Of a stretch of DNA of 64,000 nt, positions 1-64,000 are shown piece after piece; positions within the stretch are counted from its first letter, which is position 1, and every line of letters starts with the position of its first letter. Location of the stretch: NCBI GenBank assembly GCA_964387845.1, contig CAYLXA010000009.1, positions 32,001-96,000 of the forward strand. The letters are read 5' to 3'. A program made the translations under genes and the position numbers. The notes beneath the pieces are model-generated. The model ran no database searches. It saw nothing but the letters and a program-made list of their open reading frames with translations, and was not told the origin of the DNA. The DNA comes from an uncultured bacterium (GTDB taxonomy: Bacteria > Omnitrophota > Omnitrophia > Omnitrophales > Abzuiibacteriaceae).

Positions 1-3000
1 TTGGACCGTACCGCAGCTCTTTTAAAAGGTTGCCCTTGTACAATTTGAGCCGTACAAATTCACCAAAAGTTAAATCTTGAACAAACTCTTTCATCTTGAT
101 ACGGATATCAGGATCGTCACTGAAAAAATAAATTCCTTCCAAAACCGCAAGCGGCTCCGGATAGAAAACGCTTTCACGCTTGTACATTTCAAACATCCTG
201 TCTCTTGCTTGGCCATATTGCTGCGCGCTCAGCAATGGCTCAATAAATCCGCGCCAGTCATCGATAAAGGCCGGCGCTTGTTTTTTGATGTTTTCAGAAA
301 CTGACCCACGCAAGCGCGAATCTATGGTGTTGTAGAACGCATCCTTGTTCGAAAACGAATAACCGGCGCCGATTGTATTCAAAAATAATGCGAGATAAGT
401 CAATACGAAGGAAGTGGCGGATGTAAACCGGCCGGAGCGCGGGGTTTTTCGGAATGTTTTGATTAAATAGAAGCCGGATGAAGCGACGCCGACCGCAATG
501 GCCGTCACAACGGCTTTAAGCCCGAGCGGATAAATGATTAAATAAAATGGGTACGCAAAAAAGAAAGCACCTGAAACCAACGCTGCGCCTGTAATCAGCT
601 TTCGGACCGGAGAACTCGCAAGTTGAGGCGTCCACCACAAATACAGAAGCGGGATTGAAAATACAAAAGGCAGTGTCCATTCCATACCGACTCCGGTAAA
701 CCGGTTGAAGAAATAAAAATCACCGGGCGGCTTCAGGTAATTTTGCGTGTTATGGACCATGCGCCGCCAATTCGTTACGGCCGTCCAGGCAATCACCATT
801 TCCCATAACCGGATCCGGAACCGATACTGGGCCATATTAACTTTGTGGAGGACTTTAGCAGTTAGAATCAGTGATAACATCATCGCGGTATCTGCGATAT
901 GGCCGCCGATGTAATGAAGTGTATAAAAAAACTGCGAAGGCACCATGCCGGGAATTGGGTCTGCGTGAACATGGTCTGAATAACTCCGGAGCCCCATAAA
1001 ACTTGTCCAGGAAGGGTTATTCCAAAATTCCATAATCCGGTCCCAGTAAGGAAGTTCGATCCTGAGATTTTTATAGGTATCAGAAAGGAGAAGCTTGCCG
1101 AAAGCCCAATGACCGACGCCGTGAAAATACATGTCGAGCGGCCGGATCATGGTAATCCAAATCGTAAATGCCAGCGGTGCTTGAACCAAAGTATGCCACC
1201 TGAAATATCTTTTAAATGCAAAGGTTAACTGCTCCAAAAATTTTTCTAATCCTTCCGGAATTTCAACTTCTTTAGCATCCATGCTTGGGACTTCCGGTTC
1301 AGTAGGAATCAGCGGTTCAAGATTGACTGCTTCTGATTTCGGTAAGGGTTTGGCCGGCTTCACGACCTGCCGAAGTTCGCTCCGGGCTTCCGACCGAGAC
1401 TGAATAAAATCTGGAAAAATTTCACTCAGGGTTGATTGCGTAAAATCTTGCGGATTGGCGTATTTTTCTTGATAAGACCATCGCTCAAATTCAGATCCAA
1501 AAATACTTTCAAGAAATTGACTGTCACGTTCTGCAACCTTCTCCGGCAGAACAGCAATTAAGAATGACGGGTCCGCCAATAACCGTTCGGACATTCGTTT
1601 GTAAATTAATTCATTAATAGCGAATATTTCAAGCTCGCCTTCATCAGTTCCGCGCCAAGGCGACCGAAGGCCCTTTTGATTCCATTCAGAACCATCAATT
1701 GCAAATAACTCACGCAATAATTCTATAATCTCCTCACGCGATATCTTTTGGCCTGTTTCCTTGCCTGTGCTATCGACGGCTTTCAAATTAACAAACATCC
1801 GCGCCATGTAGTAAGGTATCGATTCCTTGCCTTCGCCCGGAAAAATATTTTTTGATATCGTAATATCCGTTGGCCGAAATAAAATTTCAGAATCATGAAG
1901 GCGTGCATCCAGCATGGCAGCCAAACCCCATAACATAAAATCTCTTTCGGTCGCCTGAATTAATTGTCCGGCATAGCGCGGGGTTGATTCTAAAGCTTTC
2001 CACCCCTGAGTTTTAGATTGAGCTACGATGAGCGGGATAAAATGCCTGACAGATTTCACCAGCAACTCATTATCAAGCGCTTGATAATCTGACTTAAATT
2101 TTTCAAAATGCATCCCGAAAAGCCGCAAATGTATCACGAGAGCAAGCCCCCTCACCCACCAAGTCAATAATTGATCGCTCAAAGATCCTCCGGCAAGCTC
2201 GGTAATCTCGTCTTCACTTGCAAACCAGGCAACCGGCTCTGTGATATCTTCATTCAAGAAAACCAGGTGCTGGTTGATACGGCCGTGGACCTGATCCCAA
2301 TTTCGCTTTCTCCAATAGGCCCTTAGTTCGTTCCCAATATTTTTTAAATCATCTTGCCCAAAACTTGGTTCAACCGCCTCGCTCCGCCGCGCTTCTATTT
2401 GAAGCAGTTCGCGTAATTTTTCCCGAAGAAATTCCCAAGATTGCCTTGCATTATCCAATTCATTTCGCCCTGAAAACTGATCTAACCGCTCTAGGACCGC
2501 ATCAAGCCAAATATTTGCGTCAAATCGATCAACAACACCGGGAGCTCTCAGAAGCTCAACGCCTGAATGAATCTGCCGGAGTTCGCTTCGGTAATAATTG
2601 GCAACAGCAGGAGGCAACAACCTCAGATTAATTCGGCCGAAAGACGGCGGTGTCACGGTTGAAGTCGGCTGAAGCGACATGACTTTGGCATAAGTATCAT
2701 CACGGTCAAGTTCGTGAATCCTGGGAATAACCGAAATATAGGAAAGATTGTTTTTGGTGATCAGTTCCTTAAGGCCTTCTTCGTGAAATCCGCCGGTCAC
2801 AAGCACGACCTTTTTATGCTTGTGCCGTTTCATGGTTTCTTTCAGATTTTTGAAAATAATTTTTTCCCGCAGCCGTGCGGTTTTATAGAAACGGAGGGAT
2901 TGCTTGATCAGGGCATCTGGTATCTGGTATCTGGTATCTGGTCTTCGATCAACTAGATACGAGATACTAGATACTAGATACGATGTTTGAATTTTTACGA

Positions 3001-4211
3001 GTTCATCCCGCGTCAATTCCAAATGAAACAGCTTGTTCAGGAGATGAAGGTCTTGAAACGCCCGGAGAATTTCTTTTTCTGCCTCCGTTTTGGCAAGCCG
3101 GCCGAGAAGCCGATCCGTAAGCTGCTCGATTTCGCCAAACAGAGCAGCTGCGTTCAGTTCCTGCGTGAGAATAATCCGGCCAAGCTCTTTCGATACTGCC
3201 GGAAAATCTTTAAAAGAAAATCCTTTGGCATGTGCTTTTGCATAAAAGGACTCCAGAAAGGCCCGTATCTGGTATCTAGTATCTGGTATCTCGCGGGCAG
3301 AGAGAAACTGATCAAATGATGCAATGAATGATTCAAAGTGATTCGCCTTGAGCCATTCAAAAAGCTTTGCTTTTTCACTAGATACTAGATACGAGATACT
3401 AGATACATCTTTTTCGAGTTCTTTGAGCTTAAAAAAGCGAACCAACTGCGGAAAATCGATTTGATGAATAGGGTCTGTAAGGTCAAGATCAAGATGCTGC
3501 TTTGAAAATTCCGAAAGCACGTTCAGGTGCGATAGCAACTCGCGCTTATCATCCTGAAAAAGAAAATAATCCTTCGTAAATTTGTAAAGCGCAGGATTGA
3601 AAACAAGGGATGCCTTTTTGGATAATTCTAATTTTTCTGTGCTGACCCACTCCTCGGCTTCATCCAGATGCCGGTACACTTTCCGGAACTGCGCCAGGTT
3701 GCGTTTGTAAACGCCGAGACTCTCGCTTCCGAATCCGGAGTAATCGTTTGACAATAGAAGAAGCTCCGGACCGCCGATCAAACCTTTCTCCAAGAGCTTT
3801 CGATTGATTTTGTTGTTCTGTTCTTCGTTCTCTGTGAAACGTAAAAGATTGTTTGGAATGTTGCCGGCAAGGCCGCCCTCCAAATACAACGTGTCGACTT
3901 TGTATTCCTTCTTGAGATGTTGAAGAATTTTTTGAATATTCTCTTGAGCGCCCAATTCACTGTGAGCGTCTTGGATGTGGATGACCAGCGGTAAGTCGTA
4001 AGTGGTAAGTGGTAAGTTTTGACCACCTGAAATAATCTCTTTTACTTCACCGAATTCTTCGGGAATGTGGAAAGAAACGGGCGGATTGAGTTCGACGCCT
4101 TGCGCGTAAGCAAGCGTGGAATTTAGCGTGAAAGCGATCAGCACAAACACACTAATCGCCTTGAGTATTAACAGATTCGGTTTTTTTATCGATATATTCG
4201 GTTGGTTCAAG
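1..4211 (-). CDS. Giant multidomain gene whose 3' end lies beyond the window start. It has a signal-peptide-like leader, a TraB/GumN/Tiki-like domain (GxxH motifs IQDAHSE and VTGGFHEEG) that is paralogous to the 524-aa gene at 49773..51347, two RSELR-delimited modules, and a C-terminal polytopic membrane domain containing HGVGHWAF. The start is tentatively TTG at 4209..4211.
   Basis: I translated the minus strand by hand: one frame is stop-free from 4211 to position 1. It is missing from the ORF track because no stop occurs inside the window. N-terminus: NQPNISIKKPNLLILKAISVFVLIAFTLNSTLAYAQG. RSELR is encoded at 2576..2590 and 1371..1385. Confidence 0.7.
2915..2985. repeat. In-frame palindromic heptamer element (GGTATCT/AGATACT type) inside the truncated giant gene.
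   Basis: catctggtatctggtatctggtatctggtcttcgatcaactagatacgagatactagatactagatacgatg. Translates as TSYLVSSISYLVDRRPDTRYQIPDA. Confidence 0.7.
3264..3407. repeat. Split copy of the GGTATCT/AGATACT palindrome. The arms at 3264..3292 and 3377..3407 are separated by 84 nt of coding sequence.
   Basis: gtatctggtatctagtatctggtatctcg ... cactagatactagatacgagatactagatac. Confidence 0.65.
3990..4017. repeat. Single arm of a GTAAGTG-family element embedded in frame near the 5' end of the truncated giant gene.
   Basis: ggtaagtcgtaagtggtaagtggtaagt. Translates as NLPLTTYDLPL inside the TraB-like domain. Confidence 0.65.
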
Positions 4212-4213
4212 AC

Positions 4214-4246
4214 ATAAAAAATAAGCCCTTCCCTCAAGGGCTTATC
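4214..4246 (-). terminator. GC-rich hairpin aagccct-tccctc-aagggctt followed by a U-tract on the minus-strand RNA. It could be an intrinsic terminator after gpsA or a leader structure before the next gene.
   Basis: Perfect 8-bp inverted repeat at 4224..4244, flanked by an A-run at 4216..4222 on the plus strand (U-run on the minus-strand RNA). Confidence 0.5.
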
Positions 4247-4255
4247 GATGTGAAA

Positions 4256-4284
4256 GTATACCTTATTATTAGGTGTAATTCAAG
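4256..4284 (-). promoter_or_regulatory. Candidate sigma70-type promoter, TTGAAT-17 nt-TATACT read on the minus strand, for the downstream giant gene.
   Basis: The plus strand reads agtata at 4256..4261 and attcaa at 4279..4284, with a 17-nt spacer between them. Confidence 0.35.
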
Positions 4285-4331
4285 GCGGGATGAGATATTT
4301 TTACGGATGTAAATCGTTTATTAACATAGAT

Positions 4332-4393
4332 TTAAGTCGTAAGTGGTAAGCTAATCGAGCAACTTAAAACTTACAACTTATCACTTAAAACTT
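4332..4393. repeat. Heptamer-based palindromic intergenic element of the GTAAGTG/CACTTAC family.
   Basis: Left arm taagtcgtaagtggtaag, right arm cttaaaacttacaacttatcacttaaaacttg. Sits between the gpsA stop and the downstream hairpin. Confidence 0.75.
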
Positions 4394-4397
4394 GCCC

Positions 4398-5429
4398 CTA
4401 ACGCTTACCGAGGGAATAGGGCCTTAATTCTTCTTTCGGCTCCCGGTCGAGGAGATCCTGAACGGCTCGAGCAGCGCTCTTGCCTTCAAAGAGGACGTTG
4501 TAAACTTCTTGAATGATCGGCACTTCAACGCGGTAGCGTTTGGCAAGCTCCATCGTCGAGCGCGCGGTTTCGACACCTTCCGCCACCATGTCCATGCCGC
4601 GTAAAATGTCTTCGATTTTTTCGCCTTTACCAAGCTGCTGCCCAACGCGCAAATTACGCCCAAATTCGGAAATACAGGTCGTCACCAAATCGCCGAAGCC
4701 GGCCAAACCGAAAAACGTGTTGGGATTGGCGCCCATTTGAACACCCAAATGCATCATTTCCAAAAGCCCGCGTGCTAGCAGCGCCGATTTGGTGTTGGAC
4801 CCAAATCCCATGCCGTCGCAAATACCGGCTGCAATGGCAATGACGTTCTTCACGGCAGCTGCGAGCTCAACACCGACCACATCGCTCTGAACATAAATCC
4901 GGAAATGATGGTCGCGAAATGTCTGCTGAACTTTCTCGGCCACTTGCTTATCGGGCGACGCCGCCACAACCAGAGTCGGAATGTTGCGGACCACTTCTTC
5001 CGTATGCGACGGGCCCGACAAAACGGCGAGCTTCACATCGCCGAGCACCGACTGGATAATTTGCGAAGGCCGCATGAGTGTTTTTTTCTCAACGCCTTTT
5101 GTCGCGCTGACTAAGATCTTTTTTGATAAATCACAATCGCGCATTTTAAAAAGTACGTTGCGCAAAAACTGCGAAGGAATCACGAGAACAATGTAATCGC
5201 CGAATTCAATGGCCTGATGAATATCGCTGGTGAACTGCAGACGCTCGGGAAGTTTGATTCCGGGCAGGTACTTTGGGTTTTCCCGCTTGGTGCGGAGAAT
5301 TTCGACATATTCTGAAAAAGCGCTCCAAAGCATCACGTCGTGGCCGATGCGTTCGCTGACCATGGCAAGTCCGGTTCCCCAGCCGCCGTCTCCGAGCACT
5401 GTGACTCTTGTTTTACGCTGAATACTCAT
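4398..5429 (-). CDS. gpsA: NAD(P)H-dependent glycerol-3-phosphate dehydrogenase.
   Basis: VTVLGDGGWGTGLA Rossmann motif, NPKYLPG, SGPSHTEEV, GLAGFGDLVTTC and further family motifs along the full length. Confidence 0.9.
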   Translation of the reverse strand: MSIQRKTRVTVLGDGGWGTGLAMVSERIGHDVMLWSAFSEYVEILRTKRENPKYLPGIKLPERLQFTSDIHQAIEFGDYIVLVIPSQFLRNVLFKMRDCDLSKKILVSATKGVEKKTLMRPSQIIQSVLGDVKLAVLSGPSHTEEVVRNIPTLVVAASPDKQVAEKVQQTFRDHHFRIYVQSDVVGVELAAAVKNVIAIAAGICDGMGFGSNTKSALLARGLLEMMHLGVQMGANPNTFFGLAGFGDLVTTCISEFGRNLRVGQQLGKGEKIEDILRGMDMVAEGVETARSTMELAKRYRVEVPIIQEVYNVLFEGKSAARAVQDLLDREPKEELRPYSLGKR

Positions 5430-5474
5430 AGGTTTTGTAGTTTATCAGGCACTTCTCACAGAAGCAATGACGGA

Positions 5475-5750
5475 TTATTGCGAACCTTGGCACTCGGTTT
5501 TACATTTTGGCGCACCGCAGGATTCCTGCTTCGGTGCGCTTTTTTCCGAGTCTGCCTTCTTTTTATAGTCGCTAGAGCGGTAATCCGTTTGATAAAAACC
5601 GCTGCCTTTAAAAATAACGCCGGCGCCGGAACCAATCAAACGCCTTGTTTTTGATTTACATTCCGGGCAGGCCTTGATCGGTTCATCCTTCATCGATTGA
5701 AATTTTTCGAATCGATGGCCCTTTGTACATTCATATTCGTAAGTCGGCAT
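5475..5750 (-). CDS. FmdB-family zinc-ribbon protein.
   Basis: MPTYEYECTKGHRFEKF...CPECKS, the typical FmdB CxxC...CxxC N-terminus. Confidence 0.8.
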   Translation of the reverse strand: MPTYEYECTKGHRFEKFQSMKDEPIKACPECKSKTRRLIGSGAGVIFKGSGFYQTDYRSSDYKKKADSEKSAPKQESCGAPKCKTECQGSQ

Positions 5751-5774
5751 TTTTAAATTAGCGTTAAGGCAAAG

Positions 5775-5840
5775 TTTTAAGTGATAAGTGGTAAGTGCTA
5801 AGTTGTTCGATTAACTTATCACTTACCATTTAAACCTTAC
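5775..5840. repeat. Heptamer-based palindromic intergenic element of the GTAAGTG family.
   Basis: ttttaagtgataagtggtaagtgctaagttg / aacttatcacttaccatttaaaccttac. Confidence 0.75.
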
Positions 5841-5845
5841 GCCTT

Positions 5846-6967
5846 TTATTGGAAACGCTCTCTCCATTTGGTAAAAATACTCTTCCGCGTTGATTCCCCT
5901 CGAACTTTGGCAAATTCTTCGAGCAATTTCTGTTCCTGACCAGACAAACGCTCGGGAACTTCCACCACGATTTTAACCAATTCATCGCCGCGCACGCCGC
6001 CGCGGACATCGGGAAAACCCTTTCCTTTGATCCGCAAAATTTTTCCGGGCTGAGTGCCGGCAGGGATTTTAAGTTTCACTTTGCCGTCCAAAGTCGGTGC
6101 TTCGATTTCGGTTCCAAGCGCGGCCTGCGCCATTGTAATTTTTGCCTCGCAAAGCACGTCGTTGGCGTCGCGCTCAAAAATCTCATGCGGCCTCACTTCG
6201 ATCATAATATAAAGATTGCCGCGCTCGCCGCCCCTTTGCCCGGCTTCGCCTTCGCCGGAAAGTTTGAGTCGAGACCCTGTATCAATCCCGGCTGGAATTT
6301 TCAAATTGAGTTTTCGCGTATGCTGAACGCGGCCGGAGCCTCTGCAATCACGGCATGCTTTTTCGATTCGCTCGCCTTCCCCGCGGCATCTTGGGCAGGT
6401 TTGCCGGATCGAGAAAAAACCCTGCGCAATCCGGACTTCGCCCATTCCTTTGCAATCCGGGCATGTTTTTTTGCTCGAACCGGGTTCTGCGCCGGATCCC
6501 GAGCAATGCGCGCAGGTTTCCATCCGCGGAATTTCAACGGCCATTTCTTTGCCGAACGCAGCCTCTTCAAATGAAATAGAAACTCGATACTCTAAATCAG
6601 AACCACGCCGGCCGCGCCGCGATCCGCCTCGGCTGCGCGATGATCCGCCTCCGAAGAAATCTTCAAAAAGGTCTCCGAAAATATCGCCGAATCCTTCAAA
6701 GTTACTTTCAAAACCGTGAAACCCCTGAAAACCTTGCCCGCCCAGCGAATGGCCGAACTGGTCATACTGCGCGCGTTTTTGTTTATCGCTCAAAACAGCG
6801 TAGGCTTCGGCGGCTTCTTTAAACTTTTCTTCCGCCGTCTTGTCGCCGGGATTCCGGTCCGGATGATATTTAAGCGCCAGCTTCCGGTAGGCTTTCTTAA
6901 TATCATCATCCGAAGCGGTTTTCGATACGCCGATTACTTCGTAGTAGTCTCTTTTGGTTGTAGCCAT
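5846..6967 (-). CDS. dnaJ: Molecular chaperone DnaJ.
   Basis: J domain (DYYEVIGV...[16 protein letters not shown]), G/F-rich region, four CxxCxGxG zinc-finger repeats, C-terminal domains. Confidence 0.95.
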
Positions 6968-6977
6968 ATTTTCCAGT

Positions 6978-7057
6978 CATAAGTGGTAAGTGATAAGTTG
7001 TAAGTAGGAAAAATAACTTACCGTTTCTCACTTAGCACTTACAACTTACCACTTAAA
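6978..7057. repeat. Heptamer-based palindromic intergenic element of the GTAAGTG family.
   Basis: cataagtggtaagtgataagttgtaagtagg / aacttaccgtttctcacttagcacttacaacttaccacttaaaac. Confidence 0.75.
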
Positions 7058-7063
7058 ACTAAA

Positions 7064-7645
7064 TTAAGTTATTTCTTCGATTTTCTCGTCTTCCTGAGCG
7101 GATTTTTGCTTCACGAATACTTTTACCTTTGCAGGCCTCAATAATTTCCCGCTCAACATATAACCCGCGATGACTTCTTCGGCAACCGTGTGGTCGGTTT
7201 CTTTTTCGGAAACAATTTCCTCGATTGCTTCATGCACATTCGGGTCAAACGGTTTTTTCAAAACGTCCATTCGTATCAAGCCTTGCGCTTTCAATACTTC
7301 GGCAAGCTGTTTGCGGATCAATTCAATTCCGCTCCAGACCGCTTTTTGCGCCGGATCATCATTTTGATGCAAAAGCGCGCGTTCGAAATTATCCAACACC
7401 GGCAAAAGCTCGTAAAAGAAACCTTCGAGCGCATATTTGAAATAATCCTCACGCTCTTTTCCAATGCGCTTTTTGGCATTCTCAAAATCCGCTGCCGAAC
7501 GCAACATCTGTTCCTTCAGGTTTTCTAATTCCTGAATTTTTTTGAGCAGATTTTCGTACTCAGCTTTCTGCAGGCGCACTTCGTCGGTTGGTTTTGATTG
7601 ATTCGTTTCCATTTCTTTATTCTCTTTTTCTTTATCTTTATTCAT
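7064..7645 (-). CDS. grpE: Nucleotide exchange factor GrpE. The start is moved to the ATG at 7643..7645; the ORF-track 5' extension from 7696 translates the repeat element.
   Basis: GrpE coiled-coil and C-terminal motifs (DFENAKKRIGKERED...GLIRMDVLKKPFDPNVHEAI). The MVRDKFFLTTYNLPLNT extension is the palindromic element in frame. Confidence 0.9.
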   Translation of the reverse strand: MNKDKEKENKEMETNQSKPTDEVRLQKAEYENLLKKIQELENLKEQMLRSAADFENAKKRIGKEREDYFKYALEGFFYELLPVLDNFERALLHQNDDPAQKAVWSGIELIRKQLAEVLKAQGLIRMDVLKKPFDPNVHEAIEEIVSEKETDHTVAEEVIAGYMLSGKLLRPAKVKVFVKQKSAQEDEKIEEIT

Positions 7646-7650
7646 AGTGT

Positions 7651-7712
7651 TAAGCGGTAAGTTGTAAGTGGTAAGAAAAAACTTATCCCTTACCACCTAT
7701 CACTTAGCACTT
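7651..7712. repeat. Heptamer-based palindromic intergenic element of the GTAAGTG family.
   Basis: taagcggtaagttgtaagtggtaag / cttatcccttaccacctatcacttagcactt. Confidence 0.75.
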
Positions 7713-7714
7713 CT

Positions 7715-8743
7715 TTAAATTAATCTCTCAATCGAATCCGTCAAACGACGCGCCACATGATCCACAAGCGAAATAACTTTCGCATACGGCATGCGCGTCG
7801 GCCCTAAAATTCCCACGGTTCCCAGCAATTGGTTTTGGCAATGGTACGGCGCAAACACGAGTGTACAATCGCGGATTTCCTGAGGCAAATTTTCCTTGCC
7901 GATTCTCACTCGGATTTCACCGGCACGCAGCGGCTCGTTAATCGCCGATCTCAAAGTTTCCTTGGTTTCCAGGACTCTTGAGAGCAAGCGCGCTTTTTCG
8001 GATGCCTGGAATTCCGGCTGGCGCAAAATAAACCTGGATCCGTCGAGCGCTAATTTCCGCTCCTCTTCAATCACAAGCGCACGCTCTGCGATTTGAAGCG
8101 CGATGCGGTACAAAATCGCGGCGGAATCACGAACTTTGAGCAATCGCTCGCTTAAAAACTCCGGAATTTCGCTGAATTTTTTTCCCGAAAGCTCGGAATT
8201 CAGAAAATGATTAAGCCGCGCGACTTCCTCCATCGGAATTTCTTCTTCCATGTCGACCATTTTGTTCTGCACAAATCCGGACGTGGAAGCCCACATCACG
8301 AGCAAATGCGAACGGCCGTACGGAATTAATTCGATCTGTTTGAGAACAAGTTCGTTGAAATCCGGAAACAAAACCCAGCCGGCTTGCTCGGTCATCGATG
8401 ACAACACGCGCGCCGTGCGCTCAACCAGCTCTTCGATGCTTTTCGCCTTTTGGCGATATTCCCACGCAATCAGCGACGTTTCAGCAGCCTGGACGGATTT
8501 TTCTTTGATGAGAGCGTCGACATAAAAACGATACCCCGAATCGGTCGGAACGCGGCCGGCTGAAGTATGCGGATGATTGATGAAGCCAAGTGACTCAAGC
8601 TCCGACATTTCGTTGCGGATGGTCGCAGAGGAAATATCCGTGCTGAAATGTTCCGACACCACTTTTGAGCCCACAGGTTCTGTGGTTTTGGTGTAGAAAT
8701 CTACAATAATGGCTAAAATCTCTTTTTGACGCTCTGATAGCAT
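7715..8743 (-). CDS. hrcA: Heat-inducible transcription repressor HrcA.
   Basis: N-terminal winged helix (MLSERQKEILAIIVDFYTKTTEPVGSKVVSE), full-length HrcA similarity, CIRCE immediately upstream, classic hrcA-grpE-dnaJ order. Confidence 0.9.
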   Translation of the reverse strand: MLSERQKEILAIIVDFYTKTTEPVGSKVVSEHFSTDISSATIRNEMSELESLGFINHPHTSAGRVPTDSGYRFYVDALIKEKSVQAAETSLIAWEYRQKAKSIEELVERTARVLSSMTEQAGWVLFPDFNELVLKQIELIPYGRSHLLVMWASTSGFVQNKMVDMEEEIPMEEVARLNHFLNSELSGKKFSEIPEFLSERLLKVRDSAAILYRIALQIAERALVIEEERKLALDGSRFILRQPEFQASEKARLLSRVLETKETLRSAINEPLRAGEIRVRIGKENLPQEIRDCTLVFAPYHCQNQLLGTVGILGPTRMPYAKVISLVDHVARRLTDSIERLI

Positions 8744-8783
8744 TTATCGTAACTCTTTAATTTTAAACAACTTATAGATAAAT

Positions 8784-8811
8784 TTAGCACTCTATGTAGT
8801 ACGAATGCTAA
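8784..8811. promoter_or_regulatory. CIRCE-like HrcA operator: TTAGCACTC-N10-GAATGCTAA, one mismatch to the consensus half-site and a 10-nt spacer.
   Basis: Inverted repeat read directly from the sequence; it overlaps the promoter upstream of hrcA. Confidence 0.75.
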
Positions 8812-8816
8812 TGGGG

Positions 8817-8844
8817 ATTATAGCAAGGATTAGGAGAATTTCAA
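8817..8844 (-). promoter_or_regulatory. Sigma70-type promoter of the hrcA operon: TTGAAA-16 nt-TATAAT read on the minus strand.
   Basis: The plus strand reads attata at 8817..8822 and tttcaa at 8839..8844. CIRCE follows directly. Confidence 0.6.
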
Positions 8845-8850
8845 GCTTGG

Positions 8851-8926
8851 TTAAGTTGTAAGTGGTAAGTGATAAGTGCTAAGCAATTTGATTAACTTAC
8901 GACTTATCACTTATCACTTACAACTG
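8851..8926. repeat. Heptamer-based palindromic intergenic element of the GTAAGTG family.
   Basis: ttaagttgtaagtggtaagtgataagtgctaag / aacttacgacttatcacttatcacttacaactgaattaa. Confidence 0.75.
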
Positions 8927-8928
8927 AA

Positions 8929-11900
8929 TTAAGCGGCCATCGACGTGCGGAGTTCGGAGCGGTACTGATTCATGATGTCGGCGGTTAAGCCGGCAAGCCC
9001 TGTCAGCAAGTCAAATTGACGGCTCGTGGGAGTAATCAAATCATCCGGACTTTGAAGAATGCCGCGCGCAAAAAGCATTTCCGCAGTACCTTTATCGCGG
9101 CGTGAGGTGCCTAATGCATAACGCAGTTCAGACCTTGTTTCGCGGAGAATTTCCATTAATCGACGGTCGTTTTCTGCAACCGGGACCGGCTTAAATCCGG
9201 CCGCAATAAGTTCTGCATTAATCTCTTCAATCACACGAAGTTCGGAACGGGTGCTTGGCCTTGCAATTAGAACATGGCTTGGTGAAAGATTTTGCTGAAG
9301 TACGGCAATCAGCGGCCCATATTCAAACAATCCGCTCAAGGCAATCAAAGCGGTCTGCGCTTCTGCGCCATTCACCGATGACGCTTTCAACCCTAAAACT
9401 TCTGAAACTGCTGCACGCAATTCGGAGCGAGGCGCTGCGATACGGCTTAAGCTTTTTTGAACAACCGCACTTAAACGTTTTAAAGACTTTTCCTGATCCG
9501 CCACCGGATTAAGCCGCGCGAAATCATCAACGCCTCTTAATTCCGATCTGAGCTCTTCAGATTCATCGTCAGCAGCAGATTGACTGACCGCATCGTCTAA
9601 ACTCTTTTGGTTACCCTCGTTAATAGCTTCTCGAGCTTCTTGCGGATTAATATCAAACATTTCCGAAATCTCTTGGACGTCTGCAGGATCCTCGGCATCA
9701 TATGCTTTGGACCGGACTCGAACGTGCTCCGCTGCTAATTCAACCGAGGTCAATCCATGCGAATCGCCGTCTTCTAAATCCATCCGCAACTCGGACCGCG
9801 CTTCGGCAGCTTTTTGCGGCTGATCAGCCAATAGAAGTGCTTTTAAATCATTGTAAATAGAGGCGGATTGCCGAAAATCGAAGAAGTCTTTGCCATTACT
9901 ATCCTTGCTCTTTGAAAACTTATATCGAATGGCATGATGAATCTCAAGAATAATCCCGAAGACGGTTTGAAAGAGGTCAAATGCTTCGCCCTGGATTCCC
10001 GATTGCCGAAAATCAGTTGCAAACGCCGACGCTATACTATATGTGTCAACTCCCAACTTCTTTATTTTGTCCATTTCTATATCCTGCCGGAAAGCTGCGT
10101 TCAGATAATCGCGTGCAAGCTTAAAATATTCGTTCTTAAAGCCCTGAAACCGCTCAAGCCAATCTGTTTGCTCAGGATCTATTTTTGAAAGCGCAAGTTC
10201 GGTGGTTCTTTCCGCGTGATCAACAAGCTGAGTAATCAACGCTCGCATATCTTCAAGACTATAGGCCGTTGCGGTCTTTGAAGCTTTACTGTGTCCGGCA
10301 TTAGTATCTTGCGTTCCGGATTTGATTCGCCTAATTATCACAGCCGCCGCCAATCCAAGAACTCCGATAACACCGACGGCTACCTGCCCAAAACTAATCT
10401 CCGAAAAATAACCCTCAAAAGTTTCTTTCAAGCCGACGGACCGGACAATTGGCCCAAAAGCAAAAACCAGGACGCCGGCGGCAACAAACGCGCTTATCGC
10501 GAGCCACTTCGTCCGGCCGGTTAAGCTTTCAAGCGAATCCGTCCTTAATTCCGAGCGGCTACCGTAGTCGGGCCGGCTGTAAAATTGGCTCCCTTTTTGA
10601 TGGACCGTAAATCCAATCGAATGAATGAGTTGAACCGCTTCGCGCCGGTTAATGGCATATCCGAGATTGCTTGCTAATAAAATCACCTTATCAACAGTGA
10701 CTCGGCGAATATTTTTCAATTCATCTAAAACCTTTATGAAAAGATCATTCGAATTTTTCTGAGCACGTAATTCGGAGCGCGATAATTGCTCAACCGTTTC
10801 CCGAACAAATTGCGGAACTTCGCCGGTTGCACGCAACAGTTCTTTTCCAACTAACGTCCGGCGATGAAAATCAGATATCGGACGGTCACTGATGGCATCA
10901 GTAAGAGCTTTAAAAAGGTTCGGATCATTTTGTTTAAGAACCTCTAAAGATTGCGCATCAACTTGCTGACGCAATTCCGAACGGTTCAGAACGGCATTGA
11001 GGACATCACGTAAATCGGAAACGGCTTGGTCGAGATTTTCGAAGTCAATTTCTTGATCAGACCCGGCGATTTTCAATTTGGAGCCGTTCACTTCACCCTT
11101 CAGTCCGATATGCCTCAAGTTGGCTTCGACCGTCCGAGCCGTCACTTCGGGATTAAAACTCGCCACTGGCGCCAAAAATTCTTTGTCACCCGCTCTCACC
11201 TGAATTTTCCACTCCGAACCGAAGCCGGAAATCAATTCTACTTGCAATTCCGAACGTACGGATTCATTGGCCGCTTTGACAATACCCGTAAATTCATCGG
11301 CTTTGAGACTGGCGCCGCCGATTAAGCCACCGTCAATGTTCTTCTTTGCGACCAGCGAAGCCGCATTCTTTGGATTCATACTGCCGCCGTATTGAATACG
11401 CAATTTGGAAGCAACATCTTCGCCGTAAATGGAGAGAACTAGAGCGCGAATATAACGCTGGACCTCATCAGCCTGTTCGGGTGTTGCGGTTTTCCCAGTT
11501 CCGATGGCCCACACCGGCTCATAGGCAATTACGACATTCGCCATTTGTTCGGCCGTTACATCTTTCAAACCTTCGAGGATTTGTTTTTCAATCACGCCAA
11601 ATGTTTTGAACGCTTCACGCTCTTCCAGTAATTCACCAATCGCCAAAATCGGCTTTAAACCATTTTTGAGCGCGATTTTGACTTTGTCGTTGACGACCGG
11701 ATCAGACTCAGTCAGCCGATGATCAGCCGCTTTCTTTAAATTTCCGTGACGCCTTTCTGAGTGGCCGATAATGACATATTGAACACCCAAATCTTTTAAC
11801 TGAGCATAGGATATCTGGCTCGTTTGAGCGCCCGGTTCTTCAGCAGACAGATCTTGAGCACCCAACGTAAGCTGCTTGCTACCCGGATAGATTGTGGTTT

Positions 11901-14900
11901 CTCTTAATCTTTTTATTTCTCTGACAACTTCATCAATATGAACAAAAGAAGGTGCGATAATAATTTCCGGGTCATTTTCCAATTGAGTATTTCCGAGGCT
12001 TACGACAATTTGCTCTGTCAAAACTTGAGCACTTATTTTATCGTTCACTGCCATCTTCCAATTGCCGCCGATGATTGGGGTGCGCTTCGCATTTTCCGCC
12101 CGCGCAAGCGCTTCGGAATCGATTTTAAGTTTTTCAATTGCTCTCTGCGCCTGAAATGAATTCCAATCATTCATGATTTCATCAAACTTTTGACGAAGCT
12201 TGGGATGCAGCCGCTCATACCGAGTCTTACCGTGAACAACCCCCTTCTCTTCAAACAGCCATTGCCGCCAACGGATTGCTTCTTTGGTAAACCACTCTAA
12301 ATCCTGCTCGCTGACATCAAGCAACTTAGCTAGCGCCTCGTCCGTCATGTCAAGGCCTTCTCTACGAAACCCGTCAACTGTCGGCGTAAAACCAATTAGC
12401 ATGGGCCATTTCTTAGCGTTTTTGGTTCCTCTCGGATCTTTTACGCGCTCTGATGACCATATATCACGCCGCACATTTTCCCTGAAACCGGGAAATTCCG
12501 GTTTTCCATCCGGGCCTTCTTTGAAAACGTTGTGAGTGATAAAAATAACCTCTTTCGGCTGATTCTCGAAAAATTCAAACATGTTGTTTGTGTGCGCAAT
12601 TTCGTCTCCCGCTTCAAAATCACCGTTCGCAAATGGACTGGGGGTCAATGCGCCCACCGTTCCGGCTGCCGCAGCCGTCGCGGCGCTGATCATCATCAAA
12701 CCATACAGAATACCAGTGGCAGTATCCGGTGCCTGTCTTAAGAAAAATCCGCCTTTCGGAAGTTTAACGCCCCATTCAACCACTTGGAAAGAAACCGGCT
12801 TGCCCCAATTTTCCGGCAAGAAATCTTTTGCATTATCCGGAATGGATACCGTAAAACGGCTGTTCGGATGTGCCCATTGAAGCGCAGCCGCATAAATTTT
12901 CATCAGTGATTCAGCAACGTCTTCATTGATATGCGGAGAAAGTTTAATCAACCGCGATTTAGCTTCTTTTTTGTTGATTTTTTCGAGATCAAACTCCTCC
13001 AAAATCGCACGAATCGTATCGGATTTGTCCGAAAGCCAGAATTTTTCCAAATCCTTCACAGGAACAGCCTTGAGCGCAATGTCAATCCGTTTCGGGTCGG
13101 TCGATGACATTCCGTTCCAAACATACCAGTTTGGCTGGCCGATCGGTTTTGGCTTTCCGTCCTCTTCCAATCCTTCCCACCATTGTTCGACAACCGTGTC
13201 TGTTTCGGGGTCTAATCGGTAAGCACCGTTCGTAAAAATCGTTTTGCTGCCGGGCCCAATCATTTTCATGATGCGCGGATTGCTCTTATTGTTGGTCCCG
13301 ACCAAAACGCCAAATGAACCCAGTTCGGGACTTTCTGCTTTTGGCCATCCATCTTCCGAAATCAACTCAGCCATATTAAGATCTCTAATAGGCGTAATAT
13401 AAGTTGGGTCTATGGGCTGCCCGCCTTCATCAAACAATTTGATGCCTGCCTGACCTTGAATCCAAGCAATGTCATCTCCATGAAATTCCACTTCCCAGTC
13501 TTCTTTCAAAGCATCGGGCACTTCAACAAACGCAGAATTGGTTTTTCCGACCGCGCTCGGGTAAGCGCCGAGAATACCGATCCGCTCGCCGGTCTTTTTG
13601 TTTATTAACACTTTGATCAGCATGTGTTCGGCAAGAAAATTCTTTTTCCGGAGCGCATCGTAGTTGGCTTGGCGAAGCGCTTCAAACTTCTTGCCGAAAA
13701 GCGCATTGCCGCCATATTCGGAGCCATAAGACAAAATTAACGCTTCATGCGCAACAAGAGCAAAGTAGCGGTTATCAATGGGATTTTCCTTTCGTTCGCG
13801 CTCAGCAGCTAACTTGTCCAGATCACCCGTCACATGAATGCCGCGCTCAAAAACGTATCCTTCTTTGATGGCATCCAGTGCTAATTTTCCGATTGCGATT
13901 TTTCCTACTCGAGCCATTTTAATCATGTTGAGAGCAACGTAACGGCTATCGGTCAGCTGAATGCCGACCCGCCTTACTCCAGAATCAGGATCCGACATCA
14001 AGTATGCAATTTTGTACATCTTCTTGCCCTTGTAGCCATCAGCCTTCATTAAATCTAAAATGGTTTGTTTCTTGCCCTCAGGGCCATCCGCCATCGCCCA
14101 ATTATTGGAAGGGCCTTTGTCGTTGGAATCGTTGGTAAGCACCATCGTGCGGTTCGCTGTTCTCGCAACATCCTTCGGATGGGAGTGAGCGACATATCTT
14201 CCGTCATTTGTTTTAAAATAGCGTCGGGATGTTTTCCCCCACTCAACTTGTTCTTCCTGGAGGCGATCTTCATCGGAAACGTCAACCCATTCCGATTCTC
14301 CCGCCCCGACAAGCTCGTGGGCATAATCAACAAATTCATGAACCGACTGAGGAACTCCTTTGAAATCATCCTCGCTTAAGTTAATCCGCAGTTCGCTGCG
14401 AGAAAGTGAAGGAATTTCACGGTCGCGGTACAAATCCAAAACATCAGACGGTTCCAATCCAAATCTTGTTATAAGAGCTGAGGCAAGCGTTCCGGGATTC
14501 GCTTGGAGATGTTCTCTCGCTTCATTAAGCGCTCTTTCGCGCATTTCAGCTTCATATGCAGCAGTATCGCTTCCGCGGCCTCTTTGCGCATGACGAACGG
14601 CTCTGAGTTCGCTGCGAGTCGTTAGAAGCTGATCGATAACTTCAATGGCGCTTGCAACCGTTTGAATTTTTTCAGCTTCTTCATCTGGAATTCTAATATC
14701 AAAGTCACCCTCTAGTGACACAACGAATTCGACAGTTTTCAACGAATCCCAATTCTCTATTAAATCTTCAAATCGAACATCATCATCAATGGGAATATCT
14801 GATTCCAAACCGCTGATCTCTCTAAGTCGCCAAATAACTTGCCGCTGAATGTCACCGATGCTGAATATGCTTGCGCCGGCTGTGTCACCAGTGCGAAGTT

Positions 14901-17900
14901 CGCTCTGTTTAGCAGCGAGAGCATTGCTCGGCTCTGTGCTTTTTGCCCGCCGAAGAGAGAGACCATGCCTGTCAAGCGCGGCTGTGATTTCTTGAATATT
15001 CTCGACTGAAAAACGGGCTTGCCTGAGATCAGTCGCACTCATTTGGGTTAAGACGTTGACAGTCGTAACACCCTTAGTTCTTAACAGGCCAGCGAGTTTG
15101 ACGGGCAAGTTTAATTGTGAAAAACGGATGCTTTGCGCAGCATTACCCCGAAGCTCCGAACGCGCAGCGGCTTTGATTGCTTCTTCCAAGAGCGCAATGT
15201 GCTCATTGATAACGATAAACTCTGTGACTTGGAAATCCTGATCCTCCGGACTGAGCGTGGCTAAATTTTCATGCAGATAACTGACCAATTCGGCAAACTT
15301 TGATCTCATAACTTGAAGCATTTCCTTCAGCTCTTCGGCGGAAAACCGGCTCAAATACTCTTTGTAAACGGCTTTCCGGTCAGAGGATTCAACCTGCGAT
15401 TGCAACTGCGCAATCCGCATCTCTACGTTCCGGGCCAGATCTGCTGCAAAAGATTCCGGAGAAATCGGCTTATTTTCAAAAAGCACGGCTTCCATAAGCC
15501 CGCTCGGGCCTTCTTTTGTTTCCACCGTTCTTGCGTCGGCTACGACCTGATTAGAGTCCGCATGCTCAAAACCTCTCAACTGGATACCGTTCCGGAGACT
15601 GACGCCGATCCATCCTCCACGGCCGCCGAAACGCTCGCCCATTCCATGATCCGTAAAAATAATGCGGGAATCAATTTGAAAACCACCGATCACGCCACGT
15701 TTCTCGGCGTTTAGTTTGGTCGCAAATTCATGAAACGGCAGATGCCCGGTAAACAAACGGTTAAACCCGTTGACTTCGGCGAGTCTTCGCGCACCAAACT
15801 TATTAATAGCAGCCGCCACATTCGGCACCTTGATCTCGGTCGTGTTGTCGGCATACCAGCTGTTTACCAAATTGAGCGCTTCATAAATTTCAGAAAGCGA
15901 CGGGTTTGAGCGTATGTCGTGCGCAACAATGTCCAAGCCTTGCCAAACCGATGGATGTTCTTTGCTGCCTTTTCCTCGATATTCAATTTTCTTAGACGGA
16001 TCATCCTTGCTTCTGTAGGTGAAATAAAATTCACCTGTGCTCATATCCACCGGCAAAAACGCGTGCATATAAATATTTTGATAAGCATCGCGCTGATACA
16101 AATGAAACTGCGCTTTGAAGAAATCAGCTATCCGGTCAAGCGTGTGATTTTCCAGATAATTGGCCGAAGTCACTTTTGCATCGGCCGGCAAGTTTTCGTT
16201 CAACTCCTTGATAACCGCTGTTCCCCAATCCTTATGAAAGACCCAGTCTTTCGCCCACCACTCAGGTGACGTATAATTCTGCCGGTTAACGGCTTCGAAA
16301 ACTTTTGCCCAGTCTTTGCCTTGATCCACAAACGATTGGAGGTCTTTCTTGAGTTCGGGAAGAATATCTTCGGACATCATCCGGATCGCTTCACGCCACG
16401 CCTGATTGGACGGCAGTTCGGCATCAAAACCCTGTGCGGCTTCAATCGATGCATAAGCCTTTCTAAATCCCTCCAGCAAATCTTCCCACCAAGGAATCGA
16501 AACGGTGCCGACCGCGCGGACTCCGGTGTAAATATCCACCAAATACCAGCCTCGGAACTGATTCCACAACCGGATCTGCTCGGCATCACCGTTCAAACTG
16601 GCAGAAACTTGCTTGTAAAGACCGCTGCCTTCAACGCGTTTCTTGCGTTTTTCATCAGTCCATGCGCCGTTTACTTTAATTTCAAGCGTATCCCAAAATT
16701 CTTTTTGCCGCTTTTCATGGAATGCGGTAAATTCGGCGAGATGTTCCGCCCACCAAGTTTTGGCTTTGGCTTCGGGAATTTCTTTCCGGTAGCGATCCGC
16801 GATTGCTTCTGCTTCCCGGTCACCGTAAAAATTATAGCCTTCGTAAAACGGCAAATGAAAACCCTGCAAATTCATAAACATCCACAAATCATGATTGCCC
16901 GGTATAAAATCAGACAGTCCCGCATCAATTAATTCTGCGGAACGATGAAATACTTTCACGCCGTAAGGCCCGCGATCCATCAAGTCGCCTAAATTATGAA
17001 GGTAAATCTTGCGCCGCAAATCATCAAACGTAACGCCATGAACGGCCAGCTGGTCTTGAAGTGCTTTACTCGGATTCAATTTAAAATCTGCCGGCAGTTG
17101 ACCGGGCAAAACTTGGTTGATTGCATCAACGATCAGTGCGTCAAAACGATCGATCGTTCCGTGCTGGTCCGAAATAACGGCTGCAATGGGAAAATCTCTA
17201 GACTCAGAGGGTTTTTCAAGCTGCGAAAGCAAATCAAATAGCAATTTCAGCTCTTCCTTTGACGGCATATAGGTAGTCGAAATGCTCTTTTCTCTCAGTT
17301 CAGAGCGGTTCTTACGATTGCTATTGTGATTGAGCTCAAAAATACGGTTAATCTGACCTGCAACAGTTGCAAGGTCACCCCGCACAGGCCATTCAACTGT
17401 GACTAAGGTATCCCGCTCAACAATCGGTATCACGGAACTTCTGTGATCGCCTTTGGCTAATTGCACGCCACGAGTTTGAAGAAGAGTTGCTAAAGCGTGA
17501 GCGCTGCCTGCAAACTGAGGTTCCGCATGACCTGGAAAATAAACATCCAATCCTTTCTTCTTTAAATTTGGGATCACATGAACAGGCGCTTGATTAGAAT
17601 TGACAAGGCCTGAAACTGGTAATTGGGCCGGTTGGCCAAGAGGATCGCTTGAATCGGCAACAGGAAAAGGACTATTCTTTGTCTTGGTTCTCTTTCTAAG
17701 AGCTTTTTTGCGGGTACTTGCTTCAGTTACCGAACCGCTGGCATGAGCAATCACTTCTCCGTCTTTATTATCGCGCTTCACTTCATAAAAAAGTACATTT
17801 GTGCCGCCTTTCCGCTCAACTTTAAAAATTTGTAAGCGTATTTTCTTTCCGCGAGGGCCCACAAAGAAAACTGAATTGCGGGCGCGATTTAAGGCATAAT

Positions 17901-18741
17901 CTGAAATTGCTGCTTTAATTTCATCTATATACTGCTTCATATCGGCGGTTTCGGTGATGAAACTCGAAAATTCAAATTTCTGGATCTGCTGAGCCCGGAG
18001 TTCAGAGCGCAGCAGTTCGAGTGCGGTTTCGCGGGCTTCGGAATCTTGAGGGAACGCAAAGATGGTGTCCACCAAAACCAATTTTCCGTTTCGGATATAT
18101 TCCATAAAAGAATCGATTTCAGGCCCCGGGAAAACTCCTTTGTGTTCACCCAGCATGTGAGAAATGTGATGATTTTGCGAAACGCTCTTTAAACCATTGC
18201 CGACATGGAAATGCAGGTGAGGCACTGTGATTTCCGTTCCACCGTTTACTCTCACTTTCAATTCTTTGCCCTGCCTAAAAAAGACCGTTAATTTTTTACT
18301 GTCATCTGAACTTTCTATCGATGACACGCCGCCATACAAGAGAGCATCTTTTAATTGGGCAGACAAATTATCCGGCCATGCAATGGTTTGGAAATCAAGG
18401 GATCCCTCGCCCAAAAGGCCTCTGTGTTCTGTGGTTTGCGCTACAATTAATAGAAGCTTGTCCGCCAATTGATCCGCAAGCTGTTGGCTGAGCGGTTTAT
18501 TCGGATCCAAAAACAACACTTGCCTGAGTTCGGAACGGAAAGAAGGATATTGCGCTGCAAATTGACGGAGTTCGGAAGCGGCTTTGCTCCAGACAGCGGC
18601 TAAATTGCGGACCGTAGTGGTGCCGGGCTTCGGCGCGAAAATAGTTTGCGGAATGTCCGAATATGCCATCGAACTCGAGAATGTAAACGCAAACAATGTT
18701 GCGCTTGCCGTCATTTTGATCAGTTTATGTTTTAGATTCAT
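8929..18741 (-). CDS. Giant polyprotein-like gene of about 3270 aa. It has a signal-peptide-like leader, a metallophosphoesterase module, a complete GTP-type PEP carboxykinase, a complete triosephosphate isomerase, a transmembrane segment and further modules. Twelve exact RSELR motifs. The start is moved to the ATG at 18739..18741.
   Basis: Stop-free frame of 9.8 kb. True N-terminus MNLKHKLIKMTASATLFAFTFSSSMAYSDIP. The track's 5' extension (MVSFKLLTTYHLSLITK) is a translation of the repeat element. Confidence 0.8.
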   Translation of the reverse strand: MNLKHKLIKMTASATLFAFTFSSSMAYSDIPQTIFAPKPGTTTVRNLAAVWSKAASELRQFAAQYPSFRSELRQVLFLDPNKPLSQQLADQLADKLLLIVAQTTEHRGLLGEGSLDFQTIAWPDNLSAQLKDALLYGGVSSIESSDDSKKLTVFFRQGKELKVRVNGGTEITVPHLHFHVGNGLKSVSQNHHISHMLGEHKGVFPGPEIDSFMEYIRNGKLVLVDTIFAFPQDSEARETALELLRSELRAQQIQKFEFSSFITETADMKQYIDEIKAAISDYALNRARNSVFFVGPRGKKIRLQIFKVERKGGTNVLFYEVKRDNKDGEVIAHASGSVTEASTRKKALRKRTKTKNSPFPVADSSDPLGQPAQLPVSGLVNSNQAPVHVIPNLKKKGLDVYFPGHAEPQFAGSAHALATLLQTRGVQLAKGDHRSSVIPIVERDTLVTVEWPVRGDLATVAGQINRIFELNHNSNRKNRSELREKSISTTYMPSKEELKLLFDLLSQLEKPSESRDFPIAAVISDQHGTIDRFDALIVDAINQVLPGQLPADFKLNPSKALQDQLAVHGVTFDDLRRKIYLHNLGDLMDRGPYGVKVFHRSAELIDAGLSDFIPGNHDLWMFMNLQGFHLPFYEGYNFYGDREAEAIADRYRKEIPEAKAKTWWAEHLAEFTAFHEKRQKEFWDTLEIKVNGAWTDEKRKKRVEGSGLYKQVSASLNGDAEQIRLWNQFRGWYLVDIYTGVRAVGTVSIPWWEDLLEGFRKAYASIEAAQGFDAELPSNQAWREAIRMMSEDILPELKKDLQSFVDQGKDWAKVFEAVNRQNYTSPEWWAKDWVFHKDWGTAVIKELNENLPADAKVTSANYLENHTLDRIADFFKAQFHLYQRDAYQNIYMHAFLPVDMSTGEFYFTYRSKDDPSKKIEYRGKGSKEHPSVWQGLDIVAHDIRSNPSLSEIYEALNLVNSWYADNTTEIKVPNVAAAINKFGARRLAEVNGFNRLFTGHLPFHEFATKLNAEKRGVIGGFQIDSRIIFTDHGMGERFGGRGGWIGVSLRNGIQLRGFEHADSNQVVADARTVETKEGPSGLMEAVLFENKPISPESFAADLARNVEMRIAQLQSQVESSDRKAVYKEYLSRFSAEELKEMLQVMRSKFAELVSYLHENLATLSPEDQDFQVTEFIVINEHIALLEEAIKAAARSELRGNAAQSIRFSQLNLPVKLAGLLRTKGVTTVNVLTQMSATDLRQARFSVENIQEITAALDRHGLSLRRAKSTEPSNALAAKQSELRTGDTAGASIFSIGDIQRQVIWRLREISGLESDIPIDDDVRFEDLIENWDSLKTVEFVVSLEGDFDIRIPDEEAEKIQTVASAIEVIDQLLTTRSELRAVRHAQRGRGSDTAAYEAEMRERALNEAREHLQANPGTLASALITRFGLEPSDVLDLYRDREIPSLSRSELRINLSEDDFKGVPQSVHEFVDYAHELVGAGESEWVDVSDEDRLQEEQVEWGKTSRRYFKTNDGRYVAHSHPKDVARTANRTMVLTNDSNDKGPSNNWAMADGPEGKKQTILDLMKADGYKGKKMYKIAYLMSDPDSGVRRVGIQLTDSRYVALNMIKMARVGKIAIGKLALDAIKEGYVFERGIHVTGDLDKLAAERERKENPIDNRYFALVAHEALILSYGSEYGGNALFGKKFEALRQANYDALRKKNFLAEHMLIKVLINKKTGERIGILGAYPSAVGKTNSAFVEVPDALKEDWEVEFHGDDIAWIQGQAGIKLFDEGGQPIDPTYITPIRDLNMAELISEDGWPKAESPELGSFGVLVGTNNKSNPRIMKMIGPGSKTIFTNGAYRLDPETDTVVEQWWEGLEEDGKPKPIGQPNWYVWNGMSSTDPKRIDIALKAVPVKDLEKFWLSDKSDTIRAILEEFDLEKINKKEAKSRLIKLSPHINEDVAESLMKIYAAALQWAHPNSRFTVSIPDNAKDFLPENWGKPVSFQVVEWGVKLPKGGFFLRQAPDTATGILYGLMMISAATAAAAGTVGALTPSPFANGDFEAGDEIAHTNNMFEFFENQPKEVIFITHNVFKEGPDGKPEFPGFRENVRRDIWSSERVKDPRGTKNAKKWPMLIGFTPTVDGFRREGLDMTDEALAKLLDVSEQDLEWFTKEAIRWRQWLFEEKGVVHGKTRYERLHPKLRQKFDEIMNDWNSFQAQRAIEKLKIDSEALARAENAKRTPIIGGNWKMAVNDKISAQVLTEQIVVSLGNTQLENDPEIIIAPSFVHIDEVVREIKRLRETTIYPGSKQLTLGAQDLSAEEPGAQTSQISYAQLKDLGVQYVIIGHSERRHGNLKKAADHRLTESDPVVNDKVKIALKNGLKPILAIGELLEEREAFKTFGVIEKQILEGLKDVTAEQMANVVIAYEPVWAIGTGKTATPEQADEVQRYIRALVLSIYGEDVASKLRIQYGGSMNPKNAASLVAKKNIDGGLIGGASLKADEFTGIVKAANESVRSELQVELISGFGSEWKIQVRAGDKEFLAPVASFNPEVTARTVEANLRHIGLKGEVNGSKLKIAGSDQEIDFENLDQAVSDLRDVLNAVLNRSELRQQVDAQSLEVLKQNDPNLFKALTDAISDRPISDFHRRTLVGKELLRATGEVPQFVRETVEQLSRSELRAQKNSNDLFIKVLDELKNIRRVTVDKVILLASNLGYAINRREAVQLIHSIGFTVHQKGSQFYSRPDYGSRSELRTDSLESLTGRTKWLAISAFVAAGVLVFAFGPIVRSVGLKETFEGYFSEISFGQVAVGVIGVLGLAAAVIIRRIKSGTQDTNAGHSKASKTATAYSLEDMRALITQLVDHAERTTELALSKIDPEQTDWLERFQGFKNEYFKLARDYLNAAFRQDIEMDKIKKLGVDTYSIASAFATDFRQSGIQGEAFDLFQTVFGIILEIHHAIRYKFSKSKDSNGKDFFDFRQSASIYNDLKALLLADQPQKAAEARSELRMDLEDGDSHGLTSVELAAEHVRVRSKAYDAEDPADVQEISEMFDINPQEAREAINEGNQKSLDDAVSQSAADDESEELRSELRGVDDFARLNPVADQEKSLKRLSAVVQKSLSRIAAPRSELRAAVSEVLGLKASSVNGAEAQTALIALSGLFEYGPLIAVLQQNLSPSHVLIARPSTRSELRVIEEINAELIAAGFKPVPVAENDRRLMEILRETRSELRYALGTSRRDKGTAEMLFARGILQSPDDLITPTSRQFDLLTGLAGLTADIMNQYRSELRTSMAA
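11290..12090 (-). other. Complete triosephosphate isomerase module.
   Basis: IIGGNWKM, IIGHSERR, AYEPVWAIGTGKTATP and YGGSMNP. It follows the PEPCK module directly. Confidence 0.8.
12190..14370 (-). other. Complete GTP-dependent phosphoenolpyruvate carboxykinase module.
   Basis: NNWAMADG, GKKMYKIAYLMSDPDSGVRRVGIQLTDSRYV, SYGSEYGGNALFGKKFEALR, YPSAVGKTN and HGDDIAW. Preceded by RSELR at about 14380..14400. Coordinates are approximate. Confidence 0.75.
15750..17200 (-). other. Calcineurin-like metallophosphoesterase module inside the 3270-aa gene.
   Basis: ISDQHG, GDLMDRG and GNHD motifs. Coordinates are approximate. Confidence 0.55.
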
Positions 18742-18747
18742 GTTTTT

Positions 18748-18810
18748 AGTGATAAGTGATAAGTGGTAAGTGGTAAGCAACTTAAAACTTACCACTTACA
18801 ACTTACGACT
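18748..18810. repeat. Heptamer-based palindromic intergenic element of the GTAAGTG family, between the 5718-aa and 3270-aa genes.
   Basis: tagtgataagtgataagtggtaagtggtaag / acttaccacttacaacttacgact. Confidence 0.75.
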
Positions 18811-18816
18811 GAAAAA

Positions 18817-21800
18817 TTATGCGGCGCGTCCCAATTCGATAACGTTACGCAGTTCCGATCTTAAAGATTCCGCAATTTGAGTAATACCAAACGCATTAAA
18901 CAGCGCCTTGACTTCGCTCCGGCCGACAAACACAACCTGGCTTGCATAACGCTTCAGCATTTCGGCTGACGTTGCGTCACTTTCTTTTGAAGCAATAATC
19001 CTGAAATTCTTGGCACCCAATTTCCGAAGTTCTGAGCGCGCCTGGACAAAATCGCGCACAATCACAAAACGGTCTGAGTTTACATCCGCAACCGCGGCCC
19101 GGATGGCAGTTTCGCTGGCCGGATCAAGCGCAATGAGCGCCGTCGGATCGGCCGAATTTTCTAAAATAATCGGAAGTGCCCATAAGACATCCTCGTTAAT
19201 CAAAAGGCCTTCTGTCAGAATATTACCGACTGCCGTTTCTACCCCGGCGCCATCCTGCGCTTGCATAAATTGACGAATAGCCGCTTGAGGTTCTTCGCTT
19301 CTGGCACGGGTAAACTGCCTCCGGCCTGCTTCGACTTTCGACCTGATTCGTGTAGTAACGGCCGCAGGAATCATGGAAGACGTATCCAACGAGCCAAACG
19401 CAGAGCTCGGAACCGCAGTCAATCGCAATTCGGAACGGGTTTCTAGTTTCTGGTTTTTAGTTTCTGGTTTAAACTTGAAACTAGAGACTAGAGACTCGAA
19501 ACTTTCCTTACGAAGTTCGGAACGCTCCCACTTACCCGTCTTTTCAAGCGTGTGCTGCGCAATTGCGTGTTTAGTTTTAATCAAAGACCCCAGATCAAGT
19601 TCAAATTCCGAGGATGTTAAAGTATATGTACCCGAAAATCTGGATTCCAATTGCTGGATGCGTTCCACACCTTCCAGAACCAAAACTTTTGTCATGTTCA
19701 ACTCATGATCAGACTCAAGCCCGAGATCGATACGATGTTGGGTCCTGTTCACAACCGAAACGAGCGCAAAAAGTTCCGAGACCATTTTCCCGAATGCCAT
19801 AAAATAGCTTTGAACTTCTTTCTTATCTTTGATGGCTTTTGCCCCGCCAAACCGTTCTATAAGTTCTTCGCCGGCTTTTTCAACCAAAGCTGATACGTTC
19901 CAAACAATTTCCCAATCACGCTGAAGCGGGCTTTGGTCTGGAATATCCCAGCCTTGCAGCAATTGACGGTCATTCTTCCACACTTCGGATTCCAAATATT
20001 TGAGTACTGCCGATGCAATAACTTGCGAATAAAGGATTTCGTTGGCGCCTTCAAAAATCGTCATGACACGGGCATCCGCGTTAGTACGGGCGACTTGTTC
20101 TTCAACCATAAACCCCGCACCGCCGCGTTTTTGAACCGCTTCACTTGTCAAACGGTTCAGAACTTCAGAGCCCCACGCCTTCGCGGCCGCAGCTTCAAGC
20201 CCTGGTTCCGAAACACCGCCGTCAAAAAGCCCGGCAAGTGAATAGCTAATAGACTCAAGCGCATAGGTGTAAGCTTCCATGTCTGCAAGCGTTTCCTGAA
20301 CAGCGCCCCAATTGGCGAGCTGCGTACCGAACTGTATGCGATCGAGCGACCAATTTAAAGTTCTTTCAAATGAACGGAGCGCACCGCCCCAGCTTCCGGC
20401 TGCGACCGCCGTACGGCCGTGATTGAGAATCGACATGCCGATTTTATTGCCGTCGCCCAATTGGCCGAGCAGATTTTCCTTCGGAACCCGCGCATTCTCA
20501 AAATACACATCGACAGTCGAAGAACCATGAAGGCCTGTTTTGTGGTAGTCGTTGCTGATGGAAATGCCTGCCGCTTTGCGTGCTTCCGCATCCTTCGGGA
20601 ATTCAACGATAAAAACACTCTTCTCGTTTTCACCCGTCATCGCAAATACGGTCATAACATCCATGAAACGGCCGTTTGTGATAAACGCTTTTTCGCCGGT
20701 AATTTCATAATATTCTTCACCGGTCGTTTCATCTTTTTTGAGCACCGCTTTGGTTTTTAAAACCGATTCGCGGTTTAAGCTGTCTGAACCATGCGCGGTT
20801 TCAGTCAACGCGTAAGCGCCGATCCATTCGCCGGTCGCGAGTTTCGGCAGGTATTTCCGCTTTTGCTCTTCCGTTCCGAATTTCACAATCGGAAGCGTTC
20901 CGACACCGCCATGAACACGAACGAGAGAACCCACCGACGGATTGGCATACCACGCCCACATATCTGCCAGTGTTTTCATAATCTTTTTAAAGTTACCCAA
21001 CCCGTATTCTTCGGGAACTGACATCCCCAGCAAGCCCATCTCTCCTGCCTGCTGCAAAATGCCGCCCTCATCCTCAACTTTGACAGCGCCGCTATCAATC
21101 TTTTCGCTTTCCGGAACTACCGCGCTCTTGAAGAAATTGGCGATGGCTTCATTCATTGCATTGATTTCTTCATGACCGGCTAAATCTTCCGGAAATTGGA
21201 GCGTGCCTTCGGCCACATTGGCGCGGCCATATAATAGGAAGTCGCCGGATTTGGGCGTACTTTCGGCGAACGGTACCAGTGCTTTGTCATTCTGAGGCGC
21301 AGCCGAAGAATCTACGGTCGCAGATCCTTCGCTTCGCTCAGGATGACCGGCTTTTGCCTTATCCAGCACTTCTTTTTCCATCGCGTCCATCATTTTCAGA
21401 GTATTGGCGCGAATCAAAAGAGCGTTCTTTCCATTTCTTGCTTCATAGGTAACGGGAACGATCGGCAGTTTTTCACGCGTGACTTTGATTTTGTCAGCCG
21501 CGGGAGCAATAGCGCGGATGTCAATCACATCGCCCGGACGGATGTCATGATTAAAAGTAGCCAGATCGGTCACATTCAGTAATAAATGACCGGGAACGGC
21601 TTCCGCAGACATCCTGGCCGCTACTTTAATGGCTGCAAGAATATTGACAAGTCTCGGATCATTTGATTCGGCAATCACGCGTACACCGTTTAAATAATCT
21701 TCCGTAACCGTTACGGGCAGAAGGCCGCTTGGATTTTCATTTGGCGATGACGTATCTTGAATGCGCGGGCTTGCAGAATCCGTAAAATCAAATATCTGCT

Positions 21801-24800
21801 TCGGAACCGAGTGCGTAACACCTTCGGACCATGCTTTCGCCTGATCGATTTGCGATTGGGTGGGTTTTGAAGTATCAAACGGCTCATCGGCCGGCCTTGG
21901 TTTCATATTGGCAACGATTTCTGCCACCACTTTCCCGGCTTGATTAACAACCTGAATCTTAAGCTTCGCGACACCATTTTCAGAAATACTCATGACTTCA
22001 ATGACCGGTGTCACCACGTCGTCAAACTTCACGGGCGCTGAAAATTTCGCGCTTTCTACCGCACTACCCTCATCTCCGATGCCGATAAATTCATACCCGG
22101 GAAGCTCTTCCTGGGTACGGGCCAGCATTTTAGAAACCGTCAGAAGGCCATGTGCAACCAGAGCGCCAAATTTGGACGCTTCCGCGTATTCTTTGAGTAA
22201 GTGGAAACGGTTGCGGTCGCCTTCCATCGCGAAGAGCTTGACCATCCACTCGCGCATGATGAGCGCGTTTCCGAGAATCTTTTGGCCGGCGAATACGGAA
22301 AGTGCGTTGTCTTCCGTGCGCCCGCCCGGACGAAGCGCTAAGAGAAGTCTTGCGCGCGCCTTTGTATAACGTTCTTTTTCGGCATCGCTCAAAATACCAG
22401 GGATTTTCATGGCGCGTTCCATTTGGATAAACGGAATGCGCGCGGATGCAGCATCTACGATTTCAAGCGCGCCGGTCACAGGATCTTTGAATCCGACAGC
22501 GCCAAGGCCGCGGTCTTGATCGGCAACGGCGTAATCTTCGATAATCGCAAGGTCGCGCTCAGTTGAATTTTTCCATGCTTTTGCGTACGCTTTGCCTGCA
22601 TCACTCTTGAGCCATTCTTTCTTGGCCGCTTTGCCTTCATCCGTTTTCAAATCAAATACGGGCATCGCACCGACCGTGTCAGCGCGTTGCGGACTTAACA
22701 AGCGGTTAATTTCATCAACTTGATTGGCTTTTGCAAGTTTTCCCGCGAAACCCCAATTGGCGACACGTTCCGCTTCATGCGTTACATTTTCATCACTGGA
22801 ATAACCATCGATCGCGTCAATTTTTGAATATGCCGTGAGAGCAATAAAAAGTGAGTGATAATAATTGTAACCTTTCGTTGTCGGATCATCTTCGGCCTCA
22901 TGAACCATATTGCCGTCAACATCGAAAATCGCGGCCGTTACGCGGCGGCTTGCACGCATGATCGACTGCGTTTCCGATTCCTCAAACGCTTTTGCTTCTT
23001 GTTCGATTGCTTTAGGGTCAGAAATGCTGGGTACAATTTCAAACCCTCCCGTGAGATATCTATAATCATGTTCAAACTCGGATAGAAAACCGTCTAGCTC
23101 TCTGATTTCTTTTGCGCTTTGTGTGTTTTGATACACAATACCCGTAACAGAGGATGCGAGTAATGGGAAAATATCCTTAAGTCTTTCGATTGGATTTGAC
23201 TTTGCAGTTTCAATCCAAATAATCTTTTCATGCTCGCCCGGGAGCATCAATCCTTTAAGTTTTTGTATAGAATCCTTGAAAGAACCGTCTTGCCACCACG
23301 AAGCCGGTGCGGAATCTAAATTGATTTTAATGATATCCACCTCTGAATTCATTGCTATATTCAGAGCTTCATAGTCATTTACGTCAACACTTACGATTGA
23401 TCGTGCCAATGACACATCGCGCGGAACGAAAACTTCGGGCGGAAGAATAGGTTTGCTGTCGGCTGCCATTTTGTCGAGATCGGCCAGTTTTATTTCGGGT
23501 AATTTTTTGTAATCGTAATCCGGATGTTTGCGGATGACAGGCGGAAATTGGCCGAGGAATGGCTCCATTCCCTTCAAGTGGTTCGGATGAACGCTCCACT
23601 TGCGGTTCATGCCGATCTTGATAAATTTTTCTGTGTCGGCTGTGGTCGGCTCAACTTCAAGTTTCACGGTAATGCCGGTACCCGCCACTTTTCCGGTTTT
23701 CTTTCCGGCTTCAACGATATCGAGAAGCGCTGAGCGCATATACGGAAATTGCTCATGCTGCACTTCATTTTTCCCGCCGGTTGCGGCTGTGTAATCGACA
23801 ACGCCAAGCTGTGCTTCTTCTACTTCCGGAGCAATTGATAAAATCCGTTCAGCGTTCAAAGTTCCACCGGGAAGTTCTGTGAGCACAAATACTTTATGAG
23901 AACCGACGGGGCGATTGACCCATTTTTGTTCGGCTTGAATCGCACGCAGATTGGCAACACCGATGCGGACATCCTGCGGGCCGAATACTTTCGGCATATA
24001 AATACCGTCTATCAAATGGCCGATGGCGCGAAAGACGATGGAATAATCGCCCGCGGACCACTTGGTGCGCAGATTGTTCGGACGGAACAGAATCATCTGG
24101 TCTTTATGGAAACGCGCTTCTTCTTTTAATTGGAAGCGTCTATTGCGCGAATGAATCTCATCCCACTCGTCTTCTGACAACATCCGGTAATCCGAATAAT
24201 CGGTGTCATCCGGCAATTCAATAAGATATTTGTCGATCGGATCTTTTTCGTCGTTGGCCTGCAAAGCATTCTTTTTCAAGAAATCAACTTGCTCTTGTGT
24301 GAGGATTTCGCCCTTGAACAACCGGATCAATTGAATAATGACTTCGCGCGCAAGTTCCTTGCGGATGGTCGCTACGGCATCTTCCAAATCTAATAGAAGA
24401 ATCGGAGCCTTCATGCCCGCGCGTGCGGCAAGCAGCATGAATTTCCAGTTATCACCGGGAAACACATTTTGGACTTCGCGCGGCATGTACTCCCACGCAA
24501 GCCGTGCGGCAACTTCATCAGCCGTCACATCGGGCTTCACGACTTTCCAATTTTCGTAGCGGTAATTGAGGTCTTTCACGGCATGAGCTTCATCATTGCC
24601 AAACGCGGTCAGCAATGCCTGCTTCACTTCCGCATTCGTCACTTGATCGAGCGAAATTTCCCGTAATTCGGAACGGACAAACTCGGGGCTCTTCAATCTG
24701 TTGCGGTCAATTTTTTGAAGGTCGCCGGTGCGCGGAAGTGAGGAAACAATCACAACCCGCTTGGGTGCTTTGTAATGGGCAAGTGACTCTTTTGCGGATT

Positions 24801-27800
24801 CAATAATCTCTTCTTCCCTGCCTTTTAATGCTCCGAACCAGGCTTCGGTGACAAAAGCAACCACCACTTCATCAAAATGGCCGACCAATTCGGCAAAGTC
24901 ATCATCGGAAATAACGCCGGCCTCGCCGTGAACAACCTGATCAAAATAAGCAGGATCGTTGATTCCGACGACTGCAACTTCATTGACACCCTGAAAATTA
25001 GAAATTACCTTTTCCACTTCGCCCGGATTTACATTTTGGCTGCCGGTGATAATGACGTTTTTCGTACGGCCGGTGATGGTCACGTAACCTTCGGAATCTA
25101 TTGTCGCCAAATCACCCGTACGGACCCACGTCAGGCCGATTTTTTGAGTTAAAGCCTCTTTAGTCGCTTTCGGATCATTCCAATATTCCCTCATCACTTG
25201 CGGAGCCGAAACAATAAGCTCGCCTTCCTGACTGCCTGCAATGATGTCCCAAGTTCCCGGCTTCACAACACGCGCCACAACATCACGGTTTGGCTTTCCA
25301 ACCGTTCCGGGTTTTTCGGCGTTAATCGGGTTCGTGATGGTGCTGGTGGCTTCGGTTAATCCGTAACCTTCGATCAAGCGCGCGCCGGTTGCTTCTTCAA
25401 ACGCACCTTTTACTTTTCCGAGAGCGGAACCGCGGCTTAGACCGATCAAGCCCGGAAATTTCCGGCCTGATTGCGCCAGCGAATGGAAAATTGCGGGAAC
25501 CGCAAACAACAACTTCGCGTTTGATTCGGCCAGCGTTTGCGCCAAGCCGTCTACAAATGATGCGGAAGTTTGATTATAAGGAAGGCGGGGCGCGAGAATA
25601 ATCGGCCGGCCTTGAAGCATGCTCGCAAACACCACATGCGTTCCGTAAGTTTTCGGCTGTAAAGGAATCACGGCCGGTCCCGGCTCAACATCCTTCAGCC
25701 AATCCTGATATTGTCCGAGCGTCGCTGCAATATTCGCATGCGTCTGTGCCACAATTTTCGGAGTCCCCGAAGTTCCGGTCGATGGTGAAAGCTGCGCAAT
25801 ATTTTTTTCATAAACCGGCCTTCTGGAAGGAGCGCCGTTCGTGGGCGTATTAAAAATGTCATCGAGCACTTTCGCGGTTCCGTGGCGTAGTCTATGTTCG
25901 CCCAAATCAGAAACATAAATCCTTAAATTCGGGAATTCCTGAACAATATTTCTCAAATCATCTTTGCGGTAATAGTCAGTCAAAATCACCAACGCTTTTG
26001 CGCCGGTTTCTTTGAGATGGCGGACGATATCACTGCGGTTCCACAAAGTTTCAAACGGAACACGGACGGCGCCTGCCCGCCAAATCCCGAGGTCGACGGC
26101 AAGATCATAGGCCGAATTCGGCATCATGACGGCCACGCGGTCGCCTTTTTCAATTCCCGACCGAATGAGCTCTGCGCTGAACCGGCCGGCCCATTGGCCG
26201 AGCTGTTCGTATGTTATAGATTGATTTTCCATCGGAACCACGGCAGAAGCGCTTCTGGCCAGCCGGATGGTTTGCTTCGGATATTTTTCTATCGCATCGT
26301 CAATCATTCGCACAATGTGGTAATTGCGTGCTTCAATTTCCGATGTCACCTGCGCTCGCATTGATATAGTTGCGTGATCAGGTACCATTGGCGATGGATT
26401 TAAATCGAGGTCTTCCATATTAACCGGCTGCGGCGCATCCGAGACCCACTCTAAGAGCGAGCGCGGAATTGTGACGGAGTAGCGATCCGCAACTTCTTGA
26501 ACCAGCGACAGGACACCTGCGGCGCCGATCTCGGTCATTTGCTTAAAAATGCCTTTTTCCCATTTGAACGCGAGCCGGACGGCAACGTCGATGCCCTCTT
26601 TGGCTTCTTCGGGGCTTTCAACATCCAGAATGGCATTTTCATCGATCAACTGCCATGCCACCAAAAATACGCCGCCCAAAATAAAATCACGGACCGCGCC
26701 CACAACATTATTCGGAAGCGTTTCGCCCGCGGAAAACTCAACTCTTCGGGCTTCATTAAATTGAGATTCAAAATCAAGCAAAGACGGAGAGGGCGCATAA
26801 AATTGATCCGGATACGCGCTGTGCAGAATTCTTTGAGAGTTTGCCACAATGTCAGGCGCAATGTACTTCGCGACAAGCTCTGCCGCTCCTTGTGCGGCGC
26901 CGAGCGCCATTTTGAATGCTTCGTCAATGGTCGCGAAATTCACGTTTTCCATATTAACGCCGATGCCGCCCAAAATGGTTGCCGGAGCGCCTTCATCCGC
27001 GATCCGAAGCGCGTGATTGAGCACGGGAATAATCAAACGGCTTGTCACAAACCCCGGCTGGCTTTTTACGACAATGGCGGTTTTTCCGACCGTACGCACG
27101 AACATTTTTGCGCGCTCGACGGTTTCCGGCGAAGTTTCTCTTCCAACCACAATTTCGACCAATTCATTCACGTGCGCAGGAAGCTGAAAATGAATGCCGA
27201 TCACATATTGTTTCCGCTCGGCACTGACCGCTTCGGCAAGCTCTTCAATCGGAATCGTCGTGGTGTTGGTGGCTAAAATCGCACCTTCTTTCGCCAGCTT
27301 ATCCAATTGCCTAAAGAGCGCCTGTTTCACGGCTTTGTCTTCAACCGCAGCTTCTATAATGATACCTTTTGAAGCCACTGCTTCCGGCAAGCTGGTGCCA
27401 TAATCCAACAAGTTATCGAGCTGGCCGAGCTGGGCTTCCGATAATTTTCCATTTTCATGGGCTTTTCTAAAGCTATCTTGCAAGGTTTTCTGTGCCTTTT
27501 GAATCATTTCCGGTGAAATATCATAAAGCGACGTCCATAATTCGCCGTTCTGTGCGGCGACTTGCGCAATCCGCGATCCCATCTTCCCCGCGCCCAATAC
27601 TGCCACATAATTATCTTCATGACGCGAGCGCAACTCGGAGCGCGGCATTTGGACGAGCTCGGTGAGGACTTTCTTGCCGCCCTGAATGGAAACAAGCGTG
27701 AAGAAAACGGTCGTGCCGTTTGCTCCGGGGCGCGGCGCTTGGTCGACTAATATGATTCCGGAAGTTTTGCTTTTGGCGGCTTCAACGATGTCTGCCGCGG

Positions 27801-30800
27801 CAGCTTCGATATTGGGCGTCCAGATTTCAACCTGCTGGATACCTTCGCCGAATTTGGCAATATGTTTTGTAATCGTATTCCGCGGGCTATCAGGCGTATC
27901 CGTTAAAATATCAAGGATTCTGGGCGATCCATCAGCCCCGCCGACGGTGATTTCGAACTCATTAACGCCGACACCTGTCGGAACATCGGAAAGCGGATGA
28001 TCTTGCTCGCCCCACAACACACGGATTTTGGCAAAATTTTCGGCCGATACGGCAAGCCCCGCCGAAGCAGCGCTGGAGTGGCCGATTGCGGGCAAGAGGT
28101 CTCTTTCCACGGGAACGGAATGATTGTAAATAACCGGATTTTGGCGGACAACATCAATCAATTGGTCGCCCGCAATCGCAAAAATCCGCGCTGCATACTC
28201 TCTGATCTTGGGATCATCTGACACCAAGTCTGCGGTTGTGACGACTCGTGTTTTTGAAAACGGTTCGCGGGCATCGCGAACGAGCGGCTCGGGCTGCGGA
28301 TTTGGTCCCTCACGAAACGCTGTGACCCCCACAAGCGGCGTAAGGCCGGCAACAATTTTTGCGGTTTTCATGTCTGCTGCGCGTGTAATATCAGAAGCTG
28401 AAACGGGCACATCCTGCAGCAAGAACTTCCTGGTTGCATCAATCAATTGGCTGGTTAACTCTTCAATCACGAAGGAACCGCCCAAGGGGTCACGAACGCC
28501 CTCAAGGCCGGCTTCATATTCCAGTACGGCGACCGTGTCTTTGGCAAGCTGTTCCGCCCACGCACTCCAGCGGGTACGAATACCGAACGGAAGGTCAAAC
28601 GGACGAACTTCGATTTTCTGGGCCCCGCCCAATTTCGCGGCGAATGCCTGAAGGGCACCGCGGGCGATGTTATTCCATGATTTTTCGGTTACAAGAGATG
28701 AAGCATCCGTGCGGGCAATGATGCGAAGCTGTTGGGCTTCGGTGTCTTCGATGCCCTTCTCTTTCAGTAACGTTGCCCACAATTCCCGAGCTACACGGAA
28801 TTTTGCCACATTTTCAAGAAATTGGTTTCCTGCATTTAATCGAAAAACAACTGACCGTGCGCGCTCGGTTTGTATTTTTGAGTCATCGGCTGCGAAAACA
28901 AATTCAAGCGCTTTGTGCAGTGACCACGCCAATTCTTGCGCTGCCGTTACTCCGGTCTCACCGAGTTCAAAACCATTGACCACATAACTATTAGCCGCAT
29001 CCTCGATTTCACGATTAATTCCGCCGGTGTAAGGAAATTGTGCCGACTCCGGCTGATTAAATGACGGTTCCGGAACAGAAGCCAATTGCGCTGATTGTTC
29101 GGTCAAGTAATTCCGAAGTTTTTCATTGAAAAGCGGTACAAACTCGCCTTCCCACGGCGTTTCACGGTCCGCAACGCCGAAAACATTTTTCAAACGTTCC
29201 GTAATTTCACCGATAGTCGCATAAGCTTCGACCGCTTCGATGATGGACGGCATCAGGTTGGTTGATTCGGACTTAGCGGCGGCTTCAACCGCGTCTAACT
29301 TTTCCGCAACCAGCGTGTTATCTCTTTCTGATTTTAATTCTTCAAGCGCTTCGATTTGCTTGGTACGGAATGTATCGCCTTTCGAATCAACGCTGAAAAT
29401 TTTAACCGGCGGCGCCAACTTGTCGCCTTCGGTTTCTATATTCACACCGACTACCTTTTTTGTTCCGCTGTCAATGGCCTTGGTTTCCTCATAGGCATGT
29501 TGAAGCACGCGCTCATTTAAGTCGCTTAATACTTTGGTTAAATCGCTTTGCTTTACATATTCACCGAGCATGGACCAAACCTGGCGCTCGATACGGTCCG
29601 TCAATGTTTCCACATAACTGTTCTTGGCGCCGCCCAAAGGATCAATAAATTCGGTGATTCCGGTTTCATTCAAAACAATATTGCCGGTATCAAGAGAAAT
29701 GGCCTGGCTTTCCGCCGTCGGGATAGCAATCGCCTCATCAAACGAAGTGGTATTAAATCCCTGAGCGCCGGTAAATACCGCTGTGACGGTCCGAATCGCA
29801 TCACGGACAATATTGACATGCGGCTTATGAGCGCGTAAGTCGGTTCCGCCCGTGTAAGCCTGGACGCGCCAATGCATCGCGCGCGGATCTTGAACGCCGA
29901 AACCCTCCTTCATGATCTGCGCCCAAATGCGGCGCCCGGCACGGTATTTCGCGACTTCCTCAAGCGAATTCATTTTCACGTTCATGAAGAAGGAGACCTG
30001 CTTGGCAACCTCTTCAACATTTTGGCCGGCTTCCTGCGCCACGGTTAAATATTCGATTCCGGAAACGAACGCGGAAACCAGTTCTTCAACAGCCGTCGCG
30101 CCGGCTTCACGCGCGTGATAACCGGTCACGCTAATAGTATTGAAATAAGGGACAGCGTCTTTAGCAAAAGCAAAAATATCGCGAATCAGCCGCAAAGAAG
30201 GCTTAAGCGGGAAAATAAATGTGTCGCGGCGGCCCACAGCCATTTCTTTAATAATATCGTTCTGAACTGTTCCGCGGAGTTCTTTTACATCCACGCCGGC
30301 TTTTTTCGCGGCCGCGATGAACATGGCAAGCAAAATAGAGGCAGGTGCGTTGATTGTTTTAGAAACACCGATTCGTTTCGCGGTCAAGAGCTTCATCACT
30401 TCAGGCGTAAACAACGCTTCATAATCTTTTAATGAAGCAACCGAAATTCCGGCTTTGCCCACTTCCCCGAGTGTTAATTCGTTTGTCGGATCCAATCCTA
30501 GCTGTGTCGGGAGGTCAAACGCGGTGCTCAAGCCTGTAGCCCCTGCTTCAATTTGCTTCAAGAAAAGTTCTCGAGTTTCATCAGCAGTGCCAAAACCGGA
30601 ATACTTTCGATTAACCGGAAGCCTGCCGCCAAAACGTCCGACATACATCGACGGATGAATGCCGCGCGTAAACGGATATTGTCCGGCTTGGCCAAGCACG
30701 CCCAGCGCGATATGCAGCTCGCTCCTGTTCGCCGGCCGTCCGCTCATTTCAATGACTTGCGCAACCCACTCCGCAGGCGCGCCTACCGGTCCGCTAACCG

Positions 30801-33800
30801 CCGCTTTGGCAGCAACCGCACCGACTCGTTCTTCAGGGGTCGGCTCTTGTGTCCCGGCGTCAAAATCGTATCCCTCTAACCACGCATCCGCATCAAATCC
30901 CGAAGAAGCAGCGCGAAGCTCGCTGCGGATTCCGCGTACTTCTCTAAATTTCTGTTCGCTTTCTGCCGTAATCTCATCAACCGACCGAAGCAAACGTTTA
31001 TTAAATTCTTCCGCTGTCATTTCTTGAATCTCTTTCAGTGCGATCGCAATATCTTGATCCTGCTGCTTCTTTTGCAAACGTTCGGTTAGCCGTTTGATCA
31101 GAAACGCGCGAAATTCACGATGCTTCATGTTTGTCACATCTTCATCACCGATCGTGAGTAAAATTTGTCTGTATCGGATTCCCATGGACGGATCCAACGC
31201 GAGCGCGGTGAAATGATTAAGCATTTCCTGGGATACATCGCCCATTTCACGGAGGACGGCTTCTTTGTTAGCATCGCCAACCGTAATCGGACCCGTTGTG
31301 CCGATCAGCCCGGCCGCGTCGCTGCCAGATGTGCCTTCAAGTAATTCTTCTGCCGTATAAGGCGCCTTGGCTTCTTCAACCGGGAAAACCCATTCGCCTG
31401 CGGCGCGCTCTGCTTGAAGGCGCTGCATTTCCGCGGTAAGGTGCGATTCAAAACTTGCAACCGAAACATCTAGAAGCTTCTCATAAGCGGCATTAATTTT
31501 CTCGCCTTCTGCTTCGTTTTCTTTCGCGACTCTCTGGTAACGCTCCTGCATTTGTGTTTTGATTTCATCCAAAATTTCAGCCGGAGATTTATTTTCGATA
31601 TTAATTTCGGGAACAGTTTTTAGAATTTCGATGTAAACATCGCCGCGTGCCGGATCAGCCGCACGCGCAATCGCATAAGCTTCCGCCACCGCAAAAATAT
31701 CCGGAAGCCTATTTTCTATTCGCTCAAATAATTCATCTGTGTCCGGCTCAAGGCCCAAAGCTTCCTGCACGGCGGCAGAATCTGAATGAGCAATGGCCTG
31801 CCACGCTTCAAAAACAGCGGACGACAATTTATCTTCCGCCGGGGTTCTGGGCTCGTAGGCCGCGTAAGGATCGTAAACGATCCCCTGCTCTTTGGCGGTT
31901 TCAATCACTCGAAGCGCAAGTTTTATATTCCGGACCTGGTCACGGTGAACCTGTTTTTCATAAGCTTCGGCGATGGTTTTAATACCGCCTTCTTGAACAC
32001 CGGCCAAAATATTATTCTTGCCCGTTCCTTGTGATTCAACGGCCTTGGGCAAATCTGGCCACGAGAAAAGTTTTGCCGGAGGCGGAATAATTTCGCCGCG
32101 CATGATCCAGTCAACCACGGCAGATGCCTCAGAGCCTGACGCGTAATGCGAGCCCAGCATGACTTTGCGGCTTAGTAAAATGGAAACTTGCGTCATCCAG
32201 GTATTCGCCGCGTGATAACGAAGCGATAGCTTGGAAGTATCGTTCGGATAAATAATTTGAGAGAAGAAACCAACAAATGTGAGCGGGTTTAGAATTTGTT
32301 CACCGTCTTCACCATCCCACAGTACCACCGACACATCCGGGCCGAATGGGGTTCCGTCTTTTCGCTTTCCAAAAACTTCGCCCAGAGCCTCGCCAAAAGG
32401 CAGAACAACGGAAGTCTGATAAGCACTGAACGCTTTCTGCCGTTTTTCGAATTCACTATTTTCATCAGCGGTTGACGTGTCAGAAAGCACCTGCGGAGGG
32501 TCGGGCATCCGCTGAAAATACCGCCCGGCGCTTTCGGCAGACGCGTTTAGCTGCGCCTGAACTTTACTTAGAATTTCACGCACAACTTCTTCGGATTGGC
32601 CGAGTTCTGAAATGAATTTTTTATTTTCTAGAATGTTGCCAAAATTTCCTGATTTCACCTCATCAAAAATTGATTTACCGAATGAAAGCGGAATAATGCT
32701 CTTCATTTTTTTGTCTTTGATTCCGCGTTCTTTTAAAACAACTTCGAATGCTTGGCGCAAACCGACCACATTTTGAACATGATCAAGGCGTAAAATTCCG
32801 TCCGGCACTTTACGGCCAAATTTTGTACGTTCGTCTAATAAACCCCAGTTCCGAATGACGGCTTCTTCAGCTTGATCGCGGGCAACTACAACAACTGTCG
32901 CGCGGTTTTTCTTTGCCTCAATCACAGATTCTTTTGCACGTTCATCGGACCCTGCGACCATGACTCGGCGCATTCTGGGAACGCGGTAACGATTACTGCG
33001 TAAATTTTTAGCACGGGCAAACATCACCGAAATTGGCGCATCATCACGCGTTCCGAAATGCTCGTGAGCAAAACCTGTGGCTCCGGCTCCGAAAAATGCG
33101 GCTTGGCCGCCCATGTCATTCGGATCTTTTGGATCGCCTTCGCGAAGTGCTGCAAAATGTAATCCCGCCATCTTTTGGCCGGAAGAAAACAGCGCCTTAT
33201 TCGGGCGTGCTCCGGGACGCCCAAGACGTTCCATTGCCTTGTCTACTGCAGCCACATAACTAGCTTCATCGGAAATGGATGTACGATAAATAACTTCGTC
33301 CGCGCCATAAACTTTTCTTGCCACTTCTTCATTTTGTGCACTTGAAACGGTTGTAATGACTTGAGCGCCTCGAAATTTTGCAAGCTGAGTTGCCGGTCCA
33401 CCCGTACCGCCCGCGCCGCCCTCATTGAGAAGGACTTGATCCTTTTTAACACCAAGCACGTTTAGCGCGTGTTCAACCGTTGGATAAACAAGACCAACAG
33501 GCCCTAACTGTTCAAAATCGTAGGCGCCGTCTTCTACCCGGACAACTTCGATGGCGCTCAAAACGGTTTCCTGTCCAAAACTGCCTTCAAAAGCATTTTT
33601 AGCTTCATACGCCAAAATGCGGAAACTTCGGTGCGCTTGCGCGCTTCCGCCGAATGCGTCCAGAACCAAAAGATCATGGGTTCCGCTGAGCATAATCACC
33701 ATATCGCCGACTTTGAGCGCATTCTGCTGGGACGCCAACGACCCGACTTCGGTAACGATCATGAGGCCGGCACTGCCGAGCACGGTTCCTAATTCTTTAT

Positions 33801-35973
33801 GAAAACGCGCGATATCAATCGGAAAATCGCGAGTTGCCCATACGCCATTGGCGTTGATGTCGGCAAGGATGGTCCGCAAACGGACTTGATGCGGCTCAAC
33901 TGGTTGAACGGAAATAATACCTTCTTCAAATACTTGGGTCGCAGGGCCCTTCCGGCCGCGCGGTTTTACCCACACCCTTTGATAAGCTTGTTTTTCAAAA
34001 GAACCGTCAGGAAGTTTTTCGGGCAATCTGCCGATGCGAAGCTGTTTCAGTAAATTAGACGGCGCATACTCGTCGCCTTCTAATCTTGATAATAGGTCAA
34101 GCTGATCAACGATATCCTCAATACCATGCCGAAGCGCCCAGCCAAACGGCCCGGAGGTGACAACGCCCATTTTTTCGCCGATTTTCCGGTAATTGGCATC
34201 TTCGCGGGTAATCGCAAAAATACCGTCGTCAAACCGGATACCTTCTCCGATTTTTGTCGGAAAGTAAGTGCCCCACCGCATCGCTGTTTCAACATCGGCA
34301 AGCGTCGCGGTTCCGTCATCCACGGCCCTGGCGGCTTCGTTGACCATGACATAAAGCAGCCGGTTGGGATCAAAACTGCTGACATCTTCGTCGTATTTAA
34401 TTTTCCAGCCTTTTTCTTGATTCCAAGTGTTGAAAAGCGAAATGGCTTCCGCATCATCCTCGGGCTTTCCTTTCGGATATTGATAAAAACCCTTGGCTGA
34501 TTTGCGTCCGAGGCGTCCCTCCTCCGAAAGCGCTTGCACGATCGGATCCGGGCTGAAATATGAATTCAAGCCGTGATGCAGACTTTCCATGATGGAATCG
34601 TTGGTATCGTGGCCGATCGTGTCCATCAAATCAAACGGATCCATCGGCATACCGAATTCTTTCGCAGCAGCTACAATTTGCTTAAAAGATGCCTGGCCCG
34701 TGCGCAGCAAACGAAGCGCTTCATTAAAATAGGCATAAAGGACGCGATTGACGATGTAGCCGTTGTTGTCTTTGACAACAACCGCGACTTTGTTCATTTG
34801 CTTGGCGTAGGTTTTGGCAAGCTTGACAACATTTGAATCTGTGTGAGCAGTCGGCGCAATTTCAACCAACTTCATGAGCGGTACAGGATTAAACGGATGA
34901 AAGCCGATAACCCGCTTCTTCCATGCGTCCGGCAAATCGGTAATCAAATCGCTCACCCGCAAAGATGAAGTAGTGGTGCCGATCATGCGGAGCGAAACCG
35001 GCTTGCCCGCTGCCGCGCGCCTTTCAGCCTCCTCAACAACGGCCTTGAAAAGTGCTTTTTTGAAACTGGGGTCTTCGCTGATGGATTCAATCAAGATTTC
35101 GGGGTCATCTGCGAGGAGCTCTGCTACGTGCTCTTGAATGGTTTCGCCCGTAAAAGTATGCAGGTTTGCTTTCCACGCATCGACTTGGGCGGTCTTTTCA
35201 TGTGTTTTTTCGCTGATTTGTGCGTCAATTGCGGCCGCATCGGCTCCCTGCTCGGTTTTTTTCTTCTTCAGCGCTTTAATACCGGTCGATATTTCGGCGG
35301 CAGAATCCAGGGCGGCAACAATACTGTCTTTCCGGTTGGGATCAATCGCTTCATGCATTCGGTCGCGGTGGCGCGTGGCAATACCGACTTGAATACCGGA
35401 TGTTAACGAATTAACCGCAACTCCCTTTCCTATAATACCGGCGCCGAAGACCGCTACACGCGATACCGAATGCGGAACATCATTGCGGAGTTCAGACCGT
35501 ACGATCGCGGTGTATGCGAATGCAACTTGCATCGGTGCGGGAATCACAAGCAATGAGTTGTTAATTGACTGGCGAATCGCCGATACGGCTCGCGCCGCAA
35601 AATTAGAAATGGAAGAGACAAGATCAAAAGAAGCGCCTGATGAGCGTACGCTTTCAGTCGCTGCAGAAACTTGATTGCCTGATGCCGGCGTTGTGTCGAG
35701 ACCAGTTACAATGCTCGCATTAGGATTCAATTCCTCGTCAACGCGGGCTCTGCTGGTTTTTGCCGCCAGGCCAAGCAAGTCGCGGACTTCAGCTGAAACA
35801 CTTCCTGCGTTTTCGGCTGCTCTAGGCGGAATCGTGTCGTTTTGCTGGCTGACAGACGGAAAAATGTAAGAAACTTCGGAATAAGCGATCGTATTGGTAA
35901 ATGAAAATGTGAGGACAAGGACTGCTGAAATAATTTTTTGAACTGATTTTGCCGGCGAATTTTTCATTTTCAT
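18817..35973 (-). CDS. Giant polyprotein-like gene of 5718 aa. It has a signal-peptide-like leader and a string of CoA-ester metabolism modules: 3-hydroxyacyl-CoA dehydrogenase, an MDR-type enoyl reductase-like module, methylmalonyl-CoA mutase, a second 3-hydroxyacyl-CoA dehydrogenase, an AMP-forming acyl-CoA synthetase, an HpcH/HpaI-like lyase, an acyl-CoA dehydrogenase, and the conserved C-terminal domain. Eight exact RSELR motifs plus one variant.
   Basis: Stop-free frame of 17.2 kb with an ATG start at 35971..35973. Leader: MKMKNSPAKSVQKIISAVLVLTFSFTNTIAYSE. Confidence 0.8.
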   Translation of the reverse strand: MKMKNSPAKSVQKIISAVLVLTFSFTNTIAYSEVSYIFPSVSQQNDTIPPRAAENAGSVSAEVRDLLGLAAKTSRARVDEELNPNASIVTGLDTTPASGNQVSAATESVRSSGASFDLVSSISNFAARAVSAIRQSINNSLLVIPAPMQVAFAYTAIVRSELRNDVPHSVSRVAVFGAGIIGKGVAVNSLTSGIQVGIATRHRDRMHEAIDPNRKDSIVAALDSAAEISTGIKALKKKKTEQGADAAAIDAQISEKTHEKTAQVDAWKANLHTFTGETIQEHVAELLADDPEILIESISEDPSFKKALFKAVVEEAERRAAAGKPVSLRMIGTTTSSLRVSDLITDLPDAWKKRVIGFHPFNPVPLMKLVEIAPTAHTDSNVVKLAKTYAKQMNKVAVVVKDNNGYIVNRVLYAYFNEALRLLRTGQASFKQIVAAAKEFGMPMDPFDLMDTIGHDTNDSIMESLHHGLNSYFSPDPIVQALSEEGRLGRKSAKGFYQYPKGKPEDDAEAISLFNTWNQEKGWKIKYDEDVSSFDPNRLLYVMVNEAARAVDDGTATLADVETAMRWGTYFPTKIGEGIRFDDGIFAITREDANYRKIGEKMGVVTSGPFGWALRHGIEDIVDQLDLLSRLEGDEYAPSNLLKQLRIGRLPEKLPDGSFEKQAYQRVWVKPRGRKGPATQVFEEGIISVQPVEPHQVRLRTILADINANGVWATRDFPIDIARFHKELGTVLGSAGLMIVTEVGSLASQQNALKVGDMVIMLSGTHDLLVLDAFGGSAQAHRSFRILAYEAKNAFEGSFGQETVLSAIEVVRVEDGAYDFEQLGPVGLVYPTVEHALNVLGVKKDQVLLNEGGAGGTGGPATQLAKFRGAQVITTVSSAQNEEVARKVYGADEVIYRTSISDEASYVAAVDKAMERLGRPGARPNKALFSSGQKMAGLHFAALREGDPKDPNDMGGQAAFFGAGATGFAHEHFGTRDDAPISVMFARAKNLRSNRYRVPRMRRVMVAGSDERAKESVIEAKKNRATVVVVARDQAEEAVIRNWGLLDERTKFGRKVPDGILRLDHVQNVVGLRQAFEVVLKERGIKDKKMKSIIPLSFGKSIFDEVKSGNFGNILENKKFISELGQSEEVVREILSKVQAQLNASAESAGRYFQRMPDPPQVLSDTSTADENSEFEKRQKAFSAYQTSVVLPFGEALGEVFGKRKDGTPFGPDVSVVLWDGEDGEQILNPLTFVGFFSQIIYPNDTSKLSLRYHAANTWMTQVSILLSRKVMLGSHYASGSEASAVVDWIMRGEIIPPPAKLFSWPDLPKAVESQGTGKNNILAGVQEGGIKTIAEAYEKQVHRDQVRNIKLALRVIETAKEQGIVYDPYAAYEPRTPAEDKLSSAVFEAWQAIAHSDSAAVQEALGLEPDTDELFERIENRLPDIFAVAEAYAIARAADPARGDVYIEILKTVPEINIENKSPAEILDEIKTQMQERYQRVAKENEAEGEKINAAYEKLLDVSVASFESHLTAEMQRLQAERAAGEWVFPVEEAKAPYTAEELLEGTSGSDAAGLIGTTGPITVGDANKEAVLREMGDVSQEMLNHFTALALDPSMGIRYRQILLTIGDEDVTNMKHREFRAFLIKRLTERLQKKQQDQDIAIALKEIQEMTAEEFNKRLLRSVDEITAESEQKFREVRGIRSELRAASSGFDADAWLEGYDFDAGTQEPTPEERVGAVAAKAAVSGPVGAPAEWVAQVIEMSGRPANRSELHIALGVLGQAGQYPFTRGIHPSMYVGRFGGRLPVNRKYSGFGTADETRELFLKQIEAGATGLSTAFDLPTQLGLDPTNELTLGEVGKAGISVASLKDYEALFTPEVMKLLTAKRIGVSKTINAPASILLAMFIAAAKKAGVDVKELRGTVQNDIIKEMAVGRRDTFIFPLKPSLRLIRDIFAFAKDAVPYFNTISVTGYHAREAGATAVEELVSAFVSGIEYLTVAQEAGQNVEEVAKQVSFFMNVKMNSLEEVAKYRAGRRIWAQIMKEGFGVQDPRAMHWRVQAYTGGTDLRAHKPHVNIVRDAIRTVTAVFTGAQGFNTTSFDEAIAIPTAESQAISLDTGNIVLNETGITEFIDPLGGAKNSYVETLTDRIERQVWSMLGEYVKQSDLTKVLSDLNERVLQHAYEETKAIDSGTKKVVGVNIETEGDKLAPPVKIFSVDSKGDTFRTKQIEALEELKSERDNTLVAEKLDAVEAAAKSESTNLMPSIIEAVEAYATIGEITERLKNVFGVADRETPWEGEFVPLFNEKLRNYLTEQSAQLASVPEPSFNQPESAQFPYTGGINREIEDAANSYVVNGFELGETGVTAAQELAWSLHKALEFVFAADDSKIQTERARSVVFRLNAGNQFLENVAKFRVARELWATLLKEKGIEDTEAQQLRIIARTDASSLVTEKSWNNIARGALQAFAAKLGGAQKIEVRPFDLPFGIRTRWSAWAEQLAKDTVAVLEYEAGLEGVRDPLGGSFVIEELTSQLIDATRKFLLQDVPVSASDITRAADMKTAKIVAGLTPLVGVTAFREGPNPQPEPLVRDAREPFSKTRVVTTADLVSDDPKIREYAARIFAIAGDQLIDVVRQNPVIYNHSVPVERDLLPAIGHSSAASAGLAVSAENFAKIRVLWGEQDHPLSDVPTGVGVNEFEITVGGADGSPRILDILTDTPDSPRNTITKHIAKFGEGIQQVEIWTPNIEAAAADIVEAAKSKTSGIILVDQAPRPGANGTTVFFTLVSIQGGKKVLTELVQMPRSELRSRHEDNYVAVLGAGKMGSRIAQVAAQNGELWTSLYDISPEMIQKAQKTLQDSFRKAHENGKLSEAQLGQLDNLLDYGTSLPEAVASKGIIIEAAVEDKAVKQALFRQLDKLAKEGAILATNTTTIPIEELAEAVSAERKQYVIGIHFQLPAHVNELVEIVVGRETSPETVERAKMFVRTVGKTAIVVKSQPGFVTSRLIIPVLNHALRIADEGAPATILGGIGVNMENVNFATIDEAFKMALGAAQGAAELVAKYIAPDIVANSQRILHSAYPDQFYAPSPSLLDFESQFNEARRVEFSAGETLPNNVVGAVRDFILGGVFLVAWQLIDENAILDVESPEEAKEGIDVAVRLAFKWEKGIFKQMTEIGAAGVLSLVQEVADRYSVTIPRSLLEWVSDAPQPVNMEDLDLNPSPMVPDHATISMRAQVTSEIEARNYHIVRMIDDAIEKYPKQTIRLARSASAVVPMENQSITYEQLGQWAGRFSAELIRSGIEKGDRVAVMMPNSAYDLAVDLGIWRAGAVRVPFETLWNRSDIVRHLKETGAKALVILTDYYRKDDLRNIVQEFPNLRIYVSDLGEHRLRHGTAKVLDDIFNTPTNGAPSRRPVYEKNIAQLSPSTGTSGTPKIVAQTHANIAATLGQYQDWLKDVEPGPAVIPLQPKTYGTHVVFASMLQGRPIILAPRLPYNQTSASFVDGLAQTLAESNAKLLFAVPAIFHSLAQSGRKFPGLIGLSRGSALGKVKGAFEEATGARLIEGYGLTEATSTITNPINAEKPGTVGKPNRDVVARVVKPGTWDIIAGSQEGELIVSAPQVMREYWNDPKATKEALTQKIGLTWVRTGDLATIDSEGYVTITGRTKNVIITGSQNVNPGEVEKVISNFQGVNEVAVVGINDPAYFDQVVHGEAGVISDDDFAELVGHFDEVVVAFVTEAWFGALKGREEEIIESAKESLAHYKAPKRVVIVSSLPRTGDLQKIDRNRLKSPEFVRSELREISLDQVTNAEVKQALLTAFGNDEAHAVKDLNYRYENWKVVKPDVTADEVAARLAWEYMPREVQNVFPGDNWKFMLLAARAGMKAPILLLDLEDAVATIRKELAREVIIQLIRLFKGEILTQEQVDFLKKNALQANDEKDPIDKYLIELPDDTDYSDYRMLSEDEWDEIHSRNRRFQLKEEARFHKDQMILFRPNNLRTKWSAGDYSIVFRAIGHLIDGIYMPKVFGPQDVRIGVANLRAIQAEQKWVNRPVGSHKVFVLTELPGGTLNAERILSIAPEVEEAQLGVVDYTAATGGKNEVQHEQFPYMRSALLDIVEAGKKTGKVAGTGITVKLEVEPTTADTEKFIKIGMNRKWSVHPNHLKGMEPFLGQFPPVIRKHPDYDYKKLPEIKLADLDKMAADSKPILPPEVFVPRDVSLARSIVSVDVNDYEALNIAMNSEVDIIKINLDSAPASWWQDGSFKDSIQKLKGLMLPGEHEKIIWIETAKSNPIERLKDIFPLLASSVTGIVYQNTQSAKEIRELDGFLSEFEHDYRYLTGGFEIVPSISDPKAIEQEAKAFEESETQSIMRASRRVTAAIFDVDGNMVHEAEDDPTTKGYNYYHSLFIALTAYSKIDAIDGYSSDENVTHEAERVANWGFAGKLAKANQVDEINRLLSPQRADTVGAMPVFDLKTDEGKAAKKEWLKSDAGKAYAKAWKNSTERDLAIIEDYAVADQDRGLGAVGFKDPVTGALEIVDAASARIPFIQMERAMKIPGILSDAEKERYTKARARLLLALRPGGRTEDNALSVFAGQKILGNALIMREWMVKLFAMEGDRNRFHLLKEYAEASKFGALVAHGLLTVSKMLARTQEELPGYEFIGIGDEGSAVESAKFSAPVKFDDVVTPVIEVMSISENGVAKLKIQVVNQAGKVVAEIVANMKPRPADEPFDTSKPTQSQIDQAKAWSEGVTHSVPKQIFDFTDSASPRIQDTSSPNENPSGLLPVTVTEDYLNGVRVIAESNDPRLVNILAAIKVAARMSAEAVPGHLLLNVTDLATFNHDIRPGDVIDIRAIAPAADKIKVTREKLPIVPVTYEARNGKNALLIRANTLKMMDAMEKEVLDKAKAGHPERSEGSATVDSSAAPQNDKALVPFAESTPKSGDFLLYGRANVAEGTLQFPEDLAGHEEINAMNEAIANFFKSAVVPESEKIDSGAVKVEDEGGILQQAGEMGLLGMSVPEEYGLGNFKKIMKTLADMWAWYANPSVGSLVRVHGGVGTLPIVKFGTEEQKRKYLPKLATGEWIGAYALTETAHGSDSLNRESVLKTKAVLKKDETTGEEYYEITGEKAFITNGRFMDVMTVFAMTGENEKSVFIVEFPKDAEARKAAGISISNDYHKTGLHGSSTVDVYFENARVPKENLLGQLGDGNKIGMSILNHGRTAVAAGSWGGALRSFERTLNWSLDRIQFGTQLANWGAVQETLADMEAYTYALESISYSLAGLFDGGVSEPGLEAAAAKAWGSEVLNRLTSEAVQKRGGAGFMVEEQVARTNADARVMTIFEGANEILYSQVIASAVLKYLESEVWKNDRQLLQGWDIPDQSPLQRDWEIVWNVSALVEKAGEELIERFGGAKAIKDKKEVQSYFMAFGKMVSELFALVSVVNRTQHRIDLGLESDHELNMTKVLVLEGVERIQQLESRFSGTYTLTSSEFELDLGSLIKTKHAIAQHTLEKTGKWERSELRKESFESLVSSFKFKPETKNQKLETRSELRLTAVPSSAFGSLDTSSMIPAAVTTRIRSKVEAGRRQFTRARSEEPQAAIRQFMQAQDGAGVETAVGNILTEGLLINEDVLWALPIILENSADPTALIALDPASETAIRAAVADVNSDRFVIVRDFVQARSELRKLGAKNFRIIASKESDATSAEMLKRYASQVVFVGRSEVKALFNAFGITQIAESLRSELRNVIELGRAA
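19437..19507. repeat. In-frame palindromic heptamer element (TTTCTAG/CTAGAGA type) inside the 5718-aa gene. It is flanked on both sides by RSELR codons and by a 9-bp direct repeat, TTCGGAACG.
   Basis: Element tttctagtttctggtttttagtttctggtttaaacttgaaactagagactagagactcgaaact. The direct repeat is at 19429..19437 and 19516..19524. The element translates as KESFESLVSSFKFKPETKNQKLET between two RSELR motifs. Confidence 0.7.
19800..21250 (-). other. Acyl-CoA dehydrogenase module.
   Basis: AYALTETAHGSDS and GGAGFMVEEQVARTNADARVMTIFEGANEI. Confidence 0.7.
23560..24650 (-). other. HpcH/HpaI aldolase / citrate-lyase-beta / malyl-CoA-lyase-like module.
   Basis: LLLDLEDAVA motif and overall architecture. 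Assignment is tentative. Confidence 0.45.
24700..26350 (-). other. AMP-forming acyl-CoA synthetase/ligase module.
   Basis: SPSTGTSGTPK, GYGLTEATS, and HYKAPKRVVIVSSLPRTGDLQKIDR. Followed by RSELR. Confidence 0.7.
26750..27615 (-). other. 3-hydroxyacyl-CoA dehydrogenase module 2.
   Basis: VAVLGAGKMGSRIAQ Rossmann motif directly after PRSELRSRHEDNY; HFQLPAHVNELVEIV. Confidence 0.65.
28300..30740 (-). other. Methylmalonyl-CoA mutase-like catalytic module.
   Basis: QYPFTRGIHPSMYVGRF, YSGFGTADETRELF, TGLSTAFDLPTQLG and DPLGGSFVIEELT. Preceded by the RSELH variant. Confidence 0.7.
34470..35460 (-). other. 3-hydroxyacyl-CoA dehydrogenase module 1.
   Basis: VAVFGAGIIGKG, GFHPFNPVPLMKLVEI, GYIVNRVL and GRKSAKGFYQY. 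RSELR immediately precedes the Rossmann fold. Confidence 0.7.
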
Positions 35974-36145
35974 AGTTTTTCTTTTCCGTTATCTGACTTT
36001 TTTAAAGTTTTGACTTAAAGAGCCAAAGCTCCCCCGAGTAATAAGACTGGGATTTATTGTCGGGTGGATTTATTTGTAGAACCGCAACTGAAAGTCATGG
36101 GTATTACGGAAGTTCTTCCTTTCAATCAGATTTTTACGACAAGCA

Positions 36146-36174
36146 CAAGGTAACATACAGCTTAAACCAAGTCA
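36146..36174 (-). promoter_or_regulatory. Weak candidate promoter (TTGACT-17 nt-TACCTT) in the 270-bp AT-rich gap upstream of the 5718-aa gene.
   Basis: Found by eye only; the -10 is poor. The region 35974..36244 is the only sizeable noncoding gap near this gene. Confidence 0.2.
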
Positions 36175-36244
36175 AATTTTTTTTAAGATATTAGGTAGTT
36201 TTTTACATCTATAAGGGCTTATTTACCGAATATATAGTATAAAA

Positions 36245-39200
36245 CTACGCTGCCCGAGTCATGCTATTGTACAACTGCTTAGTCCTACTCATCTTATCTG
36301 CAAGCGCAACAGTGCTAAATTTCACCTTCAAATCTTCTAATGCCTGCTGTGTCAAAATGACAATCCGAATCTGCTTAAGAAACGGGCTTACATCCTCCCG
36401 CACAACTTCGATTTCCCGGGACGAACCTTCCAAAGTTAGGTAGCCGACATCAAAGATTTTTCTTAATGTAAAGCGGCGGGCGGCATCCTTTGCGGAGCCG
36501 ACGATCATGATTTTTCCGGAAGCCGGCAGCAGTTGGTTTAAACGATAAAGTAAATCTTTATCCTTCTCATCCCGAGTAATAACCGAAAAAGTCACCTGGT
36601 CACCAAACGCTTTTAAAAATGGGACCGCAAACGCCGAAAGCCCTTCATCAAAGAAGAGGCTGGGCGGAATAATAATACCTTGTGCGGCAGTGCTCTTTGG
36701 CGCCGAGCTCACCGCAGAGTCATTTCCCGTAAAGACTTTCCAAGACGCGGAAACTGCCTCTTCGTTTTTGGTCAACTCATCCGGCGAAACTTGATCGGCA
36801 ATGGTTACAAATTCATCCGAATCATTTTCCAAAGCTTCCGGGCGAGTCTCTAAACTCTCAAAGAAATCTGAGCGAAGCTCCGATCTTTCTGCCGGTTTGG
36901 ACGGCTTTGGCTTAAAAGCTTCAACCTCCTGATTGTTTTGGATAATCAAATCACGGCCCGCATCCGGATTGAGGCCTGCCACAAATTCGTTAAAGAGCAT
37001 CTGGCTTGTTTGATGCGTCAAATCGCTTGATTCACGGCGGATGATCCGGTCGCGGCGAACTTTGTCATCGGTTTCAACTAAAACTTGAATATCCGGAACG
37101 ACGGACAACTCGGGCTTCGCCCTTGATAGAAGTAAATCCCCGAAAACACCAGCTACTAACACGATCTTCTTTCCGGATAATGCCTGCTTTAAATCCTTCT
37201 TAAAACGATTCACGTAAACATAATCGATCCATGTTTTATCCGCATCAGGCACAAACAGAAATCCGTCTTCATCCACGATACGCTGATCTTCCGGCACGGT
37301 CGGAGGAAGATAGTCATCACTTTCGATATACTGAATATCCTCTGGAAGAACGCCGGCAGTCCCTTGCTTTGTGATGATTTGTGAAAAAGTACTTTGGCCG
37401 CTGCCTGACAGGCCCGCAATCCGGACCACAACCGGATCTCCTGGTTTTTCCGAAAGTTTGGCCCGTATGAGACCTTGTAGTTGAATAAGCCCTTTTTGAA
37501 GGCCGCTTGTGAGCAACTGTTCGGTAAGGGTATCTTCAAACTTCCTAAGTTCCGAACGCTTAGCCCGAGATGGCTCGATGGTTGATTCGAAAATTTCCCC
37601 ATTTTCTCTATAGTAGCCAAGATTTCGAAAGCGCCAGTAACGCTGGTTGCGGATTTCGTCCGGGGATAATTTGGACAGAGCTTCTAAATTAACGCGGATT
37701 CTTTCAACCATCTTTTGAACCGCGGCATTGTGGTCTAGGTGAGCGCCGCCTGCCGGCTCTTCAACAATTTCATCCACGATTTTAAGCTCTTTCAAACGTT
37801 CCGGTGTCAACGCCAATGAATCGGCAAGTAAAGCCACGTGTTCTGGATCATAATCCCGGAAAATAATTTTGGAAGCCGATTCGGGAGCAATCACGGAATA
37901 ATAGGCGTTCTCTTGAATCAAGACCCGGTTGCCGAGCGCAAGCGCCATCGCGCCGCCTGAGCCGCCTTCGCCCGTAATCACAATAATCACGGGCACCGTC
38001 AGATTGGCAAATGTAAGCAGGTTGAGCGCCACTTCTTTGGCAATTCCGTTATTTTCACCTTCCGGCCCCGAAAAACCGCCCGGTAAATCTAAAAAGGTAA
38101 TCACGGGGAGGCCGTTTGCTTCCGCGTGCTTCAGCAGCTGGCGTGAAAATTGGTAACCGCCATGGAGCGGCATTGCAGAATGCAGCCGTCCCTGTTCCCA
38201 CTGGTAAAGGTACGAACCTGTCTCGTTCTCCGGGTATTTTTTCCTTTCGACTTTACCAGCTTGGCCTTTTTGTGTACCGATCACTACCACTTCTTTTCCA
38301 TGATCCATGCGAACCACGCCGCCCACCACTGCCGGGTCTTTTTGATTGGGCCATACCGTAAACCGGCCTAACGCATTCATATATTCCATGACACGCGGCC
38401 TAAATTGGTCTTTTCCATTAATACGGGCTAACTTGACTACTTCAATCGCTGCGCGGCCGTTTTGTTTGGGTGTAAAATCATTGGGAATTTTTGGCAATGC
38501 TACTGCCGGAACGGCTCGATACTTTCCGCGCAATTCTTGATCGCGGCCCGTTTGATAAAACCTTTCGATCAGGACAGATAAACGGGCTTTTTGGTCTTTC
38601 CGATGCAGAATTCCGTCAATTAAAAGCCCCTCGAACCAAATTTTTGAGTTCTGAAAATCGGCTCCCAGTAAATGAGCGGTTTTTTCGGTAATTCTTAAAA
38701 ATTCCCGGGTCACCCGCTCGCCGGCAAATCCGATCCGGGCTTCGGGTTCTGCAAACAGCAAATCGCCCTGGTTAGAGAAACTGACGGCAGGGCCGGCAAG
38801 CGTGGGATCTGCCATCAATGAAATATAAAGGCCGCCTTCCCGTTTGTATTTGGCAATCGCAACGCTGACTTTGCCCAGCTGCATCATTGAAGTATTGCCT
38901 TCTAAAATGCGTGCGCCGCCTGACTGCGACACAATCACGAGCGGCAGACCTTCTTCATTGGCGCGTTCAACTAATCTCGCGATTTTCTCGCCCATGACGG
39001 AACCAAAAGTTCCGGCAATAAAATAATATTCTAAAACGGCAATCGCTACTTTGCGGCCATTGATATAGCCAACGCCGGTCACGATGGCGTCCTTTTCTTT
39101 CATGCGCTCCTGATTTTCGGCGATGTCTTCCGCATAAGTTTTCTTGCCTTTAAAATTCAGAAAATCCACGGGTTCGAGGCCAGCATTCATTTCTTCAAAC

Positions 39201-42200
39201 GGCTGATCTTTGTCTAAAAGCATGGCGAGCCTTTTTCGGGCCGGCAAATAATGATGCTTGTGGCAAAGCGGGCAAACGCCGTGGTTGGCGTGAAGCGCTT
39301 CCTCGTAAATCGAATCAGGATCATCAAAGGCATCTCTGCTTTTTGGAAACTTTGGATCATGTTTGGATTTCAAAATAGCGGATTCGAGTTTTGCTAAATA
39401 ATTGGTATCAAATTCACCGTTGATAAAACTCGGCATGACAGCCAGCTGCTTATATAGAAGGAGGGTTGTTTTGATGGGCGTTCCGTTTAACTGACCCTTG
39501 ATCTCAAATTGATCCAGCGCTTCCTTTAACCGCTCAATAGCTTCGGTTCGGGTTTTTGCCCGGATGGTGAGCGTGGCAAGGCTCGAACTTCTGCTGATAT
39601 GAATCTTATCTCCCTCCTTGATATGAAGTTGGATGTCCACGCCATTCCCGGCAGGAGGCAAGGCTATCTTTTCAATAACCGCTTCCGGATATTTTGAAAA
39701 ATCATGGGCGAAATCCTCGGCAAAAACCGACAGTTTGATCGTGTGATCCTGTGATTTGATATCCGGCTGCAATTTTATATCCGGAAGAGATTGTCCGCCC
39801 GCAATTGCGATCTGAAGCTGAATCAAATCAACGGGTTTTCCATCCTGATTGACAAATTCTCGGTTATCGATATTTCGGTTGATATCCAGAAAATAAATTT
39901 CGCCGGATTGGGTCATCAGAAATTCCATTGTGCCAACGGTCTGATACATCAAGCCGTCTTTGCGCAAACCGGCCAGGATTGTCCGGACAGCGGACCTGAT
40001 TTCCTCATCTTTATCCTGCGACATCAAGGCAGGCGGGGTTTCCTCGATTAATTTTTGATAACGGCGCTGAATAGTACCGTCCTGAAACGGCCAAATCGAG
40101 ACATTGCCGAACTGGTCGGCTGCAAACTGAACTTCAATGTGCCGCACCTCCGGAACCAGCTTTTCTATGAAAAGGCCGTCATGCCTGAAATGATAAACAG
40201 CGTTGCGTGCCAATTCGTTAAATATGCGCCGCATTTCATCTTGGTTTTGTACAAGGCCCAAAAGCCGGTCAACACCGCCAACCGCGGATTTCACCAAAAC
40301 CGGATACCCCAGCTCGCCTGCCGCCCGGATTGCCTCCAAAGGCCCATCGACGGTAAATTCCGAGGACGGCGGCACTTTGATTCCATATCGCTGAATACGC
40401 TCTTTAATGGTTTCCGGATTCTTGCCTTCGGACTTAAGAGGATGAATCCGTACCGCGCTGACGGTTTGATGATCGGGGCCGATAACTCTGATATTTGCTT
40501 CTTTTGCGGCACTGATCAATTCCGGTGTTTCCGACAAAACACCAAATCCCGGATGAATGACATCCGCCTTGGCCTGCTTGGCGGCATCTAAAATTCCGCG
40601 GATATTGAATGCCTTGTTCTGGATCCTGGTAATTTGTATTTTTTCATCCGCCAGGCTTAAAACTTTCTTCTGTGCGTCCAAATCGGTATACAAAATAACG
40701 GTTTTAATGCCCATGGCTTTTGCTGCTTTAATCACGCGTTCTGCTAAGCGATCCACGAATGCGATGACCATTGTCCGAATTTCTAAAGATTTAACGCTTT
40801 TTGCGGCTCTTAACTCGCTCCGGGATCCTGTTTTTCCGGGTTTTGCTTTCAAAAACAGCCAATCCATTAAGAAATGATCTTTTTCATGTCCCTTGAGCAC
40901 GCCTTTAAAAGCGCGTGTAATGATTTCTTTTCGGATTGTTTGAATTTCAGCTTCTGATCCGATCACTTCCGGCAAAATCGCCTCCGCCAAGGGAGCTGCT
41001 GTGAAAAACTGGATAAGATCTTGGCGGGTTGTTTGAACGGGGTCAAATTTTAGGGTTTCGACCGAAAGTCCGGCTGATTCTAAAGCCTTCGTATAAAATT
41101 CAAGCGGGCGGTGAGCGGGAAAAACCTTTTGAAATTGGCCCGCATGGCCGTTCGTGGTCAAGTTCCGGTGATTGCTGTATTGGCCATCTGAACTCAGAAT
41201 CTCAAGCGCCCTCGCGCGGACCTGGATCAATAGGTTTTCAAAACCTTCTACGCCAATTTCGCGGTCATTTCTTAAAATGCCGGGTGTTGATAACACAAGT
41301 TTACCATCCGGATGAAGTGTTTTGGCAATTCCCTCAAAGACATGCGCAATCTGGTTGACAGCAACCGTATGAATCAGATTAGGCGCATACACGAGATCTA
41401 TCAAACCTCTGGAAGCAGGGCCGAGTGCCTCGAAAATATTTTGATGCCCATTTCCCTCGGTTAATTTCTCAAGGAGATAGACGCGTAAATTGGGATATAA
41501 GTCCTTCGGAAGAAGTTTGATTAGGTGACGCAAAAATGATTTTGATATATCCGCTGCAATCACTTGCGCATTGATACCGGCAAGTTTCAATAGACGCGCG
41601 GTCCCATTCCCGGTTCCTGCGCCGAGATGAACAATTTTTTGAATCCCGGGCATGCCCTCTTGGCGTTTAAGGCCCGCGATCCTTTCTGTTTTATCCAGCG
41701 ACAATTGATACATGTCGGTTTCGGTCGATCGGAAAAATTCCCTCGCTGCTTGTGATGGTTCCTTTCCATCTCCTTGCCACGGCGGATTGAATAAATTGCG
41801 CAGTTCAGATTTAACGCTCTGAATCAAGCCCTGCCGGCCGTCTTTTGAATCAGCTAGTATTTGAATATATTCCAGTGCTTGATGCAGTTCTCCGGTGTGA
41901 TGACTAGGATCGAAAATCTGATCAACGCCCAAATATTTTAGATAAGGGCCTTCATCTTCAGTGATGCCGCCTACAATTACTTTGATCCGATCTTTGGCGC
42001 CGTATTGATCCAATTCATTCATTAAATCGCGTACAAAATGAAGCCGCGCACCCGAAAGGCTTGAAATTCCAATGATGTCGGCGTTTTCATCAACTGCGGC
42101 ACGTGCAATCATGGCAGGTGTTTGACGAAGCCCCGCATAAATGACTTCGAGCCCGGCATTTTTAAACGCGGCGGAAACCAAATTGATGCCGCGGTCATGG

Positions 42201-45200
42201 CCGTCTAAGCCCGGTTTTGCCATTAAAATGCGGACGGGCACTTTGCTTTCGATTTTCCGGATCGGCGCTTGCCGGCTCGTTTTAGACGGAAATACGCTCT
42301 TTTTAAAATCACCAAATACGCCGCGCACGGCATCCATCATTTCACCGACGGTTGCTTCCGCGAGCGCGGCTTTAATAAAGTAAGGCATCACATTTTCATT
42401 CTCTTCAGCTGCTTTTGTAATCTCGGCCAAGGCTTTCCGTACTTTTTCATTGTCGCGTGTTTGTTTCAGTTTTTCTAAATTACCCAAAACTTCGGCGCGG
42501 CGTTCCTCGTAAGATCCCATCCGCTCACGCAGCATTTCTTCGGTAATGTCAACTTTTTCCGCTTTTTCTTCCCTTACCCCTTGCCCCTTGCCCTTTAATC
42601 CTTGTTTGGTGAGTCTTTCTTCCCGCAGCATTCCTTTTTTGGTCACTTCATCCTGAATGGCGTCGCGCATGTACTGCTCGACCGCTTCCTGGCCTTCGGT
42701 TTCATTTAATTGAATCAAAAATTGAATCAGCGCCGCGGCTTGATTGATAATTTCATCCGTGTATTTTTCAAGCAAATAACTGCCGCCGTTCGGATCCACT
42801 TGCTTGTCTGCGATTTGCTTTAAAATTTCATGGCTTCTCAGCGCGACTTTTGCGGCATGTTCGGATGGCAGGCGCCTGTTCTCATCGTAACTATCCAAAT
42901 GAAGCGTTTGCGTGCCGCCGTCAACCGCAACCAGGCCTTCCGCCAAAATGCGGGCGATATTGGCCGGCTCATCCACCCCTTCCGGATCTCCTTTTAAAGG
43001 AACGCCTGAAGTCTGTGTGTGTACCCGGAACATCAGCGCTTTATTTTTATTTTCATCGCGTGCTTTCAAAATATGGCGGGCAATAATAGCCCACAGTTCG
43101 CGCGCAGCGCGGAACTTGGCGGTTTCGTAGGTTTTGGTTTCGCCGGTTTCGTCCATCAAAAGCGAATCAAAGAAAAATGAAAATTGCTCGAGCACCTGAT
43201 TCACGGTCACTTGGCTTCCCGGGCGCTGATTTTTGAAGAAATTCTGCGCATACAAAATCGCGTTCATCAGCGTAAACGCAACTTCCTGAACGGCCGATGA
43301 GCCGGCTTCGCGCATGTGATAACCGCTGATTGAAATCGTGTTGAACCTCGAACCTGCGAAATACTCGAACATATCGTTTGCGAGACGCATGGAGCCCTTC
43401 GCTGAAATACCGTAATTGTTGCGCGTGGTTCTTTCTTTGTTGTTGTCGTTTTGGACAGTGCCGCGGAGTGTTTTCTTGGCGAGTTCGATTGCTTCGGCTT
43501 CTGACAAACTGCTGTCTTTCTGCATGAGCCGTTTCGTGCCGAGTGCGATATACATCGCCAAAATCGGCCCTGCGGATGCGTTGATCGTCATCGAAGTGGA
43601 AACTTCGCCGTCTGTGATGTCGATTCCGTCAAAAATGGTTTCCATGTCGCGGATCGAATCGACCGGTGCGCCCTCGGTTCCGATGTTGTAAATCGCGCGC
43701 GGGTCATCGGAATCAATGCCGACTTGCGTCGCGTTCTGAAACGCCAGACTGAATGCTTTGAATCCTCTTTCTAAAAACAGGCGGAATCTTTCGTTGGTTT
43801 CACGTGCCGTGCTGTAACCCGCATACTGCCGCGGCGTGACAGATTTGTAAGTCGCAAATGCGCCCCGGCGGAACGGATATTGGCCCGGCACCTGAACGGC
43901 CGGTACATCGCCGAAATCAAAAATGCGCGGCACCGGCTGCGCTTCGTTGGGGTCTAAAAGCCCGATGCTGTAGATCGATTCGCCGCGCTCACGGAGGAAC
44001 TTGGACATTTCATGATCGGGATCCTCGGGTTCAATGAATTCAATAACACCTAGGTTTTCCGGCAGTTCCAAGACCGCTATTTTTAGTTTTGCATCTTTAT
44101 CTTCATATATAGGAAGGCCGAATGACGCCGCGCTGGAAACAGGAATCATGATGCTGACGCGTTCTTTGGCAATACTTTTTAACCTGTCGTCCTGAAGCCA
44201 GCTCTCCCTGGCTTTCTGAATCATGGGCTCCGCAATTTTTGAAATTTCTCCGGCAATCACCTTTTGATGGTGTGTCTCCCGGAGGATTTGCACCAAATAC
44301 GGAACCGATTGCTGAACGGTGATAAGCTCTTTCTCGGCAAGTTTTCTTTTAGTGGTCGGTTTTGTTTTTTGATTCAAATGAGCCAAATGCGCCGATATCC
44401 GGAGTAAAAGTTCTGAAAATCCTTTTTGTTTTTCGCCGGTTGAAACGGTTTGAACCGCAAGCGGCTGCCATCCGTCTTCACGCGCAGGCTGTGTTGAAAG
44501 ACCGGCTTCGAGGTCGTGAATGGCGACAAACGCGCGTTCCGTGTCCGCCTGGTTTAATACCGCAATATCGGGCGTTTCCATGGAACCTGCTTTCATGGTC
44601 TGAATTTCACCCAGATAAGCGGGACTTAAAGTCAAAAGAAGCGTGTCGGAAACTTTCCTGATTTCATCCTGAGTTTGGCCGGCGCCTTCGGTTTCGATCA
44701 AAACAACATCCACGCCCATGTGGTCCATTAATTTGGCAACTTCATCCGTCGTTTTGGCAATGCCGCCTTGGCCGTCGCGCAAACTGACGCTTCGGATCAT
44801 GACGCCCGTGTCATCCGCCAAATTACCCATGCGGTACCGGTCTACGAGAAATGCCCCGCCCGAAGAGTCTGATGACGGGTCTACGCTGACGATTCCAACC
44901 CGAAGACCCGTTCGCCTGATTTCGCCGGCAAGGTTTGCGATAAATGAACTTTTACCGACTCCGGGCGGCCCCGTGATTCCGATCCGGTAAGAATTGCGCG
45001 GCAGTTTTTGAATTTCAGAAACAACAACCGGCCGGATTTCTTCACCGGTACTTTCCATAAAAGTCATGAGCCGCGCAGCGGCGCGATGATCGCCTTGCTT
45101 GACCAAATTTAACAACTGACGGGTTTCCCACCAGATCAGCGGCATTGTGATACCGGATTTTCCGGAAGCGGCAATAACCCTTCTTTTAGCCGAAAACTTT

Positions 45201-48200
45201 TCGAGATAATCCGCTAAATTTTTCTCATCCAAAATCCTGCCGGCAGGTTTATTTTCAAAAACCTGATAAATTACATCACCGTCAGATTGGCCGCCATAAA
45301 CAACAACTGCGCGGTCTTTCAAACTCGAAACTTCATGCGCAAGGAGGCCCTTCAGCTGCATGTCTTCTTCTGATTGGGGATCCAAATACACGATATCCGC
45401 ATCTTCATCAATCGCGGCGCGCGCGATATGACGCGCTGCTTCCGGATTTTCCGATGTTTCCCGGACATAAATCACTTCGAAACCCTTTGAGCGGAAAAAC
45501 TCCGCGGCAGCTAATGAACGATTTTTATCTCCAAGTTCCACGACCAGCGCGCGCCCTTTCGCCAATTTAAATTCCGAAGCAGGGCCCGCTGCCGGCTTGG
45601 AATGTACTTTTAAAAATTCTCCGTGCCGGCTGACGGCATCAATGAGTTCCGAAATTCCTTTGCCTTCGCCCTCAATCGCGACCGTTTCAATCACAGGCGG
45701 CATCCATTCGTCTTTCGCTTGAGGTTTTTGGAAAACGCGCTTTGCAATTTCCGCCGTTTCGCGGGCACCTTTTCGGTCGGCTTTATTGACAACCAGCACA
45801 TCCGCAACGGTCAAGTAGCTGTCCTTGCTGAGCGTTAAAATATCGCCTGACTCGGGCGGAATCGCAGCCACCATGGTATCCGTAATTTTCCGGATTTCTT
45901 TTTGGGATTGGCCGACACCTTCGGTTTCGATGAAAACAAAATCCTTTGGAGTTCCGGAATCAACTCCGTAAATATCAAACACTTTTGCGACTTGTTCGGT
46001 TGTTTTTGCAATGCCGCCAACGCCGCCGCGCGTCGCCATGCTCCTGTAAAATACATTTTCATCCGTCAGCAGTTCGCGGGAAAGCCGCATTCTGTCCGCC
46101 AAAATTGCGCCGCCCGTAACGGGGCTTGTGGGATCAATCGCGATCGCCGCAATGCGTTTTCCCTGCCGCCTGTATTGTACGATCATGTCTTCGACCAGCG
46201 TGCTTTTGCCCACACCGACCGCGCCTGTGACGCCGATTCGGCGCGGTTTTTGCTCGATATGAATGGCGTCCAATTTTTGATGAATCAATTCCGCAACTTC
46301 ACCGCCGTTTTCAATGAATGAAATCAACTCACCGGCTGCATGGTCATCGCCCGCGCGGACTTTTGAAATGAGCGTATCCACTTCGGCGTTTCGAAGTTCG
46401 GAACGCGAAGTCAAGGTTTGTGCCGCCAACCGGGCAAGCTTTTGGCTGTCCTCGCGGCGGCCACGTGACCCGACCCAAACCGCGATTCCGACCGGAATCA
46501 TAACAAAAAACATTGAAGTTCCAAGCGCATAAAACAGGCCGATTACTTTTTTCTGGAACAAAAAGTCTTCGTATGCATCCCCTAAGATTAGCTGCTGAAG
46601 ATTTTCACCGTTTGCAAATAGAAATTCGGGCCTTTCGCTCAACACGGTATCGCGAAGGCGCATGACGTCCATGCTCGCATCATTGCGGACGATTAAATAA
46701 GCGAAGTCGCGCCCGTCTGTTCCTGCTTGGATATCAATGCGGATAATTTTGTCGTTGATGTCCGGTAAAGATTTAATGCTCGAAAAGGAAAGGGCTTCTT
46801 TTATCCTGTCCTGCAAATACGCATTGTTGCCGAATTTTCCGCCCAATTGATCGTTGATCACAATCGGCAAGTCGGTACCTTTCGCTTCTTTAAGCGCACG
46901 CTCGGCGGCGCGGACCGGATCCATATACCAAAAATAGGCCGCACTTGAGATCGGAAGCACAACAACCATCGCGATGAGGAACGACAGCAGTTTGTGCTTC
47001 GAAATCCAGCGCGGATATTGGCGGTACCAAACTCTCTGCTTTTTATCGATTCTATGAACCTTGCGCAGATAATCGAGAACCTTCGCCTCAAATAAAGAAT
47101 ATTTCTTCGGTAAATTTAGGTCAGTTGGCTGAGTTTGATCAGTCACCTTGCTTGTAACGTAACCGCTTGGTTTCAGAAAACCTTTTTCCCTAAGGTGGTT
47201 ATAAATTTTCTCGGATTCCGTTTCGTTAAGCCAGGTTAAAGTGGGGCCATCGGACAAATAGGTAATTGCCGATCGGCTGGCGGCATCATCGTTATCCGGC
47301 GTTAGGTTGGCAAAATCACCGGCATGAACTCTTGCCCGCAGCTCTGAGCGCGAAGAATCTGCTTCTTTGTTCCTCGGTTTTGGTTTTAAAGAACTGACGA
47401 TACTTAGAGTTTCCAGTTCCTTCATGACATTGACGGTAAAAATAACGGAAACAGCGACTGTGATCATGGCGCCCGCAGTTAAAAGAGTAGGCACAGCAAT
47501 CCACCAAGGCAATATTTGACCATCTAAAAGCGGATTCTTGGACTTGTCTCCCGTTCTCAACTCCGACCTGGCTTCCCTTTGAAGGAAAGTCGTTAAGCTC
47601 ATCATAGCGGGCAGGCCCGATTCAGGCTTCGGAAATGGTTTAGCATCCCTCGTACGCACACCGGAAAGAGCCGCAATTAAGCGATACTCGGTATAAGGCA
47701 TGATGGTTTGTGAAATCCAATGGGTGCCCCAATAAGCGGAGGCCGGCACTTGAGCGGCTTTGTTAACTGCCGTCACCGGATCATCTGAAGACAAGAAAAC
47801 ATCAGGGTCGGCGGTATGAAGTTCAAGCAAAATTAAGCCGTGATTAATATATTTTTCCCAGCGCTGGAAAAATTTGATAAGGTCGGCCGCCGCTACAACC
47901 GCGGGCACTAATTTTCCTTTATCAGAATAGGAAGTCCTGAATCGTGTAGCGATTAACTCGCTCAAGTCATCAAGATTTTCAGGCAAGGGCTGTATGTTAA
48001 GAATGCTCTGAAGAAGCGCTCTGTCTGTTTTCAAGACAGCTTCTTTAAGAATCTCTCTTGCTTCGTCTATACTTTTAATTTTCAGCTTTCTTTCGTGAGG
48101 CAAAACCATCTGCATATGCAGAAGATCCCGGGCGCCGACCGGGCGGTTCATCCGCAATTCGCGGTCATAAATAACCATACGCCTGTCCGCCATGCTCTTC

Positions 48201-49771
48201 TTAATTGCTTCGTCATACTCTTCCGGGTTTGTAACATCGCCGAACAACACATCCGTGACGATACCTTCGGTATTTTCAAATGCTTTTAACGTGTTTGCTT
48301 CTCTTAGGCGGGATTTTTCGTTGTAGTCAGCAGCAATTACAACCAACGGATGTTCCTTGAGATGTTTGCCGCGCAAAGTGTTCTGAATAATGTGATCGAC
48401 TGTTAATTTTAAAAGATGCCCGTCGCCTGCGCCCATATCCGCAATTCCGGCAGGCTGGGCTTCAATAGGCGCGTTAAAAATCCGGTCAACCCGCGCAATA
48501 ATATCTTGGATATAAGCTTTATGCGCAAAGCTGCTGCCCCAGATATCCATCACGCGGTCAATGTGGCCGTCCCGGTCAATACCAAGCGGATCCGGATTTC
48601 CAAAAAGCATTTGGTCTAAAACTTTGTAGGATTTTAAATAGGATGTCGTAACGCCATAGCTGCCCACTTTCTTCATAAACGACAGCCCTTTGGGTGTGAG
48701 GCGGACTAGATGACGCTGATGCGGCTGCCGCTCGGCCAGACTATGTATTGCCAACAGGTCGAATGCTGCGTCTATAAAACCGCGCTGAAAGCTTTCGGAA
48801 ATGAGCCCAATATCAAAACTATTGTTTTGAGCTTCTAATTGATTAAAGATTGATTCTCCGACTTGGACAATTTCGCCGTCAACATCGCGATAAACAGGCA
48901 TACCGAGCGCCACCATCGTTGCGCTCATGATGATACCGTCGATTTGAGTCCGTACTTCCTCAATTACCCTGCCCACTACCCTTGAATCATGGTGCCTGAA
49001 TATAGGACTGGATGAGCTTGGCAAACTCCATCCACGCGCACTTTGTTCAACCAATGCCTTATACTGCTTAAGTTCCACGTAGCGCCCGTCTTGGCTTGGT
49101 TGATGAAAATATTCATGAAGCCTTACAACGTCCGCGATTCCTTTAACCGGTGTTTCTAAATAGCCGGCATTTGCAAGCAATGCCGCAATCTGCCCTTTTT
49201 CCGTTAGTGAAAAAACGGTCTGCTGGTCAATGCCCCACATCCTAACCCACCCCTGCAGGGCAAGCGTCCGCATCGCTCCGTAAATGTTGCCTGCATTAAA
49301 TTTTTCTCCATACGATGCAAACCTTGACTCTAAACTGGCTAAACTTAAGGATTCAGGCTGTGTCCAAGACCCGAATTGATAGAAAACACCCGCTTTAGAT
49401 AAATAATGAAGTATGGGAATTGTCATAAGGCCGTTAATGTGCTGGAAGATCAGCGACCGAACTTCGCTTTCGGATACAGGGCCGATATTGGATCTTAATT
49501 CCGACCTGGGATTAAAAAGCGTTTTGACAAACTGGACGGTGATATCCGCGAGCGAATGCTGCTCTAAGATTTTTTCTTCCGGAAGATCAAGTTCTTTTCT
49601 GAGTTCGGAACGGAATGCGGGCACCATATCCGCCGATTCCGGACGCAGCGTAGAATTATATTTCAGCGCCGAGGTCAGGTAAGGAATGTCGGAATAAGCG
49701 ATAGAACTTGTAAATGAAAACGAAACTACAAGCAGTGCAGAAATTAACTTAAGAAAATAATTTTGTTTCAT
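36245..49771 (-). CDS. Giant polyprotein-like gene of about 4508 aa. Modules in order: leader, O-methyltransferase-like module, transmembrane segments, two MeaB/ArgK-type GTPases, methylmalonyl-CoA mutase catalytic and B12-binding domains, a SAM methyltransferase, biotin carboxylase, carboxyltransferase beta then alpha, a P-loop kinase, and the conserved C-terminal domain. Eight exact RSELR motifs plus the KSELR variant. The start is moved to the ATG at 49769..49771.
   Basis: Stop-free frame of 13.5 kb. Leader: [30 protein letters not shown]. The track's GTG start at 49786 would overlap the upstream stop and translates a repeat remnant. Confidence 0.8.
   Translation of the reverse strand: [4508 protein letters not shown]
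36880..37560 (-). other. P-loop kinase module, uridine-kinase/PRK-like.
   Basis: [17 protein letters not shown]. Flanked by RSELR on both sides. Confidence 0.45.
37620..39330 (-). other. Acyl-CoA carboxylase carboxyltransferase beta module, then the alpha module.
   Basis: Beta: [16 protein letters not shown] zinc finger and GGARILEG. Alpha: [25 protein letters not shown] and [13 protein letters not shown]. Confidence 0.7.
39500..40790 (-). other. Biotin carboxylase (ATP-grasp) module.
   Basis: [32 protein letters not shown]. Starts directly after [13 protein letters not shown]. Confidence 0.7.
40830..41830 (-). other. SAM-dependent methyltransferase module.
   Basis: [15 protein letters not shown] motif I. 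Preceded by the KSELR variant. Confidence 0.5.
41850..43950 (-). other. Methylmalonyl-CoA mutase catalytic barrel followed by its B12-binding domain.
   Basis: [18 protein letters not shown] and [14 protein letters not shown]. B12 domain: [32 protein letters not shown]. Confidence 0.7.
44100..45150 (-). other. MeaB/ArgK-type GTPase module 2.
   Basis: [16 protein letters not shown] and [21 protein letters not shown]. Confidence 0.65.
45500..46400 (-). other. MeaB/ArgK-type GTPase module 1 (methylmalonyl-CoA mutase chaperone family).
   Basis: [16 protein letters not shown] P-loop and [20 protein letters not shown]. Confidence 0.65.
47950..49450 (-). other. Class I SAM-dependent O-methyltransferase-like module.
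   Basis: [11 protein letters not shown] SAM-binding motif with an upstream dimerisation-like region. Coordinates are approximate. Confidence 0.5.
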
Positions 49772-49772
49772 C

Positions 49773-51347
49773 TTATCCCTTACCACTGCTTTCGTCAGAT
49801 TCCCCTTTAATGTACCAGCGGCCGTTTTCCCATTTTTCCGTGAGCATGCGGCGGTAAAGTTCGGGGCCTTGGCTGAGGCCGACAGTCGGCGCGATTACGA
49901 CAACGTTAAAGCCAATCCGGTTCAGTTTTCGGATAAGGCGTTCTTTATGGAAACCGCCCGCGATTAAAACGGATTCGGGTTCCCGGTCAGCTTTGATTTT
50001 CTCCGTGAGATTTTCCACGAGCGCCTGGTCGCGCATGTTGGCGATGCGGTAAAAAGATTGAAATTCATCGAGTGTTTCATCCAGTTTCGCCAAATTAGAC
50101 GGTAACGAAATATTTTTTCCCTGCCCGCCGGCCTGCGCATTGAGAAAATTTTTCCATCCTGCGATTTTGAAGCGGTCGCGCTCGTCCATGAAAACCTGAT
50201 ACTGCTCAGGGACGAGCTCCAATTTGACAAGCGATTCCAGAATCACGAGATCGTTTGACATCCGGTAAACCCGCTTCCCTTCCGGTGTTTCCAAAAATGC
50301 GTCTGCAATACGGTCTGTGAGCTTTGCTTTTTCATCGAAAAACGCGAGCGAATCAATCTGATCCTGCTTCCTCAAATACGGAATAGCGCCTTTGACGGAC
50401 GGATACTTATTGGTATCGATCGAATTTTTTTCGGCAAGTTCGATTAATTTTTCGTAAAAATCGGCGCGCTTATTGGCGTCTTTCTCAACGCCGTGTTCCG
50501 TATCCAAAACCGCGCGCAGTTCTTTGGCATCGACGCGGCGCTGCATCTCACGGACCAATTGTGTGCGCTCGTAATCGACTTTTTCGAAATCGGCGGTAGA
50601 TTCCAATTTAATCAAACTGGAAAGCACTTCGACGTTCGGATAATCCGAAATCGAGATATTTTTCTTAGCGGCGAACTGAAAAAGAAGTTTGGCTTCCTGG
50701 TGCAGGTTGTGTTTGGCTGTAAAATCCTCAAGCTGGGTTTCAAATTCTAAAAATTCCTTCGGATAGAGACCGGGCTTGACGGCATTCACCGCAATCCTGA
50801 CCTGTTTGAGCTGGTCTAGCATGTTCTGCATGAGCGGCTCAACTTTGGTAAATGCAATCAGGTTTTCGTCATACAAAACCTGGCTTTCGATTCCCCACAA
50901 GAGCAACGGATAGTCTTCCGTGAAGTTTAAATATTCTTCTCCCGAAATTTTGCCTTCGCGCATCAGTTTGGTGCCGATTTCAACGCGTTTCTCCTTAGGG
51001 CCCACGCGGTATTCCGACAAACTCACATCGCCGATTCCGCCTTCGACCAAAACAAGCCGGATGTCGCGCGCTTTGTGGAGCGACTCGATGATTTTTGCCA
51101 TCGCTTTTTGAGCTTCAAAATTAACGTGTGCGTCTAGGATATAAAAGATATTGAAAGGCTTTGAGCCCGGATGGTATTCCGAAATGCGGCCGGTTTCTTC
51201 GGGAATCTTAATCTGCGCGATATCGGCAGGAAGCGACACTTTGGAGCTTGCTGAGTAAAGTTCAGGGGCGCCTAAAAAACTCAGGGAAGCTATCAGAGCT
51301 AGGCAAATTGCGGTTGTGCGAAAACGTGGAGTGAAAACCATATGCAA
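49773..51347 (-). CDS. TraB/GumN/Tiki-like putative hydrolase or protease with an N-terminal signal peptide. It is paralogous to the N-terminal domain of the truncated giant gene at 1..4211.
   Basis: ILDAHVNFEAQKAM...LVLVEGG and VLIAGGFHKERLIRKL correspond to IQDAHSELGAQENIQ...LYLEGG and VLVTGGFHEEGLKEL in the other gene. It has no RSELR motif. Confidence 0.6.
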   Translation of the reverse strand: MHMVFTPRFRTTAICLALIASLSFLGAPELYSASSKVSLPADIAQIKIPEETGRISEYHPGSKPFNIFYILDAHVNFEAQKAMAKIIESLHKARDIRLVLVEGGIGDVSLSEYRVGPKEKRVEIGTKLMREGKISGEEYLNFTEDYPLLLWGIESQVLYDENLIAFTKVEPLMQNMLDQLKQVRIAVNAVKPGLYPKEFLEFETQLEDFTAKHNLHQEAKLLFQFAAKKNISISDYPNVEVLSSLIKLESTADFEKVDYERTQLVREMQRRVDAKELRAVLDTEHGVEKDANKRADFYEKLIELAEKNSIDTNKYPSVKGAIPYLRKQDQIDSLAFFDEKAKLTDRIADAFLETPEGKRVYRMSNDLVILESLVKLELVPEQYQVFMDERDRFKIAGWKNFLNAQAGGQGKNISLPSNLAKLDETLDEFQSFYRIANMRDQALVENLTEKIKADREPESVLIAGGFHKERLIRKLNRIGFNVVVIAPTVGLSQGPELYRRMLTEKWENGRWYIKGESDESSGKG

Positions 51348-51385
51348 TCAGCCCTACCTCCCTATTTAATTCTGATTCGTACGAT

Positions 51386-54300
51386 TTACGCCGAACGGAG
51401 CGTCCGCAATTCGCTGCGAAGCTGAATACTCAATTGCTCAACAATATCCCGGATGCCGAGCGCCCGATAAAGCGCGCTGACATCTTCGCGCGACACATAC
51501 TCGACAAGACTTTTGTAACGTTCGCCGAGACGCTCAAAAAATGCTTTTTCGCGCTTAGAAGCAAGAATGCGTGTTTTATTAGCACCTTTTTCGATTAATT
51601 GCCGGCGCGCATCCGGATAACTTCTTGAAAATACCACATGATCGATTGAAATACCCTGAAGCACGTCCCGGATAGCGGCTTCACCGGTGCTGTCAACCAC
51701 AAATGCAATCCGGTCGACCTTCGGAACGATAAAACGAAGCGCCCACAAAAGCTCCTGGCCCTTTTCCGTTCTTTCGCTTTCGGCCAGCACAAGATCTTGA
51801 GTCAAAATCGTGCCAAGAACTTGATCGGATTGAGAAGGCGCAAAATAATCAAAGAAACGGATGGTGCTCGTGGGGTCATCATAATTGGGAAACCGCAGGT
51901 TTTCAACCGCTGCGTAGACAAACCCGCCAAGCTCTGTGCGCGCATTCCGATCAACCATATCGCCGAGCGTCGCAAAATCATCAACAACAGCACTTGATGC
52001 CCTCAATTCAGATCGAATGCCGGATTTTTCACTGGTTGCGGCCAATTGAGATTCCGCGGATGGCCCTACGTTCCTCCGAACCACAATCTTTGAAATTAAA
52101 TCCCTAATTCCGGAATCTGTTCTTTGATACGTACTCAAATTCGGTAATTTCAAACCTAAAGCCCCGGACAAACTTTTGAGCGTCGGGTGCTTAATTTTAC
52201 CTTGAACCATTGATTGGAGCGCGACGCGAAGTCTGTCCCTTGTGGGGGCTGGTTTAGTTTCCATTTGGTCTTTCGAATTTCTGAGCGAACCTTCAGTGAC
52301 AGCCCATTGTATGACTGCTTCAATAGCGGGATCGGACTTCCGATAGTTAACTAAAGTATCATAGGCGACATCCGCCTCAGCCGCTAACTCAGTTAAAGTT
52401 GTTTGCAGCCTACCTTCTTGGCCTAAGCGTTTCACCGTATCCAATATTCTGTCGCGGACAGACATCTTCGGAGTTTCTGTTTCTTCGCGCAACTCGGAAC
52501 GGCCGGATTGTCGCGATCGGAAAGCCCGGATTCCTTCCATGAGCTGAGTGCCGGTGACAGCTATCGCTTCACTTGCACCGGAGCCACCCTGAATTTCTCG
52601 CTCAACATCTTTTATCTCCAGTGTATCAATGAACGCTGGGACCGTCTGATTATCAATATTCGATCCCGATGATTTCACATAATCGGCAAACAAACGGTCG
52701 ATAGCAGAATTCACTTGGTCAGGAGTTGCCTCTGTCGCCCTTAATTCACTGCGCGGCTCCTGAATCCCGTCTGTATCAGAATCAGCCTGGCCGCTTTGCT
52801 CGGCTGTTTGAGCAACCGTAACGAAGTAGAAGGTCCCGCGTTTTGAAACACGGGCGCTTGGCACTGCGCCGGCTTCGGCTTGTTTCGGCATTGTTAGATT
52901 GATTCGGTTTATCAGCCACTCCAAAGTAAGAAGATTGGAAACACGCTGATCTCCGTCACGATAGAGTTCGGCAATCAAGTAAGTTTGCCCCTCCACTTTC
53001 TCGGAAATTGCAATTTTGTAAGAATAAGGCTCGATCAGAAAAACACGCTGCTTTCTGCCCACATACTTGATTGCAATATGAAATGGGCCGCTTAATTCAA
53101 CTGCTTTCCGGCCAAGTTTAAAATCAGATCTTTGCTTCGACAATTTAATAGGAACAACCCACAGCGCCGCCCAAAGGCCGGCTCCCAGCGCTGCGAAGCC
53201 GTACTGAGAAACAATATAAAAAAAGTCACTCGCGATGCTGACCGAACCTCCCAAATTATTTCTGAGCTCTGAACGCGAGGCAACTACCTCTGCATCTTCG
53301 GGGCCTAGATAAATTGTGTTTAAAATATCCTCGGGAATCAAAGCAACAATTTGTTTTGCAATAACGGCCGGAGCCCGAATGGCTGCCGATAAAGTAAAAT
53401 TCGATATTTCAATGATCAGCGTTTCGTTGGCAATATCAAATTTAAAATTGACTATATCTTCATCTGGATCGGGATGTAATTTGATCTCAATGCGCGGAAG
53501 TATATCGAGATTACGGTGTGCACGGCCAAAAGCTGATATTAAATGTGAACGCAAATACTCTTGCGGAGTCACTTTCGCCTCTTTTGAAGCTGCTGAAGAG
53601 AAAGGTGTATTTGTCCGGTTTGCGAATGCCGAAAATCCTCGCTTGATTACTAAAGTGACTAACGAAATGACACCAGCGAATAAACCGCCGGCAATATATT
53701 GAGAACCGGCATACACCAAATCAGAATATTCGGATGCACGAAGTTCGGATTTCTCGGCGCTGCCGGCTTGCGTTTCCAATTCGGCAAGTAACTTTTCGGC
53801 TTCCCTATCAGCTTCGGCGCTCTTTTTAAAAAGCGACAGGAAGAGATATATGAGAAAAGTAGAAATAAAACTGACACCGATTGCTACCTGCATCGGCTTT
53901 GAAGGGTCATGCGAAAGCCATTTGGTTAGCTGGTAAACAACAAACCCCGAAATAGCAGACGCGCCGGCAGAAATCGCCAACCTTACCAGTGAATTACGTA
54001 GTTCGGAACGGTGAGCATCATCCGAACTGGATTTTGGAGTTGAATTTTGATCTTTAATTTCACGAACAAAAAGTCGGAAGAAAATGCTCAACAGTACATT
54101 ACCAATCCACAATCTGAATTTACGGGTTGAACTTTGGTCTGTGACTGAACTGCCTGCTACCGCGGCACTCATAAGGTCAAATTCATCGTCATTGTCATTG
54201 GCAACCTGAGATCCGCTCGTTTGATTTGTCGCTTGTGGTTTTAAACGCCAATACGCAAGAAGCGTCAAGCCAATAATCGTTCCCACCACAATTAACCCAA

Positions 54301-57300
54301 CCCAACCTGCAGCGGCTCCTGTCAGAATTTTTAACGGCAGGTTCAATTCCGACCACGCGCTGCGTAGTTCGGAACGATGAGTAGTAACGGGGACGGTAGA
54401 CCCCACAACGCCAAGAAGATCGAAACGTGCGCTGCTGTCCACGCGCTGGTCTGCTTTTGTGATTAAATCAAAAAGAGACTGCAAAGCTTGTTTCTGATTT
54501 TCGTCGCGGACTTGCGCAAAAGCAAGCTGCAAAGCAGCTTCGGCATGGCTAAGCTGGCCTTTATTGAAAATCACGGCGGCCTGACGGACTAAAGATTCTA
54601 AATCGACAATTTCCGTAGGAAGCGGGGCAAATGGAAGCGATTCAAAAAATTTCCGGCTCTCACGGTCAGCAAAAGCTTGAGGCGTAATGCCTTCCGCTTT
54701 GGCGCTTTGCAAAATAACTCTCGTGCGGTGTTGGATTAAAGCCGCGATAGAACTATCGGAAGAATCATGCCCCAAATGGCCGTCAACTCCGGTGACGCCA
54801 CCGGCATTGGAAATATAATCCGGAACCGGTGTAATGCCCGCTGCTTTCAGCTCTTCCGCATCTTTCACCTTATCATAAAGCACATTATTCGTAGACCCGA
54901 CAACGCCCTTTACTCCGGCAAACATTAACTCTTTTGCAGCATCCGCATTAATCACAGGCCCTCGGGCTGCCGGCACAAAAATATCGACATGATCAACGCC
55001 CAGCCGGTTAAAATCATCTTTGAAATGCTTTGCCGGATTAAAAATCTTGGTTGTATAACCGCCGCCGGTTTTCGGTTCTTCCAAAAAGTGAAAGAAACGG
55101 TTTTGGTCAGCGTAAGTTTTAAGCGCCGGATGATCTTCGAAAAGTTTATCGATCCTTCCCTGGCTTACATCCGAAGCGATGACAACGCCGCCTTCATCCA
55201 AAATGGGCTGAATGACTTCGCTGCCGACACCACCCACGCCTTGAACTGTGAAAACTTTTCCCGCGATTTCGGGATTATCGGGAAAAATTTCTGATAATAA
55301 ACCTTTTAATGAAGCAATGATCCCAACGCCGGTCGGATGAGTCGGGACTTTGCTGTTTCCGGTTTCATCCGAATAAGGCACGATTGAAGTCGGCGCAAAT
55401 TTAAACAGCAGTTCGGCGTCCCGGACCGAAATATTCATGTCTTGTCCCGTTAAAACACCGCCGCCGATTAAATTTCCTATTTTCTCAACTGCTTTAGCGT
55501 AACTTTCAAGAATCGCATCGCGTTCGGGAGACTGAACCGCCGGATTAACCTTGTGGCTTCGGATAGCCGATTTGGAGCCGCCGATTTTTAAACCATTAAT
55601 ACCGGCACCTGCATTTTTAAAACTCATTTCCTGAGAAAGTTCAAGAGCATCAATCAACGCATCGACATCGCTTTGATAGCTCAAAATTCGCGTGCCGCCG
55701 GTAGCGCGCCACTGCCCGTTTAGGACACGGCCTTTGCTCTGAATTTGGGTAAGCCGGTGAATGGCAACATAAGCGGTATAACCCAAGATCGGGTTGTCAA
55801 TTTGAAATACGGCGTAATGCCGGTCCCAATGCTCACGGATCTGATCGACTGCTTCCGGAAAAGCCGCCATGAAATCACTCAAATTGCGCAATGCGTGGAT
55901 TTCGGTGCCATCCGGCATCACCATTCCGTCAAGGCGCTTTGGGTCCAACCGGTTGGCTTCGATATCGTATAAACGCAAATCGGCCACAACAGCTTTGGCC
56001 TGCCCCACAACCGATTCGCCCTGCGAATGATAAAGCCCGATTTCAATCCGCTCAAAAATGCCGATTAACTGTTCAAAGGATTCCGCGAGAGATAAAAGTG
56101 TTTGCGCAGTGGGCGTACCGACAATATTAAATTTTTTTCTGGTTGAAAAATCTCTTAATACGGCAGCGAAACTCTGAAACTGGAAATTTAAGATTTGGAC
56201 AGTCTTAAGATTGATTAATCCTGCATCAAGTACAACTTGAATATCGGTTTTGATTTTATTAAAAATCGGAGCGCGCACAACATCGCCCGCTACATCTCTT
56301 TCACTTTGTGTTGCCGCCGTTTCTTCCAGTTTCTGCGAACTGCTCTGAATTAACTGGACGCTTTCCAAAATAAGCCCCAGAACTTCACGAACATCCTTCT
56401 GCCGCAGCTCGGACTTTGCCAAATGGCTTGGCAAAGCCGAAGCAGTCCCGCGCAGTTCAGCGCGGGGCAGCTCGGCCGTTGATTTCGCCTCGGAGCGGGA
56501 AAGTTCTTCGAGAATAGAATCGGGTTGATTTGGATCGAGTATTTCCTTTAATTTTGCCAAAGCGATACTTCTATCTGAAAAATCTTTAACAGCCTGTATC
56601 AATTCTGACAGCGCCTTGCCTGTAGGACTCGTCGGCGCTTCAGCACGAGTCCGATGTTTGTCATAGCGTAGCGAATCTACTAAAAGAAACGCTTCGTGGG
56701 CTTTGCCGTGAAGCTGCTTCCACCGATGGTATGTATTGGGCATATTTCGTTGGAAGCCTGCTAAATCTGACTCCAGTTGCTCAAATATTGATTGGGCTTG
56801 AATAAGGCTGCTGTGAATAAATCTTATATCCTTTTCGGTTTGATGAAATTCCGGAGCGCTTGGGTTGATCATGACCAAGACAGGAGGAAATTTTTGTTTC
56901 ACTTTCTGAACCATAGGAATAAGTTGAGTTAAAATTTCTTCAAGAGTCGCGCGCAGCTCGGAGCGCGAATTCTTGAAAGCGTTGTTTCGGACGCCGGATT
57001 GATACTTGAAAGAGGTGTAAACATAAGTAATCGCAGCACCAATAAGCCCTGCGCCTACGCCGATCAGAATATACAGCGGCGTTGATTCAATGCCGTATCC
57101 AATACCGAGGATCGGAACGCTTACCGCGCCGGCGATGCCACCTGTAAAAAGACCGATAACCACGGAGTGAAGCACGCGCTCCCCTCGTGACATGTCTTTC
57201 AAAATACTGAATGACCTCGCCCGCAGCTCGGACTTTGCCAAATGGCTTGGCAAAACCGAAGCAGCCCCGCGCAGTTCAGCGCGGGGCAGCTCGGCCCTGT

Positions 57301-59173
57301 GAAGACGCTCCGTATCCACAGGTCTCTCGAGTTGTGGTTCCGAAGGAACTTTACGAACCTCGGAACGGCTATGCAATAATGGTAGTTTCGACAAAGGCGT
57401 ACCTGCATTGCTATCGAGAAACTCTTGAACGAGCTTAGAAACTGTTTCCGCTTTTGCGTTTTCTGCTTTAACAGTAATAAGCCATGTTGGATAACTATCC
57501 GCCCAAATAAACTGAAGGTCTTGATATTTCAAAAACCGTCGTGTTCCATAATAAGAATCGATAATTTCAACACCATTTTCATTTTGAGAAACAACCACGC
57601 CTTGAATGTCGTCACTCTCCTTAATTTTTGCGTGCAGAAAATACCAATAACCCTTTACTCCAGGCTTATTATTCCCAAGATGAAAATGCATCCGATCCCA
57701 AAGATTCATCCAATCCTGGATACCTTCCACAACTTCAATAATTTCAATTTTCTTAGCTTTCTGTTTGGACTGCCGCAGCTCGGAGCGGGGCTTTTCGCCG
57801 TCACGCAGACGTGAATGCCGGGCTTGAGTAATGTGCGGCGTATCGTCTTCCACGGGCTCTTGAATATCCTTAGGATCTGCGCCGTGGCGAAGCTTTTGAA
57901 GATACGTCAAGTCAGCGTCTGCCTGCGGCGGCGTTTGGTCATCTTCCGATGCGTGGCGTAATTCTGAACGTTGGTCAGTTTTAGGTTGCGGTGTTAATGT
58001 GGGCCACTCCTCCCAAACCCATTTCTTTCTCATACGTTCTTCCGCCGGATAATCAGTTGTACCAATCATGAAATGTGAGCCATGAGGAGAGAGCCAATAT
58101 TCATCCTCTGCACGGCCTTTACCAGAACTTACGGTCAGGACGAAATCTTGGTGTTCGCTAAGAATGGCGGTTACTTTTTCAACAAAAGCTTGTGTCGTGG
58201 CTTCATTCATTAAACGGTATCTCAAATTTGCTACTTCATCGTCAATGAAATCTTCAGAAGGCAATAAACCGCTTAAATTTAAATTTCTCACCTTCTCTTC
58301 AATGCTGTGAATAATTTGATTTTTTCTGATTTCACGCGCACTTAACACAGGAGCAGATTGATACGCCTTGCGCACCATGCGGTAATAAGTAATCGCAGCG
58401 CTAATAAGCCCTGTACCAACGCCGATCAAAACAGATGAGGCGGTCGATTTAATGTTGTATCCAGTGCCGAGAATCGGGACACTCAAAGAACCGACAATAC
58501 CTCCGACAAAAACACCGATGAGCAAGGTATTGGCAATAAGTTCTCCCCGCGACATACCCTTAAAAGCTCTTGCTCGCAATTCAGAACGGGATTCTGATCG
58601 AGTTTCGATTGAAATTTGAACTTGATCGGTAGAGGCAACTATCACGTTCTCAAGCGCAGGCTTTAAGTCAAAACGGATAACTAACCAATCCGTACTGACC
58701 GGAATGTTGCTTCCGTTGATTGAGATACCGGAAATACGGACATGGGACCAGGGGTCAAATTTGAGATGCAAACCGGTTTTTTGGCTGACGATATTTAAAA
58801 TATCCAAAACGATTGAAGAGAGTTTCTTAGTTCCAATGCGCTGATTGTAAGAATACGGTTCTCCGTTGATGGTAAAATTGATATTCGACAGAGCCCGTTC
58901 GGTTGATTGCTCCGGAAGTCGTAATTCTGATTTTTTACCAAAATCATCCTCCGGAATTTCCAGTTTTGCGGGGATTTCAATGCCTGCTTTACGAAGCTCA
59001 GAACGCACGTTTGAGAACCCAGTGTGCGCTTCCGGATTTGCCCGTATGTGATAAACTTCGGAATTTTTAAGCGCAACAGAAGACGCAAAATCCGTGTAAC
59101 CGACGGTACTAGTAAATGTAAAAGTGATGAGGAGTGTGAGCGAAATAATCTTCAAAAATGGCTTGCCGGACAT
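51386..59173 (-). CDS. Giant membrane-associated polyprotein-like gene of 2595 aa. It has a leader, a two-transmembrane hairpin module present twice, a Glu/Leu/Phe/Val-dehydrogenase-like module, and a TetR-like helix-turn-helix module. It carries the most RSELR motifs of any gene: 12 exact plus six variants (PRAELR, KSELR).
   Basis: Stop-free frame of 7.8 kb with an ATG at 59171..59173. Leader: MSGKPFLKIISLTLLITFTFTSTVGYTD. Confidence 0.8.
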   Translation of the reverse strand: MSGKPFLKIISLTLLITFTFTSTVGYTDFASSVALKNSEVYHIRANPEAHTGFSNVRSELRKAGIEIPAKLEIPEDDFGKKSELRLPEQSTERALSNINFTINGEPYSYNQRIGTKKLSSIVLDILNIVSQKTGLHLKFDPWSHVRISGISINGSNIPVSTDWLVIRFDLKPALENVIVASTDQVQISIETRSESRSELRARAFKGMSRGELIANTLLIGVFVGGIVGSLSVPILGTGYNIKSTASSVLIGVGTGLISAAITYYRMVRKAYQSAPVLSAREIRKNQIIHSIEEKVRNLNLSGLLPSEDFIDDEVANLRYRLMNEATTQAFVEKVTAILSEHQDFVLTVSSGKGRAEDEYWLSPHGSHFMIGTTDYPAEERMRKKWVWEEWPTLTPQPKTDQRSELRHASEDDQTPPQADADLTYLQKLRHGADPKDIQEPVEDDTPHITQARHSRLRDGEKPRSELRQSKQKAKKIEIIEVVEGIQDWMNLWDRMHFHLGNNKPGVKGYWYFLHAKIKESDDIQGVVVSQNENGVEIIDSYYGTRRFLKYQDLQFIWADSYPTWLITVKAENAKAETVSKLVQEFLDSNAGTPLSKLPLLHSRSEVRKVPSEPQLERPVDTERLHRAELPRAELRGAASVLPSHLAKSELRARSFSILKDMSRGERVLHSVVIGLFTGGIAGAVSVPILGIGYGIESTPLYILIGVGAGLIGAAITYVYTSFKYQSGVRNNAFKNSRSELRATLEEILTQLIPMVQKVKQKFPPVLVMINPSAPEFHQTEKDIRFIHSSLIQAQSIFEQLESDLAGFQRNMPNTYHRWKQLHGKAHEAFLLVDSLRYDKHRTRAEAPTSPTGKALSELIQAVKDFSDRSIALAKLKEILDPNQPDSILEELSRSEAKSTAELPRAELRGTASALPSHLAKSELRQKDVREVLGLILESVQLIQSSSQKLEETAATQSERDVAGDVVRAPIFNKIKTDIQVVLDAGLINLKTVQILNFQFQSFAAVLRDFSTRKKFNIVGTPTAQTLLSLAESFEQLIGIFERIEIGLYHSQGESVVGQAKAVVADLRLYDIEANRLDPKRLDGMVMPDGTEIHALRNLSDFMAAFPEAVDQIREHWDRHYAVFQIDNPILGYTAYVAIHRLTQIQSKGRVLNGQWRATGGTRILSYQSDVDALIDALELSQEMSFKNAGAGINGLKIGGSKSAIRSHKVNPAVQSPERDAILESYAKAVEKIGNLIGGGVLTGQDMNISVRDAELLFKFAPTSIVPYSDETGNSKVPTHPTGVGIIASLKGLLSEIFPDNPEIAGKVFTVQGVGGVGSEVIQPILDEGGVVIASDVSQGRIDKLFEDHPALKTYADQNRFFHFLEEPKTGGGYTTKIFNPAKHFKDDFNRLGVDHVDIFVPAARGPVINADAAKELMFAGVKGVVGSTNNVLYDKVKDAEELKAAGITPVPDYISNAGGVTGVDGHLGHDSSDSSIAALIQHRTRVILQSAKAEGITPQAFADRESRKFFESLPFAPLPTEIVDLESLVRQAAVIFNKGQLSHAEAALQLAFAQVRDENQKQALQSLFDLITKADQRVDSSARFDLLGVVGSTVPVTTHRSELRSAWSELNLPLKILTGAAAGWVGLIVVGTIIGLTLLAYWRLKPQATNQTSGSQVANDNDDEFDLMSAAVAGSSVTDQSSTRKFRLWIGNVLLSIFFRLFVREIKDQNSTPKSSSDDAHRSELRNSLVRLAISAGASAISGFVVYQLTKWLSHDPSKPMQVAIGVSFISTFLIYLFLSLFKKSAEADREAEKLLAELETQAGSAEKSELRASEYSDLVYAGSQYIAGGLFAGVISLVTLVIKRGFSAFANRTNTPFSSAASKEAKVTPQEYLRSHLISAFGRAHRNLDILPRIEIKLHPDPDEDIVNFKFDIANETLIIEISNFTLSAAIRAPAVIAKQIVALIPEDILNTIYLGPEDAEVVASRSELRNNLGGSVSIASDFFYIVSQYGFAALGAGLWAALWVVPIKLSKQRSDFKLGRKAVELSGPFHIAIKYVGRKQRVFLIEPYSYKIAISEKVEGQTYLIAELYRDGDQRVSNLLTLEWLINRINLTMPKQAEAGAVPSARVSKRGTFYFVTVAQTAEQSGQADSDTDGIQEPRSELRATEATPDQVNSAIDRLFADYVKSSGSNIDNQTVPAFIDTLEIKDVEREIQGGSGASEAIAVTGTQLMEGIRAFRSRQSGRSELREETETPKMSVRDRILDTVKRLGQEGRLQTTLTELAAEADVAYDTLVNYRKSDPAIEAVIQWAVTEGSLRNSKDQMETKPAPTRDRLRVALQSMVQGKIKHPTLKSLSGALGLKLPNLSTYQRTDSGIRDLISKIVVRRNVGPSAESQLAATSEKSGIRSELRASSAVVDDFATLGDMVDRNARTELGGFVYAAVENLRFPNYDDPTSTIRFFDYFAPSQSDQVLGTILTQDLVLAESERTEKGQELLWALRFIVPKVDRIAFVVDSTGEAAIRDVLQGISIDHVVFSRSYPDARRQLIEKGANKTRILASKREKAFFERLGERYKSLVEYVSREDVSALYRALGIRDIVEQLSIQLRSELRTLRSA
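52300..52480 (-). other. TetR-like helix-turn-helix segment embedded in the giant gene.
   Basis: RDRILDTVKRLGQEGRLQTTLTELAAEADVAYDTLVNYRKS resembles the TetR N-terminal helix-turn-helix. Confidence 0.4.
54750..55950 (-). other. Amino-acid (Glu/Leu/Phe/Val) dehydrogenase-like module.
   Basis: GGTRILSY, GLKIGGSKSAI and VQGVGGVGSEVIQPILDEGGVVIASD (Rossmann). Confidence 0.5.
56398..56480. repeat. About 80-bp in-frame element made of two perfect hairpins (ctttgccaa/ttggcaaag and ccccgcgc/gcgcgggg); copy 1 of 2.
   Basis: Near-identical to the copy at 57218..57296. Encodes PRAELRG(T)ASALPSHLAKSELR. Confidence 0.7.
57218..57296. repeat. About 80-bp in-frame double-hairpin element; copy 2 of 2.
   Basis: Direct repeat of the copy at 56398..56480, about 820 bp away. 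Confidence 0.7.
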
Positions 59174-59347
59174 TATTTGTTGGACATCCCTTTCAAAACT
59201 GAGATTCTCTTGCCAGACTTTTCCAAAGTTTTAAGCTTCAGAGCCAGAAAAATACAATGGCTGCTTTTGATAATGGATTGATCTTTTCTGCGCCTGACTG
59301 TGAGTTGGATCATTTTTTCTGCCGAATTTCCTGCCGAAAATTAAGAA

Positions 59348-59376
59348 AATATTATCATTAGAATACCTTTATTTCA
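59348..59376 (-). promoter_or_regulatory. Candidate sigma70-type promoter (TTGAAA-17 nt-TAATAT) in the 290-bp AT-rich gap upstream of the 2595-aa gene.
   Basis: The plus strand reads atatta at 59348..59353 and tttcaa at 59371..59376, 17 nt apart. Confidence 0.3.
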
Positions 59377-59461
59377 AGTATATAAGGTATTTTTTTTAAT
59401 ATGATAAGATAACTTTGATACCTTTTAGTTCTATTATAGAACAGCTTATCAAAGCTCTTAA

Positions 59462-62400
59462 TTAGGCGCGCGATAGGACTATTTGGTATGAACGGATGAA
59501 TTGATCGATAGCTTCGACGGCTTTCCCAAGGCGGCCTCGGATACTGCTAATCATATCAGCCGTGAATAAAACAACGCTTGTGAAATAATCACTCAGTTCA
59601 CTTCTCACGATTTCTGCCTCATGGCTTGAATCCGTAAAGTAAATGTTAGTCCGGATTCCCTTCGAACGCATGAGTTTGGCTAATTTTTCAGGCGTTGCGG
59701 CATATAAAATTTGTCTATCAATGGGAAGTGATGCATTGAGTTCATCGACAAAGCGAAGTTCGGAACGCGTGGGTGTTACAAATCCGATTCTCACATTCGA
59801 CTGAGCTGCAATTTGAACATAATACGGCGCGAGCCCTTCATCGAACACAATGCTCCGCGCAAATACCCAGCCTTGGCTGGTACTATCGTGAATAAGTTTA
59901 TCAGCAGCCATGGAGCGGTGAAGCTCGGAACGTAATCCGGGGTTTTGTTGAAGCTGGGTTCCAATGGCCTGATGCGCTTTTGTTAGAGATGAAAGCCTTG
60001 TATCAGTAATATTGAGGGCATCTTCTGCATTTAGCCTTTGGAAATCCGCGCTTGCTGTCCTTGAATTCCGAAGCTCGCTGCGGACTTTCCATGGATTGGA
60101 CCTTTCCGGAGGATTTGTATACTTGTTACGTTCTGTTATTACTCGCTCAAGCCCTTCCTTTGCGCTATTGACAGCGGCCGACGCAGAAGCCCATTTGCTC
60201 GGATTAAGTAATTGCGTGCCATCCGGCTCTTCTGCAATTGGTGTTAAATGTTGAAGCTCGGCCCGCCGAAGATCGAGCTCTTTCTCTGCTAATGCGACAC
60301 GCGCATTTAAGATTGCTCCTTTTTGCTTGCTTGCTTCGGCTTCGGTCAATGCCGCCTGCGCTGCATTGAATGCTGCTTCAGCCGCGGCCACTTTGGGATG
60401 AACTGTTTCAGTGCTTGCTCTTAATTCAGAACGCGATTCAAGAAATTGACGGTATGCTGCCAAGCTGGCAGATTCTGTGCGCGTATTGCCGTCTTTAACA
60501 GTATCACCGGAAATATGCGCAAGCTGCTCACGCTCAAGCCAATCAAACACGATGCCGCCGGTTGAGATGTACCGATTCTTTACGCTTTCCGATTCTAACG
60601 TTTCGCCGCCTTCGGTCCTGACGCGGACTTCATAGGAAGCAACAAAGGTCGGGTCGTTGGATGAAGCGCGAATCACGAAGCGCCCCGCCTCTTTCCCGGC
60701 TTCGTCTTTGAAGCGGATATCCGCAAACCGGTAAAGGCCGTCTTCGCCCTTGAAAGTTATGACTTCCCGGACTTTAAAAATACCGGCCGGCGATAAAAAT
60801 TCTTTTTCTTTTGAGAATTCTTGAATTGCTTTTTCAACCGTCAGGTCACGGCCGAGCGCAATAATTTTCGGATTGGGTGTTGCTGTATCGCTATATTGAT
60901 ACCCCGTATCGTTGCGCGGATCTCCTGCCAATTTTTGCAAAAGCGACGCCTGAAACGGCGGTTGAAACCGCGTTGATTGTTTATAGGGTTTTGCATAATG
61001 CTCGAATGCCGCTTCAAACGGAAATGGATTTTGTGTTTTGTGTTCTTGGGCGTATTGAGCAACTTGAATAACCGAAAGCACTGCCACTGCAATCGGATTT
61101 TCGTATTCGCCGGTCACATCGAGCCACGCATGACCGGAGCGCTCGCTCAACATGGGGATACTGTAACCTTTCCCTTTTAATTCTTTGGCTTTTGCCTTCA
61201 AAAACGGGTAGCCGGAATCGGTTATAAATGTTTCAATTCCGTTTTCCCCGGCTGCATCTGCAACACCCAAAGTCGAAAGCACATCACTAATCACCGCCAC
61301 ATGCTCGGAGGAACGTGAATGATAACCGCCTCGATTAACCAAAAATGGGATGAGGATGGCCATTAAATTATCCGGCGGGAGCACAAGGAAACTGCCGTCC
61401 TTTCTCTTAATCACAATTGCTCCGCGATCGCCGTCCAAATCAAACGCGAGGCCGATATCAATATTTTCATCAGACATTTTGGTTCTTAATTCTTCAAGAT
61501 TGGCCATAATAGACGGATCCGCTTTGTGCATTCCCGTAATCGACTGAACATCGCCGTTAATTAAAACGGCTTCGGCGCCCAAATTTTTGAATACAGCTTC
61601 CGCCAAATATCCGCTTGGTGTGTGGGCACCGTCAATCGCAATCCTAAGCCCTTCAAAGGGCTTTTGAAACATAACATACCCTGCGATCCGCTGCTCCCAA
61701 TCTGATAATACTTTTTCCGGGAAATCACTCTTTCTCAATTGATCAGCCAAATTAAAAAGATTCGCCGCGCTACCTCCGATACCGGCAACTCGGCCAACCA
61801 GCGTCGTTATGCGGACAGTATTAACATCTACGTTCAGCGCCCGGATATAACCTGACCTTTCGCCGGCATCGTGCACCATCCATCCGTAATCAGCCATGTA
61901 CTTTTGGACCATCGGAAGCGACACTGCTTTGATTTCTTGTGTCGTCAGACTCGCCAAGCGGCCTTCTTCGTCCTGTATGCTGACTTTTGCGCCGCGAATT
62001 TCATCCGTGCTGGCCACATGGCTCGACGTCAGCAAAACACTGACGAGCGGCTGTATCTCGCGCACCGCCCAAGAATAAGAAGTTGCAGCATTCGGGCCGT
62101 CTTCTGCCGTATATACCACATCCAAACCTGCATATAAAAATCCTGCGGTCAAAGCTTCGACAAGTTCGGGTTCGATTTTGCGTGCATCGCGCGCAATGAC
62201 AACCGTTTCATTTTTAGAACCCGATTTCTTTGCCTTTTCAAACGCCATCCGTGCCCACGTAAGACCCCACAAAAACCAAAGCTTCGGCGACGGCGCATGT
62301 TCTTTGTCTCGTGAACGGTAATCATAATCGCGCGCCATGAGTTTCACGAGCGTTTCATCTGCTTCGGTTGCCTTCATACGAATATATTTGGAGATCAGCT

Positions 62401-63952
62401 TCGTCGCATCCATCTCGGAAAGCCGTCTTAATTCGCTCCGTGCGGCAATTTCATTGCGCAAAGCTGAAAATGCACTGGATATTTTCTCGTTCAATTCCGA
62501 GACTTGCGCTGCGGTTCCGGCCGAAATCATTTCGGCCAGCTTTCCTTCCGCCTGAGAAGCGGCGGAACCTTGAAACTGCGACTGCAGCGACTGCCATTTT
62601 TCCTGAATTTCCCTGGAACGTGCGTGGAGCTGCGTGGAAAGTTCTGAAAGCTCTTTCAAATTTTTTGATTCGATTTTTGTTTTCGCGGCAAGCTTGACAA
62701 TTTCCTGGAGTTTTTCCTCCCAATACCGGAAACCAAACAGCCATAATTTCCCGCTTTGAACTTTCAACGCCGCATCCAAATCACTCATTGCTTCGATCGC
62801 CGCGCTAAACTCCGCATAAAACCGTTCGGCCGGATAAGGCGTAGCAGCAACTTCATGAAATGCGGCAGCGAACGGCTTTGCAACATTGTCCACCAAAGTT
62901 TTCAAGGCGGCTTCTTTTGCTTTTATGTCGGATTTGTCGCTATTGAGAGTTTTGCGTGCCGAAGGAAGCTCTGAAGACCTGACTGTATCGGTAACAAATA
63001 TCTGGACAGCGTCATTTTCAACCAAATCTCCCAAAACCTGCAGTTGCGGCATTGAGTGAGACTGGGCCGTATAAATACCCGTCAAAATATTTAACAATTC
63101 TTTATCTTGGGCATCTTTCCAATCGACTGATAAGTTTGAAACAGAAATAGGCGTTTTGCCAATATGCCTAAATTTGCTGGTGATAAAAATTTTAATTTGG
63201 CTTTCGCTGATTTCAGGAGCTATTTTGTCAAATTCACCCGCACCAAAAGCTTGTTTAACAACAGCGGCCAAAACCTGCTTCAATGTATTCCGGCCACCAA
63301 CCTCCAATTTAAATTGCCGGACATTTCCGCGTATGTTGAGATTGATCACGAAATAAACCTTAGCACTTCCCTCGCCAAGCTTGGGTTGATTGGGCTGGAT
63401 TACCGTTGTGCCGGCGGCAGGCTCTGAAGCATCCGGTTTAAAAGGTGATTCAAGCGTTACCGAATCTGCGCTTGGCGCTTTTACGGAAACTGAAATAACG
63501 AACTTGGTCAAGCTGGCTTTAACAGGTTTGAGAGCCGGGCTGGCAGCAAATTCAACATCAGTCAAGACCGGTTTTGGCGCAGGTTTCTTGACTTCTTCTT
63601 TCTTATTTCCTTTAGCATCGTGATCGGCCTTGCGGGCTTCTTCAACTTCAACTTGCGGGACACTTCTTACCGCCTGAATGAATACAACACCGTGCAAAGA
63701 CTGAAATTCTTCCAATGCCTCAATCATCGCCTCATCCCATTTCTCGGGGCGCACACCTTTCGCTAATTGATTCAGGAAATAAAGCCGGCCTTGATTGACA
63801 GCATGAAGCTCTGAAATCGCATCCCAAATTTCGCCGATTTCTTTGACAACCTCCGGTGTAATCCTGATTTTACTGTCGGTCAACTTCTTTGCGATATCAT
63901 CCCTGAGCGCTTTTTCTTCGCGCAATTCCGAACGTCTTTCTTTTTTTGGCAT
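59462..63952 (-). CDS. Large gene of at least 1497 aa with no leader. It has an RSELR motif at residues 7-11, an alpha-D-phosphohexomutase (PGM/PMM) module, and the conserved C-terminal domain. The 5' end may continue beyond the window end.
   Basis: The first ATG is at 63950..63952, but the frame stays open up to position 64000 (VYAPVWVWDSLPQLSL precedes the Met). Confidence 0.7.
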   Translation of the reverse strand: MPKKERRSELREEKALRDDIAKKLTDSKIRITPEVVKEIGEIWDAISELHAVNQGRLYFLNQLAKGVRPEKWDEAMIEALEEFQSLHGVVFIQAVRSVPQVEVEEARKADHDAKGNKKEEVKKPAPKPVLTDVEFAASPALKPVKASLTKFVISVSVKAPSADSVTLESPFKPDASEPAAGTTVIQPNQPKLGEGSAKVYFVINLNIRGNVRQFKLEVGGRNTLKQVLAAVVKQAFGAGEFDKIAPEISESQIKIFITSKFRHIGKTPISVSNLSVDWKDAQDKELLNILTGIYTAQSHSMPQLQVLGDLVENDAVQIFVTDTVRSSELPSARKTLNSDKSDIKAKEAALKTLVDNVAKPFAAAFHEVAATPYPAERFYAEFSAAIEAMSDLDAALKVQSGKLWLFGFRYWEEKLQEIVKLAAKTKIESKNLKELSELSTQLHARSREIQEKWQSLQSQFQGSAASQAEGKLAEMISAGTAAQVSELNEKISSAFSALRNEIAARSELRRLSEMDATKLISKYIRMKATEADETLVKLMARDYDYRSRDKEHAPSPKLWFLWGLTWARMAFEKAKKSGSKNETVVIARDARKIEPELVEALTAGFLYAGLDVVYTAEDGPNAATSYSWAVREIQPLVSVLLTSSHVASTDEIRGAKVSIQDEEGRLASLTTQEIKAVSLPMVQKYMADYGWMVHDAGERSGYIRALNVDVNTVRITTLVGRVAGIGGSAANLFNLADQLRKSDFPEKVLSDWEQRIAGYVMFQKPFEGLRIAIDGAHTPSGYLAEAVFKNLGAEAVLINGDVQSITGMHKADPSIMANLEELRTKMSDENIDIGLAFDLDGDRGAIVIKRKDGSFLVLPPDNLMAILIPFLVNRGGYHSRSSEHVAVISDVLSTLGVADAAGENGIETFITDSGYPFLKAKAKELKGKGYSIPMLSERSGHAWLDVTGEYENPIAVAVLSVIQVAQYAQEHKTQNPFPFEAAFEHYAKPYKQSTRFQPPFQASLLQKLAGDPRNDTGYQYSDTATPNPKIIALGRDLTVEKAIQEFSKEKEFLSPAGIFKVREVITFKGEDGLYRFADIRFKDEAGKEAGRFVIRASSNDPTFVASYEVRVRTEGGETLESESVKNRYISTGGIVFDWLEREQLAHISGDTVKDGNTRTESASLAAYRQFLESRSELRASTETVHPKVAAAEAAFNAAQAALTEAEASKQKGAILNARVALAEKELDLRRAELQHLTPIAEEPDGTQLLNPSKWASASAAVNSAKEGLERVITERNKYTNPPERSNPWKVRSELRNSRTASADFQRLNAEDALNITDTRLSSLTKAHQAIGTQLQQNPGLRSELHRSMAADKLIHDSTSQGWVFARSIVFDEGLAPYYVQIAAQSNVRIGFVTPTRSELRFVDELNASLPIDRQILYAATPEKLAKLMRSKGIRTNIYFTDSSHEAEIVRSELSDYFTSVVLFTADMISSIRGRLGKAVEAIDQFIRSYQIVLSRA
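60900..62250 (-). other. Phosphoglucomutase/phosphomannomutase-family module.
   Basis: LTSSHVAS (TASHNP-like), AFDLDGDRG and SERSGH (GEESG-like). Confidence 0.6.
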
Positions 63953-64000
63953 CAAACTTAATTGGGGCAGCGAATCCCAAACCCAAACGGGAGCGTAAAC

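Follow-up and report, generated by a model that had tools for sequence, protein, structure and literature searches.

A pentapeptide between the enzyme blocks of giant proteins looks like a cutting or recognition mark in one lineage of Omnitrophota

Introduction

Omnitrophota are already known to encode giant multi-enzyme proteins, for which cleavage has been suggested (10.64898/2026.06.07.730766; 10.1101/2023.11.21.568195). A sequence-only reading of the DNA analysed here (the window, a stretch of 64,000 nucleotides) had held that no bacterial system of this kind was described; this calls for qualification in view of these giants and their proposed cleavage. Neither of the two reports names a delimiter motif or known cleavage points. 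The window is best explained as DNA of a bacterium of the Omnitrophota that encodes its metabolic enzymes inside giant "carrier" proteins. In this one lineage of an uncultivated phylum, the pentapeptide RSELR appears to be a mark for cutting or recognition, and its location at the joints between enzyme blocks offers a testable answer to the question of where the giants might be cut.

Results

The complete giants each consist of a signal-peptide-like leader with the conserved pattern K-x-I-S..FTFT..AYS|D, cargo blocks bounded by RSELR, and a common C-terminal domain of ~200 residues that closes with a small-residue tail (..RAA, ..RSA). The cargo comprises CoA-ester/methylmalonyl-type enzymes, PEPCK, TIM and PGM. 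Giants A, B and D end in RSELRxxxxA(A), in line with the ending that had been read for several proteins from the sequence. The frame that had been taken for a complete gene of 1497 aa is open to the window edge and forms the tail end of a gene of 4770 aa (P0087). Three further proteins, P0090, P0091 and P0092, share nothing with the window giants beyond leader and C-terminal domain, their cargo being unrelated; they carry 3-6 RSELR copies and terminate in RSELRLAYSA or RSELRIAYAA. The features are listed in Table 1.

Table 1. Giant genes, the TIKI-like gene and RSELR sites of the window (aa, residue number in the respective giant; TM, transmembrane).
Feature	Positions	Strand	Remarks
Giant T, >1426 aa	1-4279	-	cut at left edge; leader, TIKI-like domain, RSELR, unknown module, RSELR, multi-TM region
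T TIKI/TraB-like paralogue, aa 19-535	2675-4225	-	first module; RSELR 28 aa later
T leader	4100-4186	-	KKPNLLILKAISVFVLIAFTLNSTLAYAQ
RSELR, T aa564	2576-2590	-	just past TIKI-like domain
RSELR, T aa966	1370-1384	-	
Giant A, 3288-aa ORF	8929-18795	-	likely start ATG at 18741; 15 RSELR + RSELQ; Metallophos-type, ACP-like, PEPCK+TIM block, TM module, C-terminal domain
A leader	18655-18741	-	MNLKHKLIKMTASATLFAFTFSSSMAYSD
A C-terminal domain	8932-9549	-	5 RSELR; terminus RSELRTSMAA
RSELR, A aa87	18523-18537	-	end of leader region
RSELR, A aa263	17995-18009	-	
RSELR, A aa497	17293-17307	-	
RSELR, A aa1212	15148-15162	-	
RSELR, A aa1394	14602-14616	-	9 aa past ACP-like domain
RSELR, A aa1466	14386-14400	-	16 aa ahead of PEPCK_N profile position 1
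RSELQ, A aa2514	11242-11256	-	variant; 5 aa past TIM profile end
RSELR, A aa2605	10969-10983	-	
RSELR, A aa2673	10765-10779	-	
RSELR, A aa2747	10543-10557	-	TM helix 14 aa downstream
RSELR, A aa3000	9784-9798	-	
RSELR, A aa3083	9535-9549	-	start of C-terminal domain
RSELR, A aa3123	9415-9429	-	within C-terminal domain
RSELR, A aa3183	9235-9249	-	within C-terminal domain, "PT-RSELR-helix" position
RSELR, A aa3221	9121-9135	-	within C-terminal domain
RSELR, A aa3279	8947-8961	-	5 aa from C-terminus
Giant B, 5718 aa	18817-35973	-	8 RSELR + RSELH; 3HCDH, ADH_zinc, MCM-type mutase, 3HCDH+AMP-binding, HpcH+MaoC+ACAD, C-terminal domain
B leader	35875-35973	-	MKMKNSPAKSVQKIISAVLVLTFSFTNTIAYSE
B C-terminal domain	18820-19437	-	terminus RSELRNVIELGRAA
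RSELR, B aa159	35485-35499	-	before first 3HCDH Rossmann fold
RSELR, B aa1683	30913-30927	-	
RSELH, B aa1750	30712-30726	-	variant; 7 aa before MCM match
RSELR, B aa2778	27628-27642	-	7 aa before 3HCDH_N profile position 2
RSELR, B aa3767	24661-24675	-	16 aa past AMP-binding_C
RSELR, B aa5484	19510-19524	-	
RSELR, B aa5513	19423-19437	-	start of C-terminal domain
RSELR, B aa5646	19024-19038	-	within C-terminal domain
RSELR, B aa5705	18847-18861	-	9 aa from C-terminus
Giant C, 4513-aa ORF	36245-49786	-	4508 aa from ATG at 49771 = P0089; 8 RSELR + KSELR; AprA-like MT, TM modules, MeaB+MCM+B12+MT, BC+CT, AAA_18 kinase, C-terminal domain
C leader	49688-49771	-	MKQNYFLKLISALLVVSFSFTSSIAYSD
C C-terminal domain	36248-36886	-	terminus ..MTRAA
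RSELR, C aa59	49598-49612	-	leader region, R[SA]ELRxxLGLP-type position
RSELR, C aa94	49493-49507	-	11 aa before AprA_N; kept in L008, L010
RSELR, C aa740	47555-47569	-	19 aa past MT36 match; rearrangement breakpoint vs L008
RSELR, C aa813	47336-47350	-	
RSELR, C aa1128	46391-46405	-	before MeaB; kept in L008's next gene
KSELR, C aa2659	41798-41812	-	variant; after B12-binding domain
RSELR, C aa2989	40808-40822	-	9 aa before Biotin_carb_N; rearrangement breakpoint vs L008
RSELR, C aa4077	37544-37558	-	19 aa past ACCA profile end
RSELR, C aa4301	36872-36886	-	after kinase module; start of C-terminal domain
TIKI/TraB-fold hydrolase, 524 aa	49773-51347	-	free-standing; own signal peptide; without RSELR; candidate reader
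Giant D, 2595 aa	51386-59173	-	P0088; 12 RSELR + 6 variants; repeated 2-TM, Glu/Leu/Phe/Val-dehydrogenase-like, C-terminal domain
D leader	59090-59173	-	MSGKPFLKIISLTLLITFTFTSTVGYTD
D C-terminal domain	51389-52015	-	terminus RSELRTLRSA
RSELR, D aa57	58991-59005	-	leader region
KSELR, D aa81	58919-58933	-	variant
RSELR, D aa196	58574-58588	-	TM helix 11 aa downstream
RSELR, D aa402	57956-57970	-	
RSELR, D aa463	57773-57787	-	
RAELR, D aa631	57269-57283	-	variant
KSELR, D aa647	57221-57235	-	variant; before repeated 2-TM module
RSELR, D aa737	56951-56965	-	
RAELR, D aa904	56450-56464	-	variant
KSELR, D aa920	56402-56416	-	variant
RSELR, D aa1600	54362-54376	-	TM helix 16 aa downstream
RSELR, D aa1722	53996-54010	-	
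KSELR, D aa1808	53738-53752	-	variant
RSELR, D aa1967	53261-53275	-	
RSELR, D aa2141	52739-52753	-	
RSELR, D aa2225	52487-52501	-	
RSELR, D aa2387	52001-52015	-	start of C-terminal domain
RSELR, D aa2586	51404-51418	-	5 aa from C-terminus
Giant E, C-terminal ~1510 aa of P0087	59462-64000	-	cut at right edge; ORF listed as 59462-63955; PGM module, C-terminal domain; 5 RSELR in window, 14 in full protein
E C-terminal domain	59465-60082	-	terminus ..VLSRA
RSELR, E aa8	63920-63934	-	aa3281 of full 4770-aa protein; internal site
RSELR, E aa506	62426-62440	-	before PGM module
RSELR, E aa1175	60419-60433	-	
RAELQ, E aa1231	60251-60265	-	variant
RSELR, E aa1292	60068-60082	-	start of C-terminal domain
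RSELH, E aa1342	59918-59932	-	variant; within C-terminal domain
RSELR, E aa1397	59753-59767	-	within C-terminal domain, "PT-RSELR-helix" position; L010 orthologue = LAEQR

RSELR is by a wide margin the commonest 5-mer in the giants, with 50 copies in the six giant minus-strand ORFs (A 15, B 8, C 8, D 12, E 5, T 2) versus 0.034 expected from the giants' own amino-acid composition. The earlier count of about 47 thus described a real excess but fell short; its per-gene counts were correct for B, C, D, T and the E fragment but not for A, to which 12 had been assigned, and two of its example coordinates were off by one (the correct ones being 1370-1384 and 19423-19437). The near variants RSELH, RSELQ, KSELR and RAELR, likewise read earlier, were found together with RAELQ, 11 in total in the window giants. 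In a six-frame scan of the window, all RSELR copies lie on the minus strand and are confined to two coding frames, the remaining four frames containing none. As had been read, the five ordinary genes of the window (HrcA, GrpE, DnaJ, GpsA and the 524-aa protein) have no copy. The frequency comparison with other proteins that had been suggested gave zero RSELR in 4880 residues of the lineage's non-giant proteins, where the density seen in the giants would predict 12.8 (P = 3e-6).

The 50 copies are encoded by 49 distinct 15-mers, in which all six codons of Arg, of Ser and of Leu are used, and this diversity confirms that it is the peptide that is under selection. The earlier view of RSELR as a delimiter at the peptide level, rather than a nucleotide site, is therefore supported. 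Alignment of the flanks for a wider consensus brought out no more than a slight bias towards S/A/T/P at -1 and towards A at +1, the flanks being otherwise unconserved; the residues around the motif are rich in S, P, T, N and Q and poor in W, Y, C and G.

None of the 50 RSELR copies falls within a Pfam domain, although such domains cover 33% of the residues (P = 1.6e-9). Many of them come within 5-19 residues of where an enzyme profile (PEPCK_N, 3HCDH_N, Biotin_carb_N, AprA_N, TIM, ACCA or AMP-binding_C) has its first or last position, and in the out-of-window part of P0087 they are likewise located outside Pfam-covered residues, near profile ends. The specific placements proposed earlier, before both 3-hydroxyacyl-CoA dehydrogenase modules, PEPCK and biotin carboxylase and to either side of the kinase module, all hold. 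The general statement that the motifs sit at domain boundaries is overstated, as several exact copies occur at variable positions within the conserved C-terminal domain and not in linkers; one, at B aa5646, aligns to RRQLI in D, and others occupy the "PT-RSELR-helix" position. The AlphaFold model of this domain has a pLDDT of 42, too low to be of use. The broader claim that RSELR separates every enzyme module is refuted by blocks of 1100-1860 residues that hold several enzymes. PEPCK+TIM, MeaB+MCM+B12+methyltransferase, 3HCDH+acyl-CoA synthetase and HpcH+MaoC+ACAD are each without an internal RSELR.

The proposed search of homologous genomes bore out the conservation of the boundaries, since orthologues of 43-53% identity retain the junction RSELR letter for letter, with indels directly beside the copies. 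Fusion and fission breakpoints between relatives coincide with RSELR. In the relative L008 the methyltransferase block and the BC-CT block meet at a single RSELR, and the MeaB-MCM block, which lies between them in giant C, is found in the next gene, after an RSELR. A further relative, L091, carries 17 RSELR and 7 KSELR in 5498 aa. The other Omnitrophota lineages examined are without RSELR; in some of them DGG marks the same kind of junction, 9-22 aa from Pfam domains and with the first copy 65-90 aa in from the N-terminus. The window giants show no excess of DGG (4 versus 5.4 expected).

Discussion

We propose that RSELR serves as a five-residue recognition site at the leader/cargo, cargo/cargo and cargo/C-terminal domain joints and again near the C-terminus. 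By the most likely mechanism, a trans-acting endopeptidase would read it and cut the precursor into blocks. The same cutting would remove the leader region and dismantle the C-terminal domain, and products cut behind the second Arg would have natural-looking enzyme N-termini. Since five residues with unconserved flanks cannot form a self-cleaving fold, the reader would have to reside in a protein or module of its own. Our best reading, in which a trans-acting processing protease acts at RSELR as its lineage-specific site, is an evenly balanced proposition; cleavage at the motif, the exact cut position, the responsible enzyme and the compartment are what we infer beyond the facts of the sequence. 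Several features speak against processing: cuts inside the presumably folded C-terminal domain would fragment a domain, the spacing of only 29-60 aa between RSELR copies near the giants' ends would yield tiny peptides, and the giants and the TIKI-like protein bear export-type signals, though the cargo enzymes depend on cofactors of the cytoplasm. Copies 5-9 residues from the C-terminus would also be odd if RSELR were purely a module separator.

The first candidate reader for such processing is the putative hydrolase encoded between giants D and C. This 524-aa protein scores below the Pfam threshold, but it has the TIKI/TraB fold with conserved His and Glu residues, and its earlier label "TraB-like" was right at the level of the fold. 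His74, Glu102 and His467 are invariant among 40 homologues. TIKI-fold proteins include esterases and heme binders, which weighs against a protease. The His-to-Glu spacing of 28 residues equals that of RRSP (H3902/E3930) and Bcr135 (H85/E113), and RRSP demonstrates that a fold of the TIKI/TraB type can act as a sequence-specific endopeptidase (PMC6254334). A full paralogue, which retains the H, E, R, E, R and GGFH positions, forms module 1 of giant T and is followed by RSELR, and L090 has the same arrangement. The TIKI-like gene adjoins large same-strand ORFs on its downstream side in 42 of 48 loci and on its upstream side in 27 of 36. It is equally present in DGG lineages and in lineages without a detectable motif, and so is linked to giants generally rather than to RSELR. 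The second candidate reader would be a trypsin-fold (S1) peptidase module within a giant of the close relative L091, which starts ~30 aa after an RSELR and contains the motifs TNRHV, DLALIK and GASGSPV.

RSELR is a conserved peptide of the giant proteins

In a six-frame count of the window, RSELR was found 50 times in the six giant ORFs (A to E and T), always in the coding frames, and not once in the other four reading frames. The amino-acid composition of the giants themselves predicts 0.034 copies, which rules out a chance or compositional origin, and RSELR is by a wide margin their commonest 5-mer. The massive excess described in the sequence-only reading stands, with its count corrected from about 47 to 50 (giant A has 15 copies and not 12); two of its example coordinates were each off by one. 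The near variants KSELR, RAELR, RSELH, RSELQ and RAELQ together number 11 in the window giants. Giant E had been taken for a 1497-aa gene, but its frame is open to the window edge, and the full-length protein (P0087, 4770 aa) contains a normal leader, RidA-like, UDPGP-like, HEAT and phosphoglucomutase modules and 14 RSELR. Since E is truncated by the window edge, a leaderless cytoplasmic giant is ruled out. As had been claimed, HrcA, GrpE, DnaJ, GpsA and the 524-aa TraB-like protein encoded between D and C contain no copy at all. In 4880 residues of the lineage's non-giant proteins there is likewise none, against 12.8 predicted at the density of the giants (P = 3e-6).

The 50 copies are encoded by 49 distinct 15-mers, in which all six Arg, all six Ser and all six Leu codons are used, roughly in background proportions. 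Because the codon use is so diverse, selection must act on the peptide and not on the DNA, in agreement with the earlier claim, and a nucleotide-level signal or recombination scar is ruled out. In the flanks S, P, T, N and Q are over-represented and W, Y, C and G scarce; the wider flanking consensus that had been envisaged did not emerge beyond a weak preference for S/A/T/P at −1 and A at +1. A self-cleaving element is ruled out by these unconserved flanks, and a twin-arginine or lipobox signal by the misfit of the sequence.

Searched against the species-representative genomes, the window matches only a Candidatus Omnitrophica MAG (PCVY01000066). RSELR is found again in five or more other samples or genomes and is enriched in the giants of every relative with a homologue of the 524-aa protein at least 62% identical: 10 RSELR and 4 RAELR in L002/L003/L008, 8 RSELR in L010/L001, 17 RSELR and 7 KSELR in L091, and a sparser R[AS]ELR in L090.

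It is very improbable that the motif is an artefact or a nucleic-acid-level feature, be it a chimeric assembly, a scar left by recombination, a ribosome-skipping peptide or a concealed stop or recoding signal. The giant ORFs do derive from metagenome assemblies, and in one relative a giant contains an in-frame TGA. However, an independent Logan assembly is identical to the window (100% over 16.7 kb) and the ORFs are also present as database proteins P0087 to P0089 (E, D and C), which argues against chimeric ORFs and rules out an assembly chimera. The recurrence in other samples speaks against an artefact as well, and no single codon is common to the 49 distinct 15-mers. In known skipping peptides about 18 residues must be conserved, whereas the flanks of RSELR are unconserved. 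In the relative concerned (L008), the single TGA splits a would-be 2544-aa giant into ORFs of 868 and 1675 aa, with a leader at one end and the C-terminal domain at the other; the split may be genuine, the TGA may be read through or recoded, or it may be erroneous.

Features and their coordinates in the window and in the loci of relatives (aa, residue numbers)
Feature	Sequence	Coordinates	Strand	Remarks
Giant T	window	1-4279	minus	cut by left window edge; 2 RSELR
TIKI-like module 1 of T	window	2675-4225		RSELR 28 residues later
Giant A	window	8929-18795	minus	15 RSELR
C-terminal domain of A	window	8932-	minus
Giant B	window	18817-35973	minus	8 RSELR
C-terminal domain of B	window	18820-	minus
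Giant C	window	36245-49786	minus	8 RSELR
C-terminal domain of C	window	36248-	minus
Giant D	window	51386-59173	minus	12 RSELR
C-terminal domain of D	window	51389-	minus
Giant E	window	59462-63955	minus	5 RSELR in window
C-terminal third of P0087	window	59462-64000
C-terminal domain of E	window	59465-	minus
(AAGTNRT)n arrays	window	3993-4017, 4334-4386, 5779-5824, 6981-7054, 7659-7669, 8853-8919, 18754-18804
In-frame TGA	L008	4791-4793
bAvd / 23S-rRNA-IVP-like gene	L002	11613-11969		118 aa
bAvd / 23S-rRNA-IVP-like gene	L091	8578-8934		118 aa
Small PilZ genes	L004	9466-9798, 20897-21226		distant lineage
P0090	L088	456-4103		1215 aa
Giant with S1 module	L091	8906-18463		S1 at aa 1844-1987
Giants with TIKI-like first module	L090	15460-20991, 20991-21992
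GDPD domain	L084/L087	aa 785-1007		DGG at 776 and 1018
HEAT domain	L084/L087	aa 1260-1377		DGG at 1248 and 1378
Cation_efflux domain	L084/L087	aa 1395-1580		DGG at 1378 and 1597

The motif lies at the ends of enzyme blocks

Full-length Pfam matches show several complete enzymes in a single ORF. Giant A contains phosphoenolpyruvate carboxykinase (PEPCK), TIM, a Metallophos-type module and an ACP-like module. Two 3-hydroxyacyl-CoA dehydrogenases (3HCDH), an MCM-type mutase, an acyl-CoA synthetase (AMP-binding), an HpcH lyase, a MaoC hydratase and an acyl-CoA dehydrogenase (ACAD) lie in giant B. Giant C contains an AprA-like methyltransferase, MeaB, MCM with a B12-binding domain, biotin carboxylase with carboxyltransferase (BC-CT) and a small kinase (AAA_18); D has a Glu/Leu/Phe/Val-dehydrogenase-like module, and E the phosphoglucomutase (PGM).

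Although Pfam domains cover 33% of the giants' residues, none of the 50 RSELR copies falls inside them (P = 1.6e-9). Copies lie 5–19 residues from the profile ends of PEPCK_N, 3HCDH_N, Biotin_carb_N, AprA_N, TIM (there as RSELQ), ACCA, AMP-binding_C and MT36, which is where the termini of the free-standing enzymes would fall. Not every enzyme is divided from its neighbour, however: blocks of 1000–1860 residues, namely PEPCK+TIM, MeaB+MCM+B12+methyltransferase, 3HCDH+acyl-CoA synthetase and HpcH+MaoC+ACAD, have no internal copy. The earlier claim that RSELR separates the enzyme modules therefore holds for the placement of the motif and not for each enzyme.

The same module boundaries carry RSELR in relatives. 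In orthologous blocks of L008 and L010, only 43–53% identical, the junction RSELR is kept exactly while the residues alongside carry indels. The methyltransferase block of L008 (equivalent to C 92-754) joins the BC-CT block (C 2988-4068) at a single RSELR, and the MeaB-MCM block, which stands between these two in C, sits in the next gene of L008 after a leader and RSELR. Fusion or fission breakpoints therefore coincide with the motif. As read from these sequences, the positions at enzyme termini and at rearrangement breakpoints argue for the blocks as putative autonomous products.

Another short motif, DGG, occupies such joints in sister lineages

A metagenome scan with the 524-aa family gave 80 loci. 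In the giants of the more distant Omnitrophota among them RSELR is absent, and in eight independent loci (L006, L034, L036, L048, L066, L084, L086 and L087) the giant ORFs adjoining the TIKI-like gene, the counterpart of the 524-aa gene, are enriched 5- to 16-fold in DGG with unrelated flanks. In L084 and L087 DGG lies 9–22 residues from the Pfam domains on either side, and the first DGG is 65–90 residues from the N-terminus, comparable to the first RSELR. The window giants show no DGG enrichment (4 copies versus 5.4 expected), and their copies are all inside enzyme folds. DGG and RSELR are mutually exclusive, DGG being an apparent alternative delimiter. AGLE, found six times in the giant ORFs of L064 against 0.19 expected and again with unrelated flanks, may be a third type; in many other scanned loci no delimiter motif was detectable. 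Two different short motifs with the same positional job in related lineages are what is expected if a recognition site and its reader evolve together.

That RSELR is a site of modification or regulation, tagging each block for control or turnover through phosphorylation of its Ser by kinase modules of the giants or through modification of Arg, is improbable. R-S-x-x and R-x-x-x-R contexts resemble basophilic kinase sites, kinase-type modules are present in giants (AAA_18 in C, AceK in L091), and some copies lie within a folded domain. Yet a modification site gives no reason for placement at module termini or rearrangement breakpoints, DGG offers no modifiable Ser or Arg, and no cognate kinase is conserved across the loci.

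A leader and a C-terminal domain frame variable cargo

Every complete giant begins with a conserved signal-peptide-like leader, e.g. MKQNYFLKLISALLVVSFSFTSSIAYSD, and has its first RSELR 55–160 residues from the N-terminus, followed by the cargo blocks. The complete giants also share a C-terminal domain of about 200 residues, which opens with an invariant RSELR and ends in a small-residue tail, often RSELRxxxxA(A). At further positions in the domain, the RSELR of some proteins is replaced in others by RAELK, LAEQR or RRQLI; some copies thus stand outside linkers. In the N- and C-terminal regions the copies are clustered at a spacing of 29–60 aa, one of them 5–9 aa from the C-terminus.

Across 1.84 billion proteins, an exhaustive search with a profile of the C-terminal domain matched only 6, three of them the window's own giants; the domain thus belongs to this rare clade alone. 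The domain of B gave no matches in a word-indexed search for homologues, the profile had no meaningful match among PDB sequences, and an AlphaFold model from an alignment of the five window sequences reached a pLDDT of 42, too low for use. The other three proteins from the profile search, P0090 to P0092, share with the window giants only the leader and the C-terminal domain and carry 3–6 RSELR. Their cargo is an Rce1-like (CPBP) intramembrane protease in P0090 (C-terminal end RSELRLAYSA), HEAT repeats in P0091 (RSELRIAYAA) and a region without a Pfam match in P0092. Being shared despite unrelated cargo, the leader and C-terminal domain form a carrier frame for variable cargo. The tails of giants A to E and their relatives (..MAA, ..RAA, ..RSA, ..SRA, ..QAA, ..YSA, ..YAA) recall the C-terminal tags by which tail-specific or AAA+ proteases recognise their substrates; the ends in DGG-type lineages differ (..VRV, ..NRV, ..NKI).

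In the C-terminal domain RSELR stands after strand-Pro-Thr and before an amphipathic helix (PT-RSELR-VIEEINA). This context would suit a structural linker without a reader, a helix-capping box with Ser as N-cap followed by E-L-R after a flexible joint, and all five residues are helix-compatible. We consider such a role quite improbable, given that many sequences are tolerated as caps whereas exactly RSELR is kept 50–59 times with unrelated flanks, that 4880 residues of ordinary proteins of the lineage lack it, and that the helix-breaking DGG is used at the same joints in sister lineages.

Our favoured reading, to which we give about an even chance, is that a processing protease acting in trans has RSELR as its lineage-specific site. 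By reading the motif, such a protease would release the cargo blocks from carrier polyproteins made of leader and C-terminal domain. The main rival, which we regard as rather unlikely, is docking: a short linear motif at each joint, multivalent in the C-terminal region, to which a partner binds without cutting. Possible partners are a chaperone, a factor for translocation or targeting, a scaffold that gathers the enzyme blocks at the membrane, or the TIKI-like protein acting as a binder. The terminal clusters and the copies inside the C-terminal domain suit multivalent binding better than the separation of enzymes, the copy near the C-terminus and the many enzymes fused without an intervening RSELR fit as well, and a leader plus C-terminal domain with variable cargo recalls targeting systems. 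In contrast, the exact position at natural enzyme termini and the breakpoints that fall on RSELR speak for the processing site, and strict conservation of all five residues, with substitution by DGG in sister lineages, is typical of protease sites. The modification, structural-cap and artefact readings are weaker than docking because of the points against each of them.

Candidate readers of the motif

A separate reader would be needed, because a five-residue motif with unconserved flanks cannot cleave itself. The first candidate, chosen on synteny and predicted fold, is the TIKI-fold hydrolase family of the 524-aa protein. Large same-strand ORFs flank its gene downstream in 42 of 48 loci and upstream in 27 of 36. 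Module 1 of giant T is a full TIKI-like paralogue with the same conserved residues, followed after 28 residues by RSELR, and this layout is repeated in L090, where two giants have a TIKI-like first module after the leader. The 524-aa protein has 86 homologues, the named ones almost all from Omnitrophica or Omnitrophota; its database copy (P0001) begins two residues later. It is predicted by fold comparison to have the TIKI/TraB parallel β-sheet fold. H74, E102 and H467 are invariant in 40 homologues, and the 28-residue spacing of H74 and E102 is that of RRSP and Bcr135, RRSP being a sequence-specific endopeptidase of the superfamily (PMC6254334). Like the TIKI/TraB/PrgY/erythromycin-esterase superfamily, the 524-aa protein and module 1 of T have the fold core, the His-Glu pair and a second His. 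The 524-aa protein differs in a helical insertion of about 300 residues, in the restriction of its family to Omnitrophota and in a sequence below Pfam thresholds: its only match is PF04187 (18.9 bits versus a cut-off of 27.7, E = 0.0016), and an NCBIfam scan gave none. Its first acidic residue is Asp72 and not Glu.

Against this candidate stands the presence of the family where the code is DGG or undetectable, as do the sub-threshold Pfam match and the variety of the superfamily, which includes peptidases, esterases and non-catalytic binders such as ChaN. The binders would also agree with docking, whereas the invariant catalytic-type His/Glu set of the TIKI-like family does not.

A possible second processing protease is a trypsin-fold S1 module in a giant of L091, with an intact His/Asp/Ser signature (TNRHV, DLALIK, GASGSPV). 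It starts about 30 residues after an RSELR and is fused to an AceK kinase/phosphatase in an RSELR-bounded block. No S1 counterpart was seen in the window, and the window giants had no match to a peptidase Pfam family, even in a lenient scan of all unannotated segments.

Relation to known systems

Multi-enzyme giants of Omnitrophota, with many unrelated Pfams per polypeptide, have been published in a 2026 preprint (10.64898/2026.06.07.730766) and by West-Roberts et al. (10.1101/2023.11.21.568195). Those catalogued there have at least 10,000 aa, and although their enzymes are of cytoplasmic type they bear signal peptides and/or TM helices; it was proposed that they are cut into several products, C39 and S8 domains were named as possible proteases, and the cleavage points were stated to be unknown (10.64898/2026.06.07.730766; 10.1101/2023.11.21.568195). 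The window giants resemble class 1 of the preprint (many distinct Pfams, none dominating, Omnitrophota origin) and are the same kind of protein, although at 2595–5718 aa they are below its 10,000-aa threshold. The claim that no bacterial system of this build had been described must thus be narrowed: the giants and the idea of cleavage are already published, whereas the delimiter and the carrier frame are reported in neither paper. The delimiter motif, its DGG form, the leader/C-terminal-domain frame, the motif breakpoints and the syntenic TIKI-fold family were found neither in these papers nor by full-text searches. Literature searches for RSELR returned only the software name varSelRF and the catalytic R(S/T)ELR motif of PL7 alginate lyases; the latter is unrelated, with no PL7 domain in the window.

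Three known systems can be compared. MARTX toxins of Vibrio are also giant proteins of exchangeable modules on linkers; their modules are released by site-specific proteolysis and shuffled between strains, and their effector RRSP is a TIKI-fold endopeptidase (PMC6254334). They differ in that a cysteine protease domain within the protein makes the cuts, after Leu, and in their RTX repeats and toxin delivery, while the window cargo is housekeeping metabolism with a strict pentapeptide; no C80 or RTX Pfam domains were found in the window giants. In viral polyproteins, too, one ORF encodes many complete proteins with a short strict site at every junction (potyvirus NIa ENLYFQ/S, coronavirus PLpro LxGG/, where the slash marks the cut, and flavivirus NS3 dibasic sites). 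The protease itself is a module there, comparable to the TIKI-like module of T, and the sites differ by lineage as RSELR and DGG do. Unlike them, the window giants lie on a cellular chromosome beside hrcA-grpE-dnaJ, have export-type leaders, a shared C-terminal domain and many junctions without a site, and their processing is putative. Double-glycine leaders cut by C39 peptidases recall the leader of about 50–100 residues ending in a short motif, and the DGG that sister lineages carry there and at internal joints; the window lineage differs in using RSELR, and no C39 domain matched in its giants.

A broader reading, which we hold tentatively, is that much of the central metabolism of Omnitrophota is made as exported or membrane-targeted polyproteins composed of leader, exchangeable cassettes and C-terminal handling domain, with a lineage-specific punctuation code (RSELR, DGG, possibly AGLE) read by co-evolving dedicated proteases. 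The readers would be the syntenic TIKI-fold family or protease modules within the giants, and the whole would be a cellular counterpart, chromosome-wide, of the way viruses express polyproteins.

The finding is that of putative polyproteins with protease-type punctuation, and it makes an openly stated question directly testable: both studies ask whether the giants act whole or cut, and one says that unknown cleavage points blocked the analysis (10.64898/2026.06.07.730766; 10.1101/2023.11.21.568195). A strict, countable delimiter (RSELR, or DGG in sister lineages) yields a concrete map of putative products, usable against existing metaproteomes and for splitting giants into units for structure prediction and annotation. 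As enzymes are hidden in giants, recognising these units would improve metabolic reconstruction of Omnitrophota. If cleavage is true, a cellular organism would use a viral polyprotein strategy for housekeeping metabolism, with stoichiometric co-expression and cassette shuffling, and the new protease/site pair would be a possible tool. The finding also sharpens a localisation paradox noted in the 2026 preprint (10.64898/2026.06.07.730766), since the giants' leaders are of export type, yet their enzymes depend on the cytoplasmic cofactors ATP, CoA or NAD.

Neighbouring genes and palindromic repeats

In L002 and L091 the TIKI-like gene and the next giant are separated by a bAvd / 23S-rRNA-IVP-like gene; the window has none, and its TIKI-like gene stands immediately next to giant C. 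In the distant L004 giants are followed by small PilZ genes, which are absent from the window; such genes were reported by West-Roberts et al. (10.1101/2023.11.21.568195).

The window also contains heptad-based palindromic repeats, (AAGTNRT)n, with 25 pattern matches versus 0.09 expected. Every gap between genes from B to T has them in hairpin-like pairs. The array within giant T lies in frame inside its TIKI-like domain and encodes an extra ..LPLTTYDLPL.. that is missing from the homologues, and translations of the repeats are present in spurious N-terminal extensions of the A and GrpE ORFs.

Follow-up and report, generated by a model that had tools for sequence, protein, structure and literature searches.

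How a tandem heptanucleotide repeat can lie within a protein-coding gene without breaking its reading frame is the question raised by the gene at the left end of the locus studied here, a 64-kb stretch of DNA (the window) from an uncultured bacterium of the phylum Omnitrophota. The gene runs off the start of the window and probably begins at a TTG codon at position 4210, from which translation yields a signal-peptide-like N-terminus, KKPNLLILKAISVFVLIAFTLNSTLAYA. The original prediction described palindromic repeats inserted in frame into its TraB-like domain and proposed that they could pause ribosomes between domains. We favour, with a probability of roughly 55%, the reading that the in-gene features are heptanucleotide microsatellite arrays, mostly present as two inverted, hairpin-forming copies, and that they would be tolerated by-products of a population of repeats that is native to the genome of this Omnitrophota bacterium. 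The relevant features of the gene and its paralogue are as follows.

2..4210, minus strand: N-terminal 1403 codons of the giant gene
2663..4078, minus strand: TraB/ChaN/EreA-like domain, residues 45-516
3990..4017, minus strand: array D, a single TAAGTG-type arm (TRF), sense ACTTACC/G x4, encoding NLPLTTYDLP, residues 65-74
3377..3406, minus strand: array C, mRNA 5' arm of a split palindrome, GUAUCUN x4, encoding DVSSISYLVSS, residues 268-278
3265..3291, minus strand: array B, mRNA 3' arm of the split palindrome, NAGAUAC x4, encoding EIPDTRYQIR, residues 307-316
2912..2981, minus strand: palindrome A, (GGTATCT)x4, a 9-nt spacer and (NAGATAC)x4, encoding SYLVSSISYLVDRRPDTRYQIPDA, residues 409-432
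49773..51347, minus strand: 524-aa paralogue of the domain, without heptamer arrays and with family-typical segment lengths

The domain has an alpha/beta core with fold similarity to the TraB/ChaN/EreA/Tiki superfamily, interrupted by a large helical insert (residues about 165-462). No Pfam match was found for the giant gene, and the paralogue scores 18.9 bits against PF04187, under the 27.7 cut-off. Paralogue and giant-gene domain are 24% identical (E 3e-22), the giant-gene copy being the more divergent (181 bits, compared with 300 for the paralogue). Among 5.8 billion proteins, identity to the best homologues reaches only 24%, and the giant gene's product belongs to a large, fast-evolving family.

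Heptamer arrays in the giant gene and its surroundings

Each arm comprises about four heptamer units, rather than the three copies (21 nt) originally proposed, and each unit consists of six fixed bases and one free base; the core types in the window are TAAGTGN, GTATCTN and GTTTCTN. In the giant gene, a lone TAAGTG-type arm accompanies two palindromes of the GTATCT/AGATAC kind, of which one is split by 88 nt. The arms of palindrome A lie at 2912-2942, of which 2915-2942 is a perfect GGTATCT x4, and at 2952-2981 (NAGATAC x4), while array B pairs with 3380-3406 over an 88-nt loop; this loop is ancestral coding sequence and specifies conserved residues of the family, among them E279 and L287. The tandem units of array D span 3991-4017. 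TRF assigned the arrays a period of 7, with 3.7-4.7 copies and 80-100% matches, in agreement with our own scan, and all consist of at least three head-to-tail 7-nt units. Eleven period-7 arrays were found in the window, whereas 30 dinucleotide shuffles averaged 0.1; other periods (4-12) gave 0-1 arrays each, and the period-7 excess persisted with lower thresholds. The motif GTATCTNGTATCT, with at most one mismatch, has 12 matches in the window (0.02 expected), every one within 2913-3406. The heptamer repeats are real and far above chance. Outside the giant gene, the window contains the following arrays.

19439..19502, minus strand: palindrome E, in-frame GTTTCTN/NAGAAAC arrays in a 5718-aa ORF
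42571..42593, minus strand: single in-frame (CCCTTGC)x3.3 array in a 4513-aa ORF, within a methylmalonyl-CoA mutase match
4328..4392, unstranded: intergenic TAAGTGN/NCACTTA palindrome, 5 nt past the gpsA stop codon
5772..5838, unstranded: intergenic heptamer palindrome past the dnaJ stop codon
6980..7055, unstranded: intergenic heptamer palindrome from the grpE stop to the dnaJ start
7646..7711, unstranded: intergenic heptamer palindrome filling the hrcA-grpE spacer
8851..8928, unstranded: intergenic heptamer palindrome abutting the stop of a 3288-aa ORF (z -9.7)
18743..18815, unstranded: intergenic heptamer palindrome filling the spacer that separates the 5718-aa ORF from the 3288-aa ORF (z -8.8)

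Palindrome E lies about 230 codons before the stop of its ORF, downstream of an acyl-CoA dehydrogenase domain. The six intergenic palindromes are of the TAAGTG type, fall within 20 kb, occupy six of ten spacers at 0-8 nt 3' of stop codons and have predicted folds of -19 to -36 kcal/mol (z -3.2 to -9.7); no GTATCT-type copies were seen in intergenic DNA of the window. We infer that their likeliest role is that of intercistronic or 3' RNA hairpins of the REP/BIME type. They were also considered as intrinsic terminators, a reading that was rejected, as the heptamer hairpins have no T tails and none was flagged in a consensus terminator scan. A canonical terminator was flagged by the same scan at 4246-4220.

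Two scans of sequence collections found no DNA related to the window other than the repeats. Heptamer arrays are found in further genes as independent parallels: (CCGATAC)n and (ACCTACN)n arrays occupy the loop that holds array D, preceding IHIQDAH, in two other Omnitrophota giant genes, and a MutL gene carries three in-frame arrays, two of which lie in a linker. These array-bearing loci were picked via the repeat or its peptide; four loci picked by protein homology alone (L241-L244, 75 kb) contained no period-7 arrays, and the notion of a phylum-wide trait was rejected. Palindromes of the GTATCT type in long ORFs of Clostridia and other phyla were set aside as coding evidence, because such palindromes are intrinsically open in some frames and a spanning open frame is therefore no proof of coding.

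One loop insertion and three apparent replacements

Several parts of the original prediction stand: no stop interrupts the minus-strand frame between 4249 and 2, across all arrays, the translations listed above are correct and no period-7 array was found in the 524-aa paralogue. The repeats were also said to be multiples of three in length, which does not hold for the spans given (28, 29, 31 and 71 nt), and to be insertions. Comparison with 155 homologues, using an HMM profile, segment lengths and a deletion scan, bears out an insertion for array D, whereas for the other arrays no net gain is attributable to the array. Array D adds 8 aa to a hypervariable loop preceding the VIHIQDAH strand: the HMM places 'nlplttyd' in an insert state, the best 8-aa removal in the deletion scan is LPLTTYDL (+7.3 bits), and the loop length is 30 compared with a family mode of 22, with AF2 predicting a loop at residues 61-74. 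To judge from these alignments, array D is a true loop insertion. That it is ancestrally shared with P0013 or P0066 seems unlikely, because the query is a long branch among relatives with a 22-aa loop.

In contrast, array C occupies ancestral match positions with a net change of about 0, array B has a net gain of 2 aa, and the region of palindrome A is 12 aa shorter than the family. Arrays A, B and C, judged by the same comparison, overwrite ancestral positions and are not added sequence. A gain of 9 aa between L232 and E279 was considered as a candidate for array C and rejected, since the deletion scan puts it at LDLDLTDPI (3467-3493). The arrays lie mostly over weakly conserved profile positions and, in AF2 models, mostly in a loop (array D) or low-pLDDT segments (a loop for B; pLDDT about 50 at residues 411-430 for A); the exception is array C, which falls within a predicted helix over conserved i/d/F positions. 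None of these arrays was found at the corresponding sites of the paralogue or of 154 homologues, and no homologue conserves them.

These length changes bear on another idea, namely in-frame transposition into the gene of a small MITE- or RPE-like mobile palindrome, comparable to the behaviour of Rickettsia palindromic elements. Several copies with a common core and a palindromic architecture, the clean 8-aa loop insertion of array D and direct repeats of 6-7 nt flanking array D (TGACCA) and array C (CTTTTTC) would fit such an element. Nevertheless, conserved termini outside the repeat units are lacking and cores vary by locus, the 70-nt palindrome A sits in a region shorter than that of the family, the 88 nt enclosed by arms B and C are ancestral and coding, and no transposase was seen in the 64-kb window. 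A reading of the flanking repeats as target-site duplications fits poorly, as their spacings (38 nt for D and 39 nt for C) disagree with the net changes of +24 nt and about 0; no similar flanking repeat was found at palindrome A as a whole, at its right arm, at B or at E, and the left arm of A is flanked by the 5-nt GATCA. Transposition of this kind is, in our view, unlikely.

The encoded peptides (SYLVSSI, DTRYQIP and LPLTTYD) might themselves be selected protein motifs: I272 and Y274 of array C align with the family's conserved I-x-F, and Y-L of array A with a conserved F-I. The two arms of a palindrome, however, give unrelated peptides dictated by DNA complementarity, codon usage is poor, pLDDT is low and the peptides are not conserved in homologues, which makes selection for such motifs extremely improbable.

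Reading frame, codons and predicted hairpins

Because 7 is coprime with 3, every array passes through all three phases in the course of 21 nt, and a core with an obligatory stop cannot persist in an ORF. A complete TAAGTG palindrome, with its obligatory TAA, is never coding, whereas the CACTTA strand alone can be; GTATCT/AGATAC and GTTTCT/AGAAAC are stop-free except where the free base creates TAG. In the single phase at risk of TAG, the used frame never has A or T as the free base, and among the sense GUAUCUN arms, those of palindrome A and array C, the sole non-A free base sits where UAG would be read. For palindromes A and E the only open frames are the used one and its mirror, while in the intergenic palindromes each of the six frames is interrupted by stops. 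The in-ORF copies thus show the stop-free orientation described for heptamer repeats that are otherwise mainly intergenic. The codons of the arrays are the rarest in the window (RSCU 0.27 for CTA, 0.24 for ATA and 0.48 for GTA), giving a mean RSCU of 0.77-0.95 compared with 1.12 for the giant gene; a DNA-level origin is therefore favoured over selection on the peptide.

Strong hairpins are predicted for the mRNA, with -31.2 kcal/mol (z -7.7) at 2905-2992 and -50.2 kcal/mol (z -5.3) where arrays B and C pair. The antisense strand is predicted to fold more stably in each case (-40.8 and -55.9 kcal/mol), as in a third in-ORF comparison (-20.2 for sense, -38.9 kcal/mol for antisense), because the sense strand has a mismatch at each seventh position. 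In the coding palindromes, the ten transition-type mismatches are without exception A.C when the sense strand is folded and G.U when the antisense strand is, compared with 7:9 in intergenic ones (Fisher p 0.02), a bias that could reflect selection on mRNA. In Rfam, the sole likeness was a sub-threshold one to miRNA hairpins.

Such hairpins, together with rare codons, the position of three of the four arrays at loops or linkers and their clustering in one domain, could suggest selected mRNA structures that act in ribosome pausing, in co-translational folding or export, or as processing sites. Against this stand the weaker folding of the sense strand, the lack of the arrays at these sites in paralogue and homologues, and the identical kind of array in unrelated genes and spacers. 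Moreover, all four arrays lie inside the single TraB/ChaN-like domain and not, as had been supposed, between domains. We consider selected mRNA structures of this sort improbable.

A unit that is not a multiple of 3, and the perfect (GGTATCT)x4 at 2915-2942, would also suit contingency loci, in which slippage by one unit shifts the frame and toggles a giant secreted protein (phase variation); the product has a predicted signal peptide and belongs to the type of family described above. With just about four units, mostly interrupted at the free seventh base, slippage should nevertheless be infrequent, and arrays also occur in MutL and in spacers. Phase variation is, in our view, very unlikely here.

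Proposed origin and comparison with known repeats

In the by-product model that we favour, the standard site of heptamer hairpins is the first few bases past a stop codon, and the giant-gene copies would be DNA-level by-products of the process that makes the intergenic hairpins. Slipped-strand amplification of a 7-nt unit may create an arm, and template switching may copy it into an inverted partner. The arrays would have ended up where a divergent TraB/ChaN-like domain is weakly conserved and mostly modelled with low confidence, and would persist solely through their translatability, any effect on translation being secondary. Because three arrays replace ancestral sequence, the model needs overwriting or matched deletions for arrays A-C, both of which are hypothetical. 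Points against it are that five of the eight coding arms cluster within 1.1 kb (binomial p about 1e-7), which random spill-over leaves unexplained, that the intergenic DNA of the window showed no GTATCT-type copy, and the mismatch bias described above. A more active scenario is that a lineage-specific process writes paired hairpins at the 3' ends of genes, each locus with its own core, and can overwrite coding DNA length-neutrally by templated conversion, the in-ORF copies serving as slippage-prone frameshift switches or translation modulators of Omnitrophota giant secreted proteins; we regard it as decidedly unlikely. The perfect (GGTATCT)x4 and the sense-strand-weakened stems are the features invoked for such a role.

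By itself, the finding reveals no new regulatory system. An arithmetic filter, a 7-nt unit set against a 3-nt codon, explains the odd pattern, and repeats can remodel protein segments in frame, by one loop insertion and three replacements of ancestral residues in this case. Should the replacement mode prove real, non-coding repeat dynamics would have a small-scale route for rewriting parts of very large, fast-evolving proteins. The arrays also call for caution in annotation and in repeat-based inference in MAGs.

Overwriting of this kind recalls Ripley-type quasi-palindrome correction, in which intrastrand template switching rewrites one arm as the complement of the other with length unchanged, and which is known for point and cluster mutations in short quasi-palindromes. 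It would explain the arrays on ancestral positions and the split B/C pair; it is not known to write 28-nt heptamer arrays over an 88-nt spacer. Rickettsia palindromic elements (RPEs), which Ogata et al. reportedly described in 2000 as selfish palindromes lying in frame in protein-coding genes, are 100-150 bp in size, fall into conserved sequence families and in every case represent net insertions. Palindromic DNA in an intact ORF, translated as an extra peptide in a tolerant region, is common to both, and array D is exactly so. Here, in contrast, the elements are 28-70 nt long and made of microsatellite units, outside the 100-150-bp family definition, and three of the four lack a net insertion (D +8 aa; C about 0; B +2; A -12). 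RPEs are reviewed in PMC10969869.

REP/BIME elements share with the hairpins described here the abundance of imperfect palindromes in intercistronic or 3' spacers and stable RNA hairpins without a U tail. Their hallmark is a conserved GTAG or CGTC head (PMC3733652), whereas the ends of the six intergenic elements differ and have no common tetranucleotide head. The present elements are, unlike REPs, tandem heptamers with locus-variable cores, some copies lying inside ORFs, and no RAYT transposase was seen within the 64-kb window.

The closest likeness is to other bacterial heptamer repeats, including the cyanobacterial STRRs, TAACTGA of Beggiatoaceae, which occurs in ORFs only in the stop-free orientation (PMC4679880), GGGAATC of Xanthomonas (PMC4692102) and the 4 x GGACCGG elements of Geobacter metallireducens, found within and between genes (PMC2700814). 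All are alike in 7-nt units of about 2-6 copies, a period-7 excess, a mostly intergenic location near gene ends with some inverted pairs, and a stop-free orientation in ORFs, with more than one copy per gene reported. The repeats of this genome differ from STRR, TAACTGA and GGGAATC in their cores (TAAGTG, GTATCT and GTTTCT with a free seventh base), and from heptamer repeats elsewhere in that their default form is a paired hairpin palindrome just past stops, not upstream of starts, and in that complete as well as split palindromes are read through in frame. The heptamer hairpins appear to be tolerated by-products of a repeat type already known, rather than a new regulatory device; with in-ORF heptamer arrays already known from Beggiatoa and Geobacter, the Omnitrophota are an added lineage with heptamer-repeat hairpins.

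Heptamer arrays in the first domain of the giant gene

The giant gene occupies the minus strand in a single frame that is open from 4249 to base 2, and it continues beyond the window. Its start is likely the TTG at 4210, which is directly followed by a signal-peptide-like N-terminus. This TTG is closely preceded by a promoter-like site (4283-4255) and by a canonical intrinsic terminator (4246-4220, minus strand) with an 11-bp stem and a T tail; together (4220-4283) they may form a leader or attenuator, or may mark where the gpsA transcript really ends. The first domain, which is TraB/ChaN-like and spans 2663-4078, gave zero Pfam matches above threshold, and a Foldseek search with the domain model gave no significant match. 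Its family is very large (10,154 representatives at 50% identity, 7,145 with E below 1e-30) and consists mostly of N-terminal parts of proteins with lengths of 1-7.7 kaa, with invariant residues that include D81 and H83 (IQDAH) and G473, G474 and H476 (TGGFH). An AF2 model of the domain (36-sequence alignment, pLDDT 77.9, pTM 0.69) has an alpha/beta core that is interrupted by a long helical insert.

Repeats had originally been noticed at several sites in this gene, and Tandem Repeats Finder and a custom period-7 scan find them there:

2912-2942, minus-strand gene: palindrome A, left array, perfect GGTATCT x4
2952-2981, minus-strand gene: palindrome A, right array
3265-3291, minus-strand gene: array B
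3377-3406, minus-strand gene: array C
3991-4017, minus-strand gene: array D

These arrays are real, statistically solid and not due to chance. The window contains 11 strong period-7 arrays versus 0.1 in dinucleotide shuffles, with 0-1 for periods 4-12, and GTATCTNGTATCT occurs 12 times with at most one mismatch (0.02 expected), every time inside 2913-3406. The five arms are tightly clustered within 1.1 kb. Two details of the original prediction need correction: the spans measure 28, 29, 31 and 71 nt and so are not multiples of three, and each arm holds about four units rather than three. In the AF2 model, array D maps to a beta-hairpin loop (61-74), array C lies within a helix (254-289), array B in a low-confidence loop (306-313) and palindrome A in a low-confidence stretch between helices (411-425). 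With all four inside one domain, the suggested ribosome pausing between domains does not apply.

Insertion, replacement and the open reading frame

Lengths between conserved anchors were measured against an HMM built from 154 family representatives. At site D (P50 to D81), the query has 30 aa versus a family mode of 22, 'nlplttyd' is assigned to HMM insert states and, of all 8-aa deletions, that of precisely LPLTTYDL scores best (+7.3 bits); judged from this alignment, array D is a true insertion, located in a loop hypervariable among family members (21-46 aa). The remaining three arrays (A, B and C) appear to replace ancestral sequence without adding to it. Site C (L232 to E279) spans 46 aa versus 37-38 in homologues, and the best 9-aa deletion is LDLDLTDPI, encoded by a separate hexamer duplication (CTTGAT CTTGAC CTTACA, 3467-3493), which is the best candidate for the source of the giant gene's unique nine extra residues. 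Removing array C instead loses 1.3 bits, which excludes it as their source, and the array therefore sits on ancestral positions; its residues I272 and Y274 align with a conserved I-x-F. Between L287 and Y319 (site B) the query has 31 aa versus 29 in homologues, and between D403 and F441 (site A) 37 versus 49. Because the 88 nt separating arms B and C encode the conserved residues E279 and L287, what had been described as a split palindrome is better seen as two arrays flanking ancestral sequence than as one interrupted element. According to the HMM and the anchor lengths, the repeat-encoded segments are thus ancestral in position, but not in sequence.

Intrastrand template switching between quasi-palindromic arms could overwrite sequence without a change in length, and would fit such replacement. 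RPE/MITE-like transposition of the arrays has some support as a different route, but fails at least one test. Arrays D and C are each directly flanked by 6-7-nt direct repeats (TGACCA, 3982-3987/4020-4025, for D; CTTTTTC, 3370-3376/3409-3415, for C), which may be junction microhomology or chance.

As 7 and 3 are coprime, 21 nt of a heptamer array pass through all three reading phases, so that each cyclic trinucleotide of the unit occurs as a codon. The TAA in the TAAGTG core puts stops into every one of the six frames of a complete palindrome; the CACTTA strand is the only potentially coding strand of this type, and it matches the single arm at 3990-4017. In the GTATCT/AGATAC and GTTTCT/AGAAAC types, a stop (TAG) can arise in just one of the three phases, and only where the free base there is A, or T on the other arm. 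The free bases of the sense arms are A, A, C, A in array A and A, C, A, A in array C, and in both the lone C falls in the dangerous phase; the sole T among the free bases of array B is in a safe phase. The open frame is a survivorship filter of the kind that MacGregor described for Beggiatoa ORFs with TAACTGA repeats (PMC4679880). Frameshift phase variation through the arrays finds some support too, and fails one test or more. Apart from rotation, all frames give one and the same 7-aa peptide repeat, and independent insertions therefore yield look-alike peptides; selection for peptide motifs, partly supported, likewise fails at least one test.

Predicted hairpins on the two strands

The predicted mRNA hairpins are strong (palindrome A, -31.2 kcal/mol, z -7.7; B/C, -50.2 kcal/mol, z -5.3), and on the sense strand of the coding palindromes a mismatch at every seventh position leaves 6-bp blocks split by 1x1 loops. 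In all three coding palindromes, folding is stronger for the antisense than for the sense strand (-40.8/-31.2, -55.9/-50.2 and -38.9/-20.2 kcal/mol). All 10 transition-type mismatches in these palindromes (2905-2992, 3258-3412, 19430-19510) are A.C in the mRNA and G.T on the plus strand, whereas the six intergenic palindromes show a 7:9 split (Fisher p 0.02). This bias could reflect selection against stable mRNA structure; just as possibly, it is a side effect of stop avoidance and the amplification of one unit. Selected pause structures in the mRNA are a reading with some evidence in its favour that does not pass every test. The codons of the arrays rank among the window's rarest, consistent with a DNA-level origin.

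Heptamer hairpins in the window and in other genomes

In the first 20 kb, the elements share an architecture of about four units (six fixed bases plus one variable), a short spacer and an inverted array. Six TAAGTGN/NCACTTA palindromes each lie 0-8 nt 3' of a stop codon (gpsA, dnaJ, grpE, hrcA, the 3288-aa ORF and the 5718-aa ORF), and two of the six occupy the entire spacer to the next start codon. Their predicted folding energies are -19 to -36 kcal/mol (z -3.2 to -9.7); they lack T tails and match no Rfam family. They were also considered as intrinsic terminators, but none is among the terminator-like sites of a consensus scan, though the scan flagged the terminator at 4246-4220. Upstream of hrcA-grpE-dnaJ, a strong sigma-70-like promoter (TTGAAA, 16 nt, TG-TATAAT; 8844-8817, minus strand) precedes a CIRCE-like inverted repeat, TTAGCACTC-N9-GAATGCTAA (8786-8844). 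Two further elements are in frame in giant ORFs:

19439-19502, minus-strand ORF: palindrome E, GTTTCTN/NAGAAAC, in the 5718-aa ORF
42571-42593, minus-strand ORF: (CCCTTGC)x3 array, in the 4513-aa ORF

Minus-strand giant ORFs in 8929-63955 (3288, 5718, 4513, 2595 and 1497 aa) contain ordinary metabolic enzyme domains, such as a complete acyl-CoA dehydrogenase close to the C-terminus of the 5718-aa ORF and a methylmalonyl-CoA mutase with a B12-binding domain in the 4513-aa ORF; HPr, radical SAM, PfkB, ROK, PRK and DHH domains are listed for a 6489-aa homologue (locus L243, another Omnitrophota genome). Since many family members begin with the TraB/ChaN-like (protease-superfamily) domain, a polyprotein-like organisation is worth testing. 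The 524-aa domain-only gene at 49773-51347 overlaps the start of the 4513-aa ORF by 14 nt (49773-49786); because homologues carry the domain fused to the giant body, unlike this pair, the two may be a split form, a translationally coupled pair or a frameshifted form of the usual fusion.

Collection scans place GTATCT and TAAGTG heptamer arrays in many phyla, with a nearby inverted partner for about 20% of the GTATCT arrays, among the matches listed. Some other Omnitrophota genomes have similar arrays with other cores, usually just past ORF ends, and an Omnitrophota MutL gene (locus L099, 2937-4811; JAQVOV010000064.1) carries three in-frame single-arm arrays, two in the interdomain linker and one inside MutL_C encoding DTRYQIRDTRY. 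Arrays also occur in the loop of array D, before the IHIQDAH strand, in two further giant Omnitrophota genes from this family ((CCGATAC)n, L240 3194-3227; (ACCTACN)n, L245 6259-6290), and several other members share a recurrent 19-aa insert, 'STLRRG...LAQGESLPS', in this loop. In the tree, the query is on a long branch among relatives with a 22-aa loop, which argues that array D was inserted independently of those two cases. Four Omnitrophota loci picked regardless of repeats have no period-7 arrays, and the trait is thus lineage-specific rather than phylum-wide.

We favour, with a probability of roughly 55%, the view that the arrays belong to a class already known, that of bacterial heptanucleotide repeats, and in this case are mostly arranged as hairpin-forming pairs. 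They would have spilled over from spacers into tolerant segments of the divergent domain and would have been retained in the gene only where translatable. The observation behind the original prediction was real, and its interpretation was right in part. Within the searchable literature, no publication on Omnitrophota heptamer arrays was found; both heptamer arrays inside ORFs and in-frame palindromes are already established phenomena, and the remaining novelty lies in the tight grouping of five arms within 1.1 kb, the replacement of ancestral sequence at unchanged length and the strand-asymmetric mismatches. In position and shape, the six TAAGTG-type palindromes resemble REP/BIME-type intercistronic hairpins, and they may act as such.

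Follow-up and report, generated by a model that had tools for sequence, protein, structure and literature searches.

Tandem-heptamer palindromes at gene junctions of an uncultured bacterium as probable relatives of the stems that surround IVP genes

In an uncultured bacterium, palindromes built of GTAAGTG/CACTTAC heptamers lie between the genes of an hrcA-grpE-dnaJ-fmdB-gpsA block and between neighbouring giant genes, raising the question of what class of element they belong to and what they might do in a transcript. An earlier note on the stretch of DNA analysed here (the window, 64,000 nt) had described six of them as REP/BIME-like elements or RNA processing or stability structures that were probably not simple terminators.

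All six palindromes are present and far exceed chance expectation in shuffles and in a period-7 test: the window contains 29 copies of TAAGTNNTAAGT compared to 0.00 expected from 100 shuffles, and nine period-7 arrays were found compared to none of periods 5, 6 or 8-11, which is the excess of tandem 7-nt units (at least two) that typifies heptameric SSRs and STRRs. Element 1 (4332..4393) starts 4 nt past the gpsA stop codon, upstream of a canonical terminator; element 2 (5775..5840) occupies the junction between dnaJ and the fmdB-like gene in an inserted block (5752-5847); element 3 (6978..7057) occupies the grpE/dnaJ junction in a second inserted block (6968-7064); and element 4 (7651..7712), at the hrcA/grpE junction, ends 5 nt ahead of the grpE ATG. 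Element 5 (8851..8926) lies 2 nt past the stop codon of a 3270-aa gene and upstream of the predicted hrcA promoter, its stem spanning 8845-8934, and element 6 (18748..18810), at the junction of the 5718-aa and 3270-aa genes, begins 6 nt past the stop codon and is followed 5 nt on by the next ATG. The elements are compact, the loops measuring 3-12 nt and the inverted arms, 76-91% complementary, 23-39 nt, and they fill the stop-to-start junctions exactly. The claim that every intergenic gap is filled was too broad: the gap between the fmdB-like gene and gpsA (5430-5474) is without an element. The TAAGT arm comes first in 6/6 palindromes of the window and in 13/13 TAAGT palindromes of other genomes (19/19). 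The family is not confined to this locus; restriction to it was a finding that, according to the earlier note, would speak against its proposal.

That the arms can form imperfect RNA hairpins is borne out by folding of the minus-strand RNA, which gave energies of -19 to -40 kcal/mol with z = -2.7 to -10.9 (element 1, -19 kcal/mol, z -2.7; element 2, z -4.7; element 3, -36.2 kcal/mol, z -5.9; element 4, z -5.8; element 5, -40 kcal/mol, z -10.9; element 6, z -8.2). The minimum-free-energy folds contain stems of about 21-39 bp with one mismatch per heptamer; like the stems of intervening sequences (IVS), they are formed by terminal inverted repeats and reach about 20 bp or more. The better-folding strand is the minus strand for three intergenic elements and the plus strand for the other three; this lack of bias towards the transcribed strand can be explained by maintenance at the DNA level at least as readily as by selection on the RNA.

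The five genes from hrcA to gpsA are bracketed by a predicted promoter and a predicted terminator, both outside the element family, with four elements in between. Upstream of hrcA, on the minus strand, a promoter-like site (TTGAAA-16-TATAAT, 11/12; 8844..8817) is followed by a CIRCE-like inverted repeat (the two together at 8786..8844), and after gpsA the unit is ended by an intrinsic terminator with an 11-bp stem and a T-run (4246..4220, minus strand). The latter is the separate hairpin with U-tract reported earlier; it is conserved in the syntenic relative discussed below and is the only canonical terminator in the intergenic spacers of the block. By the criterion of a GC-rich stem followed by a U-tract, the terminator scan called 0/6 elements, and neither the scan nor inspection of the tails found a T/U tail on any of them. 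With no U-tails, and with one promoter-like site and one terminator bracketing four of them, the elements are, on sequence grounds, not plain terminators, in agreement with the earlier note. No rRNA was found in the 64-kb window, and the elements sit between or within protein-coding genes.

Insertion polymorphism in related genomes, which the earlier note had raised, was observed in the syntenic relative L121 (HrcA 82% identical). L121 is without elements 2 and 3 and has an overlapping TAATG stop/start at both junctions, where the window carries inserts of 96 nt (element 2) and 97 nt (element 3) between TAA and ATG. In this comparison of two genomes, the difference may stand for insertion here or for loss in L121. 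When filled and empty sites are set side by side, any duplication is ambiguous and no longer than 2-5 nt (AAT; TAAAA), and no clear target-site duplication was found. At the remaining sites compared, L121 has a palindrome of another heptamer, GTATCT/AGATAC, at the hrcA/grpE junction, a non-heptamer hairpin plus T7 run at the site of element 5 and, 3' of gpsA, where 3-4 units are present in the window, a GTAAGTC hairpin of a single unit (ATGTAAGTC..GACTTACAT) whose loop is similar; thus, unit number is polymorphic between the two genomes.

Four further arrays or palindromes, absent from the earlier note, lie inside ORFs of the window, all on the minus strand. Three are in the large ORF that leaves the window at its left end: a half array of ACTTACC x4 on the coding strand (3990..4017), which encodes ..LPLTTYDLP.. 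and has no stop in any minus-strand frame; a palindrome of GGTATCT/AGATACN heptamers (2915..2983), for which only the ORF's own frame is open on that strand and whose loop, TCTTCGATCAAC, is similar to those of elements 1, 2 and 5, the common motif being TTCGATYA; and a split palindrome (3265..3406), in which a GTATCTN arm (3265-3291) and a NAGATAC arm (3377-3406) surround 85 nt of conserved coding sequence. The homolog P0001 aligns in one frame through all three sites, with a 6-aa gap at the segment carrying the half array; in the L121 ortholog this segment is 8 aa shorter. The fourth, a palindrome of GTTTCTR/YAGAAAC heptamers (19438..19503), lies in the 5718-aa ORF directly past the end of an acyl-CoA dehydrogenase domain. 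In total, the heptamer cores of the window fall into three or more unrelated sequences, with unit numbers that vary.

Stop codons separate the two groups. GTAAGTG arrays contain TAA in every frame of either strand and, therefore, full palindromes of this type occur only between genes, whereas the stop-poor heptamers GGTATCT and GTTTCTG persist in frame within ORFs; we regard it as largely shown that stop-codon content sorts the elements into intergenic and in-ORF ones. The idea that the elements are stop-free and spuriously lengthen ORFs holds for one part of them only: all six whole elements have stops in all six frames, but the CACTTAC-type 3' arm, their only open part, is free of stops in each of the three frames and leads ORF callers to extend the grpE, 3270-aa and 4508-aa genes upstream. 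Of the partial right arm noted earlier at 49769..49787, positions 49773-49787 can be read as a two-unit relic (GGTAAGG GATAAG, minus strand) that forms the final codons and TAA stop of the 524-aa gene. In three of the in-ORF copies, folding of the sense strand is poorer than that of the antisense strand, which sets them apart from the intergenic copies (numbers of G-U pairs in the in-ORF/intergenic strand comparison, 6 vs 16 compared to 17 vs 11; Fisher p = 0.024).

A clue to the class of the elements comes from genes of family PF05635, the family of the 23S-rRNA-intervening-sequence protein (IVP, S23p; 'four helix bundle protein'). L121 contains such a gene (E 1e-36) flanked by inverted CAGTCCA/TGGACTG arrays. 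Heptamer arrays flank 9/9 IVP genes of Omnitrophota reached by synteny or homology and 8/8 picked by tblastn on cyanobacterial and Azospirillum plasmids (17/17 together); they have 3-5 units and cover 24.3% of the sequence within 100 nt of IVP genes compared to 0.68% elsewhere. Four further IVP genes adjoin TAAGT-type arrays like those of the window, three with a complementary ACTTA-type array opposite and one, in L092, with an array on one side only. The heptamers vary between loci and within one genome (GTAAGTG, GGTATCT, GTTTCTA, CAGTCCA), with many unrelated ones across the Omnitrophota loci, and this heptamer-stem architecture encloses IVP genes in Omnitrophota, Cyanobacteria, Azospirillum, Elusimicrobiota and Chloroflexota. 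Although the ORFs of the 64-kb window include no IVP homolog, and hence no PF05635 ORF in a loop, we consider it very probable that its elements are of the same class as the stems around IVP genes. In L146, the arrays are nested as L-L-IVP-L-R-R-R, suggesting that IVP cassettes may land in pre-existing palindromes; alternatively, gene-less palindromes may descend from IVP-bearing ones.

Among the closest known systems is the IVS in helix 45 of the 23S rRNA of Coxiella burnetii, which has a 28-bp stem and tandem GACAGAT heptamers, varying in number by strain, upstream of an S23p ORF, and which is cleaved by RNase III in vitro as mapped by RACE (PMC4990558). In both, terminal inverted repeats pair into a stem that contains tandem heptamers of variable number, and the cargo, a PF05635 gene where present, as in L121, is optional. 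The copies in the window differ in lying in intercistronic mRNA spacers and ORFs rather than in rRNA helices 25 or 45, in having no ORF, in using other heptamers and in being putative RNase III substrates. An ORF-less IVS of about 100 nt was reportedly described in Salmonella by Burgin et al. in 1990 and, with ORF-less IVS known, the PF05635 ORF is an optional feature. The Rickettsia palindromic elements (RPE), said to have been described by Ogata et al. in 2000 as 100-150-bp families with a fixed consensus, likewise lie between genes and in frame within intact ORFs, but they are not made of tandem heptamers and have no IVP association. The RNase III sites of the phage T7 early region are mismatched hairpins between co-transcribed cistrons, at which cleavage parts the mRNAs from one another and leaves a stabilising 3' stem; they are unique sequences with demonstrated processing, whereas the window elements are repeats known from sequence. 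Prokaryotic heptameric SSRs (cyanobacterial STRR, Xanthomonas, Geobacter) resemble the arrays in their tandem heptamers, usually of 3-5 units, in their intergenic enrichment and in unit numbers that differ between relatives; Xanthomonas has 70-75 convergent inverted pairs of GGGAATC arrays per genome (PMC4692102), and the GGACCGG x4 elements of Geobacter metallireducens are found both inside and between genes (PMC2700814). The reports on these arrays treat them as G-quadruplex formers or regulator sites and draw no link to IVP or RNase III-type stems, and the palindromes of the window differ in their compactness and exact fit to the junctions.

We considered whether the elements could be terminators or attenuators lacking a U-tract, through which the expression of successive genes is tuned relative to one another. 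Strong hairpins that start 2-6 nt past stop codons are consistent with this, and just past the 3270-aa gene, where L121 has its hairpin and T7 run and the window has element 5 alone, the palindrome may do the work of a terminator. However, none of the elements has a T/U tail, elements 2-4 are within a heat-shock operon that has one predicted promoter-like site, CIRCE-controlled and located upstream of hrcA, and whose grpE/dnaJ and dnaJ/fmdB junctions overlap in L121, the conserved canonical terminator after element 1 would be redundant, and ORFs tolerate the same architecture; accordingly, we find this model unlikely. The REP/BIME-like label also fits the elements poorly. Dispersed, insertion-polymorphic imperfect palindromes at gene 3' ends are reminiscent of the REP/BIME of enterobacteria and of REPINs, which are dispersed in many copies and act as mRNA 3'-end stabilisers, but those have a conserved palindromic consensus of 20-40 nt and a RAYT partner, whereas the window has variable tandem heptamers of unrelated sequences that are not strictly extragenic, four arrays or palindromes being within ORFs. 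No RAYT gene was found in the 64-kb window, nor an adjacent transposase-like gene in the window or nine related loci; we regard mobilisation by RAYT as highly improbable. A related autonomous transposase element, as for a MITE, was likewise not found; the sole cargo seen between such arms is the IVP gene, and we know of no transposase activity of IVP.

Two other models take the arrays themselves as the relevant unit. They could be DNA or RNA binding sites, i.e. operators or packaging/homing sites, of a repeat-reading protein such as a pentameric IVP/Avd-like four-helix bundle, given that 3-5-unit arrays lie beside every IVP gene examined and that IVP shares homology with the nucleic-acid-binding protein Avd, which is an accessory of diversity-generating retroelements (PMC10053308). 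Yet heptamers differ widely between loci and within one genome while the IVP proteins are 70-100% identical, which makes sequence-specific reading unlikely, and the window has no IVP gene; we hold this model to be very unlikely. Alternatively, the elements are neutral or selfish DNA only, i.e. heptamer microsatellites expanded by slippage, made palindromic by template switching and kept where harmless, with no role in RNA. The balanced folding of intergenic copies, the same-site differences in unit number, the diversity of heptamers, the placement by stop-codon content and the heptamer excess across prokaryotes, the function of which is not known (PMC6344855, PMC4692102), all fit this model. 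It leaves unexplained the association with one gene family in 17/17 cases, the fixed arm order in 19/19 and the poorer sense-strand folding of the three in-ORF copies, and transcribed stems of 20-39 bp would be hard for an RNase III-bearing cell to ignore. We therefore see it as possible but not very likely.

Combining these data, we lean towards the model that the elements are ORF-less, IVS-like heptamer-stem elements whose stems serve as RNase III substrates. At the DNA level they behave as selfish, insertion-polymorphic palindromes, which is largely shown; they insert at, or persist in, the handful of bases that separate a stop codon from the following start, their arms gain and lose heptamer units by slippage, and arm complementarity is probably maintained through intramolecular template switching. 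By analogy, stems within the one transcript that covers hrcA-grpE-dnaJ-fmdB-gpsA, and those separating the giant genes, could be substrates of the double-strand-specific RNase III; cutting there would sever the polycistronic RNA between one cistron and the next, half of the stem remaining as a 3' protection of the upstream fragment, and transcription would not be terminated at the stems. A structure for RNA processing or stability is our best functional guess, and whether RNase III in particular processes the stems is close to an even question, at best. The mismatch at every seventh position could hinder the enzyme.

More tentatively, and with more doubt than confidence, we suggest that heptamer-stem hairpins with or without an IVP gene are one phylum-spanning selfish class that avoids doing harm because RNase III excises its members from host RNA or cleaves them within it. 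If so, the intervening sequences of rRNA would merely be its best-known special case, the excess of intergenic tandem heptamers in prokaryotes would largely be its footprint, and the giant multi-enzyme ORFs of Omnitrophota would carry stop-free versions of it, embedded and translated.

The six GTAAGTG/CACTTAC palindromes of the window lie exactly where the earlier note had placed them: element 1 after gpsA (4332..4393), element 2 between dnaJ and an fmdB-like gene (5775..5840), element 3 between grpE and dnaJ (6978..7057), element 4 between hrcA and grpE (7651..7712), element 5 after the gene for a 3270-aa protein (8851..8926) and element 6 between that gene and the gene for a 5718-aa protein (18748..18810). 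All annotated genes in the window are on the minus strand, and as minus-strand RNA the six elements have predicted folding energies of -19 to -40 kcal/mol (z -2.7 to -10.9), in line with the hairpins that had been proposed. Arm lengths are 23-39 nt, with 76-91% complementarity, and the helices consist of six-pair runs with one mismatch interrupting each heptamer. The core pattern TAAGTNNTAAGT occurs in 29 copies in the window versus 0.00 expected from 100 dinucleotide-preserving shuffles, and a self-similarity scan of the window detected nine arrays at period 7 and none at periods 5, 6, 8, 9, 10 or 11. An Rfam scan of the whole window matched no family. We reject an assembly artefact because the ORFs are intact across the elements, relatives carry analogous elements, and the only other assembly found, the public 33-kb contig Logan SRR15237813_50670, is 100% identical to window positions 1-12967.

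None of the six elements has a T/U tail, as the earlier note had reported, and the canonical terminator that it had recognized after gpsA (4246..4220, minus strand) lies beyond element 1 and is the sole one in the intergenic spacers of the heat-shock block. The best-scoring promoter-like site (8844..8817, minus strand) is located upstream of hrcA, with element 5 on one side and a CIRCE-like repeat on the other. With a single promoter-like site and a single canonical terminator, elements 4, 3, 2 and 1 fall within one predicted hrcA-grpE-dnaJ-fmdB-gpsA transcription unit. The elements do not fill every intergenic gap of the block as had been claimed, the fmdB/gpsA gap (5430-5474) being without one. 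A reading of the elements as CIRCE/HrcA-type operators was discarded, given the separate CIRCE-like repeat and the presence of elements between giant genes unrelated to heat shock. This CIRCE-like operator (TTAGCACTC ... GAATGCTAA; 8786-8813 in the window, about 9922-9949 in the contig L121 of a syntenic relative) has a spacer of 10 nt in both genomes versus the usual 9 nt.

Stop codons explain which heptamer type sits where. Tandem GTAAGTG has a TAA in each of the three frames, its complement in none, so that a full palindrome of this type is closed on both strands and possible only between genes, and a CACTTAC half alone is tolerable within a gene in the sense orientation, as at 3990-4017. 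The idea that the elements are stop-free in one frame has to be revised: each whole element has stops in every one of the six frames, and it is the CACTTAC-type 3' arm alone that is open, in all three frames, which gives rise to the spurious N-termini of ORF lists and of a public gene call. In the identical public contig these extensions into 3' arms affect GrpE (210 aa) and the 3270-aa gene (3288 aa); the fmdB-like gene is omitted there, and an exact look-up of its protein returned no record. GGTATCT and GTTTCTG have no stops on either strand and, using Tandem Repeats Finder and the period scan, we detected palindromes of these types, and a half array, inside ORFs that the earlier note had missed. 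The large minus-strand ORF at the left end of the window harbors a GGTATCT/AGATACN palindrome (2915-2983), a split palindrome with arms 85 nt apart (GTATCTN at 3265-3291, NAGATAC at 3377-3406) and a half array of four ACTTACC units on the coding strand (3990-4017), and the 5718-aa ORF harbors a GTTTCTR/YAGAAAC palindrome (19438-19503) a few codons past the end of an acyl-CoA dehydrogenase domain. In the in-ORF copies, TAG-bearing GTATCTA units alternate with GTATCTC or GTATCTG in such a way that precisely the used frame stays open.

The left-end frame has no stops from 4258 to 1, where it exits the window, and is called as a 6161-aa gene in the identical public contig. Its homologs are proteins from Omnitrophota MAGs. 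The homolog P0001, at 38% identity, can be aligned without a change of frame over residues 12 to 526 of the ORF, a stretch that spans all three element sites, and these elements are therefore translated. The likeness between TRYQIP, encoded by the palindrome at 2915-2983, and TRFRFP in P0001 was considered as a conserved in-ORF site and judged coincidental, as the P0001 DNA is without heptamer arrays. A search for orthologs of the C-terminus of the 5718-aa protein by which its element might be dated yielded none, acyl-CoA dehydrogenases swamping the search. The 4508-aa ORF contains a solo period-7 array (CCCTTAC CCCTTGC CCCTTGC) at 42571-42593 that lacks an inverted partner in its vicinity.

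The giant ORFs have a repeat motif of their own. In the minus-strand ORFs at 8929-18744, 18817-35973, 36245-49771, 51386-59173, 59462-63955 and 2-4192, RSELR occurs 50 times (RSE[LAVIM]R 51 times) versus 0.13 expected from composition. Every synonymous codon for Arg, Ser and Leu occurs in it, which marks it as a motif of the proteins; copies are often located within about 10 residues of a C-terminus (RSELRTSMAA*, RSELRTLRSA*) or near an N-terminus, and it could be a processing or sorting signal. RSELR-coding repeats flanking the palindrome at 19438-19503 were therefore dismissed as a target-site duplication: with 50 occurrences and varied codons they represent the protein motif. The giant ORFs, all on the minus strand, fuse metabolic enzymes of ordinary kinds: the 3270-aa protein (8929-18744) combines PP-binding, PEPCK and triosephosphate isomerase, the 1497-aa protein (59462-63955) has phosphoglucomutase domains, and the 5718-aa protein has a complete acyl-CoA dehydrogenase near its C-terminus (18820-21519).

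Insertion polymorphism, for which a comparison of syntenic regions had been proposed, is evident in L121, a metagenome contig with the same gene order (HrcA 82% identical; nucleotide alignment 74% identical). At grpE/dnaJ and dnaJ/fmdB, blocks of 97 nt (6968-7064) and 96 nt (5752-5847) lie exactly between TAA and ATG in the window and are missing from L121, which has an overlapping TAATG at both junctions. At hrcA/grpE both genomes carry a palindrome, L121 with GTATCT/AGATAC units, the type of the window's in-ORF copies, instead of GTAAGTG. After gpsA, where each arm in the window has three to four units, the hairpin of L121 (ATGTAAGTC-loop-GACTTACAT) has one unit and a similar loop (GATTAG); after the 3270-aa gene L121 has an ordinary hairpin followed by a T7 run in place of element 5; and at the site of the half array its orthologous segment is shorter and non-repetitive. 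These differences imply that the elements are polymorphic between close relatives, change in unit number in place and are replaceable at a fixed junction. Within the window, elements 1 (reverse strand), 2 and 5 have AAGTTGYTCGATTARCTTA in common in their loops, and the GGTATCT-type loop, TCTTCGATCAAC, is similar; this likeness between sequences points to a common descent of at least some copies. Evidence for target-site duplications at the two clean insertions is ambiguous.

The arrays are not confined to this locus. TAAGT arrays are present in at least 120 species-representative genomes and, among the matches listed, in Bacteroidota, Cyanobacteria, Acidobacteriota, Omnitrophota, Poribacteria, Chloroflexota, Patescibacteria and others; further Omnitrophota loci have many other heptamers at gene junctions. 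The TAAGT arm comes first in all six elements of the window and, among the 120 matches listed, in 13 loci with TAAGT followed by ACTTA within 120 nt; the reverse order occurs in none. With this heptamer, the order means that either strand enters the hairpin through an arm with TAA in each of the three frames; selection and common descent are both possible causes. Across about 7000 prokaryotic genomes, no other periodic repeat of the intergenic DNA is reported to be as abundant as tandem heptamers, for whose function there is 'no clear clue' (PMC6344855); Xanthomonas genomes have 70-75 convergent inverted heptamer pairs each (PMC4692102), and Geobacter metallireducens has 49 four-heptamer elements within and between genes (PMC2700814).

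A connection to a protein family emerged from L121 (13039-13520, corresponding to window 5430-5540). In place of the plain 45-nt gap that separates the fmdB-like gene from gpsA in the window, L121 has a 117-aa gene, absent from the window, of the 23S-rRNA-intervening-sequence protein (IVP) family (PF05635/TIGR02436, 'four helix bundle protein'; E 1e-36). On its upstream side are CAGTCCA-type heptamers and on its downstream side TGGACTG-type heptamers, and the two arrays pair in a long-range stem in the predicted fold. The C-terminal tail of the FmdB-like protein of L121 (..SSPQPTVNSPQ..) is formed in part by the upstream arm, and the FmdB-like C-termini of the two genomes consequently differ. 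The family comprises more than 5500 proteins at E < 1e-5, and the best 120 of these are 70-100% identical and mostly from Omnitrophota. Further Omnitrophota IVP genes, chosen by protein identity, are all wedged among co-directional operon genes, e.g. between feoA and feoB, between peptidase A24 and aroC, and in operons for polysaccharides and polyketides. Heptamer arrays flank 9/9 Omnitrophota IVP genes examined, L121 included, and cover 24.3% of bases within 100 nt of the IVP genes versus 0.68% elsewhere in these loci. Four more IVP genes were found among the TAAGT-array loci listed, in other phyla (Elusimicrobiota, Chloroflexota and others); three lie between TAAGT-type and ACTTA-type arrays, and for one, at locus L092, the upstream array alone was seen.

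In an independent sample, tblastn against 72,556 plasmids returned 15 records, 14 of them cyanobacterial; in all eight that were opened the IVP gene has tandem heptamers on both sides, bringing the genes flanked by arrays to 17 of the 17 sampled (nine from Omnitrophota, eight from plasmids). The arrays are inverted in seven of the eight (GTAGGGA/TCCCTAC, GGTGACA/TGTCACC, GGACAGA/TCTGTCC, AAGGGAA/TTCCCTT, GGGTGTA/TACACCC and, in two cases, GGCAGAA/TTCTGCC). The lone exception is a Pseudanabaena galeata plasmid (NZ_CP112875.1, 45977-46915), in which the IVP gene lies between cas6 and cas4 and the arrays are direct, with about 15 copies of AAAAGCT upstream and about 10 of AAAAGCC downstream. At locus L146 (9900-10570), three left-arm and three right-arm CAGTCCA-type modules are nested (left-left-IVP-left-loop-right-right-right), the IVP gene following the second left module and preceding the third. 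One site thus combines, for a single heptamer type, hairpins with an IVP gene and hairpins without a gene. The nesting suggests insertion of IVP cassettes into heptamer palindromes already in place, or else a duplication of arms on insertion.

A similar arrangement is known from the intervening sequence (IVS) in the 23S rRNA of Coxiella, which contains an S23p (PF05635) ORF and a 28-bp terminal stem, has GACAGAT heptamers in tandem on the upstream side of the ORF, three to four of them depending on the strain, and is excised by RNase III with a cut at the start of the first repeat (PMC4990558). The heptamer-stem architecture is common to both systems, but the Coxiella element lies in rRNA whereas those of the window lie in mRNA spacers and ORFs. 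We classify the latter as IVS-like heptamer-stem elements in mRNA spacers and ORFs instead of rRNA. In our literature search, which was incomplete and leaves a description elsewhere possible, the Coxiella paper was the only one to link heptamer arrays to IVP genes, and the link in prokaryotes at large appears to be undescribed in the searchable literature.

Combining these data, the elements are dispersed heptamer-array palindromes that are polymorphic between relatives, lie at stop/start junctions, are sorted by stop-codon content and have the architecture of the stems around IVP genes. The earlier note had taken them for RNA processing or stability structures or REP/BIME-like elements rather than simple terminators. 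The rejection of terminators stands, RNA-structure elements remain the probable reading, and the REP/BIME (REP/RAYT) alternative falls, as the elements are without a conserved REP consensus and have copies inside ORFs. Element 5 may still replace a terminator, given the ordinary hairpin at this site in L121, but terminators or attenuators in general are difficult to reconcile with the absence of U-tracts, the position of the elements within a translationally compact heat-shock operon and the conserved canonical terminator that comes after element 1. Much of the evidence is compatible with purely neutral selfish DNA, which, however, leaves the association with IVP genes and the fixed arm order unexplained. 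Against arrays of protein-binding sites, the heptamers are too variable for sequence-specific reading.

For the IVS-like elements, we suggest that heptamer units would be gained and lost by replication slippage and that the complementarity of the arms would be maintained by intramolecular template switching, which has been described for quasipalindromes in E. coli. By analogy with the IVSs of Coxiella, Leptospira and Salmonella and with the intercistronic sites of phage T7, the transcribed 21-39-bp stems would be substrates of RNase III, and cleavage would separate the cistrons and leave a stabilizing 3' half-stem. Evidence bearing on selection at the RNA level is mixed. The intergenic copies have no bias to better folding on the transcribed strand (3 vs 3). 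In all three in-ORF copies the sense fold is weaker than the antisense fold (-31 vs -41, -50 vs -56 and -20 vs -39 kcal/mol), and G-U pairs number 6 sense vs 16 antisense in the ORF copies and 17 vs 11 in the intergenic copies (Fisher p = 0.024), as would be expected if strong sense-strand stems were selected against in coding RNA (n = 3 elements).

For genome annotation, the open 3' arm means false N-terminal extensions as in the public assembly, and for the operons themselves the insertions turn translationally coupled TAATG junctions into structured spacers of roughly 100 nt. There are thousands of IVP ('four helix bundle') genes, and we know of no role for them. The one case studied by experiment, in Coxiella, is an rRNA IVS that RNase III excises, and gene-less copies of the heptamer-stem architecture occupy junctions of operons and linkers of ORFs in the Omnitrophota genome of the window. 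If the link between heptamer arrays and these genes holds, two unexplained features would share one mechanism, by which a selfish hairpin would be excised or processed at the level of RNA.

Follow-up and report, generated by a model that had tools for sequence, protein, structure and literature searches.

Among described systems, the nearest to the genes considered here are the giant "multi-enzyme metabolic cluster" proteins of Omnitrophota (Nielsen & Lui 2026, 10.64898/2026.06.07.730766; West-Roberts et al. 2023, 10.1101/2023.11.21.568195). The 2023 preprint speculated that such proteins are cleaved post-translationally and proposed C39 and S8 peptidases, the cleavage points being unknown, a lack that blocked analysis of the giant proteins. 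The 2026 preprint takes them as membrane-associated multi-enzyme proteins and raises the paradox that their metabolic content is predicted to lie on the outer face. The terms "SELR" and "polyprotein" are absent from both preprints, as is "cleavage" from the 2026 main text; literature searches joining Omnitrophota with polyprotein, fusion or cleavage found no linking paper, and PMC10407285 treats SpeD fusions only. Giant multi-enzyme Omnitrophota proteins are known, and no report was found of a separator motif, a cysteine purge or conserved terminal handles in them (the words looked up in the two preprints did not include "cysteine"). The locus analysed here resembles these giants in apparently belonging to the same phylum, in having ORFs tiled with metabolic Pfam domains (PGM, methyltransferases and others) and in carrying signal peptides and/or transmembrane (TM) helices. 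It differs in scale: the catalogues start at 10,000 aa, whereas ORF E, the focus of this analysis, has 3,270 aa and its neighbours about 2,595–6,161 aa.

The window, a 64,000-nucleotide stretch of an Omnitrophota contig, contains at least seven consecutive giant ORFs that combine central-metabolism enzymes with a common leader, the pentapeptide RSELR, a conserved C-terminal domain and near-zero cysteine. ORF E (8929..18741, minus strand, stop codon 8929–8931) comprises 3270 codons when read from ATG 18741. Its longest version starts at GTG 18795 and encodes 3288 aa, but because this GTG sits within a palindromic (NNTAAGT)n hairpin 3' of the upstream gene's stop, ATG 18741 is the more plausible start. 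A sequence-only reading of this DNA had placed a complete PEP carboxykinase (PEPCK) and a complete triosephosphate isomerase (TIM) inside a 3270-codon leader-bearing ORF, which translation, Pfam matches and intact catalytic residues confirm; every string it quoted (YPSAVGKTN, HGDDIAW, NNWAMADG, IIGGNWKM and IIGHSERR) occurs in the translation. Giant ORFs from metagenome bins often raise the suspicion of mis-assembly, of frame-fused pseudogenes or of a recoded stop codon, any of which could fake one ORF from separate genes, and close homologues of the whole ORF are absent from the database except for ORF E itself. Such an artefact is nonetheless extremely improbable here. The 3288-aa product is identical in the NCBI contig (106,097 bp) and in an independent Logan assembly of SRR15237813, so ORF E is no assembly accident. 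Furthermore, the ORFs run uninterrupted for ~57 kb on one strand in the standard code, their catalytic residues are intact, and the leader, tail, motif and cysteine depletion are kept across many independent metagenomes.

The neighbouring polyprotein genes also lie on the minus strand. ORF F (18817..35973; 5718 aa, eight RSELR, no Cys) encodes several 3-hydroxyacyl-CoA dehydrogenases, methylmalonyl-CoA mutase (MCM), acyl-CoA synthetase, HpcH lyase, MaoC and acyl-CoA dehydrogenase (ACAD). ORF G (36245..49771; ~4508 aa, nine SELR, two Cys with one CxxC) carries an AprA-like methyltransferase, MeaB with MCM and a B12 domain, a further methyltransferase, biotin carboxylase with carboxyltransferase (BC and CT) and a kinase-like AAA_18 domain. 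ORF I (51386..59173; 2595 aa, 16 SELR, no Cys) joins a Glu/Leu/Phe/Val-type dehydrogenase to many small TM modules, and ORF J (59462..64000, its 5' end outside the window; five RSELR, no Cys) contains a phosphoglucomutase module. ORF K (1..4279, continuing 3' beyond the window to a full 6161 aa on its contig; no Cys) opens with the leader, followed by a TIKI-fold domain like that of ORF H, described below, as first module and then by RSELR-separated modules. The polyprotein genes are flanked by hrcA-grpE-dnaJ and gpsA, and an Rfam scan of the window gave no matches.

Within ORF E, the GTP-type PEPCK domain (aa 1472–2230; 12106..14382, minus) is fused without a separator to the TIM domain (aa 2240–2508; 11272..12078, minus). 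RSELR had been read ahead of both enzymes; it does lie directly upstream of PEPCK (aa 1466–1470; 14386..14400, minus), but none occurs between PEPCK and TIM. Six residues past the end of TIM there is an RSELQ variant (aa 2514–2518; 11242..11256, minus), and the next canonical RSELR is at aa 2605–2609 (10969..10983, minus). With no RSELR between them, the two enzymes therefore form a single inter-motif module of ~1043 aa. Both members of the PEPCK Pfam pair exceed their gathering thresholds: PF17297 (PEPCK_N, aa 1487–1714, E 1.3e-42, 146.3 bits against a cut-off of 23.8) and PF00821 (PEPCK_GTP, up to aa 2167, E 2.2e-45, 155.4 bits against 23.8). The NCBIfam equivalog PRK04210, with a cut-off of 504, is not reached (327.9 bits in three stretches). 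The domain is 35–45% identical to any homologue and bears two lineage-specific insertions of about 30 and 60 aa. Alignments to the M. tuberculosis enzyme and 13 homologues show that it retains the catalytic and metal-binding residues: the Arg of DVAR, the Tyr of YGGN, GKK, the His of AEHM, the P-loop PSxxGKTN, the DD of GDDIAW, the N and R of HPNSRF and the Phe/Asn of the guanine pocket F..FPGF.EN; it deviates in GVK for GGR, in a lid loop without the conserved E and R.DP, and in V for W in NWF. The roles of these residues we take to be those of rat cPEPCK.

The TIM domain matches PF00121 from position 1 to 244 of 245 (E 1.1e-76, 258.1 bits) and TIGR00419 (tim) at 149 against a cut-off of 130.6, and it aligns end to end with Thermotoga 1b9b, its best PDB match. 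Translation and alignment show N-W-K, GHSERR, AYEPVWAIGTG, YGGS and GGASL retained. The Lys/His/Glu triad, suggested earlier as a check on whether the modules are non-enzymatic scaffolds, is intact, as are the PEPCK catalytic residues; judged by these residues, both active sites look intact. Among the best 150 hits from 1.84 billion representatives searched, PEPCK followed by TIM recurs only in another giant polyprotein, P0218. A scan for the PEPCK-TIM module by 8-mer patterns found a single distant TIM locus (L002) among genome contigs and none among metagenome contigs, the patterns being too specific. The PGK-TIM fusion of Thermotoga maritima (NCBIfam PRK13962) likewise holds a complete, intact TIM in frame with an enzyme of the same pathway; here, by contrast, the partner is PEPCK, which is N-terminal and joined by a ~70-aa linker, and the pair lies inside a 3270-aa precursor.

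ORF E carries other modules as well. The metallophosphoesterase module proposed upstream of PEPCK is present (aa 502–1211; 15163..17292, minus), with RSELR on each side and a weak Pfam Metallophos match at aa 539–650 (18.7 bits in the full ORF; 21.5 bits, equal to the cut-off, as an isolated module). It matches the PDB metallophosphoesterase 4j6o at E=2.8e-4, and aa 496–1312, which include it, are ~50% identical to a module of the congener L009. Its metal-binding motifs, which we take to be like those of class 3 fructose-1,6-bisphosphatase (FBPase), offer a lead at most; assignment to the class 3 (Firmicute-type) family PF06874 (FBPase_2) is not supported, with E=0.51 and 9 bits over 40 residues only. 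Next come a small module similar to the C-terminal domain of the RNA polymerase alpha subunit (aa 1217–1296; 14908..15147, minus; weak matches to PF03118, E=1e-3, and NCBIfam rpoA) and an acyl-carrier-protein (ACP)-like module with a DSL serine motif (aa 1302–1393; 14617..14892, minus; TIGR00517 E=7e-13, below cut-off; PF00550 22.7 bits). Further downstream, a TM hairpin of two hydrophobic helices (10330..10512, minus; Kyte-Doolittle 2.3) opens a 250-aa module. A single-sequence AF2 model of aa 2500–3288 has a mean pLDDT of 42, with only the 90-aa post-TIM module folding at moderate confidence, and is therefore uninformative on whether the motifs lie in disordered linkers.

The strictly conserved pentapeptide (R/K)SELR delimits the cargo modules. 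It occurs 55 times (50 RSELR and 5 KSELR) in 19,014 polyprotein residues, against 0.03 expected by composition and ~0.5 in shuffles for degenerate patterns; the unrelated 4-mers next in rank occur five times each. The products of hrcA, grpE, dnaJ, gpsA and ORF H contain zero copies, and the other four reading frames contain two SELR and no RSELR. Synonymous codons of R, S, E and L are all used in the copies; since codons vary freely, a DNA-level repeat or recombination site is ruled out and the motif is selected at the protein level. In ORF E, further RSELR-type copies lie on the minus strand at 18565–18579, 18523–18537, 17995–18009, 17293–17307, 15148–15162, 14893–14907, 14602–14616, 10765–10779, 10543–10557, 9784–9798, 9535–9549, 9415–9429, 9235–9249, 9121–9135 and 8947–8961, the first two (ASELR and RSELR) falling in a pro-region at 18523..18657 (minus). 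Not one of 56 copies (SELR plus one RSELQ, ORFs E–J) lies inside a Pfam envelope, for which random placement gives P ~1e-8. Those of ORF G lie 13–47 aa from domain edges and delimit MeaB+MCM+B12, BC+CT and methyltransferase units. All complete polyproteins have one or two copies within 60–160 aa of the leader, and ORFs E, F and I terminate in RSELR plus 5–9 residues. Full-text literature searches for RSELR, RSEAR and "SELR motif" returned only the varSelRF software and alginate-lyase motifs.

These positions bear on a rival explanation, in which the chains stay whole as membrane-tethered multi-enzyme scaffolds (metabolons), in line with the 2026 preprint, and RSELR serves for linkage, docking or helix capping, for example by binding a partner, a chaperone or the C-terminal domain, rather than as a cut site. 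A linker, though, needs neither five invariant residues nor copies right after the leader and 5–9 residues from the C-terminus. In addition, an intact chain would have incoherent topologies, since its soluble enzymes are interspersed with small TM modules. The C-terminal domain itself (8932..9438, minus, ending RSELRTSMAA) emerges from an alignment of 20 C-termini; it is 31% identical in ORF E to the tail of L009, ends in -AA or -SA across the polyproteins, looks alpha/beta by its sequence pattern and has no Pfam family match. Some motif copies lie inside it, where relatives keep (P/S)T(R/K)(A/S)EL(R/K), after a conserved hydrophobic stretch that resembles a strand-to-helix junction in the alignment. 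Because this position is conserved, the motif could have a structural or binding role there, a point in favour of uncleaved chains, as are the true fusions within modules that hold two to four enzymes with no motif between them (PEPCK-TIM, HpcH-MaoC-ACAD).

Relatives in Omnitrophota metagenomes keep the architecture while the modules are shuffled and the separators vary (RSEAR, RxELR, DGGxK). In the congener L009, whose dnaJ product falls in the same 90%-identity cluster as that of the window, PEPCK forms a module by itself, flanked by RSELR/ASELR and adjacent to the same phosphoesterase module, with no TIM. In L002, a Candidatus Omnitrophota MAG, TIM has RSEAR on each side. L013 contains R.E.R 22 times against 2.5 expected, and P0218, where AADGAGK stands between PEPCK and TIM, contains DGG.K seven times against 0.09 expected. 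Such lineage-specific separators are the pattern that co-evolving protease/site pairs would yield; wholesale replacement of the motif with its punctuating positions kept argues against an uncleaved scaffold. On the other side, many related leader-bearing, low-cysteine multi-enzyme ORFs have no repeated separator, as in L012, L021, L030, L032 and others, and separation is therefore not obligatory for this class of proteins. On balance the uncleaved scaffold is an unlikely reading.

Each gene consists of a conserved leader and pro-region, variable cargo modules (core metabolic enzymes, small proteins and small membrane proteins) and the conserved C-terminal domain. This organisation suggests that ordinary metabolism is made as virus-style polyproteins. 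Processing of the product had been raised as one way to reconcile metabolic enzymes with a secretion-type leader, and the conserved separator that brackets recognisable enzymes here and in relatives gives it strong but indirect support. We lean, with modest confidence, towards precursors cut at RSELR, a model drawn from sequence patterns in which a dedicated site-specific endopeptidase would recognise the pentapeptide and convert each precursor into module-sized products. ORF E would give about 17–18 products, among them a bifunctional PEPCK-TIM of ~118 kDa, an ACP-like protein, a membrane protein of two helices and a metallophosphoesterase that may be an FBPase analogue. Trypsin also cleaves after Arg, and standard shotgun data therefore cannot reveal cleavage at RSELR.

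The paradox of gluconeogenic enzymes behind a secretion-type leader is real. The Sec-like leader of ORF E, MNLKHKLIKMTASATLFAFTFSSSMAYS (18658..18741, minus), followed by D, reads by inspection like a Sec signal peptide: n-, h- and c-regions follow in order, and A and S occupy positions −3 and −1. Nothing points to a membrane anchor that escapes cleavage, which would have counted against the earlier reading. The consensus ..K.IS..L..(S/T)F(T/S)FT.S.AYS|D is common to ORFs E, F, G and I and to the L004 and L005 polyproteins. Inspection and hydropathy suggest the pattern of a positively charged n-region, a hydrophobic core of 10–15 residues and small residues at −3/−1 in E, F, G, I, K and H, none of which has a lipobox Cys or twin-arginine motif. 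A profile of ten leaders, too short for the purpose, had one irrelevant match in a 5.8-billion-protein database. Cysteine is nearly absent: the polyproteins have 2 in ~19,000 residues, against ~1% in the adjacent hrcA, dnaJ and gpsA products and 14 in 1,268 aa of neighbouring cytoplasmic proteins, and the case for a cysteine purge consists of this total and this comparison. A valine in place of the PEPCK P-loop cysteine was set aside as a sign of it, the closest PEPCK subfamily having Ser there and being Cys-poor itself (0.28%). Nonsense-robustness or a rare tRNA is ruled out as the cause, Trp, Tyr, Met and His having normal frequencies. Under the processing model, the leader and the near-absence of cysteine would mean that the precursors come into contact with the machinery of membrane translocation or with surroundings outside the cytoplasm, and the enzymes might work in the producer's cytoplasm, in a compartment reached through Sec or within the cells of a host or prey. 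The leader and the cysteine purge conflict with cofactor-dependent cytoplasmic enzymes: export signals are at odds with ATP-, GTP-, NAD-, CoA-, B12- and SAM-dependent cargo and with an Fe-S fumarase in the polyprotein of a relative. A consistent in/out topology could not be derived from the TM segments, which place the enzymes of E "out" and those of G and I "in".

ORF H (49773..51341, minus; ~522 aa) encodes a leader-bearing TIKI/EreA/ChaN-fold hydrolase with no RSELR. Its AF2 model (pLDDT 90.6) has the alpha/beta TIKI fold of the TIKI/EreA/ChaN/TraB superfamily, and across 58 homologues H74, E102 and H467 are invariant and D72, of the D72-x-H74 pair, is at least 90% conserved. A 2His/2Glu-type site marks the active TIKI enzymes, some of which are sequence-specific endopeptidases (PMC6254334), and the conserved His/Glu set of H appears to match it. 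The protein is 62–64% identical to the Candidatus Omnitrophica proteins P0136 and P0138, and its named homologues are all from Omnitrophica/Omnitrophota, bar one labelled Deltaproteobacteria. H genes adjoin large multi-enzyme ORFs in most loci examined, and an H-like domain is the first module in ORF K, L002 and the L013 fumarase polyprotein. A family that is both stand-alone in the cluster and the leading module of other polyproteins might supply the processing peptidase. This is a guess, because H also occurs in genomes or loci lacking RSELR-type motifs (L007, L012) and esterases and a haem-binding protein share its fold.

The leaders and the missing cysteines also bear on another rival, an analogue of MARTX and other large toxins, in which the leader and C-terminal domain would export an unfolded cysteine-free chain whose modules a co-delivered TIKI-fold peptidase frees outside the producer's cytoplasm. 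The modules could end up in a compartment reached through Sec or in the cytoplasm of a host or prey to which these epibiotic nanobacteria attach. Exclusion of cysteine is well established as a mark of exported proteins (PMC2823432), and the mature form of H lacks Cys in the RSELR clade alone. Moreover, every polyprotein and H have a canonical-looking leader, the polyproteins resemble secretion substrates in framing variable cargo with conserved handles at both ends, a MARTX effector peptidase has the TIKI fold, and Omnitrophota are described as host-dependent or predatory (PMC10066038). Against this, the cargo looks like housekeeping metabolism that the producer itself needs (TIM, PGK, enolase, PEPCK, ACC, MCM), related polyproteins carry Fe-S fumarase and GAPDH, and the TM-based topology places the G and I enzymes on the cytoplasmic side. 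No secretion-system genes lie within the window, and neither RTX repeats nor a cysteine protease domain has a Pfam match in E, F, G, H, I or J at E<=0.01. An exported carrier that processes its own cargo is thus unlikely. A bolder reading, which we hold as speculation with the chances well against it, is that this Omnitrophota clade makes much of its central carbon metabolism as polyproteins that are purged of cysteine, exported unfolded and cut by TIKI-fold peptidases, the enzymes working outside a conventional cytoplasm. It would cover glycolysis/gluconeogenesis, the methylmalonyl-CoA pathway, beta-oxidation-type enzymes and acetyl/propionyl-CoA carboxylase, with cutting at a lineage-specific pentapeptide (RSELR here; RSEAR, RxELR or DGGxK elsewhere) and the enzymes housed in a metabolic compartment reached through Sec or within the cells of a host or prey. 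If true, a cellular organism would combine a virus-like polyprotein strategy with relocated metabolism.

A strictly conserved separator provides candidate cleavage points and makes the processing of giant proteins directly testable. Cutting giant ORFs at separators should also aid annotation and structure prediction for thousands of "dark" giant genes. If the favoured processing at RSELR is real, a cellular organism would make its housekeeping metabolism as polyproteins, which bears on stoichiometric expression, nanobacterial genome streamlining and module shuffling. Likewise, a leader and a cysteine purge on ATP-, NAD- and CoA-dependent enzymes imply either an unrecognised selection on cytoplasmic proteins or an unusually located core metabolism, either of which would matter broadly for how the cells of episymbiotic bacteria are understood.

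T9SS cargo with C-terminal domains and autotransporters share the Sec-type leader, variable cargo, conserved C-terminal domain and low cysteine; here, however, the C-terminal domain does not look like a beta-sandwich or a beta-barrel, the cargo is of cytoplasmic type, and no T9SS or T5SS components were seen. MARTX and large clostridial toxins differ in having RTX repeats, a cysteine protease domain or T1SS genes, which are missing here, in carrying toxins rather than metabolic enzymes and in being cut at Leu-X sites rather than a fixed pentapeptide. The polyproteins of picorna-, flavi- and nidoviruses are similar in that one ORF would yield many proteins, soluble and membrane-bound, through short junction motifs, with a candidate protease inside or beside the polyprotein and sometimes as its leading module. 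No homology to viral proteases was found, and unlike viral polyproteins those described here are encoded on a cellular chromosome, carry central carbon metabolism and have a processing scheme deduced from sequence. To the giant proteins already described from Omnitrophota, this locus adds a pentapeptide separator, a cysteine purge, a conserved leader and pro-region, a conserved C-terminal domain and a TIKI-fold family.

ORF E, the minus-strand polyprotein gene that carries PEP carboxykinase (PEPCK) and triosephosphate isomerase (TIM), is part of a system of giant ORFs arranged head to tail on that strand. These are, in order, J (59462..64000, >1497 aa), I (51386..59173, 2595 aa), the smaller H (49773..51341, 524 aa), G (36245..49771, 4513 aa), F (18817..35973, 5718 aa), E (8929..18741, 3270 aa) and, beyond hrcA-grpE-dnaJ and gpsA, K (1..4279, 6161 aa on its contig). 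Their cargo includes methylmalonyl-CoA mutase with MeaB and a B12 domain, biotin carboxylase and carboxyltransferase, several 3-hydroxyacyl-CoA dehydrogenases, acyl-CoA dehydrogenase, acyl-CoA synthetase, a MaoC hydratase, an HpcH-type lyase, a Glu/Leu-type dehydrogenase, phosphoglucomutase, and methyltransferases. One inter-motif module of ORF G (aa 1129-2660; 41800-46400) combines two MeaB-like GTPase regions, the mutase and the B12-binding domain, an arrangement that resembles IcmF-type fusions of MeaB and mutase.

The sequence-only reading that a PEPCK runs into a full TIM inside ORF E was borne out by Pfam, NCBIfam, alignment, and the recovery of an identical product in two independent assemblies; the probability that the gene is an artefact is negligible. 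The frame extends from a GTG at 18795 or an ATG at 18741 to a stop at 8929. The ATG chosen in that reading (3270 codons) is the better start because a palindromic (NNTAAGT)n hairpin behind the upstream gene's stop encloses the GTG and ends 5 nt ahead of the ATG. Pfam places PEPCK_N at aa 1487-1714, PEPCK_GTP up to aa 2167, and a full-length TIM at aa 2240-2508 (E 1e-76), along with weak matches to a metallophosphoesterase (aa 539-650) and an ACP domain. The NCBIfam model tim clears its cut-off, and the one for the PEPCK equivalog falls short of its own. The TIM aligns end to end with that of Thermotoga and keeps the Lys, His and Glu of the active site as well as the phosphate loops. In the PEPCK, almost every residue of catalysis, metal binding and the guanine pocket is kept; its deviations are two insertions, GGR changed to GVK, and an altered lid. 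An insertion of ~60 aa (..DPKRIDIALKAVPVKDL..; 12300-12560, E aa ~2080-2165) ahead of HPNSRF recurs in the PEPCK module of P0220, a 5945-aa Ala- and Arg-rich polyprotein. It is missing from the PEPCK of locus L009 in a congener, and the two enzymes share only ~40% identity, so they are probably not orthologs.

The pentapeptide RSELR had been said to precede both enzymes. This holds for PEPCK but not for TIM: no copy separates the two, and TIM is followed by RSELQ and then RSELR. The 19,014 residues of the polyproteins contain 50 copies of RSELR and 5 of KSELR, against 0.03 predicted from composition. Shuffled sequences yield at most 0.6 copies of any one-position-degenerate form, and the most frequent unrelated 4-mer is found 5 times. 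The motif is essentially limited to the two coding frames and is absent from ORF H and from four ordinary genes of the window. Its codons draw on every synonymous choice, indicating that it is the peptide, not the DNA, that is under selection. None of 56 copies in ORFs E-J (SELR plus the one RSELQ) falls inside a Pfam envelope (P ~1e-8). Copies in ORF G lie close to domain edges and bound sensible units, namely an AprA-like methyltransferase, MeaB-MCM-B12, a methyltransferase, BC+CT, and a kinase-like unit. Every complete polyprotein has a copy soon behind its leader, and E, F and I terminate in RSELR plus 5-9 residues.

The most economical reading, of moderate confidence, is that these are polyprotein precursors cut at RSELR, from which PEPCK-TIM would emerge as a single bifunctional enzyme. 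Its size would be about 118 kDa and that of the phosphoesterase about 80 kDa, against about 360 kDa for uncut ORF E. A caveat for taking the motif purely as a linker cleavage site is that a position kept as (P/S)T(R/K)(A/S)EL(R/K) within the C-terminal domain of relatives appears as RSELR in the window. That the proteins instead stay uncleaved, as mega-enzymes tethered to the membrane, is unlikely. Many small modules in I, E and G open with a hydrophobic helix 10-25 residues past RSELR (e.g. I aa 197->217, 648->668, 1601->1612, 1809->1825; E 2748->2762), and each, if released, would resemble a small membrane protein with an N-terminal anchor. A simple transmembrane-topology reading of the polyproteins contradicts itself.

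The polyproteins share terminal handles. E, F, G, I and those of related contigs have a common leader, ..K.IS..L..(S/T)F(T/S)FT.S.AYS|D, then a pro-region containing ..(A/S)ELR.LLGLP.., and a homologous C-terminal domain of ~150 aa ending in ..(R/S/Q)AA or SA. Cysteine is almost purged: 0/3288 in E, 0/5718 in F, 0/2595 in I, 0/1497 in J, 0/1426 in K, and 2/4513 in G (one CxxC), compared to 3/343 in gpsA, 9/373 in dnaJ and 2/342 in hrcA. ORF H has a single Cys, within its leader, and Trp, Tyr, Met and His occur in the polyproteins at normal frequencies. Relatives show the same scarcity, with Cys kept solely where chemistry requires it, in an Fe-S fumarase module of locus L013 and at the GAPDH active site of proteins P0237 and P0239; Pfam revealed no thiolase next to the other beta-oxidation-type enzymes. 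Exclusion of Cys is known to mark exported proteins (PMC2823432). The leader, Cys purge and handles argue for translocation. A milieu like the cytoplasm is favoured by the cofactor-dependent cargo, by a relative's Fe-S enzyme and by the lack of secretion genes. Exported self-processing carriers that deliver enzymes to a compartment or host, an idea that overlaps with processing, are unlikely. In seven loci (L021, L023, L029, L030, L032, L065, L072), Cys-free large ORFs beside H homologues lack internal separators and share an 'R-S/A' pair ~10 residues from the C-terminus (e.g. ..TMRSVERLVEAP, ..KMRSIRATETKA), matching the position of the last RSELR in E, F and I. This pair may be the ancestral site.

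For processing at RSELR, ORF H is a candidate peptidase by association, not proof. Its model is confident (pLDDT 90.6), and a structural search with it finds the EreA/ChaN/TIKI/TraB superfamily closest, including the MARTX endopeptidase RRSP. D72-x-H74, E102 and H467 vary little or not at all in the family, and they correspond to the catalytic residues known from active TIKI enzymes (PMC6254334). An H-like domain is the first module in K, locus L002 and one L013 polyprotein, and H genes adjoin large multi-enzyme ORFs in most metagenomic loci examined. The fold also includes esterases, and H is present also where an RSELR-type motif is absent. Its homologues form 86 clusters (326-663 aa), those named being Candidatus Omnitrophica/Omnitrophota save one labelled Deltaproteobacteria, which suggests the same phylum for the window.

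The congener (L004/L009, its dnaJ product in the same 90%-identity cluster) has the same enzymes combined differently among its ORFs; PEPCK is a separate module flanked by RSELR/ASELR, adjoining the same phosphoesterase module without TIM. Locus L005 has enolase and UDPGP+GDH polyproteins carrying RSELR, L002 a TIM between RSEAR copies behind its H-like module, and L013 the form RxE(L/F)R. Roughly two dozen leader-bearing, Cys-poor giants with PEPCK or TIM are among the best 150 matches in an exhaustive search of 1.84 billion representatives. P0218, the top match, has TIM immediately after PEPCK with 'AADGAGK' at the junction, and its repeated separator is DGGxK. A second lineage of leader-bearing, Cys-free multi-enzyme proteins (P0218, P0231, P0232; L038, L049) uses (A/S/R)(A/S)DGGx(K/R) in place of RSELR, which suggests that separators are lineage-specific. 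More distant leader-bearing multi-enzyme ORFs (L012, L021, L030, others) lack any repeated motif.

Yet another class of giants with TIM or PEPCK (P0222, P0225, P0228, P0229, P0242, P0254, P0271, P0286, P0336) has a distinct conserved N-terminal domain of ~350 aa (..LNLPAPG..WVNLSPYE..LLAQDY.LKQ..), a C-terminal '..GGIDL..P(V/I)II..' domain, and, by eye, Ser-rich 'ASSP(V/I)'-like junctions between enzymes; some members include GAPDH with its catalytic Cys. Polyprotein genes of the congener have small genes of the bAvd / 23S_rRNA_IVP family beside them (L004 11613-11969; L009 11430-11783), a family accessory to diversity-generating retroelements; none was seen at equivalent window positions.

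The intergenic regions hold elements of their own. Palindromic hairpins of heptamer repeats, (NNTAAGT)n / (ACTTANN)n, form a family (18751-18807, which contains the spurious GTG of ORF E, 8850-8922, 6978-7057, ~5776-5803, 4362-4389). Its members lie just past the stops of F, E, grpE and gpsA, with a single arm between dnaJ and gpsA and one arm-like copy within ORF K (3990-4017), and may act as REP-like terminators or stabilisers. Upstream of hrcA (8744-8928), a near-consensus sigma-70 promoter (TTGAAA-16-TATAAT, 8844..8817, minus strand) precedes a CIRCE-like inverted repeat, TTAGCATTC-N10-GAGTGCTAA, so the adjoining heat-shock operon looks conventionally regulated. Regions of ~230-300 nt upstream of polyprotein genes (window 35974-36244, 59174-59461; L004 2026-2294, 19306-19608; L005 116-343, 5972-6211) share a 'ACCTAATAT' box adjoining a TTGAC -35-like element and, farther downstream, a conserved element, ..CTGACTAAGAGCTTTAAAAAAGTCAGATAAG.., that could form a hairpin. 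Rfam gave no match for these elements.

Full-text literature searches found no paper that treats RSELR or RSEAR as a motif for separation or cleavage, nor one linking Omnitrophota to polyproteins, and we know of no report of their Cys purge, conserved leader and C-terminal domain, or TIKI-fold family. The RSELR finding provides a testable handle on an open question. Giant Omnitrophota ORFs as such are already on record, and one class of them, the 'multi-enzyme metabolic cluster', has signal peptides and transmembrane helices (bioRxiv 10.64898/2026.06.07.730766).
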